Shown here: piece by piece, positions 1 to 64,000 of the stretch
Position numbering within the stretch: the first letter of the stretch is position 1
Layout of the letters: each line of letters begins with the position of its first letter
From: a virus
Lineage: Duplodnaviria; Caudoviricetes
DNA: 64,000 nucleotides
Reading direction: 5' to 3' (one strand)
IMG/VR virus record: IMGVR_UViG_3300007747_000009
Span: 32,001 to 96,000 of that record
Notes under the pieces: model-generated
What the model was told of the DNA's origin: nothing
Databases searched by the model: none
The model's input: only the letters and a program-made list of their open reading frames with translations
Made by a program: the position numbers and the translations under genes

Positions 1-1
1 A

Positions 2-151
2 TCAAAGGATGAAGACCAGTGCGAACCAGATTACTCTGTTAACCAGTACATCGATGGCTCATTCGTAGTTCGGAATCTGATGGGCGAAGTACTTTTAGAA
101 ACTAATGAAGAGAACGAAGTAAAAAAATTCATTAAAGTACTTGCAAAGTAA
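2..151 (+). CDS. 3' end of a hypothetical protein (partial)
   Basis: Open frame from position 2 (SKDEDQCEPDYSVNQ...KFIKVLAK) to TAA 149-151. Confidence 0.6.
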   Translation, partial: SKDEDQCEPDYSVNQYIDGSFVVRNLMGEVLLETNEENEVKKFIKVLAK

Positions 152-168
152 TCTCAGTCCAGTATAAT
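141..168 (+). promoter_or_regulatory. sigma70-type early promoter
   Basis: TTGCAA 141-146, 16 bp spacer, TATAAT 163-168. Confidence 0.65.
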
Positions 169-222
169 GTTTTACATCGAGAGGGGGAAATGGTTCTCCC
201 TCCGGTAACTAGGAGATACACC

Positions 223-621
223 ATGTTCACTATCACTAACATCAAAGACGTTCTGGCAGTTGCAACTACTTTCGGGACAGCAGCACTGGATCACATCATT
301 AATAACAACACAATGTCATCAGACACATCAGAGATCATTCGATCCGCACGTGTCTGGGCTAAGCGTCAGATCATTGAGCTGGAAAGCTCATCCGACACTA
401 ACCGTAACTATGATGTTACCGCAGTGTACTATGTCAACACCACAGGCAGTGAGTACATCACTAACCTGTCAGACATTGTAGTGACACGCACTGGCATTGG
501 TTCTTTCACCCTACCAATAGCCGAGGCGGTAGCACAGGGGCAAGTACTCCCTGAGCAGTTGGTACTGGTACTGGGCATCATACGTGATCGTAACGCAGCA
601 CGTAAAACGTTAGGACTCTGA
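223..621 (+). CDS. hypothetical protein
   Basis: AGGAG RBS at 211-215 points to ATG 223 rather than 190. Confidence 0.75.
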   Translation: MFTITNIKDVLAVATTFGTAALDHIINNNTMSSDTSEIIRSARVWAKRQIIELESSSDTNRNYDVTAVYYVNTTGSEYITNLSDIVVTRTGIGSFTLPIAEAVAQGQVLPEQLVLVLGIIRDRNAARKTLGL

Positions 622-639
622 GTCCTTAACATCAACATC

Positions 640-668
640 AAGGCCACTGTATCACACACAGTGGCCTT
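640..668 (+). other. perfect 11-bp inverted repeat
   Basis: AAGGCCACTGT-atcacac-ACAGTGGCCTT, followed by TATACT. Confidence 0.7.
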
Positions 669-687
669 ATACTATGAGAGGTATACC

Positions 688-900
688 ATGACAACATACA
701 GAGTAGAGGGATGCTTAGGCGTTAGCGTAGGCACAGCTAAGACTATCAGTGACGCAAGCGTGTTAGTACTTAAGCAGTTGCCTATCAGTGCAGCAGGTGT
801 AGCCAACCTAGCCAAGCGGCTAGCCGCTGGTGCCGTGGGGGGACAGGTACGCGTGGAGTATGGCGGTACAGGTTGCACGGTATACTTAGAGAAGGATTAA
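688..900 (+). CDS. hypothetical protein
   Basis: GAGG RBS before ATG 688 (MTTYRV...). Confidence 0.7.
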   Translation: MTTYRVEGCLGVSVGTAKTISDASVLVLKQLPISAAGVANLAKRLAAGAVGGQVRVEYGGTGCTVYLEKD

Positions 901-966
901 AGTACTTACTCAGATTTTAGTTGAGGTAAAATATAATTACCTTAGTTATAATTTGAGTAGGTAACT
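901..966 (+). other. long imperfect RNA hairpin
   Basis: TACTTACTCAGATT/AATTTGAGTAGGTA outer stem and TAGTTGAGGTAA/TTACCTTAGTTA inner stem; the non-Watson-Crick pairs are G-U on the + strand. Confidence 0.65.
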
Positions 967-1048
967 GTTACACTTTTCTATAAAAAATATTAATGGACTA
1001 TGCAAAATTTTTTTGCTTAGTGAAGGGCAGTCAGGCTTAGCGGCCTCT

Positions 1049-1094
1049 AAAACCGTATATGGGTATTGACATATATGGTTTTTGCTGCTATACT
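1049..1094 (+). promoter_or_regulatory. consensus sigma70 promoter of the paralog array, overlapped by a terminator-like hairpin
   Basis: TTGACA 1066-1071, 17 bp, TG-C-TATACT 1086-1094; hairpin AAAACCGTATATG/CATATATGGTTTT 1049-1082. Confidence 0.85.
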
Positions 1095-1121
1095 GGCAAT
1101 TCATTTTAATTGGAGGGGTTT

Positions 1122-1610
1122 ATGACACAATTTGAACTGGACATGATGTATTGCGACGATGCAGTTAATGCATTGAAAGCAGTTATTAATAACTTAATTT
1201 ATGACAATACTGATTACCGGCAGGTAACATTAGGGAATACAATTAAGGTATTCTATAAAAGAGATATGGTTATGGGTTTGCACAAAGAGGTAGCATTTGG
1301 AACTACAATGACCGTTAACCGGACGATGCAAATTAACTCACATAATTATAGTTGTATGTTACTTGAATTTAAAGACTCAACTGGTAATGATGTATATAAT
1401 ATTATTCCATCCTCTGCGTATGTTGAAGAACAATACTTTCAAGATAGTTTAATTGTAGACCCTAAGTTCCAGCGGGAACTTCTACTTGTTACCAAAATTG
1501 TTGAATATATTAAAACAACTAAATTCAGTTCAATTGAAATATATCGTGATTACTTACCTATACTTATTGCAGATGTTAAAGCTTTATGGGGTGAATCAAA
1601 TGACATTTGA
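1122..1610 (+). CDS. FQxS-family paralog
   Basis: MTQFELDMMYC...EEQYFQDSLIV; GGAGG RBS. Confidence 0.85.
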   Translation: MTQFELDMMYCDDAVNALKAVINNLIYDNTDYRQVTLGNTIKVFYKRDMVMGLHKEVAFGTTMTVNRTMQINSHNYSCMLLEFKDSTGNDVYNIIPSSAYVEEQYFQDSLIVDPKFQRELLLVTKIVEYIKTTKFSSIEIYRDYLPILIADVKALWGESNDI

Positions 1611-2106
1611 AAAGGATATGGAATACGCGGATCTGGTTGTGGATGCAGTAAGTTGTATTATTGATAATTCCATTTGTAGCAATCATGATTACCGCACGGT
1701 AGAACTGCGTGATTACTTCGAGTTTTTTAAAAATACCAAATGGTTTGGCTCCTTTTATGAAAAAAACCAGTTCTGTATTACCATGAGTTCGTGTAATATG
1801 ATCCAGATTAATATTAATGATGATGTATGTAAATTTATTAATTTTGCAAACTTACTGAATGATACTCCGTCATCTATCATAGCAGATCCTTCAGAATATA
1901 CTGAAGAACATTATTTTCAAGAAAGCTTGATGCTAGATGCAGGGAAGCAACTTGATTTACTTTTGGTATCTAAACTTCGCAATTACCTTAAGACAACAAA
2001 ATATGTTTCAATTGAAATAATGCGTGATTACTTACCTATACTGATTTCAGATGTTAAAGCATTACGGGTTGCATCAAATGACATTTGAAAAAGATATGGA
2101 ATACGC
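1529..2106 (+). repeat. 100-bp direct repeat (1529-1628 / 2007-2106) spanning gene junctions
   Basis: About 10 mismatches in 100 bp by manual alignment. Confidence 0.9.
1600..2088 (+). CDS. FQxS-family paralog
   Basis: MTFEKDMEYA...EEHYFQESLML. Confidence 0.85.
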   Translation: MTFEKDMEYADLVVDAVSCIIDNSICSNHDYRTVELRDYFEFFKNTKWFGSFYEKNQFCITMSSCNMIQININDDVCKFINFANLLNDTPSSIIADPSEYTEEHYFQESLMLDAGKQLDLLLVSKLRNYLKTTKYVSIEIMRDYLPILISDVKALRVASNDI

Positions 2107-2533
2107 TAATAATATACTACGCATTCGCACGGCGATGGAAGATGGTTCTATCGTTGCGAAAGATGGTATTCGTTCATTCTCAACGAACCCAACTACATTT
2201 GAATACATTATGGAATTTTGCGGGGAAGATGTAGTTATCGGATACTTAGAACGTAGAATCACGCGTATGGCTAACTTTGTGACTAGTGGCGAAATATATT
2301 ACGACTATCGCTCTAATCGTATTCACACTAGATTGGCTGATGGTGGTTCACTTGTAGTAAATGTAGACAAAGAAGTAATAGATGAAGCTTGGTATTTTCA
2401 AAACAGTTTAGTCTACAACCATGATGTACTTAGGGCATTGATGGCCGTCAAAACTTTACAGAGTGTTGAATCGAAATATGAATACTTTCAACTTAAAACC
2501 CGTCACATTGACAACATACTATATAGGTTATAA
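2078..2533 (+). CDS. FQxS-family paralog
   Basis: MTFEKDMEYA...EAWYFQNSLVY. Confidence 0.85.
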   Translation: MTFEKDMEYANNILRIRTAMEDGSIVAKDGIRSFSTNPTTFEYIMEFCGEDVVIGYLERRITRMANFVTSGEIYYDYRSNRIHTRLADGGSLVVNVDKEVIDEAWYFQNSLVYNHDVLRALMAVKTLQSVESKYEYFQLKTRHIDNILYRL

Positions 2534-2535
2534 TA

Positions 2536-3018
2536 ATGACACAATTTGAATTGGACTTACATTATGCAAAAAGCATTGTTAAGATATTGGATGCAGCATA
2601 TACCGGTACTTTAGATAACAATGTTCACTTTACTATTAAAAAAAGTGTCCCTGTGCATGAAGAAGATTGGATAGGAATTAAATCCGAATATGGTATTATA
2701 GAATACAATATGAAGGACTCATTTTTCAACAATATGTTATGGTCTAACAAACAACTTCAAATAGAATCAGAATCGAAAAAGTTGTACATAGCGGGTGACA
2801 ATATGGGAACTTCATTTGAATTAATTACTAATCCAGAAGATGAAGCTACATACTTTCAAAATAGTTTAATTTATGAACCTCACATTCATAGTATGTTAAT
2901 TTTGGTAAGCTACATTAACAAATACATTAATAAGAACGATATAAAAAGCGTTAATGTACTTTTGTTAGGGGATGTTGATAAATTTATTACAGCAGCGAAT
3001 ATGATAGGAGAACCGTAA
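2536..3018 (+). CDS. FQxS-family paralog
   Basis: MTQFELDLHYA...EATYFQNSLIY. Confidence 0.85.
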   Translation: MTQFELDLHYAKSIVKILDAAYTGTLDNNVHFTIKKSVPVHEEDWIGIKSEYGIIEYNMKDSFFNNMLWSNKQLQIESESKKLYIAGDNMGTSFELITNPEDEATYFQNSLIYEPHIHSMLILVSYINKYINKNDIKSVNVLLLGDVDKFITAANMIGEP

Positions 3019-3536
3019 TGACACAATTTGAATTGGACTTACAATATGCAAAAGACATGGTTCGTGTCAGGAATGCATTACATGACGGTACTATAGATCC
3101 AGATGCAGTGACTATTACACTGTCGCATGGCGATGAATTAAAATATCAGATAACAGTAAATGATATAGTGGGGGTCTTCGCAACAATAGGTTGCAATGAC
3201 GAATTTGGTCGTCAGGATTCATATGTATCAAAAAAATGGCTACACGATATTCATAGTAATGAAGTTGAACTGCACCGGAATGAACTGCACTGGAATGAAC
3301 GTGCCTTTCCACCATATAAACGTAATTCTGAATGGTCATCCCTTCAAATACAATCTGGATATGATGAAGGGATGTATTTCCAAGATAGCTTGATTTACGA
3401 CAATACTGTACTAAGGAACATTGTTCTCATAAACTATCTTTATGCTAACCCACTTCCTAAACCTTACGATAAATTCATTTTCAATCTATCGTATTTCGAA
3501 CTTGTATTGAACGTATTAGATAGGAAAACAACATGA
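3018..3536 (+). CDS. FQxS-family paralog
   Basis: MTQFELDLQYA...EGMYFQDSLIY. Confidence 0.85.
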   Translation: MTQFELDLQYAKDMVRVRNALHDGTIDPDAVTITLSHGDELKYQITVNDIVGVFATIGCNDEFGRQDSYVSKKWLHDIHSNEVELHRNELHWNERAFPPYKRNSEWSSLQIQSGYDEGMYFQDSLIYDNTVLRNIVLINYLYANPLPKPYDKFIFNLSYFELVLNVLDRKTT

Positions 3537-3985
3537 CACAATATGAACTGGACTTACAGTATGCAAAAGATGTTAGAATCATAATTGAACGTTTTTTGAA
3601 TGATTCACCGAACATTTTTGTTAAAGATAGAGGGCATGATTATCTAAAGTTTTCTCTAAGAGGTGAACCTGTTATAAAATTTAATGATTTTGAGATGATC
3701 AGTACAACCGTAATACAAGACAAAATATTGTCACATGTATTTGGTGCAACAAAAATACAAATAGAACGTCAGTTAGTGTTAGAAACGGATGATATACAAG
3801 TTGGTTGGAAAAATGAAGAACAACATTTCCAGAACTCGTTGATCTATGATGCCAGTACTGTTCGTAGCATTCTTCTATTTTCTTACCTAATGGATCATGC
3901 ACCTTCGAAATATAAACACTTGAGAATTGATCTCAGTATAATTCCTACATTAAAAATACTGTTCGGTCTAAAAAGGAATAGCTAA
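3533..3985 (+). CDS. FQxS-family paralog
   Basis: MTQYELDLQYA...EEQHFQNSLIY. Confidence 0.85.
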   Translation: MTQYELDLQYAKDVRIIIERFLNDSPNIFVKDRGHDYLKFSLRGEPVIKFNDFEMISTTVIQDKILSHVFGATKIQIERQLVLETDDIQVGWKNEEQHFQNSLIYDASTVRSILLFSYLMDHAPSKYKHLRIDLSIIPTLKILFGLKRNS

Positions 3986-4521
3986 TGCAACAAGTGACAC
4001 AATATGAACTGGACTTACAATATGCAAAGAATATCTTACGAATCAGAGATGCATTTATGAATTCAGTACTAGACGATGATCCTAGAATTATCCGTACAAA
4101 ATCAGGTTATTCTTTTTCAATTAGAGATGAATCAGATGAATACTCAGATGAATACTTTGATAAAAGTGATGACATTATAAATGTACAATGCTATGATGAT
4201 GTAGGTCGTGGATCATACACTACTATTATTGATTATGGTGGTATTCTCATTGAAGATGGTGATACTCATATTATGATATCCAAAGATGATTATGGTACTG
4301 GAGTAGAGTACATCTACCCTACTGAGTACGGTGAAGCAGAACATTTTCAACAATCTTTAATTTATGATGAATTTACTAATAGGATGATATTGACTTCTTG
4401 GTATCTATCTAAACACCCAATAGATAAAGATGCACATTATATTTGTGATTTTGATTTAAATCGTTATAATGACATCATTGCAATCTTAGATGAATACAAG
4501 GAAGATAATGACAACGTATAA
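3985..4521 (+). CDS. FQxS-family paralog
   Basis: VTQYELDLQYA...EAEHFQQSLIY. Confidence 0.85.
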   Translation: MQQVTQYELDLQYAKNILRIRDAFMNSVLDDDPRIIRTKSGYSFSIRDESDEYSDEYFDKSDDIINVQCYDDVGRGSYTTIIDYGGILIEDGDTHIMISKDDYGTGVEYIYPTEYGEAEHFQQSLIYDEFTNRMILTSWYLSKHPIDKDAHYICDFDLNRYNDIIAILDEYKEDNDNV

Positions 4522-5050
4522 TGAAGATTTAGAATTTGCAAAGAATTTATTAGCAATATGTAAAGCTACCAAAGAACAGACATTAGATAATAAAAGATTT
4601 AAAATAAATGAGACAAAGTACTGGATTGATTTAAGATTTTCTGCCCTAGAAGATAACGGTGATTACGATCCAAATAATGATGATGACGATGATGACGATT
4701 ATCATTATATAGTTTCAGTTGAACTTGATGGTACAGTAGGTGGTTATGATGGAGAAGATAAAAATTGTTCATATTATACAGAAGATGAATTAATGTTGGA
4801 ATACGGTGATACTGAAATTTTGATTGAAACAATAGAAAATTCATATTTTCGTGAAAAATTACCCACACCAACTGAATATACAGAAGAGATACATTTTCAG
4901 AATTCATTACTATATACAGAATTCCAGAACAGAATCTTATTGGTATGTTGGTATCTTCAGTTAGAAGAGAATAGGATTAACGATGTTTCAGTACTAACAA
5001 TTCCATTTAAAAATATGGAAAATGCAATTAAAATGTTATACGGGAGTTAA
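4508..5050 (+). CDS. FQxS-family paralog
   Basis: MTTYNEDLEFA...EEIHFQNSLLY. Confidence 0.85.
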   Translation: MTTYNEDLEFAKNLLAICKATKEQTLDNKRFKINETKYWIDLRFSALEDNGDYDPNNDDDDDDDYHYIVSVELDGTVGGYDGEDKNCSYYTEDELMLEYGDTEILIETIENSYFREKLPTPTEYTEEIHFQNSLLYTEFQNRILLVCWYLQLEENRINDVSVLTIPFKNMENAIKMLYGS

Positions 5051-5052
5051 CA

Positions 5053-5574
5053 ATGTCATCGTACATAGAAGATTTAGAGTACGCTAAAAAGATATTGAAT
5101 CTTTTGAATAAAATTAAAGATAAAAAAATAGTACACGAACAATTGTTTACACGAACATTAAATTATGGTATATCAAGGACTATAGAGTTTGCATATATTG
5201 TAAGTACTCATAGCACAGTTGTTAGTTTGACAATTGGCAACAGTCAAGACAATTCAACTACAGATTATGAATCGATATGTAATAAAACATCATTAATATT
5301 TGAGTACACTGACACTAAAATTTGGATATGTGACACTGACGATCCGGATATGGATCCAATATCAATGGATATCTTTGATGATTATAGTGAAGAAGTATAT
5401 TTTCAAAACTCACTTATATACTCAGATTTTGTTAACAGAATGTTGTTAATACATTCCTACCTTATGAACCCAACTAATCGTATTAAAGGTATAAGTATTT
5501 TTGAAATATCGTGGTCTAAGATGGATGATGTACTAAAAATTATAGATGAATTAGAGAATCAAAATGACTTATAG
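5053..5574 (+). CDS. FQxS-family paralog
   Basis: MSSYIEDLEYA...EEVYFQNSLIY. Confidence 0.85.
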   Translation: MSSYIEDLEYAKKILNLLNKIKDKKIVHEQLFTRTLNYGISRTIEFAYIVSTHSTVVSLTIGNSQDNSTTDYESICNKTSLIFEYTDTKIWICDTDDPDMDPISMDIFDDYSEEVYFQNSLIYSDFVNRMLLIHSYLMNPTNRIKGISIFEISWSKMDDVLKIIDELENQNDL

Positions 5575-6046
5575 AGAAGATTTAGAGTACGCAAAAAAGA
5601 TATTAAAATTATTACAAGAAACCAATAGTAATGGGTTTAAAGATATAACTAATCTAATGGTTACTGATAATAAAGATGAAAAATATCTTGTAAAACTTGA
5701 TACACGCAATGAAGATGTATTATCACTTTCAAAAAAAGATTCCAAAGATACAAGTAGATCTTCAGACAACTCTGTGTGTTGTACTGATAGTATTATAGTA
5801 GAATATGGAGATAGTTCTATTTGTATTACAGAAAATGATTTTGAGTCTTATATTGAGATTGATTATCCTATTGAGTACACAGAAGAGATACATTTTCAGA
5901 ATTCAACAATATATAACGAAAACCAAAATAGGTTAATTTTGTTGTGTTGGTATTTAAATTTAGAACAAAATAGATTACCGGGGATTATTATGTTTGATTT
6001 ATATTGTGATGCAGTTAATAATCTTCTCCTTGAATTGGGGTATTAA
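5564..6046 (+). CDS. FQxS-family paralog
   Basis: MTYREDLEYA...EEIHFQNSTIY. Confidence 0.85.
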   Translation: MTYREDLEYAKKILKLLQETNSNGFKDITNLMVTDNKDEKYLVKLDTRNEDVLSLSKKDSKDTSRSSDNSVCCTDSIIVEYGDSSICITENDFESYIEIDYPIEYTEEIHFQNSTIYNENQNRLILLCWYLNLEQNRLPGIIMFDLYCDAVNNLLLELGY

Positions 6047-6047
6047 A

Positions 6048-6563
6048 ATGACTTATAATGAAGATTTAGAGTACGCAAAGAATATTCATCGTCTGATAAA
6101 AGCACTAGTTGATAGCAGTGAAGACGAAGGATATAGTTTTATTAGATATGAGGTTAATAGTACTACTTATTCTAATTTTTATTACAAAGAGATAGTTGAA
6201 GGTGACGATCAAAAGATGTATTTTAGAAAGATATTAACTTACATCAATACACCTAATAATAATTTAGTAACTGATAGTACTGGTACTAATTATATTTCTT
6301 TAGAAGATAGATCTACAAGTTACGTGATTAATGTTTCTAAAAATTGTACACAAGAATATACATATAGTACAGAAACATGGAAATCTGAAGAGGAACACTT
6401 TCAAAATTCGTTGATCTATGATGATGATACGAATAGGAACATTTTAGTTATGAAGTACATTAAGGATCATTTTCCTTCTAATATGAAGTACTTAAGAATG
6501 CAACTTAACGAGCGTATTATCACAGAATTGTTCAAAAGGATACTACCGGATGTTATCGACTGA
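6048..6563 (+). CDS. FQxS-family paralog
   Basis: MTYNEDLEYA...EEEHFQNSLIY. Confidence 0.85.
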   Translation: MTYNEDLEYAKNIHRLIKALVDSSEDEGYSFIRYEVNSTTYSNFYYKEIVEGDDQKMYFRKILTYINTPNNNLVTDSTGTNYISLEDRSTSYVINVSKNCTQEYTYSTETWKSEEEHFQNSLIYDDDTNRNILVMKYIKDHFPSNMKYLRMQLNERIITELFKRILPDVID

Positions 6564-7158
6564 AACGGATATAATGCAGTACATTTATAAGATGGAAAAG
6601 GTATTGACTTTTTTGAATACCTTTGATACAAGTAAATGCAATACGTTATCTTATCCAATCAATGAAAAATTTGAGATACGCATTTCTTCGAGTGAATCGA
6701 ATCAACAATGGATTGAGATATTTAGACCAGATGTAACGGATAATGTCAATTCCCTTGACACAAGGGATGGATTGGGATATCATGTGATTAAGACCTACCC
6801 TAGTGGTCTTAGGAACATAGAAGTTATGTCATATTACAATGACGATTTCTATAATGAGTTTATGTTTCACGAATCGAAAAATAGTAGTTCATTAAGAACC
6901 ACGGTTGCCCATGAGATGAAGGATGAAATTATAGAGTTAGCACAGTACGATTTGAGTACAGAAGAGGGTAGATTTCAGCTTAGTTTAATGTACAGTTTAC
7001 AAGTTGTGAATATATTATCTATTCATCAATATTTTTACAACAAACAAGTACAACCTTTTAGCTGTTGGTTTCATAGTGAGTTCAATGAATTATATGAGGT
7101 ATTAGATGACAAATACAAATTTAGAATTAGCACAGAAGCTGAAGGTACTAACACATAA
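6550..7158 (+). CDS. FQxS-family paralog
   Basis: EEGRFQLSLMY. Confidence 0.8.
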   Translation: MLSTETDIMQYIYKMEKVLTFLNTFDTSKCNTLSYPINEKFEIRISSSESNQQWIEIFRPDVTDNVNSLDTRDGLGYHVIKTYPSGLRNIEVMSYYNDDFYNEFMFHESKNSSSLRTTVAHEMKDEIIELAQYDLSTEEGRFQLSLMYSLQVVNILSIHQYFYNKQVQPFSCWFHSEFNELYEVLDDKYKFRISTEAEGTNT

Positions 7159-7669
7159 ATTTCATGCTAATCCAGATGTATTGTTTGAGTACTATAATCT
7201 TAAAATTCATAGTTGGGATCAGACCCTTGCTGCTGAGAACCAAATTCATATTTTACGCAATGCAGATTTACAAGTACTCATTAGTACAGGAGGGAAAGAT
7301 TCTAAAGAGTTGTGTAAGAGTTATATTTTATTGGATGGTTCACATATTATAAAGTACCCCGGACATTCAGAACATCCTAATAACAATGTATTACATGCAT
7401 TTGATAAGAAGAGTGATTTTTTCAATTTAAAAGACAATAGATATGATTTATCTATTCCACCGGAAAATGAAGAAGAGTTTTTGTTCCAGCAGAGTTTAGT
7501 ACTACCATCGTTTGTGTACGATTCATTTGAATTGATGTTGTATATACGTAGGACGACGAATTTACCGTTTATGGTAAATTTAAAATTATTGAATATCGAT
7601 GAGGCATTAGGGGTTTATGATGAACAAAAATATGGTATCAGTGAAGAAATTAATATTTTTAAGTTATGA
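7106..7669 (+). CDS. FQxS-family paralog
   Basis: EEFLFQQSLVL. Confidence 0.8.
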   Translation: MTNTNLELAQKLKVLTHKFHANPDVLFEYYNLKIHSWDQTLAAENQIHILRNADLQVLISTGGKDSKELCKSYILLDGSHIIKYPGHSEHPNNNVLHAFDKKSDFFNLKDNRYDLSIPPENEEEFLFQQSLVLPSFVYDSFELMLYIRRTTNLPFMVNLKLLNIDEALGVYDEQKYGISEEINIFKL

Positions 7670-7670
7670 G

Positions 7671-8198
7671 ATGCTAGCAAATTCAACGAAGGGTGAAAAG
7701 ATAGCTTTTTTAGCACAATCATTTTATGACAATCCAGAATTATTATGTAATACAATGGATTTTGAATATCATGATCATCACATGACGGATCAGTACGGGT
7801 ATGATGTTACCGGTCGTGAATTTTATGCTGCAATGAATAATGATACGGGTTCTATTATTATAAGTGTTGGTGAGTATCATAATAGTGAGGATATGAGCAG
7901 GTGGAAATTTGATCCATTCAAAAATGACATATTAACATTTCATACCAACCCGGATTGTAATGAATTTAATTATTCATATGAGACATTGGGACATAAAGAT
8001 GTATTTTATTTGGATGATGAATTATTTTCGAGTGAAGAGGGTTTATTCCAACAGAGTACAATATTGTGCGATGTAGCTTTTGAAACCCTAGAGATATATT
8101 TGCATTTACGCAGAGAATGCAGTATTCCGTTCAAGATGAATTTATCATTATTTGATTTAGATGCAGCAGTGAGGGTATATATAGATGCAGCTCAATAA
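7671..8198 (+). CDS. FQxS-family paralog
   Basis: EEGLFQQSTIL; C-terminus matches the previous gene (PFxxNLxLxxxDxA). Confidence 0.8.
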   Translation: MLANSTKGEKIAFLAQSFYDNPELLCNTMDFEYHDHHMTDQYGYDVTGREFYAAMNNDTGSIIISVGEYHNSEDMSRWKFDPFKNDILTFHTNPDCNEFNYSYETLGHKDVFYLDDELFSSEEGLFQQSTILCDVAFETLEIYLHLRRECSIPFKMNLSLFDLDAAVRVYIDAAQ

Positions 8199-8763
8199 CA
8201 TTCAAACATTTGGCGAATTGTGCGAGTACGTAGATGATGTAATTAAATTATTAGAATTATGTTACAATAACAGAACACATGAGATGTTAATCATTAATGG
8301 TGTAGTAAAATTTGGTGGTTATAACAACGGTATAGATTACAGATTTTCATTATTTGGACAGGAGTTTGGAGCATATTGTTTTTATAATTTAGATCCAGAT
8401 GATTATTCATGGGTTAATATTACAGAATGGAATAGGATTGATTATTACATTTTCAGACAAGAGAACATAGATTTCTTTGAAATGACCATGTTCGAAAAAC
8501 CAAAGACAACGGTATTAGGAAAAGAAAAGTGTGAATTTGATTTTTTGAATTTATCATCCTGTACAGAAGAGATGTATGAACAATTACAATACCTACATGA
8601 TCCTGAAATAGTAAAATCTATTATGATAATGAGTTTGTTTTACAGAAAAGGTCATAAACAGTTTGCGTTTTACGACCACACAAATTGTGATCCAAAGAAG
8701 ATGTACGATGCAATTAAGGATATGATTAATGAATTTCCATGCAACAAAGTTATTAGCGGATGA
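8185..8763 (+). CDS. FQxS-family paralog (EEMYEQLQY variant)
   Basis: CTEEMYEQLQYLH. Confidence 0.8.
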   Translation: MQLNNIQTFGELCEYVDDVIKLLELCYNNRTHEMLIINGVVKFGGYNNGIDYRFSLFGQEFGAYCFYNLDPDDYSWVNITEWNRIDYYIFRQENIDFFEMTMFEKPKTTVLGKEKCEFDFLNLSSCTEEMYEQLQYLHDPEIVKSIMIMSLFYRKGHKQFAFYDHTNCDPKKMYDAIKDMINEFPCNKVISG

Positions 8764-9162
8764 AATTATTGAGTTCAGTAGATTATGCAATATAATCAAG
8801 GACACGGTTATTCCAAGTACAGTTCAGTACGGACCTAATTCTGTACATAATTTTTTCTCTTCATCAGGTATGAGAATAGATCTAAGATTGTACAATGATG
8901 GTAGTATTGATTATGCGTTTAGTTATAGAGGTGCAAATTTTTGTACATGGGAACGAGTTGATGTTGCATTAAATCAACATGGTAATTCATATGTATATAA
9001 TTATTCTTCTTCATCGGGAAGTTATGTTGCTTTCAAGTACACAAATATGGGTTCAGATGAAATGGAATATATTGCAACCTACCAACCTATAGAAAATATT
9101 ACAATTCCTGTATTAAAATTATGTGAATGTACAGAAGAGATGTATGAACAATTACAATACCT
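8560..9162 (+). repeat. 35-bp exact direct repeat (8560-8594 / 9128-9162)
   Basis: TGTACAGAAGAGATGTATGAACAATTACAATACCT occurs twice and encodes the family motif. Confidence 0.9.
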
Positions 9163-9307
9163 TCACCCTAATGAGATAGTACATAGTCTTTTTATTGTAT
9201 CATTAATGCAGGCATATGGGGTTATTGGGATATTCAACACAAATACAGTTGAAGGTGATGATATGAATACAATTAATAAGAAATTGAGGATGGTACATGA
9301 CGCGTAA
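8729..9307 (+). CDS. FQxS-family paralog (EEMYEQLQY variant)
   Basis: CTEEMYEQLQYLH. Confidence 0.8.
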   Translation: MNFHATKLLADEIIEFSRLCNIIKDTVIPSTVQYGPNSVHNFFSSSGMRIDLRLYNDGSIDYAFSYRGANFCTWERVDVALNQHGNSYVYNYSSSSGSYVAFKYTNMGSDEMEYIATYQPIENITIPVLKLCECTEEMYEQLQYLHPNEIVHSLFIVSLMQAYGVIGIFNTNTVEGDDMNTINKKLRMVHDA

Positions 9308-9758
9308 TGAATTTGATTATAATAAATCAAAAGAGTATTGTGAAAAAATATTATATATTATTAAAACGTATCCTAAAATTAGACAGAAGTTCATTGAACA
9401 TCCATATGAAGCCAGTAGCTCTTTATTTTATGCAAATATGGATGATCAAACATGGACATGGGATAGTATAGTATTTGATAAAAAATTCAATTTCGAGTAT
9501 TTTAACAATAAGAATCATTTTGTTATGTACGATGGTTGGGATGCTACATCCAATACCTATTGGACCCCTGAACAATTAGAGGATGAGGGATTTTTATTTC
9601 AGCAGTCTTTGGCGTTTGATTATCATATGATGTTTAGTATATGTTGTGTGTCGTGGTTACATGCAATGGAAATTAGCAATTTATATATAGTCTGTGATGT
9701 ATCGCCCGAAGATCTTCATATCATGTACCAAGACGCGGTGGTGTATAACAATGTATAG
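9297..9758 (+). CDS. FQxS-family paralog
   Basis: EGFLFQQSLAF. Confidence 0.8.
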   Translation: MTRNEFDYNKSKEYCEKILYIIKTYPKIRQKFIEHPYEASSSLFYANMDDQTWTWDSIVFDKKFNFEYFNNKNHFVMYDGWDATSNTYWTPEQLEDEGFLFQQSLAFDYHMMFSICCVSWLHAMEISNLYIVCDVSPEDLHIMYQDAVVYNNV

Positions 9759-10395
9759 CCCTTTAATTAGAGTAGTAGATGCATTTGAGAAATGTACCAG
9801 TACAGAATTGAAGTTTAAAAGTTCTGTAAAAATTGGAAGTGTTAAGATCGACGGTAAAGAGTATGGTGTACGCATCAAGAAAGTATATGATAAAGCTGGA
9901 GAAAAACCGGGATATCGTTGTGAGTTGAAGATGGAAGTACCGACGAGTAGTGGTTTATTATATGTATCGATTGCAGATTTTATATCATATACGGAGTTCG
10001 AAGTAAACATGTCTCCGAGTTTATTATTTTCGGATAAGTTTTTAGGATGTTATGCATCCCCTGATTATAATTTTAAATCCCCGATGAAGATATCATGTGG
10101 AATTGATTTTATGTTAGAAGGTAATATTAGTACAGAAATGTATAATGCATTTGAGCGGGAATTATTCATGCATAACATTGCTTGCAGATCAGGTGAAGTA
10201 ATTGATGATGTGCTTATGTTAGATTTATATCAAATTATATTAGACCTTTTGAGTACACCTCATCGTGAGATTACGGGGTTGGAGTTATTACACACCACCG
10301 TTTACGTAAACAATTACACGAAGGTTAAGATACCGTACGATGCTATTGCTGAGTTGATTGAAGAATATAATCGTATATTTCAAAAGGATAAATAA
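9751..10395 (+). CDS. hypothetical protein, possibly a divergent family member
   Basis: Long ORF; only a degenerate motif (ERELFMHN). Confidence 0.7.
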   Translation: MYSPLIRVVDAFEKCTSTELKFKSSVKIGSVKIDGKEYGVRIKKVYDKAGEKPGYRCELKMEVPTSSGLLYVSIADFISYTEFEVNMSPSLLFSDKFLGCYASPDYNFKSPMKISCGIDFMLEGNISTEMYNAFERELFMHNIACRSGEVIDDVLMLDLYQIILDLLSTPHREITGLELLHTTVYVNNYTKVKIPYDAIAELIEEYNRIFQKDK

Positions 10396-10536
10396 ATGTT
10401 ATGCTTCGGGGGACATATGTGCCGGGGCATAAAAAAAATTCCGCTTCACAAGGTGTAAAATAAGGTTTAAGATAGTATATAAACGGGGCGACCGGGCGAC
10501 GGTGGCATGAGATTGGATTTTATATTGTAGGTATAT

Positions 10537-11106
10537 ATGTTATTAGCAGAATGTAGTAAGTATGATATTTTTAAGATGACCGAGGCATTAAAGATGTTTC
10601 ATGCTATATCGTACGATGTATCAGCTATTTCCAAAGCGAATAGATACTTTAAAAAGTTCCCCAAAATACATTGTACAATTGATTTATATGATAATATGGT
10701 AATTATGATGAATGATAAGTTCAGGGATGATAAATTCCTCTCTGAATCTATGATGGTATCATTTCGTAAATCCCCGAGTATAGCTGCGGGTAGAATTAAT
10801 CAACTACCCAAACATCAGTCAATTATAATTGAACACGCAGTGAATGAAAGTCTTTTTTTCGAAAACAAATTAATATTTTCTAGTGCTTCAGAAGTGCCAG
10901 TACTAGAGAATGAAGATGAACTATTTCAGAACCGTTTGTTGTATACTGAATCTGAACTTAATGCCATATATATCTACCACAACTTTGATGAAATTATAGT
11001 AGAAGCCGGATCCTATCTTAGGATTTGCGAAAAATATTATGATGATTTTATTAAACTCTATGACCATTTAGATGAACTAAGGGACTTGATGTATGATATC
11101 AAATGA
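10537..11106 (+). CDS. FQxS-family paralog
   Basis: EDELFQNRLLY. Confidence 0.8.
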   Translation: MLLAECSKYDIFKMTEALKMFHAISYDVSAISKANRYFKKFPKIHCTIDLYDNMVIMMNDKFRDDKFLSESMMVSFRKSPSIAAGRINQLPKHQSIIIEHAVNESLFFENKLIFSSASEVPVLENEDELFQNRLLYTESELNAIYIYHNFDEIIVEAGSYLRICEKYYDDFIKLYDHLDELRDLMYDIK

Positions 11107-11680
11107 GGTTGTACTAACTTCTATAAAAATAAATGCACTAAAAGATATTATAAGAATTATGTTTGAAATGCATGAACAGCGTTTTGTTGTTGAAAAAAAT
11201 AATAATATTGTAACTCTAAGAAATAATGCAAATGGTTTTGGTAGATTCAGTACTGTAATATCTGCTGAAGATGAATGGTTTATTTTATCCATTCACAGTA
11301 CTGAAATAGATGAATCTCTACGAGAAGTATGTGCTACTATGGATGATACATGTAATGGTGGCACTGAAGATGATGGTTCGGTATATGGTTTTAATGCACG
11401 AGAAAAAGTAATAATTGATAAGAGAAATGGTTGTGCAGAAAAATATCCGATCTTAACAAATGTAGAAGATATTGATGCATTCCTATTTCAATCACAGACC
11501 ATATACAGTGATTCAGTTACTTTGGCATTATTAGTACAGTACCTTTCTTCAGGATTTATAAAAGAAAAAGTGTACTTATCATATAACATTTCTAAACTTT
11601 TAAAGATTAGTGAAGACGATCTAGATAAAGTACTGAATTTTATTAGTCACATTTGGGAGGATAATAAAATTGTATGCTGA
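11093..11680 (+). CDS. FQxS-family paralog
   Basis: DAFLFQSQTIY; shares FSTVxxAED-WFxLSxH with the next gene. Confidence 0.8.
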   Translation: MISNEVVLTSIKINALKDIIRIMFEMHEQRFVVEKNNNIVTLRNNANGFGRFSTVISAEDEWFILSIHSTEIDESLREVCATMDDTCNGGTEDDGSVYGFNAREKVIIDKRNGCAEKYPILTNVEDIDAFLFQSQTIYSDSVTLALLVQYLSSGFIKEKVYLSYNISKLLKISEDDLDKVLNFISHIWEDNKIVC

Positions 11681-12267
11681 GTGTTAATAAGATAGAAAAA
11701 TTGATTAGCTTATGTAAGTTACTAATTAAATTTCATTTGGATAGAAAAATTATTAATATACCTATTAATCCAGATTTTCGACTATCAAATCATGGTTGGG
11801 ATAATAGTAATCCTTTAGATTGTTCAAAATTCAGTACAGTAGTGTATGCAGCGGAAGATCAGTGGTTTATGTTATCAGTACATGATTATGCTAACGGAAG
11901 TGATTCTGATACTATTTCTTCAATTAATTTTAATAATAATAAAGAGATAAACGGTTCAATACAGTCAAGTTCGATAAATGCAGAAGAAGTTATATTGGAT
12001 AATAGAAATTGGACTCAGCATTCTTTGTTATCTACATTTGATAATTTAGATTCACAACTATTCCAATTACAGACTATACATGATGATCATATTATCTTGG
12101 CTATGCTTATTCAGTACTATATGTATAACCATTTAAATGATAATTATTACATATCATACAATACTACAAAGATTATAGATTTTGATGATGATGAATTTGA
12201 TAACATGTGTGATAATATCAAAGACGTATATGAGAGGTATGATGATTATATCAAAGGAGCAAACTAA
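11674..12267 (+). CDS. FQxS-family paralog
   Basis: DSQLFQLQTIH. Confidence 0.8.
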   Translation: MLSVNKIEKLISLCKLLIKFHLDRKIINIPINPDFRLSNHGWDNSNPLDCSKFSTVVYAAEDQWFMLSVHDYANGSDSDTISSINFNNNKEINGSIQSSSINAEEVILDNRNWTQHSLLSTFDNLDSQLFQLQTIHDDHIILAMLIQYYMYNHLNDNYYISYNTTKIIDFDDDEFDNMCDNIKDVYERYDDYIKGAN

Positions 12268-12772
12268 ATCATTAGTACAGTTACTTAGAATGTGCTGTAT
12301 AATGGTTGGAAAATGTCAATCGCATGTAAGTGAGACACTTAGGATTGGTAAAACCGAAATAAAAATTAACAATAAAAATATATCAGTATACCATGATGGA
12401 TTACATGTTTTAGTACTTTCAGCATCACCACATTTTTCAATCCCGTATAGGTTTGCTTTTACTGAAGGTATTAATTTTTGTTTATTCTATTGTACTGAAA
12501 AAAATAATTCAGTGGGTGAATTACACAAAAGAGATGGTACGGTTGTTAAAATTGAATTACAAGAAAAATACAGTTCAGAAGATTGGGATGGAGCGGCTTT
12601 TCAGAACAGTACAATGTATGATGGCATGATCCCGAATTTTATCATGATCGAGCCGTATATTTCTGAGGTATTAAAAGATCAATGGAATTTAAAATTGTAT
12701 ACAATTTCAGAGAGTTGGGTAGATTTACCATTTGATGAGATGTACGATAATTTATATTTTTTGGATTATTGA
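12239..12772 (+). CDS. FQxS-family paralog
   Basis: DGAAFQNSTMY. Confidence 0.75.
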   Translation: MMIISKEQTKSLVQLLRMCCIMVGKCQSHVSETLRIGKTEIKINNKNISVYHDGLHVLVLSASPHFSIPYRFAFTEGINFCLFYCTEKNNSVGELHKRDGTVVKIELQEKYSSEDWDGAAFQNSTMYDGMIPNFIMIEPYISEVLKDQWNLKLYTISESWVDLPFDEMYDNLYFLDY

Positions 12773-12773
12773 C

Positions 12774-12816
12774 TTGACTTAGGGCGGTGTACATGTTACA
12801 CTGCCCTTTCTATTTT
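12774..12816 (+). promoter_or_regulatory. internal array promoter nested in a terminator hairpin
   Basis: TTGACT 12774-12779, 17 bp, TG-T-TACACT 12794-12802; stem AGGGCGGTGT/ACACTGCCCT then a T-rich tail. Confidence 0.7.
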
Positions 12817-12828
12817 AAGGAGATTTGT

Positions 12829-13425
12829 ATGAAAAAACGAGAACTAGAAATCCTAAACATCACTAAGTTAATCGATCAAGTCTTTGATGATATTATTAAT
12901 CGCAACGATAATGGATTAATAATTGGAAACTTTATAATTAAAAAACTTATGAAGAAAGGTGAAAAAGGATTTGAGTATGATGGTATTTCTATTTCACAAA
13001 TAGCCAGATGGAGTGTTAATGCTTATACAGTACTAGAATTTTTCAGATGTAGTGATGAAGACAACAAATACCAATCCAATAGTGAAAGTACTGGTGACCG
13101 TTACACCATCGATATTCGTAGTAATTATTGTGTAATTGAATATCAACACGAATACGAATTCTATAGTGATTTTGTTATTGCACAAGATGATATTCCATAT
13201 GACAGTACTGCATCAGTAGAAGAACGCAAAATGAGTGTTGATATAGCTATCGATAATGTTATGCTTAATGAATTTATGCATGAGGTTATTGAATTTCAAA
13301 GTTCAGGGTTGAAGAATATAAACATAATAAAATATAAACATAATTTAGGTGAAATAGATTTTATGCGGGAAGGTTTATACCAACAAATGATCAAACGTCC
13401 ATACTTTAAAAGGTTGATAAAATGA
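12829..13425 (+). CDS. hypothetical protein within the array
   Basis: AAGGAG RBS before ATG 12829; family motif weak (EVIEFQSS). Confidence 0.75.
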   Translation: MKKRELEILNITKLIDQVFDDIINRNDNGLIIGNFIIKKLMKKGEKGFEYDGISISQIARWSVNAYTVLEFFRCSDEDNKYQSNSESTGDRYTIDIRSNYCVIEYQHEYEFYSDFVIAQDDIPYDSTASVEERKMSVDIAIDNVMLNEFMHEVIEFQSSGLKNINIIKYKHNLGEIDFMREGLYQQMIKRPYFKRLIK

Positions 13426-14069
13426 ATCATCACAGTTTAGTACAGCATTATAAAATTCTAAAGCATATGGCTAATCTTTCTGAGGTGATGTTTAACAATG
13501 GTAAAAATCCAGACATAGCCAAAAGAATGAAATGGGACATATATGAAACTGATGATGACACCTATCGTGTGTTGTTTGATAAAACAACCAGTTTATTTGA
13601 GTTAATCAGAATACACAAAAGTTCAGGTTATAAACTTGCTAATACTAGTATTACTAATACCGTTTTATCTTATGTTAATAATTATATTTACAGTGGGGCA
13701 AGTAATGGTAGTAGTTTTGGATTAAGATTAAATTGTCGTGAAAAAGATATAATTTATGTCACACCAGATAACCGTTCTAAAATTGATCTTTCTATATTAC
13801 CAGATACAGTACTTGAATTATTAGAAAGAGATTGTTATGAAGAATTAGAATTCCAATACAGTACTTTATACAATTTCGAAGGGCAATCATTTCAACTGTA
13901 TTGCATTTATAGCCTTTTGTCACATGCAGATAATATTCATACATTTCCGGTTCCGGGTTATTATGTAAACATTGATTTAGTAAAACGTGTTTATGAAAGT
14001 GATATTGACGAAGTTGAATCAGCATTGTATAATTTATTACAAAAAACCATTAAGGATTTATCATGTTAA
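13422..14069 (+). CDS. FQxS-family paralog
   Basis: EELEFQYSTLY. Confidence 0.8.
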   Translation: MNHHSLVQHYKILKHMANLSEVMFNNGKNPDIAKRMKWDIYETDDDTYRVLFDKTTSLFELIRIHKSSGYKLANTSITNTVLSYVNNYIYSGASNGSSFGLRLNCREKDIIYVTPDNRSKIDLSILPDTVLELLERDCYEELEFQYSTLYNFEGQSFQLYCIYSLLSHADNIHTFPVPGYYVNIDLVKRVYESDIDEVESALYNLLQKTIKDLSC

Positions 14070-14596
14070 AAGTTCGCTTTAAAATTTTATCCCTTTTAGA
14101 GGATATTTTAAAACATCTACAATTTAATTCGATTACTGATTTCACTCATAATATTGGCAATGATCATGTAGTTACCAGTCGTAATACTGAAAATGGTGGA
14201 CACATAATTTCCATTTATTCATATAAAGATATGCTTCAAAAATATAGTTTAGATACTGGTGTAGAAAGTGAAATTGTATATGGTGTAATTACTATTCCAC
14301 AACTATGTTTAGTTTTATCAATCACTAAATGTGAAGAACTAATACTACCCAATAAGGGTACTATTGCAATCCGAAATGATATAAATTTGAATACAGATGC
14401 TGAGTCTACTTTATTCCAGTTGAGTACAATTTATGATGACACTATACTTACAGCACTTGCACTTGTATCACATTTTAAACACCATTCAGTACTACCTTTA
14501 TTGAATTTGGGTTTTTCGTGTTATGCAGATGATGAAGATGAATTGAACAAGGTCATTACTGATTTAGAATCCATAAAGGAGAAGTTATATGAGTGA
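14063..14596 (+). CDS. FQxS-family paralog
   Basis: ESTLFQLSTIY. Confidence 0.8.
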   Translation: MLKVRFKILSLLEDILKHLQFNSITDFTHNIGNDHVVTSRNTENGGHIISIYSYKDMLQKYSLDTGVESEIVYGVITIPQLCLVLSITKCEELILPNKGTIAIRNDINLNTDAESTLFQLSTIYDDTILTALALVSHFKHHSVLPLLNLGFSCYADDEDELNKVITDLESIKEKLYE

Positions 14597-15110
14597 TATT
14601 ATTAGTACTTTTATGCAACGTGTAGTTAACTTACATAAATCAAAAACACTATCACGAGGGAGTCATATTAAATTTTTTAATAGCAAACATATTATTTTCA
14701 TTTACAAAGATAAAGTTGAGTTCCGGGAAAAGAGTAATAATTTATGCAGATTAGCAATTGCGTTTTCTATGCGTGGGGAAGATAAAGCTAATAACTCCCG
14801 TGAGTTCGGAGGGGATGTTAGTTACTTATTCAAATCTAACTACAAACAAACTATTACCATTTACGATAATTCTGGAAGTTTTGAGATTGACATTCCACGC
14901 TTCAATGACAATGAAGAAGAACTACTCTTTACCCTCAGTACTTTGAGTAATTCGGCTTTGTCTATTTTAATGTCATCAATTCTATTGACAATGGACACTG
15001 CGTTGAATACAGTATACTCATATGGTCTTCAGAACGAGGATCTTGAATCATTTAGTGAAATCATGGGGATGGCAGAAGAATGGAATACCAAAATTACACA
15101 AATCTATTAA
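14589..15110 (+). CDS. FQxS-family paralog
   Basis: EELLFTLSTL. Confidence 0.75.
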   Translation: MSDIISTFMQRVVNLHKSKTLSRGSHIKFFNSKHIIFIYKDKVEFREKSNNLCRLAIAFSMRGEDKANNSREFGGDVSYLFKSNYKQTITIYDNSGSFEIDIPRFNDNEEELLFTLSTLSNSALSILMSSILLTMDTALNTVYSYGLQNEDLESFSEIMGMAEEWNTKITQIY

Positions 15111-15667
15111 AGTCAGTATTACATTTAGATAAGATTGAGAACTCTTTTTTCGGTGAAATTTCTTTTCAATGGGATAAATTTCATTTACCAATTGAAATGA
15201 CAATATACAAAGATAAAGGAGATGTTGAATTGACAACAAAGATTGATAAAGATAACAATCATTGTCCTAAATTAATTCAGATTCGTCTTTATAAATTAGA
15301 TCCTGATGTAACTGAAGCAAGTTTTTGTCGGGCTACATCATATACTAATCTCGACTTACAAACATTGAACTACGCTGAATATAATTCAGATAAAATTCAT
15401 CTTTCGGGATTAGCACTAACTGACCGTAACTTTCATCTGAACTACGATTCATATGAGAGTGAACATTTTCAGTACTCAACAATTGAAGAGATAAGAGATA
15501 TAGAGTTTTACCACAATTTGCATCACCTCTATGGTCACTTCAATACTATAATGCCACAGTATAAAGGATTATCCATTCAGTACAATCAAGATTACACTGA
15601 TTTTTTGACTGAAGAGTTTCGTGAATTTATAACTCAAAAAGCATGGGGATTGATTTCACTAGCATGA
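15080..15667 (+). CDS. FQxS-family paralog
   Basis: ESEHFQYSTI. Confidence 0.8.
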   Translation: MEYQNYTNLLKSVLHLDKIENSFFGEISFQWDKFHLPIEMTIYKDKGDVELTTKIDKDNNHCPKLIQIRLYKLDPDVTEASFCRATSYTNLDLQTLNYAEYNSDKIHLSGLALTDRNFHLNYDSYESEHFQYSTIEEIRDIEFYHNLHHLYGHFNTIMPQYKGLSIQYNQDYTDFLTEEFREFITQKAWGLISLA

Positions 15668-16344
15668 AAACTACATATGAAAAGACTATAAAATTATCTC
15701 AGTACATTAAAGATATTATGTACATGCAAAAGTACTACTTGGATATATACCATGAAATCAACAAAGTATATATTGCAGGAAAACGTACTACTAAAAAGTT
15801 ATCAGTTGAATCAGTAAGATCATACTCTATGTATATTCAACCAGTTGAACAAGTTGTTCAAAGTTCAGTACAGCAAAAGAATGACTATAATGATATAGTA
15901 CTAATGTCATTATCTAATTCAGATGCACATATTAAAAATAATACAAATAAAGGTGCAAAGTACAAGTACATTCATCAATTTTCATCAGATCCTAAAGGTT
16001 CAATTTTCAATACAGAAGCAATAGCCGAACAGTACAGAGATTTGTATTTTATTTTAGACAACGGTATTAACAACAACACAATAAAAGAATCGGAATTCCA
16101 AGCTTCATTGTTGAGTTGCAATGAAAGCATGGTTAGGATATACTTGTATACATTATTGTTTGATTCTTTAAAAGATATGCAGTTCGAAGACCAATATCCG
16201 GTTTCATTATGTTTATCTAGTACAGATATACTCAGATACATACCTGCAAGAAAAGCATATATTGACTTATTAGATAAGAGAGTGGGGACTAGACATGATT
16301 GGAGAGAAGAACTTAAAGTGCGTTATGGACGTACTATTGAATGA
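15664..16344 (+). CDS. FQxS-family paralog
   Basis: KESEFQASLL. Confidence 0.75.
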   Translation: MKTTYEKTIKLSQYIKDIMYMQKYYLDIYHEINKVYIAGKRTTKKLSVESVRSYSMYIQPVEQVVQSSVQQKNDYNDIVLMSLSNSDAHIKNNTNKGAKYKYIHQFSSDPKGSIFNTEAIAEQYRDLYFILDNGINNNTIKESEFQASLLSCNESMVRIYLYTLLFDSLKDMQFEDQYPVSLCLSSTDILRYIPARKAYIDLLDKRVGTRHDWREELKVRYGRTIE

Positions 16345-16891
16345 TGAACTATATTTTGCACTACATTCATTACTAGAACGTTTTAATAACTTCAGGGCAG
16401 AACATATTAATAGTACTGGGTATGATGGATTGAATAATATTATCTCAAAGCATGGTCTAATGGATTCTGAGACTTGGAGAGATGCTCTTTATATCAGAAC
16501 CACACAACCTAATGCTGGAAGTGTTGGTTCTGTATTGGAGTTAAGACAGTATGTTACAAATCACCCAGAGAATACTTTAGTAAGTAATAGAATGGAAATT
16601 GAAGGTTATGCAAGAGCAACTGACATTAGTCCAATTAGAACAATAGTTTCTAGTAATGTTAGTGATAGTGTTGGATGGTACTTAGTAGATAATTATGTTA
16701 CTGATGATGTGGAGGCAGAATTATTCCAACTCAATACTATACATGAGGTGTACAGTACTTATGAGCTTCAAGAGATCATGAACAGGGCAATGAATCTGCC
16801 TCTTCTTCAAAATGATCACTTGACAATCTTAGAAGGAATGGTGTATCATGATGCCTATAAACACATGAACAATATTCTACGGGGTTATTAA
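16325..16891 (+). CDS. FQxS-family paralog
   Basis: EAELFQLNTIH. Confidence 0.75.
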   Translation: MDVLLNDELYFALHSLLERFNNFRAEHINSTGYDGLNNIISKHGLMDSETWRDALYIRTTQPNAGSVGSVLELRQYVTNHPENTLVSNRMEIEGYARATDISPIRTIVSSNVSDSVGWYLVDNYVTDDVEAELFQLNTIHEVYSTYELQEIMNRAMNLPLLQNDHLTILEGMVYHDAYKHMNNILRGY

Positions 16892-17298
16892 TGATTTTAT
16901 ATCATGCCAGTACTGTACAAATTGATGAATTCTTTGTCCCTCATGGTGGTATACACACAGGAGGGCGTCATAGTGCTCTTGAGGCGGCCTTGCGTAAGGT
17001 TCGTGGGGACAATGCAAACGAAGACATTAAGATATATGTGCATCGCTTAGACGTTGATCTAGGGCGTTCTGTGCTATTGGATGATATGGGAAATTGTGAT
17101 AGTTGGCGTAGAATGATCATTGATTGCGACCGCGAAGGGTATAGCAGTATTGAGTACAGTAATGTGTATGAACCGGATGTATGTAATTCTTATATGATAT
17201 GGGAACCAAGTAGGATTAAAGTCCTATCTATTGAAGTACTTAGTCAAGATGCAGCGGAGGATATCGTTAATGAATTTTACGAAACGTATAACCTTTAG
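16891..17298 (+). CDS. ADP-ribosyltransferase-fold protein (ART-PolyVal-like)
   Basis: LYHAS...F...GGIHTG...A...GYSSIEYSNVYE...SYMIWEPSRIK fits the YHG[TS]/GxHxG/GYDgixYxNxxE/SyxvfxpxqIK pattern. Confidence 0.6.
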   Translation: MILYHASTVQIDEFFVPHGGIHTGGRHSALEAALRKVRGDNANEDIKIYVHRLDVDLGRSVLLDDMGNCDSWRRMIIDCDREGYSSIEYSNVYEPDVCNSYMIWEPSRIKVLSIEVLSQDAAEDIVNEFYETYNL

Positions 17299-17884
17299 TG
17301 ATGATGTGGATGAGGAAATTTACATCTTCAAGATGATGATTGATATTAGTGAGCGTATTCATGGACTTAGAATTGTAGGTGAAGTTCAAGTGAATGATAA
17401 TATTGATATGATCTTTAAATTAAATTGCAATGCCAGTACTAATATAATAGTATTAAAAAATAAGAACCGCATTGATAAAACTATGTTAATGGTTAGTGAT
17501 AGGGAGACGATGGATCTAATTAATGTCAGGTTGTCAACTCATTGGGGCTTTAATCGTAACCCAAATAGTGATAATGTTAATAGATTTTCATTTGTAAATA
17601 GCAATCAAGAAAATTTAGATGAAGAACTAGATTCATACCTAGAAGGTGGTGTAATGAATATACCAGAAGATTATTATTTCCAGCAAATGTTGGTTCGTGA
17701 TGATTTGATTGCATATGAGGACATTCAACGCTATCTGGATGCATTGACTATGAAATCCACCTTGAATGGGTGTGTCTGTTTTTATAAAATTCCCGAATAT
17801 ACATATATTGAATATAATTTAATCTACGATAAAGTACTAGAAACGATAACGGAGTTTTTATATGGCATTTCAAAAACGGACTGA
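17270..17884 (+). CDS. FQxS-family paralog
   Basis: EDYYFQQMLV; FxDxVDEEIYxF shared with the next gene. Confidence 0.8.
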   Translation: MNFTKRITFSDDVDEEIYIFKMMIDISERIHGLRIVGEVQVNDNIDMIFKLNCNASTNIIVLKNKNRIDKTMLMVSDRETMDLINVRLSTHWGFNRNPNSDNVNRFSFVNSNQENLDEELDSYLEGGVMNIPEDYYFQQMLVRDDLIAYEDIQRYLDALTMKSTLNGCVCFYKIPEYTYIEYNLIYDKVLETITEFLYGISKTD

Positions 17885-18458
17885 ATTTATAGATGAAGTA
17901 GATGAAGAGATATATAATTTTTCGGTAATAGTACAGATAGCTGAGCATCTTTACGGTTCAGACATGCATTTCTATCGAGAAGAAATTCCAAATGTAGGTT
18001 TCATTTGGACAGCGAGAAATTCAGGGACTGATACTAATATTTTATGCTTTATGAAATCAATAGGTTCAAAAGTATATGAGATTTTAGAAGTGAGTTCGTC
18101 TCAAGTTCTAATGAATGTAAGACTTAAAAAACATATTGCTATTACACGCCTACGCAATGAATACCGATATAAATATTCATTTTTCGATAAGGATAAATGT
18201 GAGTTAGATGATCTTCTCGATGGTGGTATTATGAGAATTACAGAGGAAGAATATTTCCAGTACTCATTAGTTTGTAATGATTATATGGCTCATTATGAAG
18301 ACCTACCACGCTTCATGGAGATGTTAAAAATCGAAACTTCACTAGATCACGTTTCCCTTTATCATGAAAAATGCAAACATCTTACTGCAAAAGAATATAA
18401 TGAAATTTATGATGTTGTTTTAACTAAATTGTATGAGTTCGAAAATGAACATAAATGA
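17862..18458 (+). CDS. FQxS-family paralog
   Basis: EEEYFQYSLV. Confidence 0.8.
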   Translation: MAFQKRTEFIDEVDEEIYNFSVIVQIAEHLYGSDMHFYREEIPNVGFIWTARNSGTDTNILCFMKSIGSKVYEILEVSSSQVLMNVRLKKHIAITRLRNEYRYKYSFFDKDKCELDDLLDGGIMRITEEEYFQYSLVCNDYMAHYEDLPRFMEMLKIETSLDHVSLYHEKCKHLTAKEYNEIYDVVLTKLYEFENEHK

Positions 18459-19005
18459 AGAATTAAAAATACTTAAGATTGTACTAAGCATATGTGAAGG
18501 TATAAGTACATCTAATATACAGCCCGGACATTATACTTATGATATTACACCGTCACCTAAAGGACGGTTAATATTCAATAATAAGGATTCATTTTCAATT
18601 TTGTATGGTGACACTGTAATTTTATATATAGAAAATTATGAATATCCACAATTGAGAACTGATAGTGACTGGACAATTTGCTTTGAGCCGTCATCTGAAC
18701 ATTATAATTGTTTTAGTTTCTTAAATTCGGGCGATGATTTAGAAGCTGAAGAATTTATAGATAGTTTCACTTATAATGCAAGAATTATGACAGAGGAAGA
18801 GTACTTTCAGGCTACATGTATTCATCCAGATATGCCCCCGTATGAAAATATATCTAGTTATTTAAAAATTATGGATGAAATGCGTAGATCATTTTTGCGG
18901 GGATCGTTATGGTTAAAAATGAAACCTGCATTGGATTATGATTTTTACAGAAAACTACGGCGTACTCTTATTCACGAAGGTGGGATTAATATAAATGTAT
19001 ATTAG
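18445..19005 (+). CDS. FQxS-family paralog
   Basis: EEEYFQATCIH. Confidence 0.8.
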   Translation: MNINEELKILKIVLSICEGISTSNIQPGHYTYDITPSPKGRLIFNNKDSFSILYGDTVILYIENYEYPQLRTDSDWTICFEPSSEHYNCFSFLNSGDDLEAEEFIDSFTYNARIMTEEEYFQATCIHPDMPPYENISSYLKIMDEMRRSFLRGSLWLKMKPALDYDFYRKLRRTLIHEGGININVY

Positions 19006-19606
19006 TGATGATGATTATATAAAAGCATTAGAGATTAACTTATCGCTGTTTACTCTCATGCGAAAGATTTATAAGTACGTAATATTGTATGAAGGTGAGA
19101 CAATACTTTCTAAATCACTGATTAAAATACATGATAACGAACTCAAATATATGGCTGGGATTGAAAAATCATGGATATTAAAATCACCCCTTGAAAATTC
19201 TAGATATAGTATTGCTTTTGAGTTTAATCAAATGTCTATGATATATGGCTCAGCACAGTCATATTTAAACATATTCAATGGTGATGAAATAATTCTGAAT
19301 AGTGAATATAGTAAATTTATTATAACTGGATTTCCCGAAGTTGATAAGCATTTTATGGGATGGGAATTTGATTTATCCGAAGAACAATATTTCCAGTACT
19401 GTACTTTATATGATGTACCTAGTTACGATAGACTATTAAAAACTTGTAATCTATTAAAAGAGTTTCGTTATCACTCAGATCATCGAGATGGTGAAAACCA
19501 TTTATATTACAATATTCATTTCAAACAAATATGCAACAATCTAGAGGCATTTAGTGCAATCAGGGATGCACTTATTAAAAAATTAGGAGAATTTGAAAAT
19601 GTATGA
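18995..19606 (+). CDS. FQxS-family paralog
   Basis: EEQYFQYCTLY. Confidence 0.8.
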   Translation: MYISDDDYIKALEINLSLFTLMRKIYKYVILYEGETILSKSLIKIHDNELKYMAGIEKSWILKSPLENSRYSIAFEFNQMSMIYGSAQSYLNIFNGDEIILNSEYSKFIITGFPEVDKHFMGWEFDLSEEQYFQYCTLYDVPSYDRLLKTCNLLKEFRYHSDHRDGENHLYYNIHFKQICNNLEAFSAIRDALIKKLGEFENV

Positions 19607-20066
19607 ATCTAATACCATACAAGTACTTGACAACATCAACACAATCAATTATATTGTACAGGATTGTTTGAAACACGTATCAGGTTCTAATGTTTCTGCC
19701 CGAAACACAGCGGTGAAGGGTGATGGATATGCAATGGATATTAAATTGGGTTATGCAAATTGTTACAATTTTCACATACGAACCCAGTACTTACAAGATT
19801 TGTGCCGAGTCTATTTAAGTCCACGTGAGTTATATGTTCGGTACTCACCAAAATTTATGTTCGGTTACCATCCTAAAACTAAATTATTCTCAACAAACTT
19901 ATTCTCAGAAACCTTCACATTAGATGATATGGAGTCGGTATTCTTCACTCAAAACTGTTTAGACGGTTGGGGGTTGCAAGTTGAGTTTGATTGTGATATC
20001 ATGAAAACAACACTTAACATGTGCAGGAAAATTCACGATGATTTCGTTATTTCTATCAAAAAATAA
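19599..20066 (+). CDS. FQxS-family paralog (divergent)
   Basis: ESVFFTQNCL. Confidence 0.7.
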   Translation: MYESNTIQVLDNINTINYIVQDCLKHVSGSNVSARNTAVKGDGYAMDIKLGYANCYNFHIRTQYLQDLCRVYLSPRELYVRYSPKFMFGYHPKTKLFSTNLFSETFTLDDMESVFFTQNCLDGWGLQVEFDCDIMKTTLNMCRKIHDDFVISIKK

Positions 20067-20502
20067 AACACGCCTAACAACACTCGATGAATTGATTGAT
20101 GTTGTTGTAACGAACAAAGACTTACTTCAAAAAGATGGTATTACAAACATAAATGGTATTGTTTTCTATCATTGCACAAATAGTGATGATGAGATTTTAT
20201 TATCTTACGGTTCTAATTGTTTAAAAATCACAAAGCATCATTACCGTGATATTAAAAGATACCATGTATGTTCACATGAAATGACTTCAGATACAGAAAG
20301 ATTTGAATTTGAAATAACAAAGGAGGGAGTTAATTTTGGAGATAAAACCGGTTCTGCTGTACTTCTCCCTCACGAAGCATTTGAATGTGAAATAAACTTC
20401 TTCCAGTACACCCTAATGAATCTAAAGTATTCATGTACTGAACAAAGTATCATTAAACTCGTAAACTTAATACAAGAGGTATTAGATGTCAAACTTGGAT
20501 AG
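20038..20502 (+). CDS. FQxS-family paralog
   Basis: EINFFQYTLM. Confidence 0.75.
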   Translation: MISLFLSKNKTRLTTLDELIDVVVTNKDLLQKDGITNINGIVFYHCTNSDDEILLSYGSNCLKITKHHYRDIKRYHVCSHEMTSDTERFEFEITKEGVNFGDKTGSAVLLPHEAFECEINFFQYTLMNLKYSCTEQSIIKLVNLIQEVLDVKLG

Positions 20503-20986
20503 TATCTTTAAAAGTCTAAGTAACCACTTTAATAGGGGTTCAAACAAATTAGTATCAAATAACAATTATGCAGTATACAGTGCTGGTACTATTCATCAGA
20601 TCACAATCGAGAATGAAACAGTTATTATTGGACACGACACATTACGTTTAGTCTATACTAATACAGATAAGACTGCATCTGTTGCATTTTCTCCTGCTAA
20701 AATATCGGTTGGATCATATGTACGTGAGGTTGAACTCAACCTCAGTGTGATGAATGACGGATATAAGAATACATACAATCGTCTTCATGTGGATGGTGGT
20801 GAACTATTCCAACTTAGTACTGTATATGATTTTGACTTCACAATCCTCCAAGATATTTTAGCTAAATACTTAGAGCTTCTAAAAGTGATGAAAACTTCTG
20901 ATAAATTAAATAATGATCATCCACAAATTGATGAGGCGATCAAAAATATTTCAGAAGCTGTTGCACTTTACAATAAAGAAGCATAA
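20486..20986 (+). CDS. FQxS-family paralog
   Basis: GGELFQLSTVY. Confidence 0.8.
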   Translation: MSNLDSIFKSLSNHFNRGSNKLVSNNNYAVYSAGTIHQITIENETVIIGHDTLRLVYTNTDKTASVAFSPAKISVGSYVREVELNLSVMNDGYKNTYNRLHVDGGELFQLSTVYDFDFTILQDILAKYLELLKVMKTSDKLNNDHPQIDEAIKNISEAVALYNKEA

Positions 20987-21036
20987 AGTATTTTTAGGAC
21001 ACACGGATTGTGTCTATTAGGTTCAAGGAGTGAACT

Positions 21037-21510
21037 ATGGTCGGATTAAATGAGAGTGGTCCAGTAGAAGATGTAATCGCTCAAGATGCCTTTAAGATTC
21101 ACGGTACTATGTTTAGTGTACGTGATATTGTGCAATGTTTATTTTTATGCAGTAAATCTCTTCATGATTTATATCACCAAGATCGTTGTAATCTATTTGT
21201 AATTACGATTAACATTGAAGACTCTTGGGTGATGGGAATGCCAATGTACGCGAATCAGAATTTTAACGAACGTGTTTGTCGAAATAATGATGAAGTTACG
21301 GCACAGAGTAATGTACATAATCGTCGTAATACATACTTGACAAAAGACGACAATAAGTATATGCTATTCTTAACGAAAGGTTATATACTAGATAACTACA
21401 CAGTAAAAGATAGTTATCATGACTTCAAAGTATCAGAAGATAAGCCACATGTGATGATTTATGCATCTGACTTTGAAAGTTTAACAGTTAAAAATCCTAA
21501 TTTGGAGTAA
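21037..21510 (+). CDS. hypothetical protein
   Basis: AAGGAG RBS, clean ORF. Confidence 0.8.
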   Translation: MVGLNESGPVEDVIAQDAFKIHGTMFSVRDIVQCLFLCSKSLHDLYHQDRCNLFVITINIEDSWVMGMPMYANQNFNERVCRNNDEVTAQSNVHNRRNTYLTKDDNKYMLFLTKGYILDNYTVKDSYHDFKVSEDKPHVMIYASDFESLTVKNPNLE

Positions 21511-21512
21511 TA

Positions 21513-21662
21513 ATGGCTAAGAAACCAAAACAACATGCTGTTAGCAACCCAGTTGCAAAACACATGGAAACCTTCAATAAACCAAAAACATTTGTTGATC
21601 AAAAGAAAGAATCAAAGAATGGAAAAATCAAACACAAAGGACGTGACTACACGTCCTTTTAA
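21513..21662 (+). CDS. small basic protein (49 aa), ArfA-like composition
   Basis: GGAG RBS; MAKKPKQHAVSNPVAKHMETFNKPKTFVDQKKESKNGKIKHKGRDYTSF; not in the ORF track. Confidence 0.75.
   Translation: MAKKPKQHAVSNPVAKHMETFNKPKTFVDQKKESKNGKIKHKGRDYTSF
21636..21660 (+). terminator. terminator-like hairpin overlapping the last codons of the 49-aa ORF
   Basis: GGACGTG-acta-CACGTCC-TTTT. Confidence 0.6.
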
Positions 21663-21677
21663 CATTTGTGGGGTACT

Positions 21678-22553
21678 ATGAAAACTATTTTTGATTACAA
21701 AAAACATTCAGTACTAGAATATAATGACCTGCTTAGAGAACTTCATTGCGGCTCTAATCCAACTATTAATTTTACTATCCCAGTACAGGTCAGTACAAGA
21801 TCTAATAAGGGAGTTACAATTACATTTTCTGAAAATCGTTGGATTAATACCCGTGATGATGGTTGGGAATCCTGTAATTATGATGTATTATCTGGTGATG
21901 TAATTTACAGTAGGAATTACTTTTCGGTGGATTCTCGTTCTGGTGCAGAATCTGTTGGGTTGGATTTGGTTTCATACATTAGAAGACCAGCTCAGGGTAT
22001 TACATACAAATCTGTTCACTTGAATGGTTTAAACATTTTTAGATACGATAAAGGACAAATTCGCTGCGATAACAAAAGAATATTTTATTTCTCATTAGAA
22101 CCTTTCAAAAAGTACAAAACATATACACTTAACACTGATTGCGGTTTAGTGTATTATGAAAAACAAAGTTATAAGAATGGAACACTTGATTCATCAGTAC
22201 GGGTTAAAGGTGATAAAGACGATTATGCACTTAGTATTAATCGTAATAAAAAAACCAATAATGTAGAGATATCTTTATCTAAAAATTTTAAAAGAGTAAG
22301 TATTATCGAGTTAAGTACTAAAGATTGTAGTATTGAACATATTTTCAATAAGTACACAATGTTTACTATAGACATGAATTGTACTCCAGAAGAATTTGAA
22401 ATTTTAGAAAATGTCCGTGCATTACTAAAGCGTCATTTAGTTAATACTTATAATCATGTGAAAGAAAAGAAACAAAATACGAATATTATATGGACCGCAT
22501 TAAAAGCGATAGAGGTGATGGAAGATGATGAATATCAAATTCAAGGACGGTAA
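21678..22553 (+). CDS. hypothetical protein
   Basis: Long ORF. Confidence 0.8.
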   Translation: MKTIFDYKKHSVLEYNDLLRELHCGSNPTINFTIPVQVSTRSNKGVTITFSENRWINTRDDGWESCNYDVLSGDVIYSRNYFSVDSRSGAESVGLDLVSYIRRPAQGITYKSVHLNGLNIFRYDKGQIRCDNKRIFYFSLEPFKKYKTYTLNTDCGLVYYEKQSYKNGTLDSSVRVKGDKDDYALSINRNKKTNNVEISLSKNFKRVSIIELSTKDCSIEHIFNKYTMFTIDMNCTPEEFEILENVRALLKRHLVNTYNHVKEKKQNTNIIWTALKAIEVMEDDEYQIQGR

Positions 22554-22851
22554 GCCCAGAATGGCTAATCTTGGACGTAGATTAGTACCTAAGAATGGTG
22601 AGAAAATCGTTCACCCAGATGGGACTGTGATGTTTCTATTGAACGCGGTGAGTGAAAAGGCGGCGGTTGACGCAATGATCCTCGCATCACGGTTCAACCA
22701 ATCAGATGAAGATAGGCGGTACTTGACGTATCTGTACACTGAGCACATCCTCGATTTGGATGAACCGGATGAGAAGATGTTCTTCATGCTTCTTGACGAC
22801 TTCAATCAGTGGTGGCGACACCTCTCTGAAAAACTCGGGACAGATGAGTAA
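22525..22851 (+). CDS. hypothetical protein
   Basis: ORF overlapping the previous stop. Confidence 0.75.
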   Translation: MMNIKFKDGKPRMANLGRRLVPKNGEKIVHPDGTVMFLLNAVSEKAAVDAMILASRFNQSDEDRRYLTYLYTEHILDLDEPDEKMFFMLLDDFNQWWRHLSEKLGTDE

Positions 22852-22865
22852 TAATGTGATATAAT
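22834..22865 (+). promoter_or_regulatory. class-2 phage promoter (GGGACA-17-TATAAT, extended -10 TGTGATATAAT)
   Basis: Same motif at 25534-25562 and 56404-56431. Confidence 0.7.
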
Positions 22866-22892
22866 AACTCATCTAGAAAATGAGGAAAAAAT

Positions 22893-23114
22893 ATGATTGT
22901 AGCAATGAATATTACGTCAGAAAGTGGTGATAGCTATCTATTACTTTTCAAAGATAAAACAGTACAAGAGATTGAACAAGAACTACTAGAAAACAAAGAG
23001 TGCTATTACGGTGCTGGGGTAGAGTTTGAAGTACTAGATTGTACTGAAGAAGAAGAACAGGATTTGATTGGAATGATTCATAATTTCCAAGAAAAATCAT
23101 GGGACTTCGATTAA
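22893..23114 (+). CDS. hypothetical acidic protein
   Basis: GAGG RBS. Confidence 0.75.
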   Translation: MIVAMNITSESGDSYLLLFKDKTVQEIEQELLENKECYYGAGVEFEVLDCTEEEEQDLIGMIHNFQEKSWDFD

Positions 23115-23155
23115 TTTAAAACAACGAACATAACTTTTCGAAAGGAGACGAATTT

Positions 23156-23542
23156 ATGAACGTAGAACACTCTCAAATCTTACAGGCAGTTGGTGGCGTA
23201 GTTCTCATTAACCATGAAGGTAGTGAAAAGCTATGTTGTCTTGAAGATATGCAACACACCAAATTTTTCACAATAGGTCAACTATTCAATGCGATTCGAG
23301 TACTTAAAGGGAAAGACGTAGTAGAATATGGTGACTTGTGGCCTTCCTATCGCAATCGCAAAACTGGAGAAGTTTCTGCTGATTGGGAAACACTTAAAGC
23401 AGTACTCGCAAATTGTGACTCAGATTATGACTTCATGGTTGAAGCATGTGCACAATTGAATGAGGAAGTACCAGAGATTGTAGAACGCAAGACAGTACTC
23501 GATCGTCTTGAAATGTATCGTGCTGGTTCACTAAACATCTAA
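23156..23542 (+). CDS. hypothetical protein
   Basis: AAGGAG RBS. Confidence 0.8.
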   Translation: MNVEHSQILQAVGGVVLINHEGSEKLCCLEDMQHTKFFTIGQLFNAIRVLKGKDVVEYGDLWPSYRNRKTGEVSADWETLKAVLANCDSDYDFMVEACAQLNEEVPEIVERKTVLDRLEMYRAGSLNI

Positions 23543-23569
23543 TAACATATTTTGAAAGGGAATTTAAAA

Positions 23570-23872
23570 ATGGAAGATACAAACAAATTTGACATGTTCG
23601 CAACACTAAATGAACGCGACTTCAACGAAATTGAAAACGAAGAAGTTGAACTAGTTAGTGTAACCGCAAAATCTGATAGTAAGAAAAAGTACCGCACAGT
23701 AGCAGTACGTTCACAAGAAGAATACGAGACATTTATTGATAGTATTCATTTCGAAACTCTTACTCACCCAACAACTGGTGAAGATTATCAAGTAAAAGTT
23801 ACAGTACTAAAACCTGAAATCAATCCACAAGAAAACTTACGCCCTGTTTTTGCGTATAGTACCAATCACTAA
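23570..23872 (+). CDS. hypothetical protein
   Basis: ORF ending just before a terminator. Confidence 0.75.
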   Translation: MEDTNKFDMFATLNERDFNEIENEEVELVSVTAKSDSKKKYRTVAVRSQEEYETFIDSIHFETLTHPTTGEDYQVKVTVLKPEINPQENLRPVFAYSTNH

Positions 23873-23880
23873 TTATAATA

Positions 23881-23908
23881 AGCAGGAGGAAACTCCTGCT
23901 ATTTTTTT
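23881..23908 (+). terminator. intrinsic terminator
   Basis: AGCAGGAG-gaaa-CTCCTGCT-ATTTTTTT. Confidence 0.85.
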
Positions 23909-23929
23909 AAGTTAATTTCGGAGGACTTC

Positions 23930-24709
23930 ATGATAAGCATAAAAGAAATAGCAGAATTCCAAGCACAACAGTACGATATGATCACAACAGAAGCTAACAA
24001 AATTCATCCTAAATTACTTCGAAGAATAAGCTTTGATGAACTTTTTAGTGATGATTTTAAAGCTCAAGAATACGAAGATCAATATAATAAAAATATTAAA
24101 CCATTAATTCGTTATTATGAAACTGAATTGGACAAAATGATCAACAGCCACCTGTATGATATTTTAGAGGGTTGGATCATAATTCATCCAGATAAACATT
24201 TTGGATTTGAATTTGATACAGGGAAACCAGTATCAGTTGTTCCAAGTGATATACTAGATGCATTGAATGGTGATATACTCATTAACGTGGAATTGGAAGA
24301 TTATTATTCAGTAGTTAGGGAGATGAAAGAAGAATATACATTGAAACCATTCTGGCAGTATAGCTATGTATTATACGGTAATGGTCAACGTCCATCATTA
24401 AGTACATATAGTACTTCAGAGGCATACATAAAGTATAATAGATTACTATACAAAAATGTTTATTCTACGTATGAACAGGTAGCCAATATAGCTACTGATA
24501 TATCAAGTCTTCCCTTTAAAATGAATTATCCACCAATGGATAATAATCTAAAAAGTGCTTTTGTAAATAGTGATTTAACTAAAATGTTAAAACATCATAA
24601 AGTACTAAACGCATTCTTCGAAAAATTTGGGAAAGATGCGGGTACTGGTGATTATTCTTCATACGAAGATGAGAATGGAAAAATTAAATTCACGAGGATT
24701 CAATATTGA
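23930..24709 (+). CDS. hypothetical protein
   Basis: GGAGG RBS. Confidence 0.8.
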   Translation: MISIKEIAEFQAQQYDMITTEANKIHPKLLRRISFDELFSDDFKAQEYEDQYNKNIKPLIRYYETELDKMINSHLYDILEGWIIIHPDKHFGFEFDTGKPVSVVPSDILDALNGDILINVELEDYYSVVREMKEEYTLKPFWQYSYVLYGNGQRPSLSTYSTSEAYIKYNRLLYKNVYSTYEQVANIATDISSLPFKMNYPPMDNNLKSAFVNSDLTKMLKHHKVLNAFFEKFGKDAGTGDYSSYEDENGKIKFTRIQY

Positions 24710-25545
24710 AACTACAACTACTATATGACTTTCTAAGCCCCCCTGATAATGATGGAGATTATGTGGATGAGGATGTTGGATATGCATCAAATTCGTATAC
24801 TAACTCAAAGCTACCACATGAACATACTAATTTTCATAGTTCACTATTCAGTCGAATGAGTAAGTACTTTAAATCTATAAATCGTTATGCTACTATTAGT
24901 TTAGTAGAAGTACCTGATGATGTAATGTTTCAGTACATGATTGAAAACGTATTTGACTATGATTATGTTTCGTATGATATGTTTCAGCATAGAATTTGCA
25001 TATCGAATTCTAAGTATGAAAGTACTCGTTATGGGCGGGAGTCATATGGATACGCCACAGCTTCAAACTCTTCTAGCTATGCAAATGGTAATATTTTTAC
25101 ATTCGGTCATGAGCATAATTCTGAATTGGAAAAAACCCAAGATGAAAGAAAGACGTACTGCATTGTTCCAGATGCAGAACATTATTCAAATATTTTAGAA
25201 GTACTTAGGCCACATGTGGTTTATGAATTTGCTAGGTGGTTTAAAGAGGGAGCTAGGATTATTGGTGAAACTCAGGATCTTGGAATTATTTCATACTCAG
25301 ATGACCCGGTTGGTGACTATGGATATAATTCAGTTAAGAATTCTGGAAGAATTTTTCTTGATAATGAAAAAGGCAGTACCGAGACATTCAATCTCAGATA
25401 TGACCAATTTTCTACGTGTATGGACTTCTGGATGAATGATCATGTACTATTCACAGAAGCACGTCAGTTCATTTCAGATCTCGAGGTAGAGGCTTACAGA
25501 GCGTTATATGCGATGATTCATACTGAAATAACTGAGACAAAATGA
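24706..25545 (+). CDS. hypothetical protein
   Basis: TTG start coupled to the previous stop. Confidence 0.75.
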   Translation: MKLQLLYDFLSPPDNDGDYVDEDVGYASNSYTNSKLPHEHTNFHSSLFSRMSKYFKSINRYATISLVEVPDDVMFQYMIENVFDYDYVSYDMFQHRICISNSKYESTRYGRESYGYATASNSSSYANGNIFTFGHEHNSELEKTQDERKTYCIVPDAEHYSNILEVLRPHVVYEFARWFKEGARIIGETQDLGIISYSDDPVGDYGYNSVKNSGRIFLDNEKGSTETFNLRYDQFSTCMDFWMNDHVLFTEARQFISDLEVEAYRALYAMIHTEITETK

Positions 25546-25597
25546 CAAAAATGTGATATAATATAGGGGTAAAGACGTGTGTTCTTTACCCCTTTTT
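25534..25597 (+). promoter_or_regulatory. class-2 promoter followed by a terminator hairpin
   Basis: GAGACA 25534-25539, 17 bp, TATAAT 25557-25562; AGGGGTAAAG/CTTTACCCCT-TTTT 25565-25597. Confidence 0.7.
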
Positions 25598-26085
25598 AAT
25601 TCTGAATGATCCCATTTATGGGAATTTTAAAGCACCTGATTCACTCGAAAATGTAGAGGACAGATGAGTAGTTCATTCAGTACGATTAGCAGATGATACC
25701 CGTTAGGAGATGGCATAGTTTGTACCACCCACGGCAATGCGGCTATAAAAACCAAGTCAGAATTACATAAGTACTTGGCGTGTACACGGCACGATAGACA
25801 TATAGGACTCGCACCTACCAAATGTATAAGGGAATCACCTTATTCTATTGTGCGACGTATTTTAGGGCTAGCCCTTAATCCGTCCAGAATTTGAGTGATA
25901 AGTACAATAACTGTTCATGTTGTTATTGTGCTATGCGTAGTAAGACTACGACCGTTGCATAGAACCGCGATAGGGAGAAACAGGGCAACCCGCTTCCGCT
26001 CACTATATGAAATTCGTGACATGAAATGATGAAACCACCAGCGTCAAATTATATTTTCTTCCCCACCCAGTGGGGGGATGAAATT
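25568..26085 (+). ncRNA. candidate large structured ncRNA, family unassigned
   Basis: No credible ORF, GC higher than the flanks, nested long-range and local stems, upstream promoter. Confidence 0.55.
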
Positions 26086-26241
26086 GAATCAACAAACCTC
26101 GTCAATAATTAAAGTACAATAATTAATTAATAAGAATATTAAAATACGAACGCTAGTGAGTATTTTGATTTTCTTATTTTAAATCGTCTAACGAAGTTAG
26201 ATGATTCTTTATTGTTTATATCAAGCAAGAGAAATAAAATA

Positions 26242-26778
26242 ATGAATGAAGTGAAATATAAAAAGAAAGACGGTACATTTATTCAGTCCTTTAATAAGCA
26301 AGTACCTGAAAACTTTACTGGATATAAAATAAGTAAAGACTATAATAAAATCAGTTCAATTCGTGAGTATCTAAATAGCCATGAGATAGGAAATATCAAG
26401 TTCCGACCCACTAAAATTCCAGTTGTTTTTACTGTGTCATACGAAAATGGATATAGAGAAACACGGTACTCAAATGGTAACATCCAACACGCCTTTAATA
26501 GAAATTCAGATGGTATGATGTACGGGGAATCTCGTACATATGATAGTGGTGGTGTTTTAGTTGGTAGAACATATCACTACGAGCATAAGAATGTCACAGA
26601 AGATATTAAATCCTTTATTGGTTATACTGGTGGAGACATGAATTTCGTTGACTACCAATTCGGTGAAGATGAGATCTTTAATATCTATATGAGGTACGGA
26701 AGTAAATTTAAATTTTTCAACGAGTACAGAATTGATAAATCCATTATTGATGATATTGCTAAGTTCTGTATAGAATAA
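26242..26778 (+). CDS. MORN-variant repeat-like protein
   Basis: YSNGNIQ...GMMYGESRTYDSGG beta-hairpin repeats; C-terminal EDEIFNIYMRY resembles the array motif. Confidence 0.55.
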   Translation: MNEVKYKKKDGTFIQSFNKQVPENFTGYKISKDYNKISSIREYLNSHEIGNIKFRPTKIPVVFTVSYENGYRETRYSNGNIQHAFNRNSDGMMYGESRTYDSGGVLVGRTYHYEHKNVTEDIKSFIGYTGGDMNFVDYQFGEDEIFNIYMRYGSKFKFFNEYRIDKSIIDDIAKFCIE

Positions 26779-26789
26779 AGGAAACTATT

Positions 26790-27317
26790 ATGGGTGGAAA
26801 GGAAATCACCAACGACAAATCAATACATTACAGCTCAGGGAAAGATATTTGGTGTACTCCACCAAAACTCTTTAATGATCTAAATTCCTTATGGAACTTT
26901 ACGTTAGATGCTGCTTGTATGAAAGAAACTGCTTTATGTAAAAAGTACTTCACACCAGATGACAATAGTCTAATCCAAGACTGGAGTACTGATACTGTCT
27001 GGTTAAACCCGCCGTACAGTGATTTAAAAACATGGTTAGGTAAAGCAGTACAAGAATATAAACGTGGTGCTACGGTAGTAATGTTAGTACCATCTAGAAC
27101 AGATACTATTGCATTTCAGAATTTTGCAGTTCCTGAGTGTAGTTGCATTTGTTTTGTTAAGGGAAGGATTACTTTTATTGATCCAGAAGAAACCGATTTG
27201 GATAAGAAAAAGAATCCTGCACCCTTTCCAAGCTGTTTATTAATTTTAGATAATGACTTAACAGAAGAGAAAATAGAATACTTAAAAACTTTAGGACGGG
27301 TAATGAAAAATGTCTAA
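26790..27317 (+). CDS. dam: phage DNA N6-adenine methyltransferase (Dam family)
   Basis: WCTP...FTLDAAC...YFT..DNSL.QDW...WLNPPYS...VMLVPSRTDT...GRITF. Confidence 0.9.
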   Translation: MGGKEITNDKSIHYSSGKDIWCTPPKLFNDLNSLWNFTLDAACMKETALCKKYFTPDDNSLIQDWSTDTVWLNPPYSDLKTWLGKAVQEYKRGATVVMLVPSRTDTIAFQNFAVPECSCICFVKGRITFIDPEETDLDKKKNPAPFPSCLLILDNDLTEEKIEYLKTLGRVMKNV

Positions 27318-27846
27318 AACGTGTGTGTTTATGTACGGGAGAATGAATCCAGTACACTTAGGTCACGGTATGGTGTTCGATAAAGCTTTGAACTTGCAAA
27401 ATGACAGTACTGATGTTAAACTCTTTTTGAGTTCATCCTATGATACAGAAAAGAACCCACTTCCCAGAGAAGTTAGACAGTACTTTATATCTGAGTTCTT
27501 CCCTGATATTCGGGATAACATTCAAGATGTGTATGTAAAAAACCTCTTCGATATCATGAAATCCCTTGATGGTGAGTACAACAACGTTGTGTTCGTTGGT
27601 GGTTCTGATAGGACTGATAATTTTCAAAAAACCCTTGACAAATACAACGGAAAGGAATATAATTTTAATTCAATCAGCACAGTACTAGCTGGGATGGATC
27701 GAAATGCGTCGATTTACAGCAGTACTCACATGCGTGAGTCAGTACTAAAAGATGATTTTGAATCATTCAAGATATGTCTTCCGGGAGATAATGAATACTT
27801 AAAATATGATATGTTTTGTCGTGTCCAACGGCATATGGGGATATAA
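27310..27846 (+). CDS. HxGH-family (cytidylyltransferase-like) nucleotidyltransferase
   Basis: GRMNPVHLGH, KNPL, VGGSDR, SSTHMR. Confidence 0.85.
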   Translation: MSKTCVFMYGRMNPVHLGHGMVFDKALNLQNDSTDVKLFLSSSYDTEKNPLPREVRQYFISEFFPDIRDNIQDVYVKNLFDIMKSLDGEYNNVVFVGGSDRTDNFQKTLDKYNGKEYNFNSISTVLAGMDRNASIYSSTHMRESVLKDDFESFKICLPGDNEYLKYDMFCRVQRHMGI

Positions 27847-28146
27847 TTGAACTTAGAATACTTACCACCGAACCAAATTATCTGGGACGAAAATGAACGA
27901 ACTGGAAAGCGTCATGTAGACCTAATCAATACTGATAATGGTGTAAAACTGATTGCAATAATTTCTCACCGCAACAAAGCGGAGTGGGAAGCAAGAATTA
28001 TACCGATGGGTTATTCATTCAGTGATGATGATGTTAGATCATTATGGCCTGAATTATCAGGATTCGTCCTTGAACTCATGAAATATTTAGAAACAAACAC
28101 AGAAATTACCTACGAAGATATCCTTAGTTTTATTGGACTTGAGTAG
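27847..28146 (+). CDS. hypothetical protein
   Basis: TTG start adjacent to the previous stop. Confidence 0.65.
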   Translation: MNLEYLPPNQIIWDENERTGKRHVDLINTDNGVKLIAIISHRNKAEWEARIIPMGYSFSDDDVRSLWPELSGFVLELMKYLETNTEITYEDILSFIGLE

Positions 28147-28163
28147 TACTTAAAGGGGAACAA

Positions 28164-28781
28164 ATGTTAATACAATCCGAATCTTTTGCACGTTATCATC
28201 GCATGGGCTTTTCACCACGACCGGTACGTGGTAAGGGCGATGAACAAGATTTTGCGGTTGCCTACTACTTTGATAATGTACAATATGTATTCAATGACTA
28301 CGGTACTTACGAAGAAGATGGTAACGTAGATGATATGAATATGACAGTACTTAATCTTGATTACATTATTAATAGTGATCGTCATGAAAAAGTAAAAGCA
28401 GTTGCTGACCATATTCAACAACAATTACGCGTACCTATTTGGTGCGAAATCGCGTTAGACACGCAGCTTGGAATTTCGTTCGGTAGCAGTTCTGGAATCA
28501 TTGCACAAATGATCATGGATTTCCCAACTAAAGAGAAGTTCGAAGATTACAAAGCAAAACTACTTGAACAATTGAAATCACTAAGTCCTGATTTAGATCT
28601 AAGTAAGCTACCACCAATTGAAGATGTGGTTGATTTTATTTTAATCCCTTCTGAAAGTGAGTACGACATTCTTTTCAAAGATCTAAAAGTTGATGGGGTT
28701 ATTGTCGAAAATCTAGATGATGATGATTTTTATATTGAAATCAATCTCGATGATGATCCAGATGATGACGATGACGAATAA
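28164..28781 (+). CDS. hypothetical protein with acidic tail
   Basis: ORF with AAGGGG RBS. Confidence 0.8.
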   Translation: MLIQSESFARYHRMGFSPRPVRGKGDEQDFAVAYYFDNVQYVFNDYGTYEEDGNVDDMNMTVLNLDYIINSDRHEKVKAVADHIQQQLRVPIWCEIALDTQLGISFGSSSGIIAQMIMDFPTKEKFEDYKAKLLEQLKSLSPDLDLSKLPPIEDVVDFILIPSESEYDILFKDLKVDGVIVENLDDDDFYIEINLDDDPDDDDDE

Positions 28782-28899
28782 GTGTAAACATTACTGGGAA
28801 GAAGACCATCGTCCCGGTTCTAACTACGGTGGCTATTGCTGCCGTAAATGTGGTTCTTCTGCAAAGAATCCTTGGGAGGATAAAAATGCCAAAAACTGA
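28771..28899 (+). CDS. small Cys/His-rich (Zn-finger-like) protein
   Basis: CKHYW...CRKCG. Confidence 0.55.
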   Translation: MTNKCKHYWEEDHRPGSNYGGYCCRKCGSSAKNPWEDKNAKN

Positions 28900-29572
28900 T
28901 TATACAAAATTACGTACCAAAGTACTTGGAATCATCGAAGGGTTGGCTTTATCTAATCCTGAATACAATAAATTACGTAAGCTACTTATCTTATGTGAAC
29001 AAGTACATTCCGGTTCTCGTAAAGATGGTAGTAAAGAATTTAGCCACCAACTTGAAATGATTGCATTCGCCCTCACTTATCATACTCAATTAGAGTCACC
29101 ACTTGAAGTGTACTTGGCTATTCTAATTCATGATGTAATAGAGGACTATCCGGGGATGCGTTTAGCTATTGAACGTGACTTCCCAGAGGAATTAAAGTAC
29201 AGTGACCGTTTATCCAAGTTCAAAGACCCTGATGGTGGATATGGATTGTACTTCGCTAATCTAAGTACTTGTCCAATCTGTAGTATTGCTAAACTGATCG
29301 ACCGTGTACACAATCTAAGTACTGCACCCGGTGTATTCAAAACTGCTAAGATTCTTGAGTACTGTAAAGAAACTGAACAATACTATTTCGAATTGATTCG
29401 CATGTGCAAAGAGAACTTTACGAATCGTAATGTATATGAGAACTTGAAGTTCATTCTTACTACACAGGTTAATACTATTCAGTCCTTAGTTCCACAAGAA
29501 CAAAATGAAGTATATCAAACTTCTATTGAATTATATAAATTGAATACAATAAAGGTTGATAAAAATGAATAG
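28886..29572 (+). CDS. HD-domain (p)ppGpp hydrolase-like protein (small alarmone hydrolase/Mesh1 type)
   Basis: HSGSRKDG..EFSH, LIHDVIED, KLIDRVHNL. Confidence 0.8.
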   Translation: MPKTDYTKLRTKVLGIIEGLALSNPEYNKLRKLLILCEQVHSGSRKDGSKEFSHQLEMIAFALTYHTQLESPLEVYLAILIHDVIEDYPGMRLAIERDFPEELKYSDRLSKFKDPDGGYGLYFANLSTCPICSIAKLIDRVHNLSTAPGVFKTAKILEYCKETEQYYFELIRMCKENFTNRNVYENLKFILTTQVNTIQSLVPQEQNEVYQTSIELYKLNTIKVDKNE

Positions 29573-29786
29573 TGGATTTAAAACGTTAATTTGGTTTAAT
29601 CGCCTTGCAATGGTATTAATTTATTTTATTATGTTTTCCACCTTTATTGCCGTTTCAACGATTGAAATTGGTTCTTTATTTTTATTATGTGCCATTGGTT
29701 GCATTTTGTTATTAGGTGCAGGATGTTTTGCAATACAGATCCTAGAAGAGATTAACAAGGAGCTTAAAAATGGACCAACCCTCTAG
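29565..29786 (+). CDS. small membrane protein
   Basis: Two hydrophobic segments. Confidence 0.65.
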   Translation: MNSGFKTLIWFNRLAMVLIYFIMFSTFIAVSTIEIGSLFLLCAIGCILLLGAGCFAIQILEEINKELKNGPTL

Positions 29787-29937
29787 AGAAAGATGTCCGT
29801 ACTGCCATACTGACGTTGAAACGTATGAGTACTTTACTGAGTGCGTAGGACAGTACGGGAGAAATGTTGTATCCCATACTGTCTGTACTGAATGTGGTGA
29901 GCAACTAAAAGAAAAATTAGTTGACAAGGATATCTAG
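29770..29937 (+). CDS. small Zn-ribbon protein (55 aa)
   Basis: AAGGAG RBS; CPYC...CTEC; not in the ORF track. Confidence 0.65.
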   Translation: MDQPSRERCPYCHTDVETYEYFTECVGQYGRNVVSHTVCTECGEQLKEKLVDKDI

Positions 29938-29963
29938 CCTGTTATAATACAGGCTATATTTTT
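29921..29963 (+). promoter_or_regulatory. sigma70 promoter whose -10 box is the loop of a hairpin
   Basis: TTGACA 29921-29926; TAGCCTGT-TATAAT-ACAGGCTA 29935-29956, then a T-rich tail. Confidence 0.8.
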
Positions 29964-29980
29964 AATTAAACGGGGTTACC

Positions 29981-30556
29981 ATGACATTTGAAGAAGCAGA
30001 TTATGCAAACTTTAACAACGCATTGGAATCTTTCGAATTTCTAATAAGTAAAAGTTCAGAAAATGAACCATTGAACCATATTGGTTTTTATAACAAAAAT
30101 GACAGGTACTCTAGAACTGATGAAACTGAAACTCATCAGATTTATTACCGTCTAAAAACGAAACCTTCCATTATTGCGTATAATAAAGCAATATCTATGT
30201 CTCTGTTTTCGTTTGAATCATTTAATATTGGATTATTAACAAGTACTAATTTAATCCGGTATAATTGTTATGAAAATAATTGGATGATTCGTATTGAAAC
30301 AAACAATACTAAATTCACAATAATAGATAGTACTGAAAAGATTGAGCTGGATATAACAAGTGAAGCCGATTTATTTCAGTTCACTCTTCTATGTCCATCA
30401 TTTCCAGAGTACTTATTTGATTTTGCAAGAAAATCTATGCATCTTATTAGTACATCTGATGATATTAATAAAGTACTTTTAAAAAGTGAACGTTGTATTA
30501 TAGATTTAGGTATTGCGAATTTAAGAGAAGAGTACAATAGAGTTTATAAGGAGTAG
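29981..30556 (+). CDS. FQxS-family paralog (second cluster)
   Basis: MTFEEADYA...EADLFQFTLL. Confidence 0.8.
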   Translation: MTFEEADYANFNNALESFEFLISKSSENEPLNHIGFYNKNDRYSRTDETETHQIYYRLKTKPSIIAYNKAISMSLFSFESFNIGLLTSTNLIRYNCYENNWMIRIETNNTKFTIIDSTEKIELDITSEADLFQFTLLCPSFPEYLFDFARKSMHLISTSDDINKVLLKSERCIIDLGIANLREEYNRVYKE

Positions 30557-30588
30557 TAAGGCAGGTTTAATCACAAGGAATGTGAACG

Positions 30589-31320
30589 ATGTTAGATCGA
30601 ATTAAATTTGCTATGGAGTTATCCAACGAATTGAACATGGGTAGTTTTCAAGCACTAAATCCAATTATGGCTGAATACGCAACTGCGGCGGCAACGGCTG
30701 GGGTACAGTGTGGACAAGCAAACCTATTGGCAGATGTTTATAGTGAAGCACAGAGTACTCAATACTCGGTTAAATCCTATAAAGATAAGTTCGTTGGAAT
30801 GTATATGAATGGGGAAGTACAAGAAGAAAGACGCTTCACTGATTTTATTATTGAACGCCGTGTTTCTGGTGTATCTAATCCGAATGCTGAACCAGATAAA
30901 GTACTTGAAGAAGTACTACAAGATATCATGGAAAATGAGCAAAAGAGTAAGGAAAAGTATAATGTACAGAGTACTGAAACAGTGTTATTAGGTTATTCGG
31001 AAGATGACAAGTACTTCTATTTCAGGTTAACTGAAGTTCCATATGTATACGATTTTCCAAGTAGTGTAAGTGAAAAGAATTTTACTGAACGTAGTAAAAA
31101 CTTTCATAAGCACGAAGGAAATAGAAGAAGTATTGATGGGTATAATGAAGATGGTGTACAGGTGTACGAATGGGTGCATCCTAATAATTCAACATATACA
31201 CGTTGTTTGAAGAAGCGTTATGATTTACAAGATGCAGATTCATTTTACTTCAAAATAGAAAAACAAAAATATCTAAGACCTGATGAAAGTACTCTAATGG
31301 GTATGGTTTCATTGATGTAA
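30589..31320 (+). CDS. hypothetical protein
   Basis: Long ORF. Confidence 0.8.
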   Translation: MLDRIKFAMELSNELNMGSFQALNPIMAEYATAAATAGVQCGQANLLADVYSEAQSTQYSVKSYKDKFVGMYMNGEVQEERRFTDFIIERRVSGVSNPNAEPDKVLEEVLQDIMENEQKSKEKYNVQSTETVLLGYSEDDKYFYFRLTEVPYVYDFPSSVSEKNFTERSKNFHKHEGNRRSIDGYNEDGVQVYEWVHPNNSTYTRCLKKRYDLQDADSFYFKIEKQKYLRPDESTLMGMVSLM

Positions 31321-31327
31321 TTTTTAT

Positions 31328-31354
31328 GTACACGGTTCGCCGTGTACTATTTTT
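31328..31354 (+). terminator. intrinsic terminator with a UUCG loop
   Basis: GTACACGG-ttcg-CCGTGTAC-TATTTTT. Confidence 0.8.
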
Positions 31355-31370
31355 AATTAACGGAGATTTT

Positions 31371-31670
31371 ATGAGTTATAATATTCGAATGGTTCCTAAT
31401 GATGTATGGTTTCAAATAGAAGCGAAATATGTTGATCATAATTCAGTAGTGTATAAAAAACCGGAAGGTAAGAGTTATACATTATTCGACTATGTTACTG
31501 TTGGTGACACTACTGTACAATCTACCCCTGACACTAAATTTTTATATTCAGGTAATCATAACTACCAAAGTATATCTAGTTCTACTGTATTTTGGATTAA
31601 AGCCAGTTTAAATGATATATATGAATTAGTTGATGAAATTGATTCTATGGGAAGCGACTGGGATAAATGA
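31371..31670 (+). CDS. hypothetical protein
   Basis: GGAG RBS before ATG 31371. Confidence 0.75.
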   Translation: MSYNIRMVPNDVWFQIEAKYVDHNSVVYKKPEGKSYTLFDYVTVGDTTVQSTPDTKFLYSGNHNYQSISSSTVFWIKASLNDIYELVDEIDSMGSDWDK

Positions 31671-32218
31671 TTATGTATAGTGAAAACATTAAAGTACTTC
31701 TTGATTTATATAAGTTGTTTTTCAATCACGAGTTACAGTCTACTCTTATGTTGAATGAACCAGAAATTATGTATAAATTAGATGGTTTAAATAGAATTCA
31801 CTGGACTGGTCATTTTCTAAAAATAATTATTGATAATTATCCAATTACTATTGGTCCAAATCTTCTACCACAACAACACGAATCAGTTAATTTTAAAAAT
31901 GTAGCTTCTTTCTTAACTAAAAGATTAACAATAGTTTTAAACTCTCCAAATTTATATACTAATATCGGAGATGAACTTATAAGTACTCATTCCTTTCTGA
32001 ACGAAGAGGTACATTTCCAGTACTCTACGGTAATTAACATTCCAGATTTAGATATAATTCAGGATATGTGTTACGTCTGTGATGAAATTATAAAAATGAA
32101 TTTGTACTATTCTGGTACATATCAAGTTCCATACCAATTTAATTTAAAATCAATTCTCAGGTATTTGAAGAAAACATATCCAGAGAAAGACGGACACCAT
32201 TGGAGTTTAGATGATTAG
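31667..32218 (+). CDS. FQxS-family paralog
   Basis: EEVHFQYSTVI. Confidence 0.8.
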   Translation: MIMYSENIKVLLDLYKLFFNHELQSTLMLNEPEIMYKLDGLNRIHWTGHFLKIIIDNYPITIGPNLLPQQHESVNFKNVASFLTKRLTIVLNSPNLYTNIGDELISTHSFLNEEVHFQYSTVINIPDLDIIQDMCYVCDEIIKMNLYYSGTYQVPYQFNLKSILRYLKKTYPEKDGHHWSLDD

Positions 32219-32795
32219 TTTAAATGAACTGAAAAGTATTTTAGACACTACTTATGATATTATAAAATATGGCGAATCTTCCAAAAAAACTGAGTGCATT
32301 GAGGAAATAAATTCAGGAATTCTTCATCAACATTATATAACATATACAAGTCGTTTTCATGATAAAATGAAACCATCATATCAGTACTACAGCAGAGATT
32401 CAGAATCGAATAGAGGGGACTGTTTAATTTCTGAAATTGTAATTGAATCATATACCGAAGAAGATAACATTGGTATTTCATATATTTTTATTAAGAATGA
32501 TGGAGCATATGAATTAAATCTTTTTCCAAAAAGTATTGATGAAATTCAATTTAGAGTACCCGGATATAAAGTACTACTTAGTGAAATACTTAATGATCCT
32601 GCACTTCTTTTTCAGATTAGTACATTACATGAAGTTCCTGAAATTGAATTTTTATTAAATTTAAGTACTATTGTACAAGAACTAAAAATTAAAATGATGA
32701 ACTATAAGTATAAAACTTATTGCTCTATTACAAAAAAGATGCCCTCTAATAATTATATTCATAAATTTCATGATAAGATGGAAGGTAAATTATAA
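32211..32795 (+). CDS. FQxS-family paralog
   Basis: PALLFQISTLH. Confidence 0.8.
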   Translation: MISLNELKSILDTTYDIIKYGESSKKTECIEEINSGILHQHYITYTSRFHDKMKPSYQYYSRDSESNRGDCLISEIVIESYTEEDNIGISYIFIKNDGAYELNLFPKSIDEIQFRVPGYKVLLSEILNDPALLFQISTLHEVPEIEFLLNLSTIVQELKIKMMNYKYKTYCSITKKMPSNNYIHKFHDKMEGKL

Positions 32796-33389
32796 ATGAT
32801 TGATTTCAAAAATTTATACCATATGATAAATTGTAGTTTAGATGCAATGGAAGAAGGTAAATTTGTTAGTGACATCTTTGAACATTCAGTAATTGATTCT
32901 AATAATATAACTCATAGACATAAACTTGTGTATATAAAAAGCAAAGATAAATTATCCCCGCTTTATTCATATAGGTCGAATAGTGCTAGTACTAAATCTT
33001 TTAATTATACAATTGAAGAATACAATAAAGACGCATCACACTATCCCGCAACCGATACCAATTTATATATTTCGATGGATAAAGATTACAAATCATTCGC
33101 GTTGTATCCGAATAAACTAGATGATATTAAAGTAACACTAGTTGAAAATAATATGGTTCAGGCTGAATTAAATTTGAACGATCTACTTCACGAAGAATAT
33201 CATTTTCAAACTAGTACTATATATAATCTTCCTAGCTATGATTTATTGTATGATTTTTCTAAAATGATACAGAAATTAAGAGGGAGATTATTAAACAAAA
33301 ACTATAAAATAGTAGGGAGATTGCCTACTGTGATAACCAATAACTATTCAGAAGAATTTCTTACAAAAATAATAAGGATTAACTCGTGA
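32796..33389 (+). CDS. FQxS-family paralog
   Basis: EEYHFQTSTIY. Confidence 0.8.
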   Translation: MIDFKNLYHMINCSLDAMEEGKFVSDIFEHSVIDSNNITHRHKLVYIKSKDKLSPLYSYRSNSASTKSFNYTIEEYNKDASHYPATDTNLYISMDKDYKSFALYPNKLDDIKVTLVENNMVQAELNLNDLLHEEYHFQTSTIYNLPSYDLLYDFSKMIQKLRGRLLNKNYKIVGRLPTVITNNYSEEFLTKIIRINS

Positions 33390-33910
33390 CCAATAGAGAT
33401 GTTAAATCAATGGTGGTGTACCTTCATGATCTTTATCTTGAATCATTAACGAATACCGATCCTTTCCATGAAGAGATTATTGGTACATGTAAATTATCAG
33501 TAACACACAAACAATGTACTATCACGGAACAAAGTCCCGTTAAAATGAAAATAGCACTACTAGATGGAATTAGTGATATCTATTCAAAAATATTCTGTAA
33601 TAAGTCATTTCCTAGTATAGTTATTTCTCCGGGGTCGTACAATAAGGTGGTTATTATGGGGGGTGAATTGAAAAAGCACAAACCCGTAGGTACTGAATCT
33701 GATGATATAACCATTGATATTATGAATTTGGATGAATCTATGTTATTTCAACTAAGTACTGTAAGAGAAATTCCAGACATTTCGGTATTCGAAAAGATAC
33801 AAAAATATTATGAATCTCTTTATAAATTTTGTTCCATGTACAAAAAAACTCTTATTTTAAATCTTTCAATGAATTGGGACGATATTTTTAGCACAGGAGA
33901 AGAGAAATGA
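33386..33910 (+). CDS. FQxS-family paralog
   Basis: ESMLFQLSTV. Confidence 0.8.
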   Translation: MTNRDVKSMVVYLHDLYLESLTNTDPFHEEIIGTCKLSVTHKQCTITEQSPVKMKIALLDGISDIYSKIFCNKSFPSIVISPGSYNKVVIMGGELKKHKPVGTESDDITIDIMNLDESMLFQLSTVREIPDISVFEKIQKYYESLYKFCSMYKKTLILNLSMNWDDIFSTGEEK

Positions 33911-34557
33911 AAAATATACAATCTTTATTATTTTATTTTGAAATGATCAATCAATGGCGTGGATTTTCAAATATGCAGAGCATATTTTCACTAACCCCTA
34001 GTGTCAAATATGCTAAGATGTTTGACGAAGTATATTACGGTTTAAGTCATGAACAAAGTAAGTACGAACTATATATTACTTCTAATAAAAATACTGGTGC
34101 TATTGGTTTTATGGTTGAAGACAGGGATTTAAACGCTCCAGTACTATTTGGTAATCTTCAGGATTGGGGAAATTCTACTAGAATGTATCCAGAATGGATG
34201 AAGGTTCAAATGGAATCAACACAATTAGCTTTTTATGATAAAAATAATAAAATAATAATGAACGTAGATCCTGAAATATTGGAAGAAGAACACTTCCAAC
34301 TAATGATGATTCATGATTTACCACCATTCGAAACATTACATAAAGCAATTGATGTTAATAATTACTTACGACCAATAGCTAAGAAACACAAAATTGGATT
34401 TTCAATAGATTATGCACATCTAGATATGGACTTTACTTATTTTTTTCCTAGTAATAAAGCATTCGATATTATCGATTCTGTATATGGTAATGCATTACAA
34501 TTATATTATGAGGCAGAAGAACATGGCAATCCCTTCAACTACTACGTTATATCATGA
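33907..34557 (+). CDS. FQxS-family paralog
   Basis: EEEHFQLMMIH. Confidence 0.8.
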   Translation: MKNIQSLLFYFEMINQWRGFSNMQSIFSLTPSVKYAKMFDEVYYGLSHEQSKYELYITSNKNTGAIGFMVEDRDLNAPVLFGNLQDWGNSTRMYPEWMKVQMESTQLAFYDKNNKIIMNVDPEILEEEHFQLMMIHDLPPFETLHKAIDVNNYLRPIAKKHKIGFSIDYAHLDMDFTYFFPSNKAFDIIDSVYGNALQLYYEAEEHGNPFNYYVIS

Positions 34558-35674
34558 GTTATTAGAACTTTGTAACAAAAATGAAGCATTTTATTTTAAT
34601 GATTCAGTATCAAAAGGTGGTGGTAAATATCGCACCTTTACATACCGGTTAGCATCATATACTGACTTCTTACAGCCAAGTGCTTTGAGTTGTCGTGGTA
34701 CTATGTTTGAAATCGATGAAAACGGTAATACAATCCGTATGGCATGTCGTACTCCACAGAAATTTTTCAATGCGTACGAAAATCCTATGGTCATGTTCCC
34801 TACCGATTTACTCAGTACTGAAATCACCCTCGCAATGGATAAACGTGACGGTTCTATTATCAGTACTTTTATGGATAATGATAAAGTTATCCGTACTAAG
34901 TCTCAAACATCGATGCACAGCGAACATGCGGTGAATTCTACGGCTTTAATCCACGCCGATGATGAATTGCACCAAGGAATCATTGAAGCTGACAGCGAGG
35001 GTTATACGGTGAATTTGGAATATACTTCCCCTGAGTTCAGAATTGTGTTACCATATCAAACTGATGAATTGGTGGTATTAAATCTACGTCACCGCGAAAC
35101 GGGTGAGCTATTGGCAGGTGAAGAGTTAAAAGCTCGTTTCCCTGTTCTATACAACAAATCAGTATTTTCTTTGTATGGAAATATTGACAAAACCTTCCCG
35201 ATGTGTAATACTATCAGGGAATCTGTTGATGCAGTTTTCCGTATGACTGATATCGAGGGTTTTGTCGTGCAACTTAAAGATGGAACCATGTTTAAGATCA
35301 AGACTGATTGGTATTGTGCATTACACTTCCGAAAGGATAGTATTAATGTGGATTCCCGATTATATGAAGTAGTACTAGTAGGTGCATCAGATGATTTACG
35401 TCAAATGTTTGCAACTGATCAGTACTGTCTTGATAAAATTGCACGAATGGAAAAGCTAGTATTTTCAACATACAATCATTTACAAACTGAAGTTGAAGAG
35501 TTTGTGGAGAAGTACAAAAAACTTGGTCGAAAAGATTTTGCATTACAGGTACAACTGGATTTGTCCAAAAAACTCAATCGTCAAGGATTAGCTTTTGCAC
35601 TATATAATGGCAAGAAAGTTGATTACAAAGAAGTAATGTTGAAGTACATGAGAGATGTGTTAGAAAACTTCTAA
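34523..35674 (+). CDS. rnlA: RNA ligase 1 (T4 Rnl1/gp63-like)
   Basis: YRLASY..F, CRGTMFE, KFFN, KRDGSII (motif I), EY.SP..RIV, EGFV, FKIKTDWY. Confidence 0.9.
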   Translation: MAIPSTTTLYHELLELCNKNEAFYFNDSVSKGGGKYRTFTYRLASYTDFLQPSALSCRGTMFEIDENGNTIRMACRTPQKFFNAYENPMVMFPTDLLSTEITLAMDKRDGSIISTFMDNDKVIRTKSQTSMHSEHAVNSTALIHADDELHQGIIEADSEGYTVNLEYTSPEFRIVLPYQTDELVVLNLRHRETGELLAGEELKARFPVLYNKSVFSLYGNIDKTFPMCNTIRESVDAVFRMTDIEGFVVQLKDGTMFKIKTDWYCALHFRKDSINVDSRLYEVVLVGASDDLRQMFATDQYCLDKIARMEKLVFSTYNHLQTEVEEFVEKYKKLGRKDFALQVQLDLSKKLNRQGLAFALYNGKKVDYKEVMLKYMRDVLENF

Positions 35675-35701
35675 TACATTAAGCCAAGACATGGAGAAGT
35701 T

Positions 35702-35965
35702 ATGGCTAACACAAAATATAAACTTGCTAAAGGGGCTGTTCGCACACCAGAAGAACATAGAAAAGTACTACAAGAAATTGACGCATTACAGTCATCAAGA
35801 TCCTTACAAGGGGTTAAGAAGAGTAAAAAGCGTATAGCCAATACATTTGGTGTAAGTAGTACTATGTATAAGAAGGATCACAAGCCCAAGAAGCCGAAAC
35901 AAGAAAGAATCTATGATAAAAATAGATTCATTCAAAACATGGGGAGAACAGACTACCGTGACTAA
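35702..35965 (+). CDS. basic hypothetical protein
   Basis: GGAG RBS, Lys/Arg-rich. Confidence 0.7.
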   Translation: MANTKYKLAKGAVRTPEEHRKVLQEIDALQSSRSLQGVKKSKKRIANTFGVSSTMYKKDHKPKKPKQERIYDKNRFIQNMGRTDYRD

Positions 35966-36185
35966 TCAAACTGTATCAGTACTAACCATCAATTATCACG
36001 ATGAAAAATGGTTTTGCATTGAATCACGTGCTGGTTGTAAGTATAACGATATGCAAGATATTTACAATCATTGTATTGGAATTGGTAATAAGATTTTCAG
36101 TATAAACAATAATTTGTACTTTGATTCGGAAGCATTTTTCAATATAGATTTAATGTTTTCTACATACGACTTTATCACAATTTAG
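35958..36185 (+). CDS. hypothetical protein
   Basis: Probable GTG start overlapping the previous stop. Confidence 0.55.
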   Translation: MTNQTVSVLTINYHDEKWFCIESRAGCKYNDMQDIYNHCIGIGNKIFSINNNLYFDSEAFFNIDLMFSTYDFITI

Positions 36186-36196
36186 GAGAAGTAATC

Positions 36197-36466
36197 ATGA
36201 AATTATATGTAACTCACAGTATCATTCGCGATATGTCCGTAGTTAAATTTTTCTCATTAGATGATTATCGTCGTTGTATAGCTTTCTTGCATAAAGAGAA
36301 GCAGGAATGGATCCCATTAAAATATAGTTCAAAAAATAACACAGCCAGTATTCGGGTAGGTGAAGTTGAATTGAATTGTATTATCAATAAATTTGGAGAT
36401 AAACAAAATGCCAGTACTAACACTAACAGTGGGACTACCGGGTTGCGGGAAGACGACGTGGGCTAA
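36197..36466 (+). CDS. hypothetical protein
   Basis: AGGAG RBS. Confidence 0.6.
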   Translation: MKLYVTHSIIRDMSVVKFFSLDDYRRCIAFLHKEKQEWIPLKYSSKNNTASIRVGEVELNCIINKFGDKQNASTNTNSGTTGLREDDVG

Positions 36467-37337
36467 CGAACAAGTTCGCACTGCAAAATCTAAAACCGTA
36501 AACGTCAACCTTGATGACGTTCGCCAGACAATGGCAGGTACACATAGTAACTACAAATTCCGTAAAGATAACGAAGAGTACGTACGTTCGGTACAGTGCA
36601 GTTCAGCGGAATATGCAGTTCAAAATAAATGGAACATCGTTGTATCTGACACAAACTTGAATCCTGAAGTACGCAAGAAATGGAAAGAGTTCGCAACGGA
36701 ACACGGATATACTTACAAAGAACATAACTTTTTTACAGAGTACAAGAAAGATAAAACTTTTGAACACGAATTCTTTGCTATCAAAGGCTTCGTTAAACAA
36801 TGTAAAGAACGTAACCTTCTTCGTGAGAAATCAGTACCTGAATCAGTAATCGATGATATGGCAGAAAAGTACTTGTACACTTTTGATAAAGTTATGAATA
36901 CTCCCGAAGTACTTGCTAGTACTGAAGAATATATCATCGTTGATGTTGATGGTACGGTTGCACACATGCATAACCGTAGTCCTTACAACGAAACCAAAGT
37001 CCGTGATGATCTTCCAGATCCTGAAGTAATCCTTTCAGTACTAGCTGAAAAGAACTACTTGGGTCGTAAGGTTATCGTGTTCAGTGGTCGTAAAGAAGCA
37101 ACGATGGAAGATACGAAAGCATGGTTCAACGATCATAATGTTCCATATGACTTTATGTTCATGAGGGCAACCGATGACAACCGCAGTGATGATATCGTAA
37201 AATATGAGTTGTATATGCAGCATGTTTATGGTAAGCTTAACGTTGTTAAAGTTTATGATGACCGGGAAAAAGTTTGCCAAATGTGGAGAGAATTAATCGG
37301 TCTTAAAGTCTTTCAAGTTGAGCCGGGGAAATTTTAG
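36408..37337 (+). CDS. pseT: polynucleotide 5'-kinase/3'-phosphatase
   Basis: P-loop GLPGCGKTT; HAD motif DVDGT; SGR, DDR. Confidence 0.93.
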   Translation: MPVLTLTVGLPGCGKTTWANEQVRTAKSKTVNVNLDDVRQTMAGTHSNYKFRKDNEEYVRSVQCSSAEYAVQNKWNIVVSDTNLNPEVRKKWKEFATEHGYTYKEHNFFTEYKKDKTFEHEFFAIKGFVKQCKERNLLREKSVPESVIDDMAEKYLYTFDKVMNTPEVLASTEEYIIVDVDGTVAHMHNRSPYNETKVRDDLPDPEVILSVLAEKNYLGRKVIVFSGRKEATMEDTKAWFNDHNVPYDFMFMRATDDNRSDDIVKYELYMQHVYGKLNVVKVYDDREKVCQMWRELIGLKVFQVEPGKF

Positions 37338-37990
37338 TTTTTAAATTTACATTTATTAAAATGGTAGCGGGTCATGTTTGGTCCCGCACCATTCTTTAAG
37401 CAATGTGGACATTCTTGTGTTGGGAACACCCGACCATTATTAGCAGCACTAATTTTAGCTTTAGCTTCATCTGATGTTTTCTTACCGAGTCTGGATGGAA
37501 CCCATAAAGGATTATTTTCTCTCTTTTCCTTCATTGAACGTTTAGCTTCATCTGACAACTTAACACCAGATTTAGTACTGCTAATCTTTTTCTTTGTCTC
37601 TTCAGTTATAACTTGTTTAGCACGAGCAGCTTTCAACTTAGCTATATGTTCAGGTGATAATTTTCTACCTGTCATACCACGAGATTGTGGTCTGTTTGAA
37701 TTATAATTACGCTTAATCCATCCAAATAATTTATTATTATTACGTCTACCATTTGGTTCGATAGTCATCATAAACAAAGCATACTTAAGACCTTTATGCT
37801 CTGGGTAAATTTTAACCAATAACTGGTGTGCTAAAAAGTGTTCTTCCGGTGTTAATGCTACCATATTATCTTTTGTATCAGCTCCACCAAAACATTTAGG
37901 AATGATGTGGTGTTTTTCTGTGTACTGATTTTCTAATAAATTTGTTTTTCTTTTATTCATCAGATTATCATAGATTTTATTGTAATTCAT
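37334..37990 (-). mobile_element. free-standing HNH homing endonuclease with NUMOD3 repeats
   Basis: HHIIP..GG.D..N.V.LT.EEH..AH; three GxKxSxExxxK repeats; C-terminal CPHC...H..C; AGGAG RBS. Confidence 0.88.
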
Positions 37991-38041
37991 GTAATTCTCC
38001 TGTATAATCTGTATTTACACATTAATTTAAGTGAGGGATAT

Positions 38042-38512
38042 ATGATCGATTTTCATCAAAGTGTTCGTAAGTTTGAAGTACTACAAAGTTTTCAATTAGC
38101 CCTAGAGTACCATATTGTAAAATACATTTTTGGTCTTAAGACTAGCTCTGGGATAATTTATTCATATAAATGGATCTCAAATGGTCAGAGATTTGAAATA
38201 CTTGCAAGTGATGAAAATGGTTATTTATCCGCGTACAGCGAACTTCCGTCTGAGTTGGAATTTATATCTGGATTACATTTGGACATACAAAAAATAATTA
38301 ACAAAATGAACATTATTATAGGTAATTTAAATGATAAAGTTATAGGTCTTAAATTGGTTAAACTAAAAGATAATGAAATTATCAATACAGCAAGAATTGA
38401 TAATGTTTTTTTTAATACAAGTAGTACTTTAAATTTTCTTATGAATGTTAGTACTGGATCTTTTTATTGTACCTATGGGCAACTTATGAAGGAATGGAAG
38501 TTTGTATGGTAG
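38042..38512 (+). CDS. hypothetical protein (second paralog family)
   Basis: C-terminal K.IG.K...I..V.F pattern shared with neighbours. Confidence 0.7.
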   Translation: MIDFHQSVRKFEVLQSFQLALEYHIVKYIFGLKTSSGIIYSYKWISNGQRFEILASDENGYLSAYSELPSELEFISGLHLDIQKIINKMNIIIGNLNDKVIGLKLVKLKDNEIINTARIDNVFFNTSSTLNFLMNVSTGSFYCTYGQLMKEWKFVW

Positions 38513-39027
38513 AAGATGATTATCTATTAAAAAAATATTATACTCTATTTAAGTTTCAAAAAGAGTTAATAGCCAATACGTGCAATTGTATTACAAACAT
38601 GAATCTCAAAAATGTTGATGATCCAAGTATGGAAATAGTAAAATGTGTTAATATCACACTTAATACTGATGATATTAAATTGATATTGATGGTGAGAATA
38701 CATTTAGATACTTCTGGTTATGGATTTCAACCACAATTTAACCAAATTGTTTTATATTTTCCATATAGACAGTTTCCAGAAGTAGCAGAATGCATTGATG
38801 TATTATTTTCGATTGAATTAGAAATTATAAAATTAAAATATGAAATAAAATCTAAGTACTTGTATCGTGAGTTTATAAACAACAAAAATGAAATTAAGAA
38901 AATAACTTCTATATATTTTAATGATCGTATTGAGTTTTGTTATCGAGAAGAACATCCATCAGCAGTCACACTTAGTATAAATTTAAAAGAGTATACACTA
39001 TATGATCCAACATCCCTTAATAAGTAA
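38506..39027 (+). CDS. hypothetical protein (second paralog family)
   Basis: EIKKITSIYFND. Confidence 0.7.
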   Translation: MVEDDYLLKKYYTLFKFQKELIANTCNCITNMNLKNVDDPSMEIVKCVNITLNTDDIKLILMVRIHLDTSGYGFQPQFNQIVLYFPYRQFPEVAECIDVLFSIELEIIKLKYEIKSKYLYREFINNKNEIKKITSIYFNDRIEFCYREEHPSAVTLSINLKEYTLYDPTSLNK

Positions 39028-39472
39028 ACATGATTCTCTATATTCATTTTATTCCTCGTACGTTAGTAACATTAATAAAGCAACACGAGAATATATAATG
39101 AAACATAATAAGTTTGATATTATTACTGTTTATGGTATTCAATGGAAAAATGATACATTGGTAGTGTATTGTAATATACCAGATCCTAAGATACCTAAAG
39201 CTAGACTAGTTCGTTATTTTGACATAAATGAATTCGATCAAAAATGCATTGACTACCATATGGATATATGTAAAAGTAAAATTGCAATATCAAAAGAATT
39301 GTCAAAATTAGAAGAAGAAATAACTCAAGAATTTGTAGGTAAAAAGTTGCAAGTAATAAGTACTGGTGAAATTAGAGTTATAACACGTATAGATTTTACA
39401 AATCAAATTCATTTTATAGTATATAATTCAGAGGTAGATCTAATTCCATCTGAATGTAATATGATTGATTAG
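39002..39472 (+). CDS. hypothetical protein (second paralog family)
   Basis: EIRVITRIDFTN. Confidence 0.7.
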   Translation: MIQHPLISKHDSLYSFYSSYVSNINKATREYIMKHNKFDIITVYGIQWKNDTLVVYCNIPDPKIPKARLVRYFDINEFDQKCIDYHMDICKSKIAISKELSKLEEEITQEFVGKKLQVISTGEIRVITRIDFTNQIHFIVYNSEVDLIPSECNMID

Positions 39473-39481
39473 GACTATTTT

Positions 39482-39742
39482 ATGAAAGATTTAGAACTAG
39501 AATTGTCACATTTAAAAATGTTACACCTATTATATCACACATATTCAAATGAACTAATGGAAAAATACCGTTCATGTACAAAATTTAAATGGAAAGAGTC
39601 GTCATATAACGATACCGATACATATTATGAAATTTTAGATTTTATAGTAGATGATGACGATGAAGAAATATATATTAGATATAAACACGGAAACCACACA
39701 TATTCAGTACTACTAAATGATGTTGATTTGTTTATAAAATAA
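39482..39742 (+). CDS. hypothetical protein
   Basis: AGGA RBS. Confidence 0.7.
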   Translation: MKDLELELSHLKMLHLLYHTYSNELMEKYRSCTKFKWKESSYNDTDTYYEILDFIVDDDDEEIYIRYKHGNHTYSVLLNDVDLFIK

Positions 39743-39755
39743 CAGAAGGTAATAA

Positions 39756-40091
39756 ATGATTAAATCAAGAAATGAGTTCGAAGAACTAATGGAAGAACTA
39801 AGCTATACTAACTTTATTAGTAATAGTTATAACAGAACAGAATTTGTTAATACAGTTGGATTTATTAATGATGTACTAAACAATATGTACTTCAATGAAA
39901 ATACAGAAAACCCAATGGACGATCCTGATATCATTGCTATGATGCAAGATTTACATGAAGGAGTTCACGTACCGGATGGAGATTACTTAATGGATAGTGT
40001 TGAATATCTATTGGTATCGTTACGAGAAGGTGATAAAATCAATGCATTCGGGAGTGAAGGTTGGGTCCAACTTCTAGGATGGTATGAATGA
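39756..40091 (+). CDS. hypothetical protein
   Basis: Clean ORF in the operon. Confidence 0.7.
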   Translation: MIKSRNEFEELMEELSYTNFISNSYNRTEFVNTVGFINDVLNNMYFNENTENPMDDPDIIAMMQDLHEGVHVPDGDYLMDSVEYLLVSLREGDKINAFGSEGWVQLLGWYE

Positions 40092-40315
40092 TTATAGTTG
40101 ACATTTTTTTCTGGTATGCTATTATTGCAGTTGTAATATGCATTTTTTCACTAATAAGTGAATTCTTGCATTCTGACCCTTCATACTCATTACTCAGTGT
40201 AGCTCTTATGGTTCTTTGTTCAATTAGTTGGCCTATTATTTTATGTTTCATTATATGGGACACTACATATAATGTGGGATCGTACCTATTACATAAAATG
40301 AGTAAAGTAAAATGA
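40088..40315 (+). CDS. small membrane protein
   Basis: Hydrophobic, with an SWP motif. Confidence 0.65.
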   Translation: MIIVDIFFWYAIIAVVICIFSLISEFLHSDPSYSLLSVALMVLCSISWPIILCFIIWDTTYNVGSYLLHKMSKVK

Positions 40316-40581
40316 GCATACTTACAATTATAGTACTAGTATGGGTTGTTGGATTTATTGGTGCAATTGGTGTAGTACTAAAAGATTATCAATCATACAA
40401 AAGAGATGTTTTACTAACAGAATTTTTAATAGACATGTTAATTGTATTAATAACATGGCCTTGTATCATTCACTATATAATTCAATATACATATAACGCC
40501 GTTATTAGTATATTTGGATTGAAGCCATATAAATTTAAAATCATAACAATTTTCAAATATAAAGGAAAAGATAATGAGTAA
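40312..40581 (+). CDS. small membrane protein
   Basis: Hydrophobic, with a TWP motif; likely a paralog of the previous gene. Confidence 0.65.
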   Translation: MSILTIIVLVWVVGFIGAIGVVLKDYQSYKRDVLLTEFLIDMLIVLITWPCIIHYIIQYTYNAVISIFGLKPYKFKIITIFKYKGKDNE

Positions 40582-40795
40582 GAAAGATATTGAACAAGAA
40601 GTTAAACTACGCATTGAAGAGATTGAAGTTAAACTAAAAGAACTAACTAAGATCGCGAATGCAAATGACATTGATTTTTCAATTAACTCACTTAATAAAG
40701 ATTTCTATTGTGAAAAATCAATCAGCGATGACGAATACTTGGAAGATTATGCAGGTCAAGGTGGTGCATGGTTGTCTAGTTCAGACTTCTGTTAA
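40574..40795 (+). CDS. hypothetical protein
   Basis: C-terminal WLSSSDFC. Confidence 0.7.
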   Translation: MSKKDIEQEVKLRIEEIEVKLKELTKIANANDIDFSINSLNKDFYCEKSISDDEYLEDYAGQGGAWLSSSDFC

Positions 40796-40804
40796 TACAA
40801 ATGA

Positions 40805-40824
40805 AAGGGGATTATAATCCCCTT
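40805..40824. other. perfect 20-bp palindrome
   Basis: AAGGGGATTATAATCCCCTT, with TATAAT near the centre. Confidence 0.75.
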
Positions 40825-40855
40825 ATTAATTTAAGTACTAAAAGGAGATTTCATA

Positions 40856-41746
40856 ATGTTAGCTATCGGTTCATATGCTTTAAAACAATACATCCCATCA
40901 CTAGTACCTTCCGATTTCGATTATATGTGTACTAATATGGATTTAGATGAACAAATTTTATATTTCAGTACCACAAAAGATTTCACTATCAATAAAAGAA
41001 CTTCTGATTATTGTCATATTACCAGTGACGGTAAAAATTACGAATACTACATTGCTCACAGTAATAATAGTACTCAGCAGTTAATGGAATATTGTAATGC
41101 AATGGACTATCATGATGTAATGGCTCCATTAAATGTACTTTATGCAATTAAGCTATCACATCGTTACCTAAGAAACAGTCCACACTTTATCAAGACCCGT
41201 ACACATATTCGGGACATGGAAGCGTTGGGTGCTAATATTTCTGATCCAGTTTTGCAGAAAATCCTTGACTTGCGTGAAAAGGAGACGTATAATTACGACC
41301 ACCCAGTACTTAACCAAGCAAAAGATACATTCTTTCAAGACGAAGTTGGATACATTTATGATCACGATACTATTCATGAAGCTATTGCGGTGAAAGATAA
41401 ACCTGCATATAAAAACTACATGAAAGATGGTGCGGATGTAATGGTAGACAAAGATAAGTTCTTTTCACTTCAAGAAGAAACGAAACTCCTAGGGGTATAT
41501 GAGGAAACTTGTGTACTTGCATTGGAGCGTTGTCTTATTCCATTTGAATCTAAAAACATTCGTCCTAAAGATGCGTTTATTGCTGCTCTCATAAAGGTCT
41601 GTACTAGTATTACTTCCGGTTGGTTCCGTGCCTATGCTTATGAAAACTTTTATGAAGTAATCCGCATGTATCGTAACTTAGGTGAAGACGATTTTGTACA
41701 AAAATATAAAAAGAATTTTCATATGGTTAAGCCATATAAGGAATAA
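40856..41746 (+). CDS. pol-beta-like nucleotidyltransferase-domain protein
   Basis: N-terminal IGSYAL...SDFD (GS/DxD); YDHDTIHE, EETCVLALER. Confidence 0.55.
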   Translation: MLAIGSYALKQYIPSLVPSDFDYMCTNMDLDEQILYFSTTKDFTINKRTSDYCHITSDGKNYEYYIAHSNNSTQQLMEYCNAMDYHDVMAPLNVLYAIKLSHRYLRNSPHFIKTRTHIRDMEALGANISDPVLQKILDLREKETYNYDHPVLNQAKDTFFQDEVGYIYDHDTIHEAIAVKDKPAYKNYMKDGADVMVDKDKFFSLQEETKLLGVYEETCVLALERCLIPFESKNIRPKDAFIAALIKVCTSITSGWFRAYAYENFYEVIRMYRNLGEDDFVQKYKKNFHMVKPYKE

Positions 41747-41749
41747 AAA

Positions 41750-42085
41750 ATGAAAGAACAAATAATTTATCACACTGATAGTGGTGAAGCATTTTATGAT
41801 ATAGATGAAGCCCAAATTCGTGAACAACTCGATGCATTGAGAGTTAAACAGCGGGAAATATTCAACGAAATTTGTGATATTCAGGAATTGTGTTCACACA
41901 ATCATATGACTATTGAGACAAAATCCGATACTGGAAACTATGATAGGTCAGATGACTGTTATTGGTTTAATGCAAATTGTCGGGCGTGTGGAAAGAGCTG
42001 GCGTGTTGATCAATCTGAAAACTCTTTAGTACGTGATCGTCATCGTAATAGTCATAAAGACCCGAGGATTATCATCAAAAAATGA
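41750..42085 (+). CDS. hypothetical protein, Cys/His motif
   Basis: CSH...CRACG. Confidence 0.7.
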   Translation: MKEQIIYHTDSGEAFYDIDEAQIREQLDALRVKQREIFNEICDIQELCSHNHMTIETKSDTGNYDRSDDCYWFNANCRACGKSWRVDQSENSLVRDRHRNSHKDPRIIIKK

Positions 42086-42759
42086 CCAGAGATGAATATG
42101 AAAAGATAATTATGGATCGCGAATCTGAAAAGAGAAAGTATGAAATGGATCTTTTGATGAATTATAACAAAACTATTCGCCCTCTTGATATTCAACGGAC
42201 TGATACACAGTGCCATATTCGTGATGCACAGTACAGTGAATCATATTCATTACTTCCACAATTAAATTTTGAGGTTAATAATCTAACCAATAAAATCTTG
42301 AATCTTGAAAAGGAAAATGATTCAGACTCTAAACAGAAAATTATAGATGACTTGGAAAATGAAATCTCTTCATTGAAAGCTAATGCTAGGATTGAATTGA
42401 ATCCGTGGGAATACCATACTTCTTCTATTATCAGCGATGAACAGGGGCTACAATCTTATCTACGTTCATATGGTATTAAAAAAGTAGAAACAATGAGATC
42501 GTATGGCCTAATTTCTTTATATATGTTGACCTCTAATTTTGATTATGAGTGTGGTGCTTATATACTGGAAAAGATTTCCCCATATTTGGGTCCAAGCAAT
42601 ACTGTGTTATATATTCCTGATAATGCAGCAGTTTCAAACATTCATTTAGAATATGTTCAAACCTTTGATTTATGGCGAGTTGTGATGGATAATTCTGATG
42701 TTCTAATGGAAGATAAACAATGTGACGAAGTACTTCAGTACTTTAATTTAATAAGGTAA
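42082..42759 (+). CDS. hypothetical coiled-coil protein
   Basis: Coupled ORF. Confidence 0.75.
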   Translation: MTRDEYEKIIMDRESEKRKYEMDLLMNYNKTIRPLDIQRTDTQCHIRDAQYSESYSLLPQLNFEVNNLTNKILNLEKENDSDSKQKIIDDLENEISSLKANARIELNPWEYHTSSIISDEQGLQSYLRSYGIKKVETMRSYGLISLYMLTSNFDYECGAYILEKISPYLGPSNTVLYIPDNAAVSNIHLEYVQTFDLWRVVMDNSDVLMEDKQCDEVLQYFNLIR

Positions 42760-42762
42760 TAT

Positions 42763-43506
42763 ATGAATCATTTTCAAAAAATAGTTGTTCCAGATGATAA
42801 AGAAATCTACTTCGTCGGTGATATTCATGGCAACGCAGATCTTTATGATAGGACTATAAAGGAATTCGGAATCAAAGATGAAGACTATGTTTTCAGTGTT
42901 GGTGATGTAATTGACCGTGGACCACGTAGTGCTAGAATGCTCTTTGAATTCCTTTTCAAGCCGAATCGATATATGATTATCGGCAACCACGAACATATGT
43001 TTGTAGAAGGTGAAGTACGCAGAGACTTCTATCACTGTCATATGCAAAATGGTGGCGATGTATTCCTTGATGAAGTGGGTGAAACTGGATTTCAGTACTT
43101 CAGACCTTTCGTATCACAGTTGCCATTAATTATGGAAATTCACCACAGGGGTTTGAAGATTGGTTTAGTACACGGTGGTGTACCTACTCGATATACTGAC
43201 TGGAATACATTTGTATCTGATGTTAAACCAATGACGTGGAATATAGTTGAGGAAATCATTTGGGATCGTAAAACCTTTGATGATTGCAAAGCTAACAATA
43301 CTCCTAATGCTCCTAAGCTTGGTGGTATTGATTATGTATTCTCTGGACATACTGGCGTTGTTGATCCTTTGGTGTACGGTAACCGTATGTGGATTGACAG
43401 TCAGTTCTTGAGTGGGGATTTAACTTTCAGTACTTTCAGTGGTAAGACTCCACGTCATTTCCGTAGAGAACGTGACCAATATAGTTTTGATAGATTCCAG
43501 AGGTAA
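42763..43506 (+). CDS. Ser/Thr protein phosphatase (lambda NinI/PphA-like metallophosphoesterase)
   Basis: GDIHG, GDVIDRG, GNHE, VHGG, GHT. Confidence 0.9.
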   Translation: MNHFQKIVVPDDKEIYFVGDIHGNADLYDRTIKEFGIKDEDYVFSVGDVIDRGPRSARMLFEFLFKPNRYMIIGNHEHMFVEGEVRRDFYHCHMQNGGDVFLDEVGETGFQYFRPFVSQLPLIMEIHHRGLKIGLVHGGVPTRYTDWNTFVSDVKPMTWNIVEEIIWDRKTFDDCKANNTPNAPKLGGIDYVFSGHTGVVDPLVYGNRMWIDSQFLSGDLTFSTFSGKTPRHFRRERDQYSFDRFQR

Positions 43507-43507
43507 T

Positions 43508-44110
43508 ATGTCAGAAGCTCAAGAAATATTTACAAGTACATTGATAAAGTGCGAACAATTACACCGCCTATCTATAGAAAATAAAAAATATGCATCTATG
43601 AAGATTATGGGTAGTAGCGTTACGGTTGATTTCACTGATGCTGATTATATTACTATTAATACACTATCTCATTTAAAAACTAAAGATTTAAAATTTGTGG
43701 AATTCTCAAGTGGTGATAGATGTTATGTTTCTACATTAGAAGGTGATGATCTGAAATTGCATAGAAAATACGGACTAGACACTTGGTCAGTATCATCCAA
43801 ATATATCGTATTCAAGGACAAACAAATGAAAGAATTAGTACACAATGATAATTGGGGCGGTGGTTCGTTTAATTTTACCAAAGATGAAGTACTTGGTAAA
43901 ACCATAGCTATTAAATCCCCCGAATCACAAGATGTAATTTATGGTTTCATTACGTCTGAATCTAGTCGTAATGGTAATGATGGTGGTCAAGGTGGGTCAT
44001 GGAAAAACGTTGATTACATATATCAATTAGAATCAGATAGTTTTGATCGTAACACTAAACTTTTAGACCTTCTTAACCGTGGATTTAAAGTATTTCTAAA
44101 GGGTGAATAA
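43508..44110 (+). CDS. hypothetical protein
   Basis: GAGG RBS before ATG 43508. Confidence 0.75.
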   Translation: MSEAQEIFTSTLIKCEQLHRLSIENKKYASMKIMGSSVTVDFTDADYITINTLSHLKTKDLKFVEFSSGDRCYVSTLEGDDLKLHRKYGLDTWSVSSKYIVFKDKQMKELVHNDNWGGGSFNFTKDEVLGKTIAIKSPESQDVIYGFITSESSRNGNDGGQGGSWKNVDYIYQLESDSFDRNTKLLDLLNRGFKVFLKGE

Positions 44111-44664
44111 TGAATCAGATTAATACTTACACATATCTAATAACTATGCCTGCTAAATTTAATTGGTACATGATTGATTGGGGTTCATTCGATGTAGATT
44201 TGTATAACAATCCAGATGGTGATAATGAAAAACAATTACTGTCTGCATTCTATAGCTTTTATGGTCCTGAACCGTTGGGTGATAAAACCCGCTTTTCTAC
44301 TATTCCAAAAATCTCAACTTTGATGCAAAAGTATAATTATACTATTGAGCACCATTACAATTTTTCAGTACTACCAGATGAAGTTAAGATGGAGTTGAAA
44401 ATTAACACTGAAGCAATGGGTCAACATCTTGAAACGTTTCTTGATGAAGTGCTAAATGAATATTTTTCTGCTGAATCAGGTTGCTCCGAATGGATTACTG
44501 AAGCTAAAATTAAAAAACATGGTTGGCAAAACTTCAATGTAAAATCCATTATAAAATGTACACATTTATATGAACGTTTACAAATCATGAATGATAAAGA
44601 TGGCTCTATTGTTGAAGTACTAGAATGTTCCAAATGTAAAGAACTATCTAAGAGAATTATATGA
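44110..44664 (+). CDS. hypothetical protein, C-terminal Zn motif
   Basis: CTH...CSKC. Confidence 0.7.
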   Translation: MNQINTYTYLITMPAKFNWYMIDWGSFDVDLYNNPDGDNEKQLLSAFYSFYGPEPLGDKTRFSTIPKISTLMQKYNYTIEHHYNFSVLPDEVKMELKINTEAMGQHLETFLDEVLNEYFSAESGCSEWITEAKIKKHGWQNFNVKSIIKCTHLYERLQIMNDKDGSIVEVLECSKCKELSKRII

Positions 44665-44963
44665 ATAATCAAGATATAATTACTATGTATATGAAAAAAG
44701 TTGAGGCGATTAATCAACTACTATTCTCAATGAATCAAATGAAATCTACTGAAACGACATTACTAGAACAAACTCTTAAAAATGCACAAGTTGAAGTGGA
44801 TGCATTAGGTGATACAGAGTATGGTTACCTTCATGGTAAAAAGTTCTATTTTATACATTTCATCACTGACAGTTTGGTTAAATTATCTACTAAACCAGAT
44901 GAGTTTTTCACTTTACATACAAATAGTATAATGGTAGACATCAACAATTTAAAATTTCTATAG
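44661..44963 (+). CDS. hypothetical protein
   Basis: Coupled ORF. Confidence 0.65.
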   Translation: MNNQDIITMYMKKVEAINQLLFSMNQMKSTETTLLEQTLKNAQVEVDALGDTEYGYLHGKKFYFIHFITDSLVKLSTKPDEFFTLHTNSIMVDINNLKFL

Positions 44964-44971
44964 GAATAAAA

Positions 44972-45457
44972 ATGAAATTATATTTATTAACAAATATGTA
45001 TTGCGGTGGTCAACATCCGGGAATCCAAGGAATTCACTCCGCTGTTCGACTACTTGGTAAGTATACCTTTGATGATCGAGACTTCCCAGAATTATCTAAA
45101 CAAGTTTTTGATTGGTACGAAGATCATGAAACAGTCGTACTACTCCAGAGCGGCATGGATCATGAAGGTTTAAAAACTGTAGTGGAATCACTTGATGCAC
45201 TAGAAAGTAATGTATCATTTAACAGATATAAAGATGATACCTATAATCCAGAATTTCCAATTATTCCATTTGCTGAATTTAAAGAACCGGGAATGAACTA
45301 TTCTATTTCGAGTGTTGCAGTACTATGTGATTCGGTTATGGTTAGTAATATGAGTAGTCTAAGGACAGGATTCATCACCGCTGATGATATGATTAATTAC
45401 TACGGTGATGTACTAGGAAATCTACTAATTAAGATGACTTATATGAGGACTGTATAA
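44972..45457 (+). CDS. peptidyl-tRNA hydrolase type 2-like protein
   Basis: GIQGIHSA...W...HETVVLL...FKEPGMNYSISSVA, a Pth2-like pattern. Confidence 0.6.
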   Translation: MKLYLLTNMYCGGQHPGIQGIHSAVRLLGKYTFDDRDFPELSKQVFDWYEDHETVVLLQSGMDHEGLKTVVESLDALESNVSFNRYKDDTYNPEFPIIPFAEFKEPGMNYSISSVAVLCDSVMVSNMSSLRTGFITADDMINYYGDVLGNLLIKMTYMRTV

Positions 45458-45684
45458 TGAAAGAAGTTATTGTCACTACCATAATGTATGAAACGGAAGA
45501 TGGTGAACGGTTTGAACGTGCAGAAGATGCAATTCATTACGAACTAATTAAATCTGGAGTTCGTCGTGTGTGTCCCGCATGTAAAGGACTTACGCATGTT
45601 CTAAGTAGTAATATGCTACAACGAGAACCATGTACCGAATGTAATAAAAAAGGTTATCAAGAAAAAGTAGAGGTGTGGAAATGA
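45457..45684 (+). CDS. small DnaJ-type Zn-finger protein
   Basis: CPACKG...CTECNKKG. Confidence 0.7.
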   Translation: MKEVIVTTIMYETEDGERFERAEDAIHYELIKSGVRRVCPACKGLTHVLSSNMLQREPCTECNKKGYQEKVEVWK

Positions 45685-46895
45685 AATTACCAGAAAAGTT
45701 TTATGTAACACGTAATTATAGAAGTACTGAAGAAGTACTCGGTTTTATGGTTGTAGCAGACGCCGAACATACTAAAAGTTTCCAAAAGAAAAAAGAAACT
45801 GCGGATCGTTGGGCACGTGGTAGTAAAGTTGATCCAATCTACATTGATAATATCCCTAAATTTGGATTTCAAATTGTTACCAACGTATCTCGATATAGTA
45901 CTTCGAATGTGGTTTGGAGAGTATTACACCCTGAAGGTTTTGAATTCGAAATTACTTCACATAACTTCTGTGATCTAATCCAGACCAGTACTGTTATTGA
46001 TGGAGCTATTCAGGAAGAATTATTCTTCACTGAAAATAAAATGTTAGTTAGTTCTAAGACTCGATTGTATGCAGATTTAATCAAGCAAGAAGAGAAGAAA
46101 GAACAACAAAAAGAGTTGATTTCTGCTTTTGTCCAAGGTGATAAATTCAAGTTCGAAGGTGAACTGGGCGTAAGTTATAAGTCAGAGTACTTGTACTGTG
46201 GTAGCTACCACATGTTGGTTATGAATAAAAACAAACCACTTTGTATTCCAGAAAAAAGCACCAAGAAAGAAGTTGTAATGAATCTAAGTACTGGAGAATT
46301 ACTAATCAGAACGAAGATTTCAGATCGTGAAATTGTAAAAACTGGATTCCAAGAAGTTGACCGTAACAAAGTAATTGAGAAATTGAATACTGAACATCGT
46401 GATTACACAAAGTCTTCTAAGTACCGTTCAGAACCATTGGATGATTATTATGTACTAGCATTGTGTGGTGATACAAAACCATTTAAACGCGATTCATGTA
46501 CTGTTAAATATGAAATGGTCGATACAAAAACCATCAACCGCTACATTGACAATTATTTCGCGTATGTAATAAATCGCAACGGTGATGTAATGCGTGTGTT
46601 CGGTGCGTGTACCGATTCAAAAAATTATTACGGTAATTCAAAACAGCAAATTGCGAATTTCGCTGGATGTGACAAGATTTTCACATACCCTGCTGAACTT
46701 CAAGAAAATGGGCAGTTACACATTCCTAATGTGGACTTAACGACGCACCAAGGATTTACTGGATATCGTAACAACACACCATTTAGAGGTATTGGTAATT
46801 ATAGTAATAGCTTTGGACATGCAGATCCAATGTCACTATCATTGGTTGATATCCCAGAAGGTATTATGCTAGGACGCTTACAACTTGGGAAGTAA
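45681..46895 (+). CDS. hypothetical protein
   Basis: 404-aa ORF; VLHPEGFEFEI. Confidence 0.8.
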   Translation: MKLPEKFYVTRNYRSTEEVLGFMVVADAEHTKSFQKKKETADRWARGSKVDPIYIDNIPKFGFQIVTNVSRYSTSNVVWRVLHPEGFEFEITSHNFCDLIQTSTVIDGAIQEELFFTENKMLVSSKTRLYADLIKQEEKKEQQKELISAFVQGDKFKFEGELGVSYKSEYLYCGSYHMLVMNKNKPLCIPEKSTKKEVVMNLSTGELLIRTKISDREIVKTGFQEVDRNKVIEKLNTEHRDYTKSSKYRSEPLDDYYVLALCGDTKPFKRDSCTVKYEMVDTKTINRYIDNYFAYVINRNGDVMRVFGACTDSKNYYGNSKQQIANFAGCDKIFTYPAELQENGQLHIPNVDLTTHQGFTGYRNNTPFRGIGNYSNSFGHADPMSLSLVDIPEGIMLGRLQLGK

Positions 46896-46924
46896 ATACT
46901 TCCCAAACACATCAAGGAAGATAT

Positions 46925-48349
46925 ATGAAAAATATTCTATCAATCTTAACAGAAATAAAAAATGATCCAAGTATTCTTGCTAAAAAACGAATCTTAGAAA
47001 CTAATAAAGATAATGAAGTACTAAAACGTGTACTCAAATTAGCGTTAGATCCGGGAATTGTTAGTGGCTATAAAAAGATACCAGCACCATTTATCAGTGG
47101 TGAGAAGTATGATTTGAATATTGCCCTAGACAAAATGGAAGATATCTACAATCGCGTATATACTGGGAATGATGGTCGTCTTCACATTTCACACGTATTG
47201 GGATCACTATCCCCAGATGATCAAGAAGTACTACGCAGAGTACTAACCAAAGATCTAGAGTGTGGTGCTAGTGATAAAATCACCAATGATGTATTTGGTA
47301 AAGGTTTTATCAAAGATGAACCATACATGCGTTGTTCTCTAATTGATACTAAAACCGTCAATAACATTGAATTCTCGAAGTACGGTTATGCGGTATCCGA
47401 AACCAAACTAGATGGTCAGTACTTAAATCATACAATCATCAATGGTTCATTGACATGTACCTCTAGAAATGGTAAGGTTTATGACTTCCTAGGAAGCCGT
47501 GACGAGCTTATGGCTAAATTGGCTGCTTCGGTACAGGCTAATGATGATCGCTTCTCTAGTGGCGTTGTATTCAACGGAGAGTGCCTTGTGATGGATGATT
47601 CAGGGCGGATCATGCCACGCGAGACTGGTAATGGTATTATTCAGAAAGCCGGTAAAGGAACAATGTCTGCATACGAATCAATGCGTATTGTATTTGTTCT
47701 ATGGGATGTACTTCCATATGATGCTTTCCGTGATGGTATTTGGAATGTAAAACGAAAAGAACGTCGTAATATTCTAGAAAGTGCAATTCAAGAAATAGAT
47801 TCTGAATTTATTCAAATGGTTGAGTACGAAAAAGTACTAAACATTGAAGAAGCATTTGAACATAACACGATGCTAATGGAGCGTGGTGAAGAAGGTTCAG
47901 TACTAAAATGTGAAAGTGGTATTTGGAAGTCTCATACTTCACCTAAGCAGTTGAAAATGAAACTAAAAATGCAATTAGATTTACGTATTGTTGGTTTCAA
48001 TGAAGGTGAGAAGAAACGTACTGGTATGCTTGGTTCATTGATTTTAGAATCTGAAGATGGATTATTGACTACAAACTGCGGTACAGGTATCAAAGAAAAG
48101 GGTGAAGAGTGGACATTCCAAACTATTTGGGACAACCGTGAAACACTACTTGGGAAAGTTGTTACTGTTGAATGTAATGAACTTACTAAAGATAAAAAGA
48201 CAAAAATACCAAAAGTATTCTTGCCCGTATTTGTCGAATTCCGTTTTGACAAAGAAACGTGTGATGATTATGAACGTATTTTGGAAATTAGAGCATCAGC
48301 CGTAGAAGTGTTTAGTAAAACAATTTCGGAGGCACTAAAAGGAAAATAA
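46925..48349 (+). CDS. ATP-dependent DNA ligase (T4 gp30-like)
   Basis: ETKLDGQY (motif I), SRNGK, FNGE, WD, EGSVLK, KMK, OB-fold GTG...FLPVF..FRFDK. Confidence 0.93.
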   Translation: MKNILSILTEIKNDPSILAKKRILETNKDNEVLKRVLKLALDPGIVSGYKKIPAPFISGEKYDLNIALDKMEDIYNRVYTGNDGRLHISHVLGSLSPDDQEVLRRVLTKDLECGASDKITNDVFGKGFIKDEPYMRCSLIDTKTVNNIEFSKYGYAVSETKLDGQYLNHTIINGSLTCTSRNGKVYDFLGSRDELMAKLAASVQANDDRFSSGVVFNGECLVMDDSGRIMPRETGNGIIQKAGKGTMSAYESMRIVFVLWDVLPYDAFRDGIWNVKRKERRNILESAIQEIDSEFIQMVEYEKVLNIEEAFEHNTMLMERGEEGSVLKCESGIWKSHTSPKQLKMKLKMQLDLRIVGFNEGEKKRTGMLGSLILESEDGLLTTNCGTGIKEKGEEWTFQTIWDNRETLLGKVVTVECNELTKDKKTKIPKVFLPVFVEFRFDKETCDDYERILEIRASAVEVFSKTISEALKGK

Positions 48350-48352
48350 GTA

Positions 48353-48802
48353 ATGGATAAACCTTCATTTTATTTGTACATTTTCAATCCATCGGTGAGA
48401 GTAGATAATGAATCATCTGATTTCGCACTAATGATCCCTACTTCTGAATTTGTATTTGGAGTTGACAAATATAATGTACCTTCAGGTATGAGTACGCGAA
48501 TAACATATTTGGCTAACAATATATATTCTTATAATATTGATACAAATACTTATACTACAATCAAATCCAGAGGTGGAATGAGTGTCCCAGACGAATTTCA
48601 TACAGATTTTTATAATATATATTCTGGTAATGATGTTCATATTTTTAACGACAGCATTGGTAGTGATAATCCAATTGATGATTTTTTGCACCATACTAAA
48701 AGTTTCTATGGGCATTGGGAGAAAAAAATAATGAAAGTTTCTCTTGACGGATTGGAACATCCTGAGATATACTTGTCTTCATTGTTTGATCAAGGTACAT
48801 AA
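48353..48802 (+). CDS. hypothetical protein
   Basis: Clean ORF. Confidence 0.7.
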   Translation: MDKPSFYLYIFNPSVRVDNESSDFALMIPTSEFVFGVDKYNVPSGMSTRITYLANNIYSYNIDTNTYTTIKSRGGMSVPDEFHTDFYNIYSGNDVHIFNDSIGSDNPIDDFLHHTKSFYGHWEKKIMKVSLDGLEHPEIYLSSLFDQGT

Positions 48803-48803
48803 A

Positions 48804-49595
48804 ATGAAATTCCTACTTTTTTCTGATATTCATGGTGGTACAGGGTACTACCATGCTTCTGATTATAGCGATGTAGTACTAATTATAGCTGGTGATTTTG
48901 ATGAAGCGAAAAAATCAAGATATAGTGAAAATATAAAAAAGCTTGCCCCTGCATTTAAATCTGTTATACTTGTTGCTGGAAACCATGAGTATTATGGTTC
49001 AAACATTTTCAAAACTAATAAAGTACTAAAAGAGTTAGAAACAGAAGTACCCAACTTTACATATCTCAATGATAATCATCTTTGGATTGATGATGTATTG
49101 ATTGTGGGAGGTACTTTGTGGACTGACTTTGATGGTAGCAGCCCAATCACTAAGATTGATGCTCGTTTGAAAATGAACGATTATAAGCACATACGAAATG
49201 GACCATCTTCAGAGCCTTGGCGTAAGAAGCTTTCGGTAGAAGATGTTGAGTTCATGCACTATAAAACAAAGAAATATATTCGCGATGCAGTTGACAACGA
49301 ACGAACATCGTGTCATAATGATTTCAAGGTTGTGGTTGTAACACACCACGCACCGAGTTTTAAAAGTGTTTCCCCGAAATATCAAAACAATTCATTGAAC
49401 GGATGTTACTGTTCTAATATGGATGAGTACGTTGAAGCACTTGGTGCTGATGTTTGGGTACATGGTCATGTACACAATAGTTTTGATTATAACATTGGCA
49501 AAACTCGCATTATTTGTAACCCACGTGGATACGAGACATATTCAGGTGGCGTTGAGAATTTTGATTACAATCCCAAATTTATTTTTGAAGTATAA
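48804..49595 (+). CDS. calcineurin-like metallophosphoesterase
   Basis: SDIH, AGD, GNHEYY, THHAP, HGHVH, NPRGY. Confidence 0.9.
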   Translation: MKFLLFSDIHGGTGYYHASDYSDVVLIIAGDFDEAKKSRYSENIKKLAPAFKSVILVAGNHEYYGSNIFKTNKVLKELETEVPNFTYLNDNHLWIDDVLIVGGTLWTDFDGSSPITKIDARLKMNDYKHIRNGPSSEPWRKKLSVEDVEFMHYKTKKYIRDAVDNERTSCHNDFKVVVVTHHAPSFKSVSPKYQNNSLNGCYCSNMDEYVEALGADVWVHGHVHNSFDYNIGKTRIICNPRGYETYSGGVENFDYNPKFIFEV

Positions 49596-49610
49596 TAAAA
49601 AGGAAAATAT

Positions 49611-50270
49611 ATGAACACTATCAACCAATCTATCCCATTCGTTATTGAAAAAACTGCAAACGGTGAACGTTCTTATGATTTGGGTTCTCGCCTACTTCAA
49701 GACCGTGTTATTATGCTTGATAATGGTTTTGATGATCACATGGCACACATTGTAAAAATGCAACTTATCTGGTTGGATTCACAAAAACATGATCCTATTA
49801 CCATTTACATCAATAGTCCGGGTGGTTCAGTACATGCAGGTTTAGGTATTGCCGATGTAGTTTCCTCAATGGTTTCACCTATCCGTACTGTAGTAATGGG
49901 TATGGCTGCAAGTATGGGCTGCTACATGCAAAGTACAATGGGTACTCCCGGTCTTCGCTTAGCTGGCAAACGTGCACAAATTATGGCACACCAAGTATCA
50001 AGTGCAACTCAAGGTACTCTAGCCGACCAGAAGATTTCATTGGCACACAGCGAGCGTCTTGATGATCTACTAGGTCGTGAAATTGCGGATGCAGTAGGTG
50101 TTACTTATAAGAAGTATAAAGCTGATACCATTCGCGATTTATGGTTAACTGCTGAAGAAGCATTACAGTACGGCGATAAAGGTTTCATCGATGGTATCTT
50201 GACCGGTGAACGTAACGAAGATGGTCAGCACAAAGTCAAACGTCGTGATGGTAGCTTTGACTGGGTATAA
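49611..50270 (+). CDS. clpP: ClpP protease proteolytic subunit
   Basis: SRLLQDR, YINSPGGSV, AASMG (Ser), MAHQ (His), RDLWLTAEEA..YG. Confidence 0.93.
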   Translation: MNTINQSIPFVIEKTANGERSYDLGSRLLQDRVIMLDNGFDDHMAHIVKMQLIWLDSQKHDPITIYINSPGGSVHAGLGIADVVSSMVSPIRTVVMGMAASMGCYMQSTMGTPGLRLAGKRAQIMAHQVSSATQGTLADQKISLAHSERLDDLLGREIADAVGVTYKKYKADTIRDLWLTAEEALQYGDKGFIDGILTGERNEDGQHKVKRRDGSFDWV

Positions 50271-50277
50271 TATAAAC

Positions 50278-50307
50278 AGTACCCCGTAATAGGGGTACTT
50301 TATTTTT
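50278..50307 (+). terminator. intrinsic terminator
   Basis: AGTACCCC-gtaata-GGGGTACT-TTATTTTT. Confidence 0.85.
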
Positions 50308-50324
50308 ATCACTTTGAGGATTTT

Positions 50325-50612
50325 ATGAGTAAAACGTTAGTAAGAAACAACACACAAGAGAATACTGAAACAGTTGCAAGTAATGAATTTATTGAAATTG
50401 CATATAACCAAATTTCGGACATTAGTCTTTCATTGAATAAAGATTCCGAAACTGATGATGTACTTGAAGGTATGAGTGATATGCTTGAACTTATGAAAGC
50501 AGTACTCAAATCTTTGAACATCAAACCTGAACACCTATTCAATACAGCACATAAACTAAGTACAGAAGAAGGAACTTTTTCTGATATGAAAGCAGTTCCA
50601 AAGGAGCAATAA
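50325..50612 (+). CDS. hypothetical protein
   Basis: GAGGA RBS. Confidence 0.75.
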   Translation: MSKTLVRNNTQENTETVASNEFIEIAYNQISDISLSLNKDSETDDVLEGMSDMLELMKAVLKSLNIKPEHLFNTAHKLSTEEGTFSDMKAVPKEQ

Positions 50613-51052
50613 TGACTACTGATCAATATAATGAAGGTTATCAATACTTCAAACAAAACGGTATGCTTAGTACTGAATTACTAAAGCAACGCAGTCCGTT
50701 ATTCCGTCGTGGGTATCATACTGCACAGGAAGAATCTGCTAAGAAAACTAAGGGTACATTCCCTACCTCACTTTACGATATTCCACGTCGCCCAGATAAT
50801 TTCGTTCCAACGTATAATGATATTCTTGCTGCAACCCGTCGCCCACGCATGAATAAGCTACACCTTACGCACATGGAACCATTGCTTTCGTTACTCATTC
50901 GTGAAGTAGAGAAGAACTGTGCAGACGTGACTCGTTATGCTGATGTACTAAAAAAGGTTGACCTTGCCTTTGATATCATGCTACAATACGGTTACGATGA
51001 AGGTATCTTGGATGCTCGCGATTTGCAGCAATACGATTACGTACCTAAGTAA
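50612..51052 (+). CDS. hypothetical protein
   Basis: AGGAG RBS. Confidence 0.75.
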   Translation: MTTDQYNEGYQYFKQNGMLSTELLKQRSPLFRRGYHTAQEESAKKTKGTFPTSLYDIPRRPDNFVPTYNDILAATRRPRMNKLHLTHMEPLLSLLIREVEKNCADVTRYADVLKKVDLAFDIMLQYGYDEGILDARDLQQYDYVPK

Positions 51053-51093
51053 ACAAACAATAAAGGCCGCACAAGCGGCCTATACTGAGATTA

Positions 51094-51630
51094 ATGAAAA
51101 TGAAATTACGTCCATTGTCTGATACTGAAACATCTGAAATACTTAAAAATCTAGATCGCCTTTGGGAACTTTCAGGTCTTATCACTTCTGAGGCACGGTT
51201 ACGGTTAGAACAAGCACACAAAAATCATTTAGCTGATTATTCATTTTGGGATGTACTAAATCCACTTACTAGCAAATTAAAAAAATTCAGTGATCTTGTT
51301 TCTAGGATCGGCTCATCAGGTAATACAAAGTTCACTAAAGTTGAATCAGCATTTCTTCAAGAAAAAGGATTCACTGAATTTTTACAAACTACAAGCTACG
51401 GATATGCACCTGTGTATTTTACTGAAAAAAAATATAACGATTTAATGAAAATTGCTTTTCGTGTTGGCTGGTTTGATCACGACAAGTATAAAGTACTTCA
51501 CTATGTTCTTGAAAAATATGCTGTTCATCCGGTTGAATTAACAGTGGATGAAATTATGGATTTGGATCCATTACAAGGTTTCATCTCTAAACTTGAAACA
51601 CAATGGCAGGAATATAAAGATGCTCTATAA
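51094..51630 (+). CDS. hypothetical protein (third paralog family)
   Basis: LRPLSDTE...YAVHPVEL. Confidence 0.75.
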   Translation: MKMKLRPLSDTETSEILKNLDRLWELSGLITSEARLRLEQAHKNHLADYSFWDVLNPLTSKLKKFSDLVSRIGSSGNTKFTKVESAFLQEKGFTEFLQTTSYGYAPVYFTEKKYNDLMKIAFRVGWFDHDKYKVLHYVLEKYAVHPVELTVDEIMDLDPLQGFISKLETQWQEYKDAL

Positions 51631-52168
51631 TCTGACCGAAGAACAAAGTACTGAATTCGTAGACAAATTAGAAACTGCAATTCAGTCAATTCAGTATATT
51701 AATAAAAAATCAATTGATATTTTGAATTATTGGTACAGTTTGTATGTAAAAAACCATACAAGTTTTTTGGGTCTTGCTCCAATGCCAATTAAAAAATTCT
51801 GGAGAAAAATTGTTCTTGAAAACGGAATTCAACTCTATGAATCCGACCGTGATATAACATTTGTAACTGGGATTGATGGTTGGTCATTTTCATTACGCCC
51901 AAAAACTATTATGAAATATACCAAATTGTCGTTAGATGATATTGTGCATGATATCATCTTTATCCGTGGTGCAGCAATGAGTGCAGAACTACGTCGCAGT
52001 GAATATGATTACTGGTATGATATTCTTATTAAAATGAATACATATATGAAAGTACCGTTCACTATTGATGATGAATGGATGACCGTTTTGCAATGTATTG
52101 ATGGTAATATTGAATATTATAATTCCATAACTGAGATTGATAATGATACTAAAGACACTGACTCCTGA
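51620..52168 (+). CDS. hypothetical protein (third paralog family)
   Basis: LYNLTEEQ...YMKVPFTI. Confidence 0.75.
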   Translation: MLYNLTEEQSTEFVDKLETAIQSIQYINKKSIDILNYWYSLYVKNHTSFLGLAPMPIKKFWRKIVLENGIQLYESDRDITFVTGIDGWSFSLRPKTIMKYTKLSLDDIVHDIIFIRGAAMSAELRRSEYDYWYDILIKMNTYMKVPFTIDDEWMTVLQCIDGNIEYYNSITEIDNDTKDTDS

Positions 52169-52643
52169 ACAAACTAATATTTGGATTTCAAATTTGAATA
52201 AACTTATTGATCTAAGAGTTGCAGTAAGAAAATATTCAAATGAACAATATGATATTCGTGAAGCACAATATAATGAACGTTATGGTTTTTGGGGTAGAAT
52301 TTTCCATAATGATTCGTCATTTGACGAATTATATATTGGATATGATGGATATTACCGTTGCTTTGGATCTATGTTTTTTAACAAGATTAGTAAGGTTGAT
52401 CCATATCCACCGAAGTTGTTAGAATACAAAAAAATACTTAGGTATACTTATACCAACACTCGTGGTACAGTGATTAAACGTTTAAAACAAAAATGGGAAA
52501 ACTATGCTGAACTTCCATTTAGTATTCATGAATATGATTTAGACATGTATCAAAATATTATTGAGTGGCACCAAGAACTAAAAGAAATTTTATTAGAAGG
52601 AAAGGTATACGATGAAACATTCGACTTGGATGAAGATTGCTAA
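52143..52643 (+). CDS. hypothetical protein (third paralog family)
   Basis: LKTLTPEQ...YAELPFSI. Confidence 0.75.
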   Translation: MILKTLTPEQTNIWISNLNKLIDLRVAVRKYSNEQYDIREAQYNERYGFWGRIFHNDSSFDELYIGYDGYYRCFGSMFFNKISKVDPYPPKLLEYKKILRYTYTNTRGTVIKRLKQKWENYAELPFSIHEYDLDMYQNIIEWHQELKEILLEGKVYDETFDLDEDC

Positions 52644-53079
52644 TGTAGTTGCTGAAGAGAGTAAGTGTATATCACATCATGTAGGGGCTGTAATCGTACA
52701 GAACGACCGCATAGTCAGTACTGGATACAATGGGACACCCTCTAACCAAACCAACTGCTGTGACGCAAATAGGCACCTTGCTAGTGGGTTCCAGCAATGG
52801 AAATCAGAAGAGGCAAAAGCTGAGCATCATCAGTGGAGTCTTTTACATGAGATTCATGCGGAGATGAATGCATTATTATACAGTGCTCCGAAAGATCGTA
52901 TCGGTGCCACTCTTTATAGTACTTTACAGCCATGCTATACTTGTTCTCTACTAATTGCGGGGAGTGGTATTACTCGCGTGATCTATGAAAAAGAGTACCC
53001 ACGCACACCCGGTGAAGCTATTAAAGTACTCAAGAATGCAGGGATTAAGGTAAGTAAACTTTCTGACTTAGGTGAATAA
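52612..53079 (+). CDS. dCMP deaminase
   Basis: VGAVIV, TGYNG, HAEMNA, PCYTC. Confidence 0.93.
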   Translation: MKHSTWMKIANVVAEESKCISHHVGAVIVQNDRIVSTGYNGTPSNQTNCCDANRHLASGFQQWKSEEAKAEHHQWSLLHEIHAEMNALLYSAPKDRIGATLYSTLQPCYTCSLLIAGSGITRVIYEKEYPRTPGEAIKVLKNAGIKVSKLSDLGE

Positions 53080-53353
53080 TATGTGGATGTGGATTATTTG
53101 TGGAGTGTTGGCTTTAATTACATTGCTTCTATGTGGTCATTATATGAATCGGTCGTTTATTCAAGATTGTAATGGAAATAGCCGTAACTTTAAAGTAAGG
53201 TTTAATCCAGCCAATAACAAATATTACATTGTTAATGATACACGTTATGGTGATCTTGATGTATGTAAGTACTTTAATCTTAAACGAATTTATTATAAAA
53301 GCCAGATTGATGCAGATTTTGTTATGCAGAAATTGAATGGGTTGGACGATTAA
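53072..53353 (+). CDS. small membrane-anchored protein
   Basis: N-terminal hydrophobic helix. Confidence 0.65.
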   Translation: MNNMWMWIICGVLALITLLLCGHYMNRSFIQDCNGNSRNFKVRFNPANNKYYIVNDTRYGDLDVCKYFNLKRIYYKSQIDADFVMQKLNGLDD

Positions 53354-53385
53354 AAAAAGGAGCCTAAAGGCTCCTTTTTGTTTTT
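53352..53385. terminator. bidirectional intrinsic terminator
   Basis: A7-GGAGCC-taaa-GGCTCC-T5 between convergent genes. Confidence 0.9.
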
Positions 53386-55308
53386 TTAATAAACAATAAG
53401 TTTAATTGTGATTTTAACATCTGGATAGTTTACTGAACTTATAACCATTTCAGTACTACCACGTTTAAGTGGTTTTAAGAACATATATAATGAACCCATT
53501 GTGTACTGGAAAGTATCTAATAGATAATCTTTATTATAAACTTCTACTATAGTTTCATCATATGAATCAATTGTCATTTCATACATATTGGTTAGATATG
53601 GTGTTGGGTAAACTATAATATTATAAAGATCTTCAAATCCTTCATCAACCAATTTCATCCAAAACGTTTTATTATCGGTATCAGTTGTTGAATACATATC
53701 AGTCATTGGTACTATAGTACCTTCAGGTTTAACTCTCGTACGCACTGAAACTGATTTATATATATCAAGTAATTGTGTATCGATATTAATATCTTGGGTA
53801 GGCCACACATAAACCTGACTATCAGTAGGTGCATCTGCTGCTACCGTTACGGTTCCATCCTCAGATACTGTATATATTTTTGGATATAATGAGGTTCTTA
53901 GAGGAATATCAACTGGATCATAACCTTCTCGGTAACCAGTAATTGTGAAATTAGTAACTTCACCCGGATACATAGATGTAATTTTCTGTGGTTCCATGAG
54001 GATTGTATCATAGACTTCATCCATAATTATTAGAGAGTTATAAAGGTCATAATCAGTAACCACACCATTAACAGATTTATATTGAGTACTGAAATTTACT
54101 GTACCTTTTTTATCAAAAGTGGTAAGAATACCAGTTTCATAATCCATTGTCGCCATTGAAGGATCGCTAGAAACGTATGGGTACATCTCAGTATTTGGAC
54201 CATTTTGGTATTTTTTACATTGATAAGTCATATTTGGTCTTAACTTCAATGGTATAAAGTACTCAGCACCCGGTGATTCATAATTAGCTTCATACCACAT
54301 ATCACCAACAACCGAAATATCATAAAACGTATAATCATATTCAAATGGGTCAGTCATTTTAAATTTAATTTCTGGATTAGCCGATACATGTGGATATTCT
54401 TCATCATCTTCTGGGACTGTTGTTGTGGTTTTAAATGTATATTTTTTAAAATCATCGGACACACTAACTAACTCAGTTAATGTTGGTTTGTATGAATTGG
54501 AATCATCAATTTCAATATCTAAAGCTGAAGTTAATGTGTACTCATATGGATAGGTAACTACTTCAACTGTATATTCTTCACCTAATTTAAATGCATCATA
54601 GCCTTCGGTGTTTAATACTTTAAAGAATTCTAATTCCAAGTCATTATCAACTACATTAATAATTGAATGTGTAACCAATGAATCATTCCTAGATGGAACA
54701 AATACCAATACTGCTTTACCAATCACTTCACCTTTAATTACTGCTGTATTCAATTCAGTACTGACAATAGATGCTGAATTAGAAGTACGTGGACCATCTA
54801 AACTATTCATAAACCACGTACCATCTTTATCTGAATAAGATGAAGGGAAGAATAGGGATTGGTATGACAATGTTTTACCAACTTGTATAGTACTTACTGA
54901 TGGGTTTATGAGAACCCCACTTAGTACTGGATCTATGTTAGCAGTTCTGAATACGTAATCACCTTCAACCGTAATACATTTATGCCATTGATAAATTCTC
55001 ACGAATGAAAATATATTTCTGGAAGCATCTTGAATCTTCAAGAAAAATGTATTATTTGGAATAGTTTCAACTAGATTTTCAGCAGTATCAAAATAATTTA
55101 ACATATTACCAAGATTATCTTGGTAACCAATTCTTATGAATCTGAATATATTACCATCCGTATCCATCAAATCATACATTGAATATGAACGCTGTTTGTG
55201 TATATAAAGTTTCTTTGCGTAAGTAACTCCATTAATTTTTGCACCATCAACTAAAAAACCACCCACGGTATATGGAAATTGATTTTGACCTGCTATAGGT
55301 TTACCCAT
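53386..55308 (-). CDS. putative virion protein with Ig-like (Big_2) domains
   Basis: N-terminus paralogous to the 306-aa gene; Big_2-like segments (SSDPSMATMD...G). Confidence 0.65.
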   Translation of the reverse strand: MGKPIAGQNQFPYTVGGFLVDGAKINGVTYAKKLYIHKQRSYSMYDLMDTDGNIFRFIRIGYQDNLGNMLNYFDTAENLVETIPNNTFFLKIQDASRNIFSFVRIYQWHKCITVEGDYVFRTANIDPVLSGVLINPSVSTIQVGKTLSYQSLFFPSSYSDKDGTWFMNSLDGPRTSNSASIVSTELNTAVIKGEVIGKAVLVFVPSRNDSLVTHSIINVVDNDLELEFFKVLNTEGYDAFKLGEEYTVEVVTYPYEYTLTSALDIEIDDSNSYKPTLTELVSVSDDFKKYTFKTTTTVPEDDEEYPHVSANPEIKFKMTDPFEYDYTFYDISVVGDMWYEANYESPGAEYFIPLKLRPNMTYQCKKYQNGPNTEMYPYVSSDPSMATMDYETGILTTFDKKGTVNFSTQYKSVNGVVTDYDLYNSLIIMDEVYDTILMEPQKITSMYPGEVTNFTITGYREGYDPVDIPLRTSLYPKIYTVSEDGTVTVAADAPTDSQVYVWPTQDINIDTQLLDIYKSVSVRTRVKPEGTIVPMTDMYSTTDTDNKTFWMKLVDEGFEDLYNIIVYPTPYLTNMYEMTIDSYDETIVEVYNKDYLLDTFQYTMGSLYMFLKPLKRGSTEMVISSVNYPDVKITIKLIVY

Positions 55309-55322
55309 AGTATATCTCCTAT

Positions 55323-55352
55323 AAAAAAAAGGGATATACTAAAAATATCCCT
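55323..55352 (-). terminator. terminator between the two Ig-protein genes
   Basis: AGGGATAT/ATATCCCT stem with a T8 tail on the minus strand. Confidence 0.7.
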
Positions 55353-55368
55353 ATTCAACTATTATATA

Positions 55369-56289
55369 TTATGCAGTTACTGTTACAGCAGAAACCGCAG
55401 TTTTAGAACCATCCGTAGTTGTTACGGTAATGTTAGCAGTACCTGCTGCCACAGCAGTTACTAGGCCAGATGCACTTACAGTTGCAATTGCTGGAGCACT
55501 AGAAACATAAGTTACAGTCTGAACACTAGCAGTTGCAGGAGCAACGGTAGGTGTTAGTTGCTGTGTAGTAGTTCCAGCTAAACTAAGAGTGACAGTAGCA
55601 GGAGCTAGTGTTACGCCAGTTACAGCAGTAGTCAAGGTGTATGCACAAGTACTGGTATGTGAACCATCAACAGTAGTTACTGTGATGTTTGCAGAACCAT
55701 TTGTAAGAGCAGTTACTAGACCAGTTGCGGAAACTGTTGCAATTGTTGGTGCATCAGATGCCCAAGTAACTGATTTATCAGTTGCATCAGCAGGAAGCAC
55801 CGTAGCCGTTAATTGCTCAGTTGTGCCAGTAAGAATTGCAGAGGTAATTTTATTCAAACTAACACTTGCAACTGGCACGACTGGTGGTACTGGAACCGCT
55901 GTTTGAGCAGCGAAATCAGTTACTTGAACTTCAAGGCCATTTGACAAAATGAATTTGTTGGTAAAGAATTTATAAACATAACCAAGAGGATCTTGAGTTA
56001 CGAGATCATAAACTTTTACTGCGAATTGATTTTTTGCAAGTAGTGCTTGAACTTCAGATGCAGTTGCATCAATATCTAAATCACGGAAGGTTGCGTCTTT
56101 ACTTACCATTTTCATGAAAGTATAATCGACATCAGTACCTTCATTGATTAAATCGAAATAACGAGTTGAACGTTCTTGTAGGATGAATAGTTCATCCGTG
56201 ATTGCTTGTTTATCTTTATCAACAGCGGCAAACACACTGATGCCACCGACGCTGAAGGGGAATTCGCCAAGTTTTGCGATAGGTTTCAT
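55369..56289 (-). CDS. virion decoration protein with two Big_2 Ig-like domains
   Basis: Two repeats QLT.TV.P..A....VT..S.AP.IATVSA.GLVTA...G.ANITVTT.DGS.T. Confidence 0.85.
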   Translation of the reverse strand: MKPIAKLGEFPFSVGGISVFAAVDKDKQAITDELFILQERSTRYFDLINEGTDVDYTFMKMVSKDATFRDLDIDATASEVQALLAKNQFAVKVYDLVTQDPLGYVYKFFTNKFILSNGLEVQVTDFAAQTAVPVPPVVPVASVSLNKITSAILTGTTEQLTATVLPADATDKSVTWASDAPTIATVSATGLVTALTNGSANITVTTVDGSHTSTCAYTLTTAVTGVTLAPATVTLSLAGTTTQQLTPTVAPATASVQTVTYVSSAPAIATVSASGLVTAVAAGTANITVTTTDGSKTAVSAVTVTA

Positions 56290-56337
56290 AGGTTTCTCCT
56301 AAATTAAAAAGTACTTTGTATTATTTACCGGAAATGC

Positions 56338-56431
56338 TTGACACACGGCACCAGATCGTCTAGAATCAATCGCATATCACGGGGTGTACTGAATAAAAAT
56401 CTCGGGACAAACCAAAAAAATGTGATATAAT
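56338..56431 (+). promoter_or_regulatory. tandem promoters (sigma70 consensus plus class 2) for the NAD operon
   Basis: TTGACA 56338-17-TAGAAT 56361; GGGACA 56404-16-TATAAT 56426 with extended -10 TGTGATATAAT. Confidence 0.75.
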
Positions 56432-56485
56432 AGTGATGTAGCCGACGCGGAGTCGGTGTTTACCAATAACTAAGGAGTACTTAGA

Positions 56486-57598
56486 ATGAAAGAAAAAGTT
56501 TATGTATATATTGGTCGTTTTCAAATGACCCACGCTGGACACGAAGCAGTACTAAAACACGCTGTACAACATGCAGATCGTGTAGTATTATTAGTCGGTT
56601 CGTCTGACATTGCCCGTGACCCAAAAAATCCATTTACTTTTGAGGAACGTAAATCCGTCCTCGAAGCAATGACACAGCGTATTGCCAGTGAAGAATGGTC
56701 TAATGGACGCTCAGTAACTATCAATATTCTACCAATCCATGACTACACGTATAACAATACGAAGTGGCTAAAAGAAGTACAAAAACAAGTTAAATCAGTA
56801 ACAAAAAGCACTGATATTACTCTTGCTGGGTGTCGTAAAAAAGGTGACAGCAGTACTTTCTATCTTGATTTCTTCCCTCACTGGAAGCAAGACTTCATTG
56901 ATGAAGTACTAACAGTAAATCACGCAGTACCAGTTGAATACCGTGAATTGGATGAGAAAGTCAATCCTGCCCCTGCATTTAACAGTACTACATTGCGTAA
57001 TCAATATTTCAGTACTAAACAAGTTCCATCTGGTCTACCAGTTGAAACAACAGAATTTCTTGAAAAATTTAAAGTACGCAGCAGTGATATTTTAGATAAT
57101 TTAGTCAGTGAACACAATTTTGTAGCGAGCTATCGTAAACAAATGATGGAAACTCTACCATACACAAACATTCCATTCCTTACTGGGGATTCATTAGTTG
57201 TGTGTGCTGGTCATGTTCTATTAGTGAAACGTCGCTCACATCCGGGTAAAGGTCTTTGGGCATTACCGGGTGGATTCTTTGATGCTTGGGTTGACCAAAA
57301 CCAGACTGATACCGCACTACGTGAACTCAAAGAAGAAACTAAAATTGATGTTCGTTTCAAAGAACTTAAAGGTTCAATTGTAAAAGTAGATGAATTTGGT
57401 GATTTCAATCGTTCTCTACGCTGGCGTATCATTACCAAATGTGTTTATATTAAACTCAATGGTAATAAGCTACCAAAAGTAAAAGGAAGTGATGATGCAG
57501 AGAAAGCATTCTGGATTCCACTATCAGAAATTACGGCAAACCGCCATATGTTTTTTGAAGATCATTACTCAATAATTGACACAATGATTGGTCTATAA
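56486..57598 (+). CDS. nadM: bifunctional NMN adenylyltransferase / ADP-ribose pyrophosphatase (NadM-Nudix, NatV-like)
   Basis: GRFQ.THAGH, KNPFTFEER, NSTTLR; Nudix box PGG...ALRELKEET, GSDDA..A.W, FEDH. Confidence 0.92.
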   Translation: MKEKVYVYIGRFQMTHAGHEAVLKHAVQHADRVVLLVGSSDIARDPKNPFTFEERKSVLEAMTQRIASEEWSNGRSVTINILPIHDYTYNNTKWLKEVQKQVKSVTKSTDITLAGCRKKGDSSTFYLDFFPHWKQDFIDEVLTVNHAVPVEYRELDEKVNPAPAFNSTTLRNQYFSTKQVPSGLPVETTEFLEKFKVRSSDILDNLVSEHNFVASYRKQMMETLPYTNIPFLTGDSLVVCAGHVLLVKRRSHPGKGLWALPGGFFDAWVDQNQTDTALRELKEETKIDVRFKELKGSIVKVDEFGDFNRSLRWRIITKCVYIKLNGNKLPKVKGSDDAEKAFWIPLSEITANRHMFFEDHYSIIDTMIGL

Positions 57599-57599
57599 T

Positions 57600-58139
57600 A
57601 TGTTATACTGCCTAACGCGTGATTTATATGATGACATTATGATTATGAGTGAACATATTCATAGTAAGTATGATGAAACGAATTGTATGTTTATACCTTT
57701 TTTGCCTGAACATGTAAGGATATGTTCAACATTTTCCTTGCAGACGTACGCTGCAAAAAAGATATATGATTCCATGCTTTGGCAGTACTCAACATTTATT
57801 GTAAGAAACTGGATCAGTACTTTACATCCGTTTGAGGGTTTAATTACTGATCTGGATTTTAAACACAGAGAAACTGATCACGGATTTTGGGAATATAAGT
57901 TTTCTCATTGCACTCATGATAAAGTGTATTTTAGTAAATCTTATTTCTCGAGTGAAATTTCGGTAGTTGGTGGAGTTCCATACTATAATGTAGACGATGG
58001 GCTACTTAAAAAGGAATATACAATTACTGAGATTGCAAAAAGTAACCAGAAATTTAAAATGGACGCCGTTTTTCCCCCAAACCCAAATATGTTTAGTGGA
58101 GCGGACGTGGAATATATTATTCCTTACTCATTAATATAA
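57600..58139 (+). CDS. hypothetical protein
   Basis: ORF between nadM and nadV. Confidence 0.7.
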   Translation: MLYCLTRDLYDDIMIMSEHIHSKYDETNCMFIPFLPEHVRICSTFSLQTYAAKKIYDSMLWQYSTFIVRNWISTLHPFEGLITDLDFKHRETDHGFWEYKFSHCTHDKVYFSKSYFSSEISVVGGVPYYNVDDGLLKKEYTITEIAKSNQKFKMDAVFPPNPNMFSGADVEYIIPYSLI

Positions 58140-58187
58140 CGAAAGGCGATGGAGCTTTTCTTAACACTTCCTAAGAGGTAATAAAAT

Positions 58188-59657
58188 ATGAACGAATTAA
58201 ATGTAAACCTAATCCTAAATGCTGACTCATATAAAGTTGGTCACAAATCAATGATTAAACATGGTGTCAAAGCTATGATGGGTGTAATTACTGGTCGTAA
58301 GAGCAGCAAATATACTTCTCATTTGACCTTTAAAGGCATTCAATATACAATCAAACGTTACATTGATATCCAAATTACTGAAGCTGATATTGATGAAGCT
58401 GAGTTGGAAGTAACAGAACAAGGTGGACGTTTCGACCGTACCCCTTGGGAAAAGATTGTAAAGGAACATAATGGTAAATTACCTATTCGTATCCGTGCTC
58501 TACCAGAAGGTACGGTTGTACCGGTTGGTGTACCACTTGTAACAGTTGAAGCAGTTGGTGAAGAATTTGCGTTCCTATCAGCTTATGTTGAAACTTGTAT
58601 TCAACGTGGTGTTTGGTTCCCTACGACCGTAGCTACTAACGCTCGCAGCATCAAAGAAATACTAATTGAAACAATGCTACGCCATGCTGGTCATAAATTT
58701 GTAAACTATCATCTTCATAATTTTGGAGATCGCAGTGCACATGTTTATGAAGCAGCTATTGTTGCTGGTATGGCACACGCAGTATACTTTGACGGTTCGG
58801 ATTCTCTAGTAACTAACCGTTACATTAAAAAGTACTACAATACTAAAAAATCATATCTTTCTTCAGTAGATGCGTCTGAACATTCAGTATCGTGTTCTAA
58901 TGCTGATGCAGACAAACGTGATGATTTTAATATGGCACTAAAAATGGTTCGCCATTGGGAAGACCAAATTGATCAACACAATATCGATGGTAAAGGAACT
59001 ACTGTAACATCAGTAGTGATTGATACATACGATGCTAAACGTTTTGCTCGTGAGTATATCGGTACTCGTTTGAAAGATACAATTGTTGAAATCGGCACTA
59101 CTAAAGGTGGTCGTTTAGTACTACGCCCTGATAGTGGTAATCCAGTAACAATGCCAATTGAAATCCTTGAAATCCTACTAGAGAAGTTTGGATACACGGT
59201 GAACGAATTTGGTTATAAAGTACTACCAAGTTTTATCGGTGTTCTACAAGGTGATGGTATCAATGAAGAAAGTATTCGTGATATTATTGCGTTACTTGAT
59301 GAGAAGAAAATCTCAATTGAGAACATTGTATTTGGTATGGGTAGTAAATTGGTTGACCCAGAAGGAGGTCGTGATCTATTCAGCTTCGCAATGAAATCTG
59401 TTGCACAGCTAGAAGAAGATAACAAGTGGAAAGACCTATTCAAAGATCCAATTACTGATGTTGGTAAACGTTCCCTACGTGGTCGTGTAACTACTTACAA
59501 ATGTAAGGTAACTGGTAAAATCTTTGCAGAACGTGTAGAACTTCAAGAAATTAACAAACAGCTAGAGGATATGCTAGTTGATATGTACGTGAATGGTATT
59601 ACCATGAACGAAAGTAATTTTGATGAAGTGCGTGAGCGTGCAAACAAATATCTATAA
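58188..59657 (+). CDS. nadV: nicotinamide phosphoribosyltransferase
   Basis: DSYKVGH, HNFGDR, ASEHS, VIDTYD, RPDSG, QGDG, FGMG, KDPITD.GK.S..G. Confidence 0.93.
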   Translation: MNELNVNLILNADSYKVGHKSMIKHGVKAMMGVITGRKSSKYTSHLTFKGIQYTIKRYIDIQITEADIDEAELEVTEQGGRFDRTPWEKIVKEHNGKLPIRIRALPEGTVVPVGVPLVTVEAVGEEFAFLSAYVETCIQRGVWFPTTVATNARSIKEILIETMLRHAGHKFVNYHLHNFGDRSAHVYEAAIVAGMAHAVYFDGSDSLVTNRYIKKYYNTKKSYLSSVDASEHSVSCSNADADKRDDFNMALKMVRHWEDQIDQHNIDGKGTTVTSVVIDTYDAKRFAREYIGTRLKDTIVEIGTTKGGRLVLRPDSGNPVTMPIEILEILLEKFGYTVNEFGYKVLPSFIGVLQGDGINEESIRDIIALLDEKKISIENIVFGMGSKLVDPEGGRDLFSFAMKSVAQLEEDNKWKDLFKDPITDVGKRSLRGRVTTYKCKVTGKIFAERVELQEINKQLEDMLVDMYVNGITMNESNFDEVRERANKYL

Positions 59658-59664
59658 TAATTAG

Positions 59665-59691
59665 GGGAGACATTCAGTCTCCCTTCCTTTT
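59665..59691 (+). terminator. terminator after nadV
   Basis: GGGAGAC-attca-GTCTCCC then a pyrimidine/T tail. Confidence 0.7.
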
Positions 59692-59727
59692 AATCTAATA
59701 ACTTATATACTTTTATAGGAATAAAAA

Positions 59728-60399
59728 ATGAAATGGTCTGATTTTAAAGCACGGTTACCAGAGTTTGTGATTCCATTACACGATAAAAAATGGACACTTG
59801 AAGAGTTTAAAAAAGGAATCATTGAACTTAATGATTTTGATATGAATGATCCAGATGATGTGGAAGAATATGAACATGACATTGACTTGGATTCTGACGG
59901 TGCTATAATCGTTGGTAAACCGTCTGGTGATGATTGGACAATCGGAATGATGTTTGGATTCCAAAACTCTGATGGTTGGTTGGACGATACATCGTCAATT
60001 GAGTACATTACACAGCGTCACTGGAAAGAACTCGAAGAACATAATCTAGTTGACTTGCGGTCAATGGAAAGTTATATTGCAGTACTAACTGGTAATTTAA
60101 CATCCAATGAGTTTGATGATCTTAAAGGTGATAAACTAAGTAAAGAAGTGATTTTGTTTATGTCTGAACTAATTGGTCAATCATTATTCAGTACTAACTC
60201 AATCGACGTATCTAGTACTGCTGATTGTAAAAAATTTATTATTGATGCGTACAATAGCAAAGTAAAACGTGTCAAAAAAGAAAAATGGGGTAACTTAGAA
60301 TTCCGTCTTTTTGAAGATGAAGATGGTGAACAGTACACAATTGTAAGTTATAAAGATAAATTAATTTCACACTATCCGTTTAGTTACACTGAGGATTAA
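59728..60399 (+). CDS. hypothetical acidic protein
   Basis: AGGA RBS. Confidence 0.8.
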   Translation: MKWSDFKARLPEFVIPLHDKKWTLEEFKKGIIELNDFDMNDPDDVEEYEHDIDLDSDGAIIVGKPSGDDWTIGMMFGFQNSDGWLDDTSSIEYITQRHWKELEEHNLVDLRSMESYIAVLTGNLTSNEFDDLKGDKLSKEVILFMSELIGQSLFSTNSIDVSSTADCKKFIIDAYNSKVKRVKKEKWGNLEFRLFEDEDGEQYTIVSYKDKLISHYPFSYTED

Positions 60400-60401
60400 A
60401 C

Positions 60402-60620
60402 ATGAATATTGTGATTATGATTTTATTGTACTTAATTTCTACCGGATGTTATTGGGTCATATATACACTAACAACTATTGGCTGGTACAGCCATAACTAC
60501 GAAACCAATAAGATGGATTTTGACTACAAAGGCCACTTCCATGCATTTAAAAGTGTTATCATACCTCTCACAATAGCACTCATTATGATCTATGTACTAA
60601 TACCAGTAGTATTCTTATAA
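60402..60620 (+). CDS. small membrane protein
   Basis: Two hydrophobic segments, GAGGA RBS. Confidence 0.65.
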   Translation: MNIVIMILLYLISTGCYWVIYTLTTIGWYSHNYETNKMDFDYKGHFHAFKSVIIPLTIALIMIYVLIPVVFL

Positions 60621-60630
60621 GGATAACAAT

Positions 60631-60786
60631 ATGACACATTGCAATCAGTGTAACAAAGATACACCAAGTACCGAAAATAAATTCAAAGATATAGTATACT
60701 CGGAAGATGGTGAGTACTTAACAGTTTATGTATGGAGCTGTTTGGAGTGCGGTGCACACAAATCCAATGAATCGAGTGTAGAATAA
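60631..60786 (+). CDS. small Zn-ribbon protein (51 aa)
   Basis: AAGGA RBS; CNQC...CLECG; not in the ORF track. Confidence 0.65.
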   Translation: MTHCNQCNKDTPSTENKFKDIVYSEDGEYLTVYVWSCLECGAHKSNESSVE

Positions 60787-60787
60787 T

Positions 60788-61207
60788 ATGTCTGTACAAT
60801 TTAAAAGTTCACCACTTCATAAGTCTAACATTATTAGACTAGCCAGTATGTATAAGGATCTCAATAATCCCGAAATAAGTAGTTTTGATAGAGAACGTGC
60901 ATATTTTAGATATGCACATCTGGAAGAGTTGATTACTAATCAATTACCTAAAGTTGATATAGAAACCGGACACGTAACTGGACTAACAAAATTACATGAT
61001 GGGTACACATTTAAAATTAATAATAAAAAGTACTTTTACCGTAACACAAATGAATCCAGTAACTTCTTTCCATACAATCCGTACATAGTTTCGGTTTACA
61101 ATGGAGGACAATATGAAGATGGGACTAATATTTTATATATTATCAAACAGGAACGTTTTGAACGAGATGTAGTTGTTCTTATGGGTAGTATATCTGAGGT
61201 AACGTAA
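60788..61207 (+). CDS. hypothetical protein
   Basis: Clean ORF. Confidence 0.7.
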   Translation: MSVQFKSSPLHKSNIIRLASMYKDLNNPEISSFDRERAYFRYAHLEELITNQLPKVDIETGHVTGLTKLHDGYTFKINNKKYFYRNTNESSNFFPYNPYIVSVYNGGQYEDGTNILYIIKQERFERDVVVLMGSISEVT

Positions 61208-61209
61208 AC

Positions 61210-61638
61210 ATGCCATTTTCGCCGCTTTGCACGGTTTTCACGGATTTCGCCAATTACAAACTTAATCATTTGTGTAAAGTAATTCACACGTTAGTTAAGG
61301 ATTCTTCTGAAATTTCGTTATTTTTAGAACATTTTAATGAGTATAAAGAATCAATTGTACTATCAACACCATCAGCTATTGAAAGTATTGCTATATCAAG
61401 AGAATACGATAATTCTACAACTTATATAATTTGTTTAACTGATACTAAGATTCGTATCAACAATATGGGTGATGGAACTAGAAATGGTTTGAATCCAGTG
61501 TATGGGAATGAAGTTTTATCGGCGTTTGTTTACTCAGTACCCAATTGTGATATAAAATATTTACATATAATAACTGATGTTTCTGTGTTCATGTACCGGG
61601 GTAAAATCTCTATAGAATCCAGTAAATACGGTATGTAG
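61210..61638 (+). CDS. hypothetical protein
   Basis: GAGG RBS. Confidence 0.65.
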   Translation: MPFSPLCTVFTDFANYKLNHLCKVIHTLVKDSSEISLFLEHFNEYKESIVLSTPSAIESIAISREYDNSTTYIICLTDTKIRINNMGDGTRNGLNPVYGNEVLSAFVYSVPNCDIKYLHIITDVSVFMYRGKISIESSKYGM

Positions 61639-61657
61639 AACATAATAAGGATATAAA

Positions 61658-62104
61658 ATGGCAGGAAACGGATTTGTTGCTTTGAAGCTTGATGCATCAC
61701 AGGGACGAGAGATACAAAAAATATTTAAGACAGCCGGAATAAAATGCTTGACACCATCTGAATTTCATGTTACTGTTATATACGATGAGTCAGATCCAGA
61801 GATCGATCTTCTTTCGAACACAAAAACATACGAAGCAAAGATCACTGGGATCGAGCGTTTAGGCAAAAAGGGATCGAAGTACGAGGCAATAGCTCTGATA
61901 CTTAAATCACCACAGATCGATAAACGACACAAAGAGTTGAAGAATGCTGGATTTAAGCATAAGTACCCAGATTTTAAGTGCCATATGAGTATTGTATATC
62001 AACCATCTAGTACAGATGAAGATATTCTCAAACTAGTACATGATCTTGGAGTACTACCTAAAACTCTTAAATTTGGTAAGGAATATATGGGAAAAACAAA
62101 GTGA
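61658..62104 (+). CDS. acb1: Acb1-like (T4 gp57B) 2H phosphoesterase, anti-CBASS nuclease
   Basis: Two 2H motifs, FHVTVIY and CHMSIVY, spaced and flanked as in T4 57B (H....AG..H....F..H....Y). Confidence 0.8.
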   Translation: MAGNGFVALKLDASQGREIQKIFKTAGIKCLTPSEFHVTVIYDESDPEIDLLSNTKTYEAKITGIERLGKKGSKYEAIALILKSPQIDKRHKELKNAGFKHKYPDFKCHMSIVYQPSSTDEDILKLVHDLGVLPKTLKFGKEYMGKTK

Positions 62105-62111
62105 GGATCTA

Positions 62112-62873
62112 ATGGATTTACAAAAGTTTTTGGATAACAAAGGTAAAAAAAGACTATTAGTAGTATCTGGTGCTGGACTATCTGCTGAATCGGGGATTAG
62201 TACTTTTAGATATGATGAAGACGCTTTATGGGAAAATACCAATGTCAATCATGTTTGTAATATCGCGAACCTTTCTTCTCATTATTTTACAGTCCATTCA
62301 TTTTATAACACATTGCGTGTAAACTTGAAGGATAAACAACCTAACGCTGCTCATCATACGATAGCTGAATTAGAGAAACAATATGGTGATGATCTATTCT
62401 TACACATTACTACTAATGTAGATGATCTATATGAACGTGCAGGTGGTACAGCTATGCACTTACATGGCGATCTTTTAGAGGTAATCGAGAACTATTCACT
62501 AGCTGATAACTCATATAAAGTTGTGAATGTAGGATACAATGCTTACATTCCAAAAGACGGTGTATATGCAAAGCCTAATATAGTAATGTTCGGGGAGTAT
62601 GAACGTTACGTTGGTGGTGATCGTGTAAATTTATATGAAGATAGGAATAAAGTACTTGCATCATTAACAGATCTTGATACAGTACTTATTATTGGTTCAT
62701 CTGATACAGTAATTAAATGGTCGATGATGATAGGTTGCTCGCCAGCGTACACTTACAATGTTAACATTCGCAAGAGTGCTAATGATTGGATGTTCACTGA
62801 GAAAATCTATGAACCTGCATCTAAGGCCATCCCACAAATAAAGAATGCTGTATTATTGAGGATGGATTTATGA
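62112..62873 (+). CDS. Sir2/CobB-family NAD-dependent deacylase
   Basis: SGAGLSAESGISTFR, PNAAH, TTNVDDL.ERAG, HLHG, KPNIVMFGE, IGSS. Confidence 0.9.
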   Translation: MDLQKFLDNKGKKRLLVVSGAGLSAESGISTFRYDEDALWENTNVNHVCNIANLSSHYFTVHSFYNTLRVNLKDKQPNAAHHTIAELEKQYGDDLFLHITTNVDDLYERAGGTAMHLHGDLLEVIENYSLADNSYKVVNVGYNAYIPKDGVYAKPNIVMFGEYERYVGGDRVNLYEDRNKVLASLTDLDTVLIIGSSDTVIKWSMMIGCSPAYTYNVNIRKSANDWMFTEKIYEPASKAIPQIKNAVLLRMDL

Positions 62874-63238
62874 GTGTTACAGTTAAAACATTTGTACTAT
62901 ATGGGACGGACGTAGATATTTCTAATTTTGATACGTCTAAATTTGCCGATAAAGAGGAATATGTTGATTACTTATATGATGTAATTAACAAGAATGATTC
63001 ACCATATAAATTGATATATGATGAAGATACTGATTCACATTGCTTTGGTTATGTAATTGATGAATCAATTGATAGTAATTGGGAAAGCAAGTACTTAAAG
63101 AGTACTACTTTTTCTGAAATGCGTAGCCATATAACAGATAACGTGCGTGAAGCATTGGACTGGATCTTAATGCTTCAGTTTGACAAACGCTCAAAGAATT
63201 GTTATATTGATTATAGGATATTGACAGTTTATTGCTAA
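62870..63238 (+). CDS. hypothetical protein
   Basis: Coupled ORF. Confidence 0.7.
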   Translation: MSVTVKTFVLYGTDVDISNFDTSKFADKEEYVDYLYDVINKNDSPYKLIYDEDTDSHCFGYVIDESIDSNWESKYLKSTTFSEMRSHITDNVREALDWILMLQFDKRSKNCYIDYRILTVYC

Positions 63239-63247
63239 GAAGGTAGA

Positions 63248-63805
63248 ATGGAATATAAAGAACTACCATTTGGAACACGCAGTCCTAAACATGATTGTGT
63301 GTTCGTTTGGATATATGCAAAAAACTGTACACCTTACCAGAACTACCCATACAATGATATTCCAAATGTAACGTTGATGTTGAGCGAACTACGCTGGGAT
63401 GGTTTGATGGGTGGTGTTGGTGGGGCAGTAGAAACTGACGATATTTCGTTAGAAGAAGCAGTTAAACGAGAAGCATGGGAAGAAATTCATTACGACTTAC
63501 CAGTCGGACGTCTTGAACCACTACTCACCTTAAAGAATTTTTCAGGATCACACAACCATAGTTTCTCATTAGAAGTATCTTATGAGGAATTAGTACAGAT
63601 CCGTAATAACGCTCACTTAGGTGAGCACTTCAGTGCCGAAAATGCTGGAGTTAACTTAGTTCATATTTGTAGATACATGAAGCCCAATAAGGTTGAGTGT
63701 GGTTACAAATGGTTCTTAGAACAACAGTTTATCGGTTCGTCAAAGCAGGAGTTAGAGTACTTGGTAGATACCAAGGGCTTGCTTGTAAATTATACAGGAA
63801 AATAA
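63248..63805 (+). CDS. Nudix hydrolase, NUDT16-like
   Basis: RWDG.MG..GG.VE....LEEAVKREAWEE Nudix box; C-terminal FLEQQFIGSSKQEL. Confidence 0.8.
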   Translation: MEYKELPFGTRSPKHDCVFVWIYAKNCTPYQNYPYNDIPNVTLMLSELRWDGLMGGVGGAVETDDISLEEAVKREAWEEIHYDLPVGRLEPLLTLKNFSGSHNHSFSLEVSYEELVQIRNNAHLGEHFSAENAGVNLVHICRYMKPNKVECGYKWFLEQQFIGSSKQELEYLVDTKGLLVNYTGK

Positions 63806-63806
63806 A

Positions 63807-64000
63807 ATGTATAAGATGTTTCTAGATGACTTGCGGGATGCTGAAAAGTACTACCCCAATCAAGGTTTTGTAACAATGAGAACGTATTATGATGCTGTTG
63901 AATACGTGAAGGAACATGGTGTTCCTGAAATGATCTCGTTTGATCATGACCTTGGGGATGAAGCAAGTGATGAAATGACCGGATACAGTTTCGCAAAATT
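63807..64000 (+). CDS. cyclic-phosphate-processing receiver-like domain protein (partial)
   Basis: MYKMFLDDLRD...RTYYDAVEY...ISFDHDLG...TGY; runs off the window; not in the ORF track. Confidence 0.7.
   Translation, partial: MYKMFLDDLRDAEKYYPNQGFVTMRTYYDAVEYVKEHGVPEMISFDHDLGDEASDEMTGYSFAK

What the first reader, a model, noticed from the sequence alone, without database searches (positions are those of the whole stretch)
1122..34557. About 40-member tandem library of proteins with a constant motif and variable cores
Seen: ~35 consecutive, translationally coupled genes (1122-20986) and six more (29981-34557) encode 150-230 aa proteins. Their central ~100 aa look unrelated between distant members, yet nearly all carry E-E-x-[YHL]-F-Q-x-[ST]-x-[ILV]-[YH] about 40-80 aa from the C-terminus. 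The first 11 genes also share an MTx[FY]ExD[LM]xYA-like start. The array sits behind a consensus early promoter and fills about a third of the window. Inference: a constant scaffold or docking element with diversified binding surfaces, meaning an early-expressed repertoire of adaptors or inhibitors (conceptually like poxvirus ankyrin/F-box arrays) aimed at many host or defence targets. I cannot assign it to a named family.
Basis: partly seen in the sequence, partly recalled or inferred. Interest (0 to 1): 0.9.

Follow-up and report, generated by a model that had tools for sequence, protein, structure and literature searches.

The report
Jumbo-phage early paralog array, orphan fold
About 40 back-to-back genes in this RaK2/121Q-type jumbo phage encode fast-evolving versions of one small acidic protein whose predicted fold matches no solved structure; similar arrays sit unannotated in published relatives, and what they do is untested (my best guess is that they bind or inhibit host proteins early in infection).

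Summary
The window is part of a 109-kb IMG/VR contig from a RaK2/121Q/Munch-like jumbo myophage.

- **Family size:** 34 plus-strand genes form one family by iterative and leave-one-out HMMs. Five more are probable members by motif and two are degenerate, so about 40 in all.
- **Motif:** E-E-x-[YHL]-F-Q-x-S occurs in 30 of 44 array ORFs, against 0.35 expected. The Q is invariant in 149 aligned homologues.
- **Fold:** with a deep alignment AlphaFold2 gives a confident model (pLDDT 89.5). It runs N-terminal helix, seven-stranded antiparallel sheet, then helices that include the motif. Nothing in the PDB matches (best Z 3.0; Foldseek E 0.38). Only uncharacterised proteins of RaK2-like phages match.
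- **Relatives:** collinear arrays exist in Munch, RaK2 and phAPEC6. Hua et al. 2017 mentioned 121Q's array in one sentence.
- **Not virion proteins:** no member is in the phAPEC6 virion proteome, and RaK2's array lies outside its structural clusters.
- **Evolution:** orthologues are 22-44% identical against 39-83% for neighbours. Pooled dN/dS is 0.44 against 0.18, and copy number of the first subfamily varies.

Function is inferred only: probably early host-binding or anti-defence proteins. The motif looks more like a largely buried structural helix than a docking site. Earlier scan notes cover this same stretch, not other DNA.

The parts
1066..1094 (+). sigma70-type promoter-like site (TTGACA-17-TATACT, TG extended) in the 220-nt (900-1122) gap ahead of the array
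   Evidence: consensus match only
1122..6563 (+). Subfamily 1: 11 firm members (starts 1122, 1600, 2078, 2536, 3018, 3533, 3985, 4508, 5053, 5564, 6048) sharing an MTQFELDLQYAK-like N-terminal helix. Expanded in this lineage.
   Evidence: All best-hit Munch 054/055. Window-only clades in the tree.
6550..9758 (+). 6 firm members (6550, 7106, 7632, 8185, 8729, 9297), including two duplicated pairs
   Evidence: Orthogroups with Munch, G001 and G002.
9751..10395 (+). Possible degenerate member (Q replaced; ERELFMHN at the motif position)
   Evidence: Not collected by HMM or hhalign. Collinear orthologue in Munch.
10537..12772 (+). 4 firm members (10537, 11093, 11674, 12242)
12781..12807 (+). 11-bp-stem hairpin followed by a T-rich run, terminator-like. 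It splits the array into at least two transcription units.
12829..13425 (+). Probable member (VIEFQSS at the motif position)
   Evidence: Collinear Munch orthologue. Not reached by HMM.
13422..14596 (+). 2 firm members (13422, 14063)
14589..15110 (+). Possible degenerate member (EELLFTLS, Q replaced by T)
15080..15667 (+). Firm member
15664..16344 (+). Probable member (ESEFQAS)
   Evidence: 35% identical to its collinear Munch orthologue.
16325..16891 (+). Member, weak in the leave-one-out test (E 0.004)
16891..17298 (+). Embedded non-family gene (135 aa, phrog_11632, function unknown), much better conserved than its neighbours
   Evidence: 61% identical to Munch_075. dN/dS 0.12. No Pfam or PDB-sequence match.
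17270..19606 (+). 4 members (17270, 17862, 18445, 18995). 17270 is supported only through BLAST links to its neighbours.
19599..20066 (+). Embedded non-family gene (155 aa, phrog_15293)
20038..20502 (+). Probable member (EINFFQYT)
20486..20986 (+). Firm member, last gene of the first block
29921..29948 (+). 12/12 sigma70 consensus promoter-like site with TG, ahead of the second cluster
29981..30556 (+). Probable member (EADLFQFT)
   Evidence: hhalign probability 50%, motif, hit with the A2 HMM
30589..31670 (+). Two non-family genes (30589-31320, phrog_16105; 31371-31670)
31673..32218 (+). Firm member
32211..32795 (+). Probable member (PALLFQIS)
   Evidence: BLAST links to 18995 and 32796. hhalign probability 35%.
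32796..34557 (+). 3 firm members (32796, 33386, 33907). The last overlaps the RNA ligase gene.
34523..37337 (+). Context, not part of the family: T4 Rnl1-type RNA ligase (34523-35674) and Pnkp-type kinase/phosphatase (36393-37337). This is the classical tRNA-repair counter-defence pair.

Best explanation
The region is an old, collinear tandem family of about 40 genes found in the enterobacterial RaK2/121Q/Munch group of jumbo myophages.

Shown here:
- All members encode one small (150-216 aa), acidic, single-domain protein without fusions.
- The predicted fold has no counterpart among solved structures. It runs N-terminal amphipathic helix, seven-stranded antiparallel meander sheet, then a helical C-terminal part.
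- The EExxFQxS helix in that C-terminal part is the best conserved element.
- The genes overlap head to tail and lie downstream of sigma70-consensus sites.
- Members are absent from the published virion proteomes of relatives.
- Orthologues keep their order between phages but diverge far faster than neighbouring genes. Recent amino-acid changes and insertions concentrate in the sheet half.
- Copy number changes by local duplication, above all at the promoter-proximal end.

Inferred:
- Host RNA polymerase transcribes the genes early in infection.
- Each member acts as a stoichiometric binder or inhibitor of a different host protein (take-over or anti-defence target), using the variable sheet face.
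- The motif helix mainly holds the fold together rather than docking onto a common partner.
For: - One family: iterative HMM collects 34 ORFs; leave-one-out succeeds for 33 of 34; Q is invariant and F is kept in 95% of 149 sequences.
- Fold: model at pLDDT 89.5 and pTM 0.86. The only significant structural matches are RaK2, 121Q, GAP32, SP27, Yersinia, Erwinia and Serratia jumbo-phage proteins.
- No fusions: all 141 representative hits among 1.84 billion proteins are 68-216 aa.
- Early-type context: promoter-like sites. The CBB paper places RpoD-like promoters in the equivalent region and calls it early (PMC5259590).
- Not structural: phAPEC6 members lie within gp404c-gp460c, and none is among the 62 virion proteins found by mass spectrometry (PMC7247149). 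RaK2's array lies within ORF412-440, outside both structural clusters (PMC3622015).
- Fast evolution: orthologues are 22-44% identical to Munch against 39-83% for the following genes. Against a close relative, pooled dN/dS is 0.44 versus 0.18, Fisher p 0.011, with changes densest in the sheet part.
- Copy number: orthogroups across genomes plus window-only and phAPEC6-only clades.
- Charge: all 34 members are acidic, median pI 4.95 against 5.57 for other ORFs.
- Neighbourhood: Dam methylase, T4 Rnl1 and Pnkp.
Against: - There is no experimental or expression evidence for timing or function. Promoter-like sites in this AT-rich DNA are no more frequent than in shuffles.
- dN/dS is below 1, so positive selection is not shown. 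It rests on one close relative and about 160 substitutions.
- No known anti-defence or defence family matches.
- Four invariant or near-invariant polar residues (E, E, Q, S) on a mostly enclosed helix are unusual for a purely structural role. They could mark a ligand or partner site.
- Virion proteomes can miss low-copy proteins.
- The fold is predicted, not solved.
Confidence: 0.45

Rival explanations
1. Adaptor library. The conserved helix and the N-terminal helix form a docking module for one common partner, such as a host protease or a phage enzyme. The variable sheet recruits different targets to it.
For: - The polar residues E, E, Q and S are conserved far beyond what a fold alone usually needs.
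- Two well conserved non-family genes are embedded in the array (16891-17298 and 19599-20066) and could encode such a partner.
Against: - Conserved positions occupy about 240 degrees of the motif helix, leaving only two variable positions. That fits a largely buried helix (inference).
- No partner candidate has a recognisable function.
- No fusion to any effector domain occurs anywhere in 1.84 billion proteins.
Confidence: 0.15
2. Small-molecule or nucleotide binders (sponges), or enzymes. The invariant E/E/Q/S/Y cluster would be a ligand or catalytic pocket, and the sheet variability would be neutral drift.
For: - The Gln is invariant, and Glu, Ser and Tyr are near-invariant across all 149 homologues.
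- The proteins are small and acidic, as phage sponge proteins are (own knowledge).
Against: - About 40 paralogues kept in conserved order, each with its own orthologue, are hard to explain by a single ligand.
- There is no match to any known sponge, enzyme or ligand-binding fold.
Confidence: 0.1
3. Genome filler. Tandem duplication expanded the genome to fill a larger head, as Hua et al. 2017 suggested for 121Q, and the copies have little individual function.
For: - Hua et al. interpret 121Q's array as genome expansion by duplication (PMC5646251).
- Constraint is relaxed relative to neighbours.
Against: - All frames are intact and tightly packed.
- Pooled dN/dS of 0.44 still shows purifying selection.
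- Individual orthologues are retained in the same order across genera despite 55-78% sequence divergence.
- There are no long near-identical DNA repeats, so the duplications are old.
Confidence: 0.1
4. Virion-packaged internal or ejected proteins, like the T4 IP proteins, delivered with the DNA to disarm the host.
For: - Part of the family shares a conserved N-terminal peptide, loosely recalling T4 capsid-targeting sequences (own knowledge).
- phAPEC6 has an inner body whose proteins are not assigned (PMC7247149).
Against: - None of gp404c-gp460c is among the 62 phAPEC6 virion proteins.
- RaK2's array lies outside its structural clusters.
- The array has sigma70-type rather than late-type promoter-like sites.
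- The N-terminal peptide is modelled as an integral helix of the fold.
Confidence: 0.05

Closest known systems
[quoted passage not shown] 2017, mBio, PMC5646251), and the unannotated arrays within RaK2 ORF412-440, Munch 054-081 and phAPEC6 gp404c-460c
   Same: - Same protein family by HMM.
- Same position and gene order, downstream of a region of small early-type genes and ahead of the Dam / RNA-repair region.
- Same motif.
   Different: - The window's phage is a separate, uncultivated lineage, about 75% nucleotide identity in DNA ligase and none detectable in the array.
- Its first subfamily has 11 copies, against 2 in Munch.
- The literature gives one sentence and no family definition, fold or function. 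'Very similar' does not describe these 15-35% identical proteins.
Poxvirus multigene families of host-response inhibitors (Bcl-2-like A46/A52/B14/K7/N1; ankyrin/PRANC arrays)
   Same: Works-like analogy only (own knowledge). Many paralogues of one fold have sequences diverged beyond easy recognition. They sit in variable genome regions, are expressed early, and each binds a different host protein.
   Different: No sequence or fold relation. No ankyrin, F-box or Bcl-2 signal appears in Pfam or the fold searches. Function here is untested.
p32 / gC1qBP / MAM33 family (PDB 1p32)
   Same: Same order of secondary-structure elements (N-terminal helix, seven consecutive antiparallel strands, C-terminal helices) and strong acidity.
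   Different: E 0.38, TM 0.20, rmsd 18.8 A. It is not among the VIA rows with Z of 2 or more. No sequence similarity. Not evidence of homology.
T4-type internal head proteins (IPI-III), a hypervariable locus
   Same: Small, fast-evolving, lineage-variable phage proteins aimed at host defences (own knowledge).
   Different: Those proteins are packaged in the head and made late. Members of this family are not found in virion proteomes of relatives, and they have early-type promoter-like sites.

Membership tests
RaK2/121Q-type jumbo-phage tandem paralog family (no Pfam entry; split over PHROGs 9317, 12674, 34017, 22855, 32531 and others) | Profile-level homology to the array genes of published RaK2-like phages | tested here: met
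   The window-derived HMMs hit 23-54 ORFs clustered in Munch, RaK2, phAPEC6 and two complete IMG/VR genomes. Members hit 11 PHROGs of unknown function.
RaK2/121Q-type jumbo-phage tandem paralog family (no Pfam entry; split over PHROGs 9317, 12674, 34017, 22855, 32531 and others) | Same genomic position and collinear orthologues | tested here: met
   Best hits in Munch run in the same order as in the window and are followed by the same conserved genes. Orthogroups appear in the tree.
RaK2/121Q-type jumbo-phage tandem paralog family (no Pfam entry; split over PHROGs 9317, 12674, 34017, 22855, 32531 and others) | E-E-x-x-F-Q-x-S helix with invariant Q | tested here: met
   Q is kept in 149 of 149, F in 142 of 149, the first E in 134 of 149 and S in 120 of 149. 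Q is at 100% in the 141 representatives.
Virion internal / ejected proteins (T4 IP-like) | Presence in purified virions | tested here: not met
   I mapped the arrays in phAPEC6 (within gp404c-460c) and RaK2 (within ORF412-440). Neither range contains any entry of the published virion proteomes. This comes from relatives, not from this phage.
Virion internal / ejected proteins (T4 IP-like) | N-terminal targeting peptide removed by the prohead protease | not testable with these tools
   The N-terminus is modelled as an integral helix at pLDDT 94. Cleavage itself cannot be tested here.
Poxvirus-type ankyrin / F-box (PRANC) adaptor arrays | Ankyrin repeats plus a C-terminal F-box-like domain | tested here: not met
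   No Pfam family at E of 0.1 or less in 10 members. The fold is a single alpha/beta domain.
p32 / MAM33 fold | Superimposable helix, seven-strand sheet and helices, forming a trimeric doughnut | tested here: inconclusive
   Foldseek top row, but E 0.38 and TM 0.20. Not listed by VIA-align at Z of 2 or more. Oligomer state could not be tested.
SUKH / polyimmunity-type immunity proteins | Match to SUKH (SMI1_KNR4 and related) models or fold | tested here: inconclusive
   No Pfam match, and no such chain among the fold-search rows. Absence from fold lists does not exclude it.
Known anti-phage defence proteins (PADLOC) | Match to any PADLOC model | tested here: not met
   0 of 34 members match.

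The most novel reading that the evidence does not exclude
The family is a natural binder library on a fold not yet seen in any solved structure. A conserved helical keystone carries a hypervariable seven-stranded sheet. Each of the roughly 40 early proteins would neutralise a different host defence or housekeeping protein, and local duplication at the promoter-proximal end would supply new specificities. That would make it the largest anti-host paralogue repertoire known in a phage, and a bacterial-virus counterpart of the poxvirus immune-evasion families.
Probability: 0.3. Interest if true: 0.85.

Novelty: new member of a known kind. Interest (0 to 1): 0.6.

Why it matters
RaK2/121Q-type jumbo phages are repeatedly isolated as therapy candidates against E. 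coli, Salmonella, Klebsiella and Erwinia. Yet 5-8% of each genome is this one unannotated family.

This work defines the family with one HMM where PHROGs has 11 fragments. It shows that the family has a confident predicted fold without a solved relative. It also shows that the proteins are non-structural and fast evolving. Together these turn some 25-55 'hypothetical proteins' per genome into a single testable question.

If the members are host-protein inhibitors, they are a ready source of new anti-defence or growth-inhibitory proteins and of a new binding scaffold. If they are not, the conserved E/E/Q/S site on an orphan fold is still a worthwhile structural target.

Tried and rejected
- **Named families:** Pfam (10 members sampled), PADLOC, a PDB-sequence profile search and the ESM Atlas gave nothing.
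- **Fold searches:** run with two models, including an exhaustive one. Best Z was 3.4 and 3.0; best Foldseek E was 2.9 and 0.38.
- **tblastn:** one member against 50,697 phage records found no match. The family is too diverged for single-sequence search.
- **Protease-site idea:** E-x-x-Y-F-Q-x-S recalls the TEV/3C recognition sequence. I rejected it because the motif is modelled as a helix in the most confident part of the fold, S is at P2' rather than P1', and no 3C-like protease is evident (inference).
- **Active accordion or gene conversion:** DNA repeats do sit on the motif and on the N-terminal helix, but they are only 55-210 nt at 60-88% identity. That is protein-level conservation in old duplicates.
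- **Single-sequence hhalign** of the uncollected array genes was too weak to settle their membership.
- **RNA genes:** no tRNA or Rfam family in the region.
So oligomer state and expression could not be examined.

Full report
**What the window is.** The window is bases 32001-96000 of a 108,897-bp IMG/VR viral contig that CheckV rates about 31% complete. Megablast finds only short, roughly 75% identical stretches, such as DNA ligase, in Salmonella phages 7t3, SE_PL and Munch, Klebsiella phage fENko-Kae01, Erwinia phage Hallingskeid and the PBECO4/121Q group of coliphages. The array DNA has no nucleotide match at all. The source is therefore an uncultivated member of the enterobacterial RaK2-like jumbo myophages (about 350 kb, about 33% GC).

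**Checking the observation.**
- Genes: 37 plus-strand genes run from 1122 to 20986 and eight more from 29981 to 34557.
- Packing: with my chosen gene starts (by RBS and family alignment), 31 of 36 junctions in the first block overlap and three have gaps of 1-2 nt. The exceptions are a 141-nt gap at 10395/10537 and a 56-nt gap at 12772/12829. The second holds an 11-bp-stem hairpin with a T-rich tail.
- BLAST links only small groups of these genes. An iterative HMM started from the first group converges on 34 ORFs, all of them in these two blocks.
- Self-inclusion is not the reason. In leave-one-out tests 33 of 34 members score above the best of 49 non-array ORFs, and 32 have E below 0.001.
- Five further genes carry the motif at the right distance from the C-terminus: 12829, 15664, 20038, 29981 and 32211. 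Two look like degenerate members with the Q replaced: 9751 and 14589. Four are unrelated: 16891, 19599, 30589 and 31371.
- The motif [ED]xxxFQx[STCQ] is present in 30 of 44 array ORFs. Residue shuffles give a mean of 0.35 and a maximum of 4 in 1000 trials, and only 1 of 50 other ORFs has it.
- 'About 40 members' and 'a third of the window' (38%) are both right.

**One fold, not unrelated cores.**
- A profile search of 1.84 billion representative proteins found 141 clusters at E of 0.001 or less. All are 68-216 aa, and none is fused to another domain.
- In these clusters, and in a 149-sequence alignment (A2), the Q is invariant. F is kept in 95%, the first E in about 90% and S in about 81%.
- With the 34 window paralogues alone, AlphaFold2 gave a middling model at pLDDT 75. 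With A2 it gave a confident one for the 150-aa member 3533-3982, at pLDDT 89.5 and pTM 0.86.
- The order of elements is helix 3-24, seven antiparallel strands 28-84, helices 85-91, 95-104 (the motif) and 107-122, strand 129-133, and helix 134-143.
- Conservation follows the fold. Hydrophobic positions recur with helical periodicity in the first helix and alternate in the strands. Insertions pile up between the first helix and strand 3 and at the C-terminus. The sheet surface is otherwise free to vary.
- In the motif helix, eight of ten positions are conserved and only two (97 and 101) vary. The helix is therefore probably enclosed on most sides. This is my inference from periodicity, because I could not inspect the coordinates.

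**No known relative.**
- No Pfam family matched among the 10 members scanned, and no PADLOC model matches any of the 34.
- PHROGs splits the 34 members over 11 families, all of unknown function.
- A profile search of PDB sequences gave nothing below E 0.085. The ESM Atlas gave no usable hit.
- Fold searches with both models found no solved structure. The exhaustive VIA-align search peaked at Z 3.4 and Z 3.0, where the tool states that unmatched models typically reach 7-8. Foldseek's best E-values were 2.9 and 0.38.
- The top Foldseek row for the good model is human p32. It shares the helix, seven strands, helices order and the acidity, but at TM 0.20 this is no evidence of relationship.
- Against predicted viral structures, all nine matches at E of 0.001 or less, and nearly all named rows in the list, are uncharacterised proteins of RaK2-like jumbo phages: RaK2, 121Q, GAP32, SP27, Yersinia fHe-Yen9-03/04, Erwinia pEa_SNUABM_47 and Serratia BF.

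**The array is conserved in published genomes.**
- In Munch, the short match just upstream of the array leads into 28 consecutive 134-220 aa 'hypothetical proteins' (CPT_Munch_054 to 081). The window's HMM recognises them.
- RaK2 has its cluster within ORF412-440. phAPEC6 has its cluster within gp404c-gp460c.
- With one model (A2, E of 0.001 or less) the counts are 35 in this contig, 25 and 23 in two complete IMG/VR genomes, 23 in Munch and 33 in RaK2. phAPEC6 gives 54 at E of 0.01 or less.
- The literature I could search contains only passing remarks. The RaK2 paper says about 10% of its proteins are paralogues (PMC3622015). The CBB paper recognised 22 paralogous ORFs (PMC5259590). Hua et al. 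[quoted passage not shown] A 2026 review repeats this (PMC13282480).
- I found no family definition, structure or function. Two further literature searches and a check of another genome paper found none either.

**How it evolves.**
- Best hits of the window genes in Munch run in the same order along both arrays. Identities are 22-44%. The genes that follow the array are 39-83% identical, and the two embedded non-family genes are 58-61% identical.
- A tree of 106 members from five genomes is poorly resolved, with a median terminal branch of 1.28 changes per site. It still recovers several cross-genome orthogroups with support of 95% or more. It also shows window-only clades inside subfamily 1 and a phAPEC6-only clade.
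- All eleven subfamily-1 genes of the window best-hit Munch 054 or 055. The subfamily clade of the tree holds 11 window genes, 2 from Munch and 4 each from the two IMG/VR genomes.
- DNA repeats between paralogues are short (55-210 nt) and 60-88% identical, so the duplications are not recent.
- An 11.7-kb contig from a close relative (L004) allows a direct rate comparison. Twelve family genes pool to dN/dS 0.44 (103 non-synonymous and 57 synonymous changes). Nine neighbours pool to 0.18 (20 and 27 changes). Fisher p is 0.011.
- Amino-acid changes are densest in the sheet part (0.05-0.08 per site) and rarest in the C-terminal helices (0.006-0.04).
- This is relaxed or partly diversifying selection on a purifying background. 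It does not demonstrate positive selection.

**What the proteins are not.**
- Table 1 of the phAPEC6 paper lists 62 virion proteins found by mass spectrometry. None lies between gp347 and gp549, so none is an array member.
- The RaK2 paper maps all detected structural proteins to two clusters, named ORFs 038-139 and 527-533, far from ORF412-440.

**Context and likely role.**
- A TTGACA-17-TATACT site with extended TG lies 28 nt before the first gene. A perfect 12/12 site lies ahead of the second cluster.
- Promoter-like sites overall are no commoner than in shuffled DNA, so only their intergenic placement carries weight.
- The CBB authors found RpoD-like promoters concentrated in the equivalent region and proposed that it is the early, host-take-over region.
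- Between and after the two clusters lie a Dam methylase, a cytidylyltransferase-like protein, a weak HD-domain match (below Pfam's cut-off), a T4 Rnl1-type RNA ligase and a Pnkp-type kinase/phosphatase. By established T4 biology, the last two are the counter-measure to anticodon nucleases.
- All 34 members are acidic, with net charge -1 to -25 and median pI 4.95 against 5.57 for other ORFs (p 0.00014).
- The features taken together are: small, acidic, non-structural, single-domain, probably early, fast evolving, variable in copy number, but with each orthologue retained. The reading that fits best is a repertoire of stoichiometric binders or inhibitors of host proteins, with the variable sheet as the working face. 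I put this at about 0.45.
- Rivals, with my odds: the shared-partner adaptor model (0.15), a ligand or enzyme site at E/E/Q/S (0.10), functionless filler (0.10) and virion proteins (0.05).

**Limits.** Function, timing and oligomer state are all inferred. The fold is a prediction. The selection analysis rests on one close relative. Earlier notes of this scan describe this same stretch from overlapping windows, not other DNA. I checked three of them:
- The RNA-repair neighbourhood is confirmed.
- The DNA microhomologies on the motifs are real, but conserved coding sequence explains them.
- The ADP-ribosyltransferase reading of 16891-17298 found no support.

**Verdict.** This is a real and striking feature, correctly observed. 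It is a new member of an array type that already exists in published jumbo-phage genomes and has been mentioned but never analysed. The new contributions are a unifying profile, a confident orphan-fold model, the non-virion status, collinear orthology with lineage-specific expansion, and the rate contrast with neighbours.

Noticed in passing
window 16891-17298: A 135-aa non-family gene is embedded in the array and overlaps both neighbours. It is far better conserved than they are (61% identical to Munch_075, dN/dS 0.12). It belongs to phrog_11632, function unknown.
   Followed up: partly
window 19599-20066 and 21037-21510: Two more well conserved genes of unknown function lie in and just after the array (58% and 75% identical to Munch; phrog_15293 and phrog_16362). 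They stand out against the fast-evolving family.
   Followed up: partly
window 34523-35674 and 36393-37337: A T4 Rnl1-type RNA ligase and a Pnkp-type polynucleotide kinase/phosphatase (a tRNA-repair counter-defence pair) lie directly after the second cluster. The last family gene overlaps the ligase start by 35 nt.
   Followed up: yes
window 26790-29572: A Dam-type N6-adenine methylase (26790-27317), a cytidylyltransferase-like protein (27310-27846) and a protein with a weak HD-domain match, below Pfam's cut-off (28886-29572), lie between the two clusters. RaK2 has the same methylase and cytidylyltransferase order (ORF447-448).
   Followed up: partly
window 25546-26241: This is the only long ORF-free stretch of the region. 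It begins with a strong bidirectional hairpin at 25565-25593 (11-bp stem). No Rfam family reaches its gathering score. Another note of this scan proposes an ncRNA here.
   Followed up: partly
window 23930-24709: This is the only non-array ORF of 50 that carries the [ED]xxxFQx[STCQ] pattern. It is a 259-aa protein, 42% identical to Munch_087, and was not collected by the family HMMs. Probably chance.
   Followed up: no
phAPEC6 (MK817115) 50-71 kb; RaK2 162-224 kb: Weak family-HMM hits (E 1e-5 to 1e-2) lie outside the main arrays in these published genomes. They may be further very divergent members or a related second family.
   Followed up: no

Follow-up and report, generated by a model that had tools for sequence, protein, structure and literature searches.

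Large structured RNAs of bacteria and phages that lack a known function are rare, and they have repeatedly proved to be new machines, such as ribozymes, RNA cages and guide RNAs. In plasmids of the ColE1/pMB1 type the RNA II pre-primer is a structured transcript of about 550 nt with its own promoter, and its fold decides the fate of a site just downstream. The GOLLD (RF01998) and ROOL (RF03087) families, large 'ornate' RNAs known from bacteria, phages and prophages, comprise stand-alone non-coding RNAs 0.5-0.8 kb long that have numerous helices and pseudoknots, their own promoter and no known function, and are carried by phages as well as integrated elements; both form multimeric RNA-only cages (bioRxiv 10.1101/2024.12.08.627333). 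Phage T4 has at least five early origins, of which oriF and oriG combine a promoter with an A+T-rich unwinding element at which the transcript forms a persistent R-loop, and oriE relies on an early promoter; no sequence motif is common to these origins, and an R-loop can form there without any specific sequence (PMC3016281). Finally, RNA-seq of phage PA5oct defined four non-coding RNAs, ncRNA001-004, in promoter-distal, ORF-free regions of the + strand, which are 0.24-0.62 kb long, two of them being highly expressed (PMC7318152).

The locus considered here lies in a stretch of 64,000 nt (the window) that belongs to a 109-kb fragment from a Rak2/121Q-like jumbo phage. For this phage group it is, to our knowledge, not understood how replication is initiated. 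The predicted RNA resembles GOLLD and ROOL in size, helical complexity, promoter and carriage by phages and integrated elements, but has no sequence or structure match to either at E values up to 10, and unlike them occurs as three to five diverged paralogs per genome at conserved sites. With RNA II it shares a structured transcript, as predicted, of comparable size with its own promoter, whereas an antisense partner of the RNA I type, an RNase H site and a G-run/C-run clamp have not been shown here; moreover, RNA II has no knotted invariant core of such size, and the core found here does not co-vary with the downstream DNA. The T4 origins are comparable in that T4-related replication machinery is present and several sites combine a promoter with an A+T-rich element, but the copies described here are homologous to each other, about 640 nt long and structurally constrained. 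The PA5oct RNAs likewise come from ORF-free + strand regions in a jumbo-phage relative of the Rak2 group, but are not homologous: the conserved motifs are absent from ncRNA002. They were rejected as expressed homologues, the best match of our covariance model R1 in the whole PA5oct genome having an E value of 5.2 and lying elsewhere.

Identification of the locus

The nearest named relatives at the locus are Klebsiella phage fENko-Kae01 and the Salmonella phages Munch and 7t3 (87% identity by blastn). The region of interest (25546-26241) sits between genes for proteins of 279 and 178 aa, both of unknown function and belonging to PHROGs without names. An earlier note, made from the letters alone, had described it as the only long ORF-free stretch of the window, GC-richer than its flanks and preceded by its own promoter, and each of these points was borne out. 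When ORFs of 70 aa or more are marked on both strands, 25546-26211 is the sole uncovered stretch of at least 250 nt in the 64-kb window (short ORFs of 39-64 aa are present within the region). The core (25634-26077) has 43.7% GC, whereas the window as a whole has 33.4% and each 1-kb flank 34%; the 3' part (26095-26241) has 22%. The promoter reads GAGACA-17 nt-TATAAT, with TG before the -10 element.

Transcription would be expected to start near 25566-25570. A promoter of the same type, with the layout RRRACR-N-TGNTATAAT, lies upstream of every aligned copy, and sites of this type in phage Munch number 27 on the + strand and none on the - strand. Compared with the region upstream of gp32 in Munch, the unit matches in the shared promoter only. 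The hairpin next to the promoter probably serves both to end the upstream operon and as the 5' stem-loop of the RNA; a 5' hairpin lies at this place in other copies too, with or without a U-tract. The likely 3' end is the F2 hairpin with its U-rich tail, of which other copies hold versions with compensating changes; the ATG of the downstream gene (26242) follows about 30 nt after this terminator-shaped hairpin. Several paralogs, not including the window copy, have a hairpin with U7, the shape of an intrinsic terminator, directly after P11. Munch copy 3 and its orthologues lack a downstream gene, the module there giving way to convergent genes and a two-way terminator, which indicates that the module is a stand-alone unit. 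As read from the sequence, the gap is filled by a promoter-to-terminator unit of about 640 nt on the + strand (~25569-26210), of which transcription itself is not shown. Twelve RNA-library runs match part of the stretch, mostly wastewater 'RNA-Seq' in which DNA may be present. Contigs of four of these runs lie mainly over the conserved blocks and many continue into unlike sequence, implying that they derive from relatives or paralogs; level, strand and ends are not shown by them. A single metatranscriptome contig of 159 nt spans 25735-25844 with 7 differences. None of these contigs was counted as evidence of transcription, and the absence of contigs over the flanks was given no weight either.

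A search of the whole window with the 4227 models of Rfam 15 gave no match at the gathering score. At E values up to 10, the locus, two 200-nt pieces of it and ten other copies yielded only scattered, chance-level matches, with no family recurring. The models included GOLLD, ROOL, OLE, raiA, HEARO, RNase P, tmRNA, group I and II introns, hammerhead, 6S and Polynucleobacter-1, so that the result agrees with the earlier note, which by eye could not match the region to GOLLD, ROOL, tmRNA, RNase P RNA or a group I intron. ARAGORN detected no tRNA or tmRNA gene in the window. Full-text literature searches on jumbo phages, RaK2, 121Q, PBECO4, ncRNA and ornate RNA found no description of the RNA; the family was thus not found in the RNA catalogues and literature searched.

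Individual candidates were also rejected. A group I intron is inconsistent with a unit that lies between two complete, unrelated ORFs with its own promoter and terminator hairpin, and whose five copies occupy five contexts. Hammerhead ribozymes have the invariant core CUGAUGA ... GAAA, in which U4 and A6 are conserved; in the candidate at 25661-25685 (CAGAUGAG-hairpin-CGA) position 4 is A and position 6 is A or U among the copies (AGAUGAG or AGUUGAG), and the hammerhead models of Rfam found no match at the locus. A 14-codon ORF that begins in element E at an AUG after a G-run shifts frame between copies through indels.

Distribution and history of the copies in phages

Searches with blastn detected the region in 62 phage records, at several places per record. 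Phage Munch has five copies, which all lie on the + strand, each within an unannotated gap of 575-693 bp and in differing gene contexts. The six sequences are about 60% identical, with invariant blocks lying between stems that differ yet stay complementary. An exact-pattern scan with two invariant blocks added 34 copies from IMG/VR and four from bacterial genomes, and blastn one further copy in E. coli. Copies were counted with R1, a model of the 3' core: five are present in Munch, CBB, fHe-Yen9-04, XbC2, XaC1, pEa_SNUABM_12 and two IMG/VR genomes, four in 121Q and three in RaK2, where one gap measures 184 kb. Since the number varies from three to five across phages, no single site is indispensable.

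Neighbouring copies in the eight five-copy genomes are 34-94 kb apart, and the layout is common to several genera. The smallest gap in Munch is 53.5 kb, for which the chance with five random points on a 350-kb circle is (1-5*53.5/350)^4 = 0.003. Most of the genomes compared are collinear, XaC1, 121Q and G004 having another layout, so that the spacing comes close to a single evolutionary observation. In a phylogenetic tree the copies group by genomic position across genera (support of 95/83 for copy 1, 100/100 for copy 2 and 95/94 for copy 5), which means that the paralogs are older than these phage genera. The window copy falls in the copy 1 class together with those of Munch, GAP32 and fHe-Yen9-04 (the same 95/83 node). 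Exceptions in the tree, such as the first copy of CBB, hint at occasional exchange between copies. The genes beside the copies differ at every copy, and no obvious partner of the RNA was apparent among them.

Structure of the RNA

The features of the window copy are given in Table 1.

Table 1. Features of the predicted RNA unit, in positions of the 64,000-nt window
Feature	Positions	Strand	Remarks
Sigma-70-type promoter	25534-25562	+	-35-like GAGACA 25534-39; 17-nt spacer; extended -10 TGTGATATAAT 25552-62
11-bp hairpin with T5	25565-25598	+	directly 3' of promoter; annotated terminator in phage Munch
Second small 5' hairpin, UCCCA..UGGGA	25610-25623	+	after conserved CUGAAUG
P1, local hairpin	25641-46/25656-60	+	conserved loop GAAAAUGUA; 5/5 pairs change on both sides; 81.7% paired
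P2	25668-25683	+	3-bp stem; T-loop-like loop GUUCAUUCAG; conserved flanks AGAUGAG and CGA; 98.4% paired; middle pair UA/AU/CG
P2b-closed domain	25686-25746	+	P2b = 25686-90/25742-46
P3base	25700-03/25731-34	+	within P2b domain
P3, bulged hairpin	25706-13/25725-30	+	within P2b domain; short and long variants among copies
Invariant strand CGGCAAUGCGGC	25732-43	+	within P2b domain
P4 hairpin, CCAAGU/ACUUGG	25752-25778	+	6/6 pairs change on both sides; 94.4% paired
Invariant single strand GAUAGACAUAU	25792-25802	+	unchanged in 43/43 sequences
Px hairpin, UAGG/CCUA	25803-25817	+	96.5% paired
PK2 pseudoknot	Px loop 25809-14 with 25850-55	+	3' strand inside P5; five complementary versions
Invariant AAGGGA, then P5 and peripheral module	25827-25899	+	P5 = 25834-37/25896-99; 92.1% paired; 4/4 pairs change on both sides
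P6 hairpin, 11 bp	25902-25931	+	10/11 pairs change on both sides
PK1 pseudoknot	P6 loop 25914-20 with 26019-25	+	99.6% paired (244/245 cells); 6/7 pairs change on both sides; four versions
Knotted 3' core	25936-26025	+	invariant strands CGACCGU, GAAACAG, ACCCGC
P7	25936-39/25947-50	+	within 3' core
P9	25954-58/25985-89	+	crosses HA and P8
HA	25966-70/26014-18	+	within 3' core
P8	25973-77/25993-97	+	within 3' core
P10	26000-02/26008-10	+	within 3' core
P11 hairpin (tentative), GAUG../..CGUC	26028-26047	+	ends in conserved CAGCGUCA
G/C hairpin, then element E	26061-26107	+	hairpin 26061-66/26072-77, C-to-U opposite G only; E = conserved strand AUGAAAUUG..AUCAACAAACCUCGUCA
A/U-rich linker, ~40 nt	26104-26143	+	mean 22% GC over first 40 nt after E (38/38 copies measured)
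F1 hairpin, 10 bp	26138-26169	+	loop GAACGCUAGUGA; different hairpins here in other paralog classes
F2 hairpin with U-rich tail	26182-26216	+	versions with compensating changes in other copies

Helices were derived from column-pair statistics and anchored comparison in an alignment of 43 homologues, comprising phage and bacterial copies, and the resulting structure of 84 pairs in 16 helices was then tested with a counting tool. The alignment has 92.8% of its cells paired. Shuffling lowers this to 73.2% (none of 500 shuffles reached the observed value), and sliding the partner to 40-42%. The covariation score is 0.475, compared with 0.178 for the shuffled and 0.07-0.10 for the slid control, and 62 of the 84 pairs change on both sides. 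Thus 16 helices are supported by comparison, two of which cross others as pseudoknots, and a third pseudoknot, PK2, is supported separately. G-U cells outnumber A-C cells by 245 to 56 across the alignment, an asymmetry indicating that the RNA is read from the + strand, as the earlier note had inferred from G-U pairs. The G/C hairpin changes only from C to U opposite G, which further implies that the + strand is folded and that the fold reaches past the core. Single-sequence folding was weak evidence (z = -1.65 for the + and -1.48 for the - strand) and did not discriminate; structural support rests on the comparison of homologues. Judged from that comparison, selection acts on the sequence of the unit to keep it folding as a single large RNA, about 640 nt in length.

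The helices P9, HA and P8 are paired in 100% of cells in the 43 sequences, with 3-4 pairs in each changing on both sides, and the 3' strand of PK1 comes after HA. About 60 unpaired junction nucleotides are invariant in phage and bacterial copies alike, the junction strands being kept across paralogs that are only about 60% identical; this pattern fits a precise three-dimensional core. The periphery is more variable. The clade of the window copy has an extra small hairpin at 25779-88, and the peripheral module, which in most copies is a hairpin with the loop AAUAUAGAUCC, is inserted in P5 or in P10 depending on the paralog. Two island copies have one at each site. A docking element of a modular RNA behaves in this way. 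Where the P5 insertion is present, PK2 takes the forms TCGCA/TGCGA, GTGCA/TGCAC, GATGCAT/ATGCATC, GATGC/GCATC and GATA/TATC. The G/C hairpin and E region are conserved in the phage copies and in three of the five island copies, and partly altered in the two Serratia copies. P11 has poor column-wise support in the alignment, and inspection by eye gave no support for a hairpin inside element E.

The comparison that the earlier note had proposed, collecting homologues and looking for covariation, also sorts the helices that it had drawn. CCAAGT/ACTTGG (P4, 94% of cells paired, with all six pairs changing on both sides), AGTACAATAAC/GTTATTGTGCT at 25901/25922 (P6, 87-88%), CGTAGT/ACTACG (P7, 83-90%) and CCCCAC/GTGGGG (the G/C hairpin, 88%) were recovered. 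For TCGCAC/GTGCGA the pairing itself holds, in five complementary versions, although not as a plain nested helix: it joins a hairpin loop to a downstream strand as a pseudoknot. The architecture as drawn had a nested long-range helix as its enclosure, and this outer part falls away: TCACTCGAA/TTTGAGTGA and GGACAGAT/ATCCGTCC are paired in only 65% and 54% of cells, and their strands instead form the local P1 and P5 (82% and 92% paired, with every pair changing on both sides). ATAAGG/CCTTAT, at 53%, is unsupported as well. The central proposal of a new, large and ornate phage RNA is upheld by the covarying, pseudoknotted fold in 43 homologues and the empty Rfam 15 search, with transcription still not shown. 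We are nearly certain that the locus is a real structured RNA gene of an uncatalogued jumbo-phage family, for which model R1 together with the invariant blocks serves as the definition. In the window copy all family blocks occur in order (CGGCAAUGCGGC, GAUAGACAUAU, AAGGGA, CGACCGU, GAAACAG and ACCCGC) together with P2b, P4, P6/PK1, P9, HA and P8.

Copies in bacterial islands

Outside phages the RNA is present in only 2 of 5,426 complete E. coli genomes, and no copy was found on plasmids or in 150 other sampled Enterobacteriaceae species. The bacterial copies, one each, reside in small integrative islands of E. coli, Citrobacter and Serratia. In E. coli LR-29-1 an island of about 10 kb beside ffs combines the RNA with a tyrosine integrase (cut by an IS3 element), unknown proteins, a DUF4326-mSLOG/DUF488/DuOB trio and a small resolvase. 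The 9.5-kb island of Citrobacter amalonaticus P55 lies between ppdD/hofB and nadC, and has the RNA directly after a large serine recombinase, along with genes for a CI-like repressor, three unknown proteins, a resolvase and a GmrSD nuclease. A full serine recombinase also precedes the RNA in Serratia sp. 2723, whereas Serratia L9 has a decayed version with a truncated recombinase. The RNA of the islands is placed directly after the integrase, under its own promoter and beside accessory cargo that includes defence-type genes. Promoter and core are retained in the island copies, and element E is kept in three of five. The encoded proteins mostly lack Pfam or PHROG names, and tblastn found no homologue of an island protein in phage Munch; no recognisable replication protein is encoded in the Citrobacter and E. 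coli islands. The island copies occupy two separate positions in the phage tree, which implies at least two transfers.

Functional inferences

The reading that we prefer, which in our judgement stands at even chances and whose mechanism is a guess, is that the RNA is a stand-alone, trans-acting folded molecule, working as a ribonucleoprotein or in a ribozyme-like manner. Whatever the mechanism, we infer that the host RNA polymerase transcribes it from the standard sigma-70-type promoter of the phage, and that the 5' hairpin insulates it from the upstream operon and protects its 5' end. Under the proposal the invariant knotted core would recognise one conserved partner, be it a protein, another nucleic acid or a ligand, and would act like that of a ribonucleoprotein or ribozyme-like machine; the variable peripheral modules would be what differs among the paralogs. 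In the islands the copy might be expressed as accessory cargo, tapping the same partner or interfering with it. The triply knotted invariant core, the modular periphery, the stand-alone unit, the accessory position in islands and the variable copy number all fit such a diffusible RNA. The differing neighbours of the copies and the absence of co-evolution between the core and its own downstream DNA also count in its favour. Against it, the conserved positions, which are regular in five-copy genomes, remain unexplained, as do the lack of homogenisation among the paralogs and the conservation of the A/U-rich tract and the post-core elements; also, no transcript has been shown and no partner identified.

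Some of these features are accommodated by an RNA-primed origin of replication, a role that the earlier note had itself raised as a rival and that is not excluded. An early transcript would fold, stay hybridised to its template in the A/T-rich tract next to the core, and prime the leading strand or load the phage helicase, much as ColE1 RNA II and the R-loop origins oriF and oriG of T4 do; the three to five copies would be the origins of the genome, and an island would carry its copy in order to be replicated by an infecting jumbo phage. We consider this reading possible but rather unlikely. It would explain the 34-94 kb spacing in the eight five-copy genomes, improbable by chance in Munch and common across genera, but that spacing is hardly more than one evolutionary observation, and RaK2 with three copies and a 184-kb gap and 121Q with four do not conform to it. 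The expected layout is present (the promoter at 25534-62, which is of the early type, then the structured RNA and a 40-nt tract of 22% GC after E, in 38 of 38 copies measured), as a layout only, with which other readings are compatible. Phage T4 provides the precedent, with at least five early origins and an R-loop at a promoter with an A+T-rich element, but its R-loops need no specific sequence and its origins share no motif (PMC3016281), which leaves the invariant knotted core unexplained. The absence of a recognisable replication protein in the Citrobacter and E. coli islands agrees with an origin, whereas the absence of the element from plasmids speaks against one. The constraint at the RNA level also continues past the A/T tract (G/C hairpin, F1/F2), and the core shows neither excess identity (means of 8.4 for self vs 8.5 for non-self) nor excess complementarity (8.3 vs 8.2) to its own downstream 225 nt. 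The GC skew of the whole Munch genome follows transcription and gene orientation without a sawtooth, and is uninformative on origins here. A more speculative version, to which we give rather little weight, is that the RNA may be the specificity element of a new type of viral origin, the knotted early transcript both marking and opening each start site, of which a 350-kb genome would have up to five at regular spacing, with the islands having captured a copy either to be replicated by an infecting jumbo phage or to jam its initiation. If this version were true, the islands would be the first satellites or decoys of Rak2-like phages.

The RNA of HK022 put is about 70 nt long. Processive antitermination of the kind that it mediates, or a riboswitch-like control, would make our RNA a cis-acting leader of the downstream genes, a very large 5' element working on the polymerase that transcribes it or on the message, which we regard as improbable. 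Terminator-shaped hairpins at 25565-98, after P11 in several paralogs and at 26182-26216, as well as co-directional genes that usually begin within about 30 nt downstream, might be so interpreted, and placement at intervals behind strong promoters would suit the reloading of a terminator-resistant polymerase; but Munch copy 3 and its orthologues have only convergent genes and a two-way terminator downstream, the downstream genes are unrelated from copy to copy, and the size and invariant core far exceed known leaders of such kind. That the region is not an RNA at all, being instead a DNA-level element (a protein-binding array or a packaging or recombination site) or a missed protein gene, is barely credible: some segments are indeed conserved without covariation (element E and AAAGUACAA) and short ORFs of 39-64 aa exist, but compensation in 62 pairs, among them those of long-range and crossing helices, is the signature of a single-stranded fold, the asymmetry of G-U over A-C is strand-specific, indel lengths are not multiples of three, and the frame of the 14 codons in E does not persist.

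Whether it acts in trans, as we prefer, or otherwise, the old, position-conserved paralogs and the capture by islands point to a central role in the jumbo-phage life cycle, possibly at the start of replication. The presence of the RNA in culturable phages of E. coli, Salmonella, Klebsiella, Erwinia, Yersinia and Xanthomonas, some of which are considered for therapy, makes genetics feasible. Several deposited annotations overlay small hypothetical proteins on these loci, which should instead be annotated as RNA genes.

Possible paralog exchange in the RNA family, and a probable phage promoter

The knotted non-coding RNA of about 640 nt occurs as several paralogs in genomes of Rak2/121Q-like jumbo phages, classed by position as copy 1 to copy 5, and position and sequence class do not always coincide. 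The first-position copies of phage CBB (about 32.7 kb) and of one IMG/VR genome cluster with the 'copy 5' class (82/96 support in the tree) and fall outside the other 'copy 1' sequences; as judged from this tree, the grouping suggests that gene conversion or replacement may have occurred between RNA paralogs. One of the five copies in Erwinia phage pEa_SNUABM_12 (MT939486.1; about 330.7 kb) lies on the strand opposite the other four, which reflects either an inversion or some quirk in how the record was assembled or oriented.

In the Salmonella jumbo phage Munch the motif RRRACR-N14-16-TGNTATAAT is found genome-wide at 27 sites on the + strand and at none on the - strand, with two of the 27 sites located upstream of the gp32 homologue. 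This motif, together with the exact motif TGTGATATAAT that recurs in the window, is probably the standard host-polymerase promoter of the phage.

Features in the window and in related loci
Feature	Location	Strand	Remarks
Exact motif TGTGATATAAT	window 22855, 25552, 56421	+	
Exact motif TGTGATATAAT	window 39529	-	
Regions matched by wastewater contigs	window 25634-25706 and 25911-25998		
Dam-type N6-adenine methyltransferase and cytidylyltransferase-like nucleotidyltransferase	window 26790-27846		located downstream of the RNA, two genes on
PA5oct ncRNA002	MK797984.1 14452-14902		G+C-rich; promoter-like ATAAT boxes of its own; terminator at end
Citrobacter amalonaticus P55 island, 9.5 kb	845-10147 of the P55 locus		between ppdD/hofB and nadC
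E. coli LR-29-1 integrative island, ~10 kb	about 4650-15000 of NZ_AP027515.1 3470138-3488215, reversed		

The methyltransferase downstream of the window copy matches Pfam Dam at 4.5e-33, and the methyltransferase and nucleotidyltransferase genes are in the same order in Munch.

Relatives in sewage and other large RNAs

Many short contigs in wastewater 'RNA-Seq' libraries from several studies match only the conserved blocks of the RNA and then diverge; hence relatives of the family appear to be common in sewage, with RNA and DNA being indistinguishable in this material. ncRNA002 of the related jumbo phage PA5oct shows no sequence kinship to the window RNA family, and such phages may therefore carry other large RNAs.

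RNA copies in integrative islands

In the P55 island the RNA follows a large serine recombinase and is joined by a CI-like HTH-S24 repressor, three proteins of unknown function, a resolvase and the type IV restriction nuclease GmrSD. As no capsid or replication genes are present in its 9.5 kb, the element may be a satellite, or else a defence island. One of the three unknown proteins shares 73% identity with one from the LR-29-1 island, which adjoins the SRP RNA gene ffs and has an integrase interrupted by IS3. Here the RNA lies inside an unannotated 1.4-kb gap, and the cargo comprises a DUF4326-mSLOG/DUF488/DuOB trio of conflict-system domains, a small resolvase and unknown proteins. EEC_W5 is the sole other complete E. 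coli genome with an RNA copy identical to that of LR-29-1.

What the first reader, a model, noticed from the sequence alone, without database searches (positions are those of the whole stretch)
63248..63805. Phage Nudix with close resemblance to animal NUDT16
Seen: HDCVFVWIYA...LMLSELRWDGLMGGVGGAVE...SLEEAVKREAWEE...SYEELVQI...FLEQQFIGSSKQEL...GLL. From my memory of NUDT16/X29 (HACHALLYA...LMQMRFDGRLGFPGGFVD...SLEDGLNRELREE...FLENSFIGSAREQL...GLL), the match extends well outside the Nudix box, at both termini. Established: NUDT16 decaps RNA, hydrolyses IDP and trims ADP-ribose from modified proteins. Inference: located near a sirtuin, Acb1 and NAD salvage genes, it may erase ADP-ribosylation by host defence toxins (DarT- or CmdT-type) or remove NAD caps, which would be an undescribed counter-defence.
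Basis: partly seen in the sequence, partly recalled or inferred. Interest (0 to 1): 0.75.

Follow-up and report, generated by a model that had tools for sequence, protein, structure and literature searches.

The report
Jumbo-phage NUDT16-family Nudix paired with cREC
This giant-phage gene encodes an intact pyrophosphatase of the NUDT16 enzyme family, but that family is widespread in bacteria and phages, the gene belongs to a sirtuin–Nudix–cREC block already described in 2022, and its real substrate is still untested.

Summary
The ORF at 63248-63805 (+, 185 aa) is real. It is a member of Pfam Nudt16-like (PF22327, E 2e-14). Its AlphaFold model (pLDDT 97) matches only NUDT16/X29/TIRR at TM about 0.8, and all metal- and phosphate-binding residues are kept.

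"Close resemblance to animal NUDT16" overstates this. Identity is about 25%. The family has at least 193 clusters in phages, bacteria (mostly Campylobacterota, some Clostridia) and protists. The phage clade nests among viral and bacterial members, and an AU test rejects a phage+animal clade (p 0.007). The base-reading residues also differ: His24→Phe, Gln170→Glu, and the GFP motif is GGV.

The strongest clue is context. The next ORF, 2 nt after the stop, is a cREC domain. In 9 of 15 related jumbo-phage loci, Nudix and cREC are one polypeptide. Zn-less Sir2→Nudix→cREC→membrane protein→PIN-PhoH2 is conserved in 15 of 15.

Iyer et al. described this block in 2021 and 2022 as a predicted NAD/ADP-ribose or RNA-repair system. 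No experiment was found.

My best reading (about 0.4): with cREC, it strips AMP from an ADP-ribose-type product of the phage sirtuin.

The DarT/CmdT "eraser" idea is weak, because NUDT16 chemistry leaves a phosphoribosyl stub on the target.

The scan had already noted this block on other genomes.

The parts
63248..63805 (+). NUDT16-family (PF22327) Nudix pyrophosphohydrolase, 185 aa. The Nudix helix is R74-E75-x-x-E78-E79. Also present: R49, D51, G58-G59 and E131.
   Evidence: ORF; Pfam; PDB phmmer; PHROG 9999, E 3e-81; AF2 pLDDT 96.8; Foldseek; residue mapping
63807..64000 (+). N-terminal 64 aa of a 109-aa cREC (cyclic-phosphate processing receiver-like) protein. It starts 2 nt after the Nudix stop (TAA-A-ATG) and continues to window-equivalent position 64136 (L002:2060-2389). 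In 9 of 15 related loci it is fused to the Nudix as one protein of about 300 aa.
   Evidence: PF20274 E 1.5e-23; junction sequence; fused homologues P0004, P0025, P0039; split/fused count
62112..62873 (+). Divergent Zn-less sirtuin. The ORF opens at 62040, and the start is probably the Met at 62112 by comparison with relatives. It carries TTNVD and HLHG motifs and has no Cys after the catalytic His. It sits directly upstream of the Nudix, and the two genes overlap, in 121Q, RaK2 and GAP32.
   Evidence: PF02146 E 7.5e-24; NCBIfam CobB models all far below cutoff; sequence; synteny
62870..63238 (+). 122-aa ORF of unknown function inserted between Sir2 and Nudix only in the Munch/7t3-like lineage.
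   Evidence: No Pfam, PHROG or NCBIfam hit; present in 5 of 15 related loci at 48-51% identity
61658..62104 (+). 2H phosphoesterase of the Acb1 family, with both H-x-T/S motifs present (FHVTV, CHMSI). It is an accessory member of the block, found in 13 of 15 loci and absent from 121Q and RaK2.
   Evidence: PF23474 E 2.4e-17 and PF13563; PHROG 755

Best explanation
The gene encodes a catalytically competent NUDT16-family Nudix pyrophosphohydrolase. It works as one half of a two-part enzyme with the cREC domain encoded immediately downstream; the two are split here and fused in GAP32-like phages. The pair acts after the phage's own Zn-less sirtuin. The sirtuin consumes NAD+ and makes an ADP-ribose-type product. 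This could be free ADPr, an ADPr phosphate or cyclic phosphate as in the Tpt1/KptA reaction, or ADPr joined to an RNA end. The Nudix buries the adenosine, cuts the pyrophosphate and releases AMP. NUDT16-type binding leaves the distal ribose exposed, so a substituted or bulky ribose is tolerated. cREC, which keeps a receiver-like Asp pocket, then removes or opens the phosphate left on the ribose part. The net effect is clean-up or recycling of ADPr-derived products during infection, within an RNA- and NAD-centred block that also holds a 2H esterase and a PIN-PhoH2 RNA helicase/nuclease. Shown here: the fold, the intact catalytic site, the gene fusion and the synteny. Inferred: the substrate, the order of steps and the biological purpose.
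For: The catalytic and phosphate residues of NUDT16 are all kept and are invariant or nearly so across 135 family members. R50/D52/E76/E79/E80/E136 correspond to R49/D51/E75/E78/E79/E131 (residue roles from PMC4485890). The adenine-pocket residues Ile164 and Ser166 are kept as I162 and S164. Glu168 replaces Gln170 and can accept a bond from the adenine N6. The mouth residue Phe61 is Ala60, giving an open mouth (PMC6459841). Nudix and cREC are one polypeptide in 9 of 15 jumbo-phage loci and are separated by 1-22 nt or overlap in the rest. Sir2-Nudix-cREC-TM-PIN/PhoH2 is in the same order in 15 of 15 loci across at least four genera, with Sir2 and Nudix overlapping in three. The sirtuin is unlike CobB deacylases (no Zn cysteines, NCBIfam scores a third of cutoff). 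The phage already has a separate NadM-type ADPr/NAD Nudix, so this one is not redundant salvage. Independent published comparative genomics reached the same model (PMC7824862 section 3.4.8; PMC9503650 sections 3.4.5 and 3.7.3).
Against: No biochemical data exist for any member of the phage clade. Human NUDT16 is a poor free-ADPr enzyme (Km about 0.8 mM, PMC6459841). Elsewhere in the family the partners point to 6-oxopurine or other nucleotide housekeeping: a Ham1/ITPase fusion, HD_4 fusions, an HD_5 neighbour in 39 of 80 bacterial loci, and a dUTPase neighbour in L098. The phage also has a T4-type Pnkp+Rnl1 pair, which produces no 2'-phosphate, so a Tpt1-like step is not obviously needed. The AF2 model of the fusion shows two domains on a floppy linker (pTM 0.66) and no composite active site. 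cREC activity is itself only predicted.
Confidence: 0.42

Rival explanations
1. RNA 5'-end decapping enzyme. Like NUDT16 on NAD-, FAD-, dpCoA- or ADPr-capped RNA, it removes a nucleotide cap from host or phage RNA, while the tethered cREC deals with 2',3'-cyclic phosphate 3' ends. Together they would form an RNA end-healing or RNA-turnover enzyme working with PIN-PhoH2.
For: NUDT16 and X29 are RNA decapping enzymes, and NUDT16 removes metabolite caps (PMC7337524, title and abstract listed). cREC occurs in RNA-repair settings, for example next to a tRNA nucleotidyltransferase and an HD hydrolase in Aeromonas phage CC2, and the literature links it to RNA ligases (PMC9503650). A PIN-PhoH2 RNA helicase/nuclease is conserved two genes downstream.
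Against: The jumbo-clade proteins are acidic (median pI 4.95; K+R 17 against D+E 26 in this protein), with no evident basic RNA-binding surface. Giant-virus decapping Nudix proteins are not structural neighbours (TM 0.5 or less). The phage's canonical RNA-repair pair lies 27 kb away, not in this block.
Confidence: 0.18
2. Degrader of host ADP-ribose-based immune signals. Nudix+cREC would destroy TIR- or Thoeris-type messengers (2'cADPR, 3'cADPR, His-ADPR, N7-cADPR) or toxic ADPr derivatives. This would be an enzymatic counter-defence sitting beside Acb1 and the NARP2 genes.
For: The gene lies in a region with an Acb1-family 2H esterase and Nampt+NadM. Iyer et al. propose cREC and Nudix as cADPr-processing enzymes (PMC7824862). 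Enzymatic degradation of cADPR signals by other phage proteins has recently been reported (PMC13232231, abstract).
Against: The invariant partner is the phage's own sirtuin, not the anti-defence genes. 2H is missing in 121Q and RaK2, and NARP2 is not adjacent in 121Q. No link to any defence system was found.
Confidence: 0.12
3. Nucleotide-pool sanitiser. As with mammalian NUDT16 on (d)IDP/ITP/XDP/GDP, it removes deaminated or otherwise unwanted purine nucleotides, possibly countering ATP-to-ITP deaminase defences (RADAR, Cad1).
For: Family members are fused to Ham1/ITPase (P0089) or HD_4. They neighbour HD_5 in Campylobacterota and dUTPase in viral locus L098. The region in related phages also holds dCMP deaminase, thymidylate kinase and RNR. 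ITP-producing defences exist (PMC11645235).
Against: None of those partners occurs in the jumbo clade, where the fusion partner is cREC and the neighbour is Sir2. The GFP motif proposed as the 6-oxopurine signature (PMC4485890) is G-[AGST]-[VI] in this clade.
Confidence: 0.12
4. One reading: it erases ADP-ribosylation placed on DNA, RNA or protein by host toxins (DarT, CmdT and similar).
For: Human NUDT16 cleaves the ADPr pyrophosphate on proteins and on thymidine-ADPr DNA whatever the linkage (PMC8883491, PMC12879935). The open mouth (Ala60 for Phe61) would admit bulky conjugates.
Against: The reaction leaves phosphoribose on the target, so the base or residue is not restored. Known erasers of DarT and CmdT marks are macrodomain or NADAR enzymes. 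There is no genomic link to such systems, and the coupling is to the phage's own sirtuin.
Confidence: 0.08

Closest known systems
Type-1 sirtuin-centred gene neighbourhood of jumbo phages (sirtuin + 2H + Nudix + cREC + PIN; Serratia phage BF prototype), Iyer, Burroughs, Anantharaman, Aravind 2022 (PMC9503650, section 3.7.3); cRec/Nudix in Iyer et al. 2021 (PMC7824862, section 3.4.8)
   Same: It has the same genes in the same order, including the Nudix-cREC fusion in the GAP32/BF lineage. The window's phage is a relative of the same phage group.
   Different: Here Nudix and cREC are split by a stop codon, and a 122-aa ORF is inserted between Sir2 and Nudix. Those papers never mention NUDT16 (0 occurrences of the word) and state that most phage Nudix domains fall in T4 NudE or NadM clades. 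T4 NudE itself does not match the Nudt16-like model.
Animal NUDT16 / Xenopus X29 (U8 snoRNA decapping enzyme, (d)IDP diphosphatase, ADP-ribose trimming enzyme)
   Same: It matches the same Pfam family and the same fold over the whole length (TM about 0.8). The metal, catalytic and phosphate residues are identical, and the C-terminal helix that forms the base pocket is conserved.
   Different: Identity is about 25%. It is not sister to the animal clade (AU p 0.0067). His24 is Phe19, Gln170 is Glu168, the GFP motif is GGV and Phe61 is Ala60. It is partnered with cREC and Sir2, which have no counterpart in animals.
Aeromonas T4-like phage 'NudE' proteins (Aeh1, PX29; a homologue in phage 4_4572 is auto-named 'U8 snoRNA-decapping enzyme' in UniProt)
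   Same: They are also PF22327 members in large myoviruses (BFVD rank 2, TM 0.71).
   Different: Identity is about 31-33%. They lie next to rIIB and not next to Sir2 or cREC. The 'NudE' label is loose, because T4 NudE is not PF22327.
T4 NudE (gene e.1), the only biochemically characterised phage Nudix of this size class (FAD, Ap3A, ADP-ribose)
   Same: It is a Nudix hydrolase of a large myovirus, and ADPr is among its substrates.
   Different: It matches only the generic PF00293 model. Similarity to the window protein is limited to the Nudix box (BLASTP 34 residues; hhalign 71 columns).

Membership tests
Nudix superfamily | Nudix box with the REx2EE helix and upstream Gly residues | tested here: met
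   The sequence G55-x2-G58-G59-x-V-E62 followed by R74-E75-A-W-E78-E79-I-H is present. PF00293 gives E 7e-7. The terminal Gly of the box is His.
NUDT16-like family (Pfam PF22327) | Score above the curated family threshold over the full domain | tested here: met
   54.1 bits against a cutoff of 27, residues 17-172 matching model positions 2-154 of 161.
NUDT16-like family (Pfam PF22327) | NUDT16 fold, including the N-terminal strand and the C-terminal base-pocket helix | tested here: met
   The AF2 model has pLDDT 96.8. The top 39 PDB chains are NUDT16/X29/TIRR at TM 0.74-0.84, and the next family is at 0.57.
NUDT16-like family (Pfam PF22327) | Catalytic, metal and phosphate residues Arg50, Asp52, Gly59, Glu76, Glu79, Glu80, Glu136 | tested here: met
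   They correspond to R49, D51, G58, E75, E78, E79 and E131, invariant or at least 90% conserved in 135 sequences (roles from PMC4485890).
Animal NUDT16 orthologue group | Base-contact residues His24, Gln170 and the GFP motif (Phe57) | tested here: not met
   The phage has Phe19, Glu168 and G55-G56-V57. His occurs in only 4 of 135 sequences and Gln in 14 of 135. The three named animal sequences have His, and two of them also have Gln.
Animal NUDT16 orthologue group | Phylogenetic grouping with animal NUDT16 | tested here: not met
   The jumbo clade nests in a 95* viral/metagenomic clade beside Clostridia-type sequences. Holding jumbo and animal sequences together costs 35 lnL units, AU p 0.0067.
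Animal NUDT16 orthologue group | Activities: RNA decapping, IDP hydrolysis, ADPr trimming | not testable with these tools
   This needs enzyme assays.
Jumbo-phage sirtuin-2H-Nudix-cREC-PIN neighbourhood (Iyer et al. 2022) | Sirtuin directly upstream, cREC directly downstream or fused, PIN-domain protein nearby, 2H nearby | tested here: met
   Sir2 is at 62112-62873, cREC starts at 63807, PIN+PhoH2 begins at window-equivalent 64494, and 2H is at 61658-62104. The order is the same in 15 of 15 related loci.
T4 NudE clade | Full-length similarity to T4 gp e.1 | tested here: not met
   T4 NudE hits only PF00293, and the pairwise match is restricted to the Nudix box.
Canonical ADP-ribose pyrophosphatases (NudF, NUDT5, NUDT9, NadM-Nudix) | Closest fold or sequence neighbour is an ADPRase | tested here: not met
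   NUDT9 appears at TM 0.59 and rank 42. The phage's NadM-Nudix (56486-57598) is a separate gene.

The most novel reading that the evidence does not exclude
Nudix and cREC together form a two-step enzyme of a kind not yet characterised. The Nudix removes AMP from an ADP-ribose moiety, and the receiver-like cREC then removes or opens the remaining ribose phosphate. This would let the phage fully dismantle host ADP-ribose-based immune messengers or ADP-ribose adducts or caps on nucleic acids. It would be a new enzymatic counter-defence and the first demonstrated catalytic role for a receiver-fold domain outside phosphorelay.
Probability: 0.15. Interest if true: 0.7.

Novelty: new member of a known kind. 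Interest (0 to 1): 0.3.

Why it matters
NAD+ and ADP-ribose chemistry is a central battleground between phages and bacterial immunity. Several phage answers are now proven: NARP1-3, Tad sponges and Acb1. The sirtuin–Nudix–cREC block is conserved in a whole group of 350-kb enterobacterial phages, yet no experiment on it was found in the searched literature. Knowing that its Nudix is the NUDT16 type narrows the substrate search. This type buries the adenosine and leaves the distal ribose free, so it accepts conjugated or substituted ADP-ribose and capped RNA. That gives a concrete, cheap assay panel. The analysis also corrects two annotation habits: calling these proteins 'NudE', and treating NUDT16 as an animal enzyme. 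In itself the gene is an expected member of a block already described.

Tried and rejected

2. The search for related loci with the broad alignment A1 failed because it had no conserved stretch. I replaced it with sub-alignments A2 and A3.

3. The genome search 'relatives' is not available for a virus record.

4. The idea that this is simply a T4 NudE homologue is rejected.

5. The apparent independent Nudix-cREC fusion in Tunturiibacter phage Tunturi_5 is rejected. The gene is a 128-aa standalone cREC mislabelled 'nudix hydrolase'.

6. The promoter/terminator scan is at chance level (38 found against 36.7 expected). An 11/12 sigma-70-like site at 63180-63208 upstream of the gene is only a hint.

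7. The AF2 model of the natural fusion was made to look for a shared active site. It gave two domains on a low-confidence linker and pTM 0.66, so it is uninformative beyond tethering.

8. NCBIfam has no model for the Nudix, cREC, 2H or the 122-aa ORF.

9. Literature searches for experimental work on phage NUDT16-like, cREC or this sirtuin found only the two comparative-genomics papers.

Full report
**1.
A single ORF runs from the ATG at 63248 to the stop at 63803-63805 on the + strand (185 aa). A good ribosome-binding site (AAGAAGG) lies just upstream.

Pfam places it in Nudt16-like (PF22327) at E 2.3e-14. The score is 54 bits against a cutoff of 27, over residues 17-172, far beyond the Nudix box. 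The generic NUDIX model scores less.

A phmmer search of all PDB sequences returns human NUDT16 first (E 1.4e-9). Xenopus X29 follows (7.5e-9), then the inactive paralogue TIRR/syndesmos. Other Nudix proteins appear only at E above 0.3.

An AlphaFold2 model built on 135 homologues is very confident (pLDDT 96.8, pTM 0.92). In Foldseek against the PDB, the first 39 chains are all NUDT16, X29 or TIRR at TM 0.74-0.84. The next family, a CoA pyrophosphatase, is at TM 0.57.

**2. Where the window comes from.**
The window is part of a 108.9-kb IMG/VR fragment, about 31% complete. The phage belongs to the RaK2/GAP32/121Q group of roughly 350-kb enterobacterial jumbo phages.

The nearest deposited genomes are Salmonella phages Munch, 7t3 and SE_PL and Klebsiella phage fENko-Kae01. 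They share 73.6% nucleotide identity over this region and 80.5% amino-acid identity for the Nudix.

Eighty-one phage records carry a homologue. Seventy-one cover at least 80% of the protein, and these are mostly jumbo phages of this group. Ten are T4-like Aeromonas phages with a weak match of about 31-33%. PHROG 9999 ('nudix hydrolase') matches at 3e-81.

**3. NUDT16-like is not the same as animal-like.**
An exhaustive profile search of 1.8 billion cluster representatives found 193 clusters at E ≤ 1e-3. A tick NUDT16 scored about 54 bits, whereas many unnamed metagenomic proteins scored 60-180 bits.

Named members include NUDT16 from three animals (a tick, a stink bug and a nematode), two marine protist transcripts and NCBI bacterial entries. 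A pattern scan of one genome per prokaryote species confirmed 122 chromosomal homologues. Most are in Campylobacterota (Sulfuricurvum, Sulfurimonas, Arcobacteraceae), with some in Clostridia and Obscuribacterales.

In an IQ-TREE of 50 labelled sequences, the jumbo-phage clade lies inside a well-supported (95*) viral/metagenomic clade. That clade groups with Clostridia-type sequences, and the animals form their own 95* clade elsewhere. Forcing phage and animal sequences into one clade costs 35 log-likelihood units and is rejected (AU p 0.0067).

NUDT16 tops the PDB lists because no bacterial or viral member has been solved. Public resources already make the link. Pfam PF22327 is precomputed on the phage homologues, and UniProt names an Aeromonas phage homologue 'U8 snoRNA-decapping enzyme'.

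**4. The active site.**
I mapped the residues defined in the NUDT16-IMP and NUDT16-ADPr structures (PMC4485890, PMC6459841) through the 135-sequence alignment, which contains animal NUDT16.

The metal, catalytic and phosphate residues are all present and invariant or nearly so:

| Human NUDT16 | This protein |
|---|---|
| Arg50 | R49 |
| Asp52 | D51 |
| Gly59 | G58 |
| Glu76 | E75 |
| Glu79 | E78 |
| Glu80 | E79 |
| Glu136 | E131 |

. The enzyme should therefore be active.

The purine pocket is kept in outline (Ile164 = I162, Ser166 = S164), but the two side chains that read the base differ. His24 is Phe19, which is Phe in 128 of 135 sequences and His in only 4, including the three named animal sequences. 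Gln170 is Glu168, which is Glu in 111 of 135.

The 'GFP' motif, proposed as the signature of 6-oxopurine preference, is G-G-V here. It is G-[AGST]-[VI] throughout the jumbo subfamily. The 'mouth' residue Phe61 is Ala60.

A carboxylate at the Gln170 position can accept a hydrogen bond from adenine N6 or from N1-H of hypoxanthine or guanine. Sequence alone therefore does not settle specificity. The protein is acidic (jumbo-clade median pI 4.95).

**5. Context is the most informative evidence.**
Two nucleotides after the Nudix stop (TAA-A-ATG), a 109-aa ORF begins and runs off the window. It is a cREC domain, a 'cyclic-phosphate processing receiver' (PF20274, E 1.5e-23).

In GAP32, CBB, Serratia phage BF, fHe-Yen9-04 and several metagenomic relatives, Nudix and cREC form one protein of about 300 aa, with Nudix N-terminal.

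Across 15 related jumbo-phage loci the order is always Sir2, Nudix, cREC, a small membrane protein, then PIN-PhoH2. Nine loci have the fusion and six are split, as the window is. The 2H/Acb1-like gene is present in 13. A 122-aa ORF between Sir2 and Nudix occurs only in the Munch-like lineage. In 121Q, RaK2 and GAP32 the Sir2 and Nudix genes overlap.

The sirtuin is atypical. It has TTNVD and HLHG motifs and no Zn-binding cysteines, and its NCBIfam CobB scores are a third of the cutoffs. The 2H protein keeps both H-x-T/S motifs and passes the Pfam Acb1 threshold.

A NadM-type NMNAT-Nudix fusion (56486-57598) and Nampt (58188-59657) lie 4-7 kb upstream and form the NARP2 pair. This phage therefore already has a conventional ADPr/NAD Nudix.

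A T4-type Rnl1 (34484-35674) and Pnkp (36393-37337) lie 27 kb upstream.

The AF2 model of the natural fusion shows two folded domains joined by a low-confidence linker (pLDDT 86, pTM 0.66). This indicates tethering rather than a demonstrable joint active site.

**6. What the rest of the family does.**
Outside the jumbo clade the partners are different. One homologue is fused to Ham1/ITPase, two are fused to HD_4, and one to ankyrin repeats.

In Campylobacterota an HD_5 (HD-GYP type) gene follows directly in 39 of 80 loci. In a distant viral contig (L098, 30% identity) the gene sits beside a dUTPase, an exoribonuclease, Dam and gyrase B, with no Sir2 or cREC.

This suggests a general nucleotide-housekeeping background for the family. 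The Sir2/cREC association looks like a derived specialisation of the jumbo clade.

cREC itself is wider than the Nudix, occurring in 153 phage records. It also occurs in RNA-repair settings, for example next to a tRNA nucleotidyltransferase in Aeromonas phage CC2.

**7. Prior description.**
Iyer et al. 2021 (PMC7824862, section 3.4.8) defined cRec and proposed that it opens cADPr or 2',3'-cyclic phosphates. In their scheme Nudix then converts the linear ADPr to AMP.

Iyer et al. 2022 (PMC9503650, sections 3.4.5 and 3.7.3) describe this neighbourhood. [quoted passage not shown] They propose that the sirtuin acts like KptA/Tpt1 on RNA 2'-phosphates and that the other enzymes process the cyclic ends or the resulting ADPr>P. 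They state that cREC is experimentally uncharacterised.

Neither paper mentions NUDT16, and both group phage Nudix proteins as 'T4 NudE' or 'NadM' types. I tested that grouping. T4 NudE matches only the generic NUDIX model and resembles the window protein only in the Nudix box. The Aeromonas 'NudE' proteins, by contrast, are PF22327 members. I found no experimental paper on this phage Nudix, its sirtuin or cREC.

Earlier notes of this scan had flagged the same block on other genomes. One follow-up reached the same 2022 paper.

**8. Mechanism.**
The best-supported reading has the Nudix and cREC acting as a bipartite enzyme after the phage sirtuin. The sirtuin spends NAD+ and yields an ADP-ribose-type product. 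The NUDT16-type Nudix buries the adenosine and leaves the distal ribose exposed (PMC6459841), so it can cut AMP off even if that ribose is phosphorylated, cyclised or attached to something. cREC then handles the phosphate on the ribose fragment. I put this at about 0.42.

The rivals are:
- RNA 5' decapping coupled to 3' cyclic-phosphate healing (0.18)
- destruction of host cADPR-type immune signals (0.12)
- purine-nucleotide sanitising such as IDP/ITP, perhaps against deaminase defences (0.12)

The last is weakest for three reasons. NUDT16 chemistry leaves a phosphoribosyl stub on the target (PMC8883491, PMC12879935). The known erasers of such marks are macrodomain or NADAR enzymes. Nothing in the genome ties the gene to such toxins.

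**9. Verdict.**
The 'animal' flavour reflects which members have been solved and characterised. The gene block is already in the literature as a prediction, so this is a new member of a known kind.

The useful additions are the NUDT16-type binding mode and the diagnostic residue differences (Phe19, Glu168, G-G-V, Ala60). They make the substrate question directly testable.

**Limits.** No coordinates of the models could be inspected, so residue mapping rests on alignments.

Noticed in passing
window 62870-63238 (+): A 122-aa ORF with no Pfam, PHROG or NCBIfam match is wedged between Sir2 and Nudix, but only in the Munch/7t3/fENko-Kae01-like lineage. It is 48-51% identical among relatives whose flanking genes are about 80% identical, so it is a fast-evolving insert in an otherwise tight operon.
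   Followed up: partly
window 62112-62873 (+): The sirtuin has no cysteines after the catalytic HLHG motif, so it lacks the Zn ribbon. It has TTNVD in place of the usual TQNxD, and its scores are only a third of the NCBIfam CobB cutoffs. It is probably not a conventional protein deacylase. The listed ORF start at 62040 would overlap the 2H gene, and Met25 (62112) fits relatives better.
   Followed up: partly
window 56486-57598 and 58188-59657 (+): An NMNAT-Nudix fusion (NadM/NatV type) and Nampt form a NARP2-type NAD+ reconstitution pair. Unannotated ORFs lie between and after them (57588-58139, 59728-60399, 60788-61638).
   Followed up: partly
window 34484-35674, 36393-37337 (+) and 37334-37990 (-): A T4-type RNA ligase 1 and a Pnkp (kinase + HAD phosphatase) form the classical tRNA-repair pair. 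An HNH/NUMOD3 homing-endonuclease-like ORF lies on the opposite strand right after Pnkp.
   Followed up: partly
P0089, P0105, P0166, P0172; loci L007-L086: The Nudt16-like domain occurs fused to Ham1/ITPase, to HD_4 and to ankyrin repeats. In Campylobacterota chromosomes it is followed by an HD_5 (HD-GYP type) gene in 39 of 80 loci. This points to a bacterial NUDT16-like nucleotide-housekeeping role; I did not search the literature for studies of it.
   Followed up: partly
L100:3983-4369 (Tunturiibacter phage Tunturi_5) and L006:1543-2094 (Aeromonas phage Aeh1): Two annotation slips were seen. A 128-aa standalone cREC is labelled 'nudix hydrolase', probably by transfer from fused homologues. 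Aeromonas phage 'NudE' proteins are PF22327 members, unlike T4 NudE itself.
   Followed up: yes
L001 (Klebsiella phage fENko-Kae01 record notes): The depositors mark the 2H protein, Nampt, the adenylyltransferase, the small membrane protein and the PhoH-like ATPase as detected by LC-MS/MS. Sir2, Nudix and cREC carry no such note. The kind of sample analysed is not stated in the record.
   Followed up: no
window 63180-63208 (+): A sigma-70-like site (TTGACA, 17 nt, TATATT, with a TG extension; 11 of 12 matches) lies inside the end of the 122-aa ORF, about 40 nt upstream of the Nudix start. The scan as a whole is at chance level.
   Followed up: no
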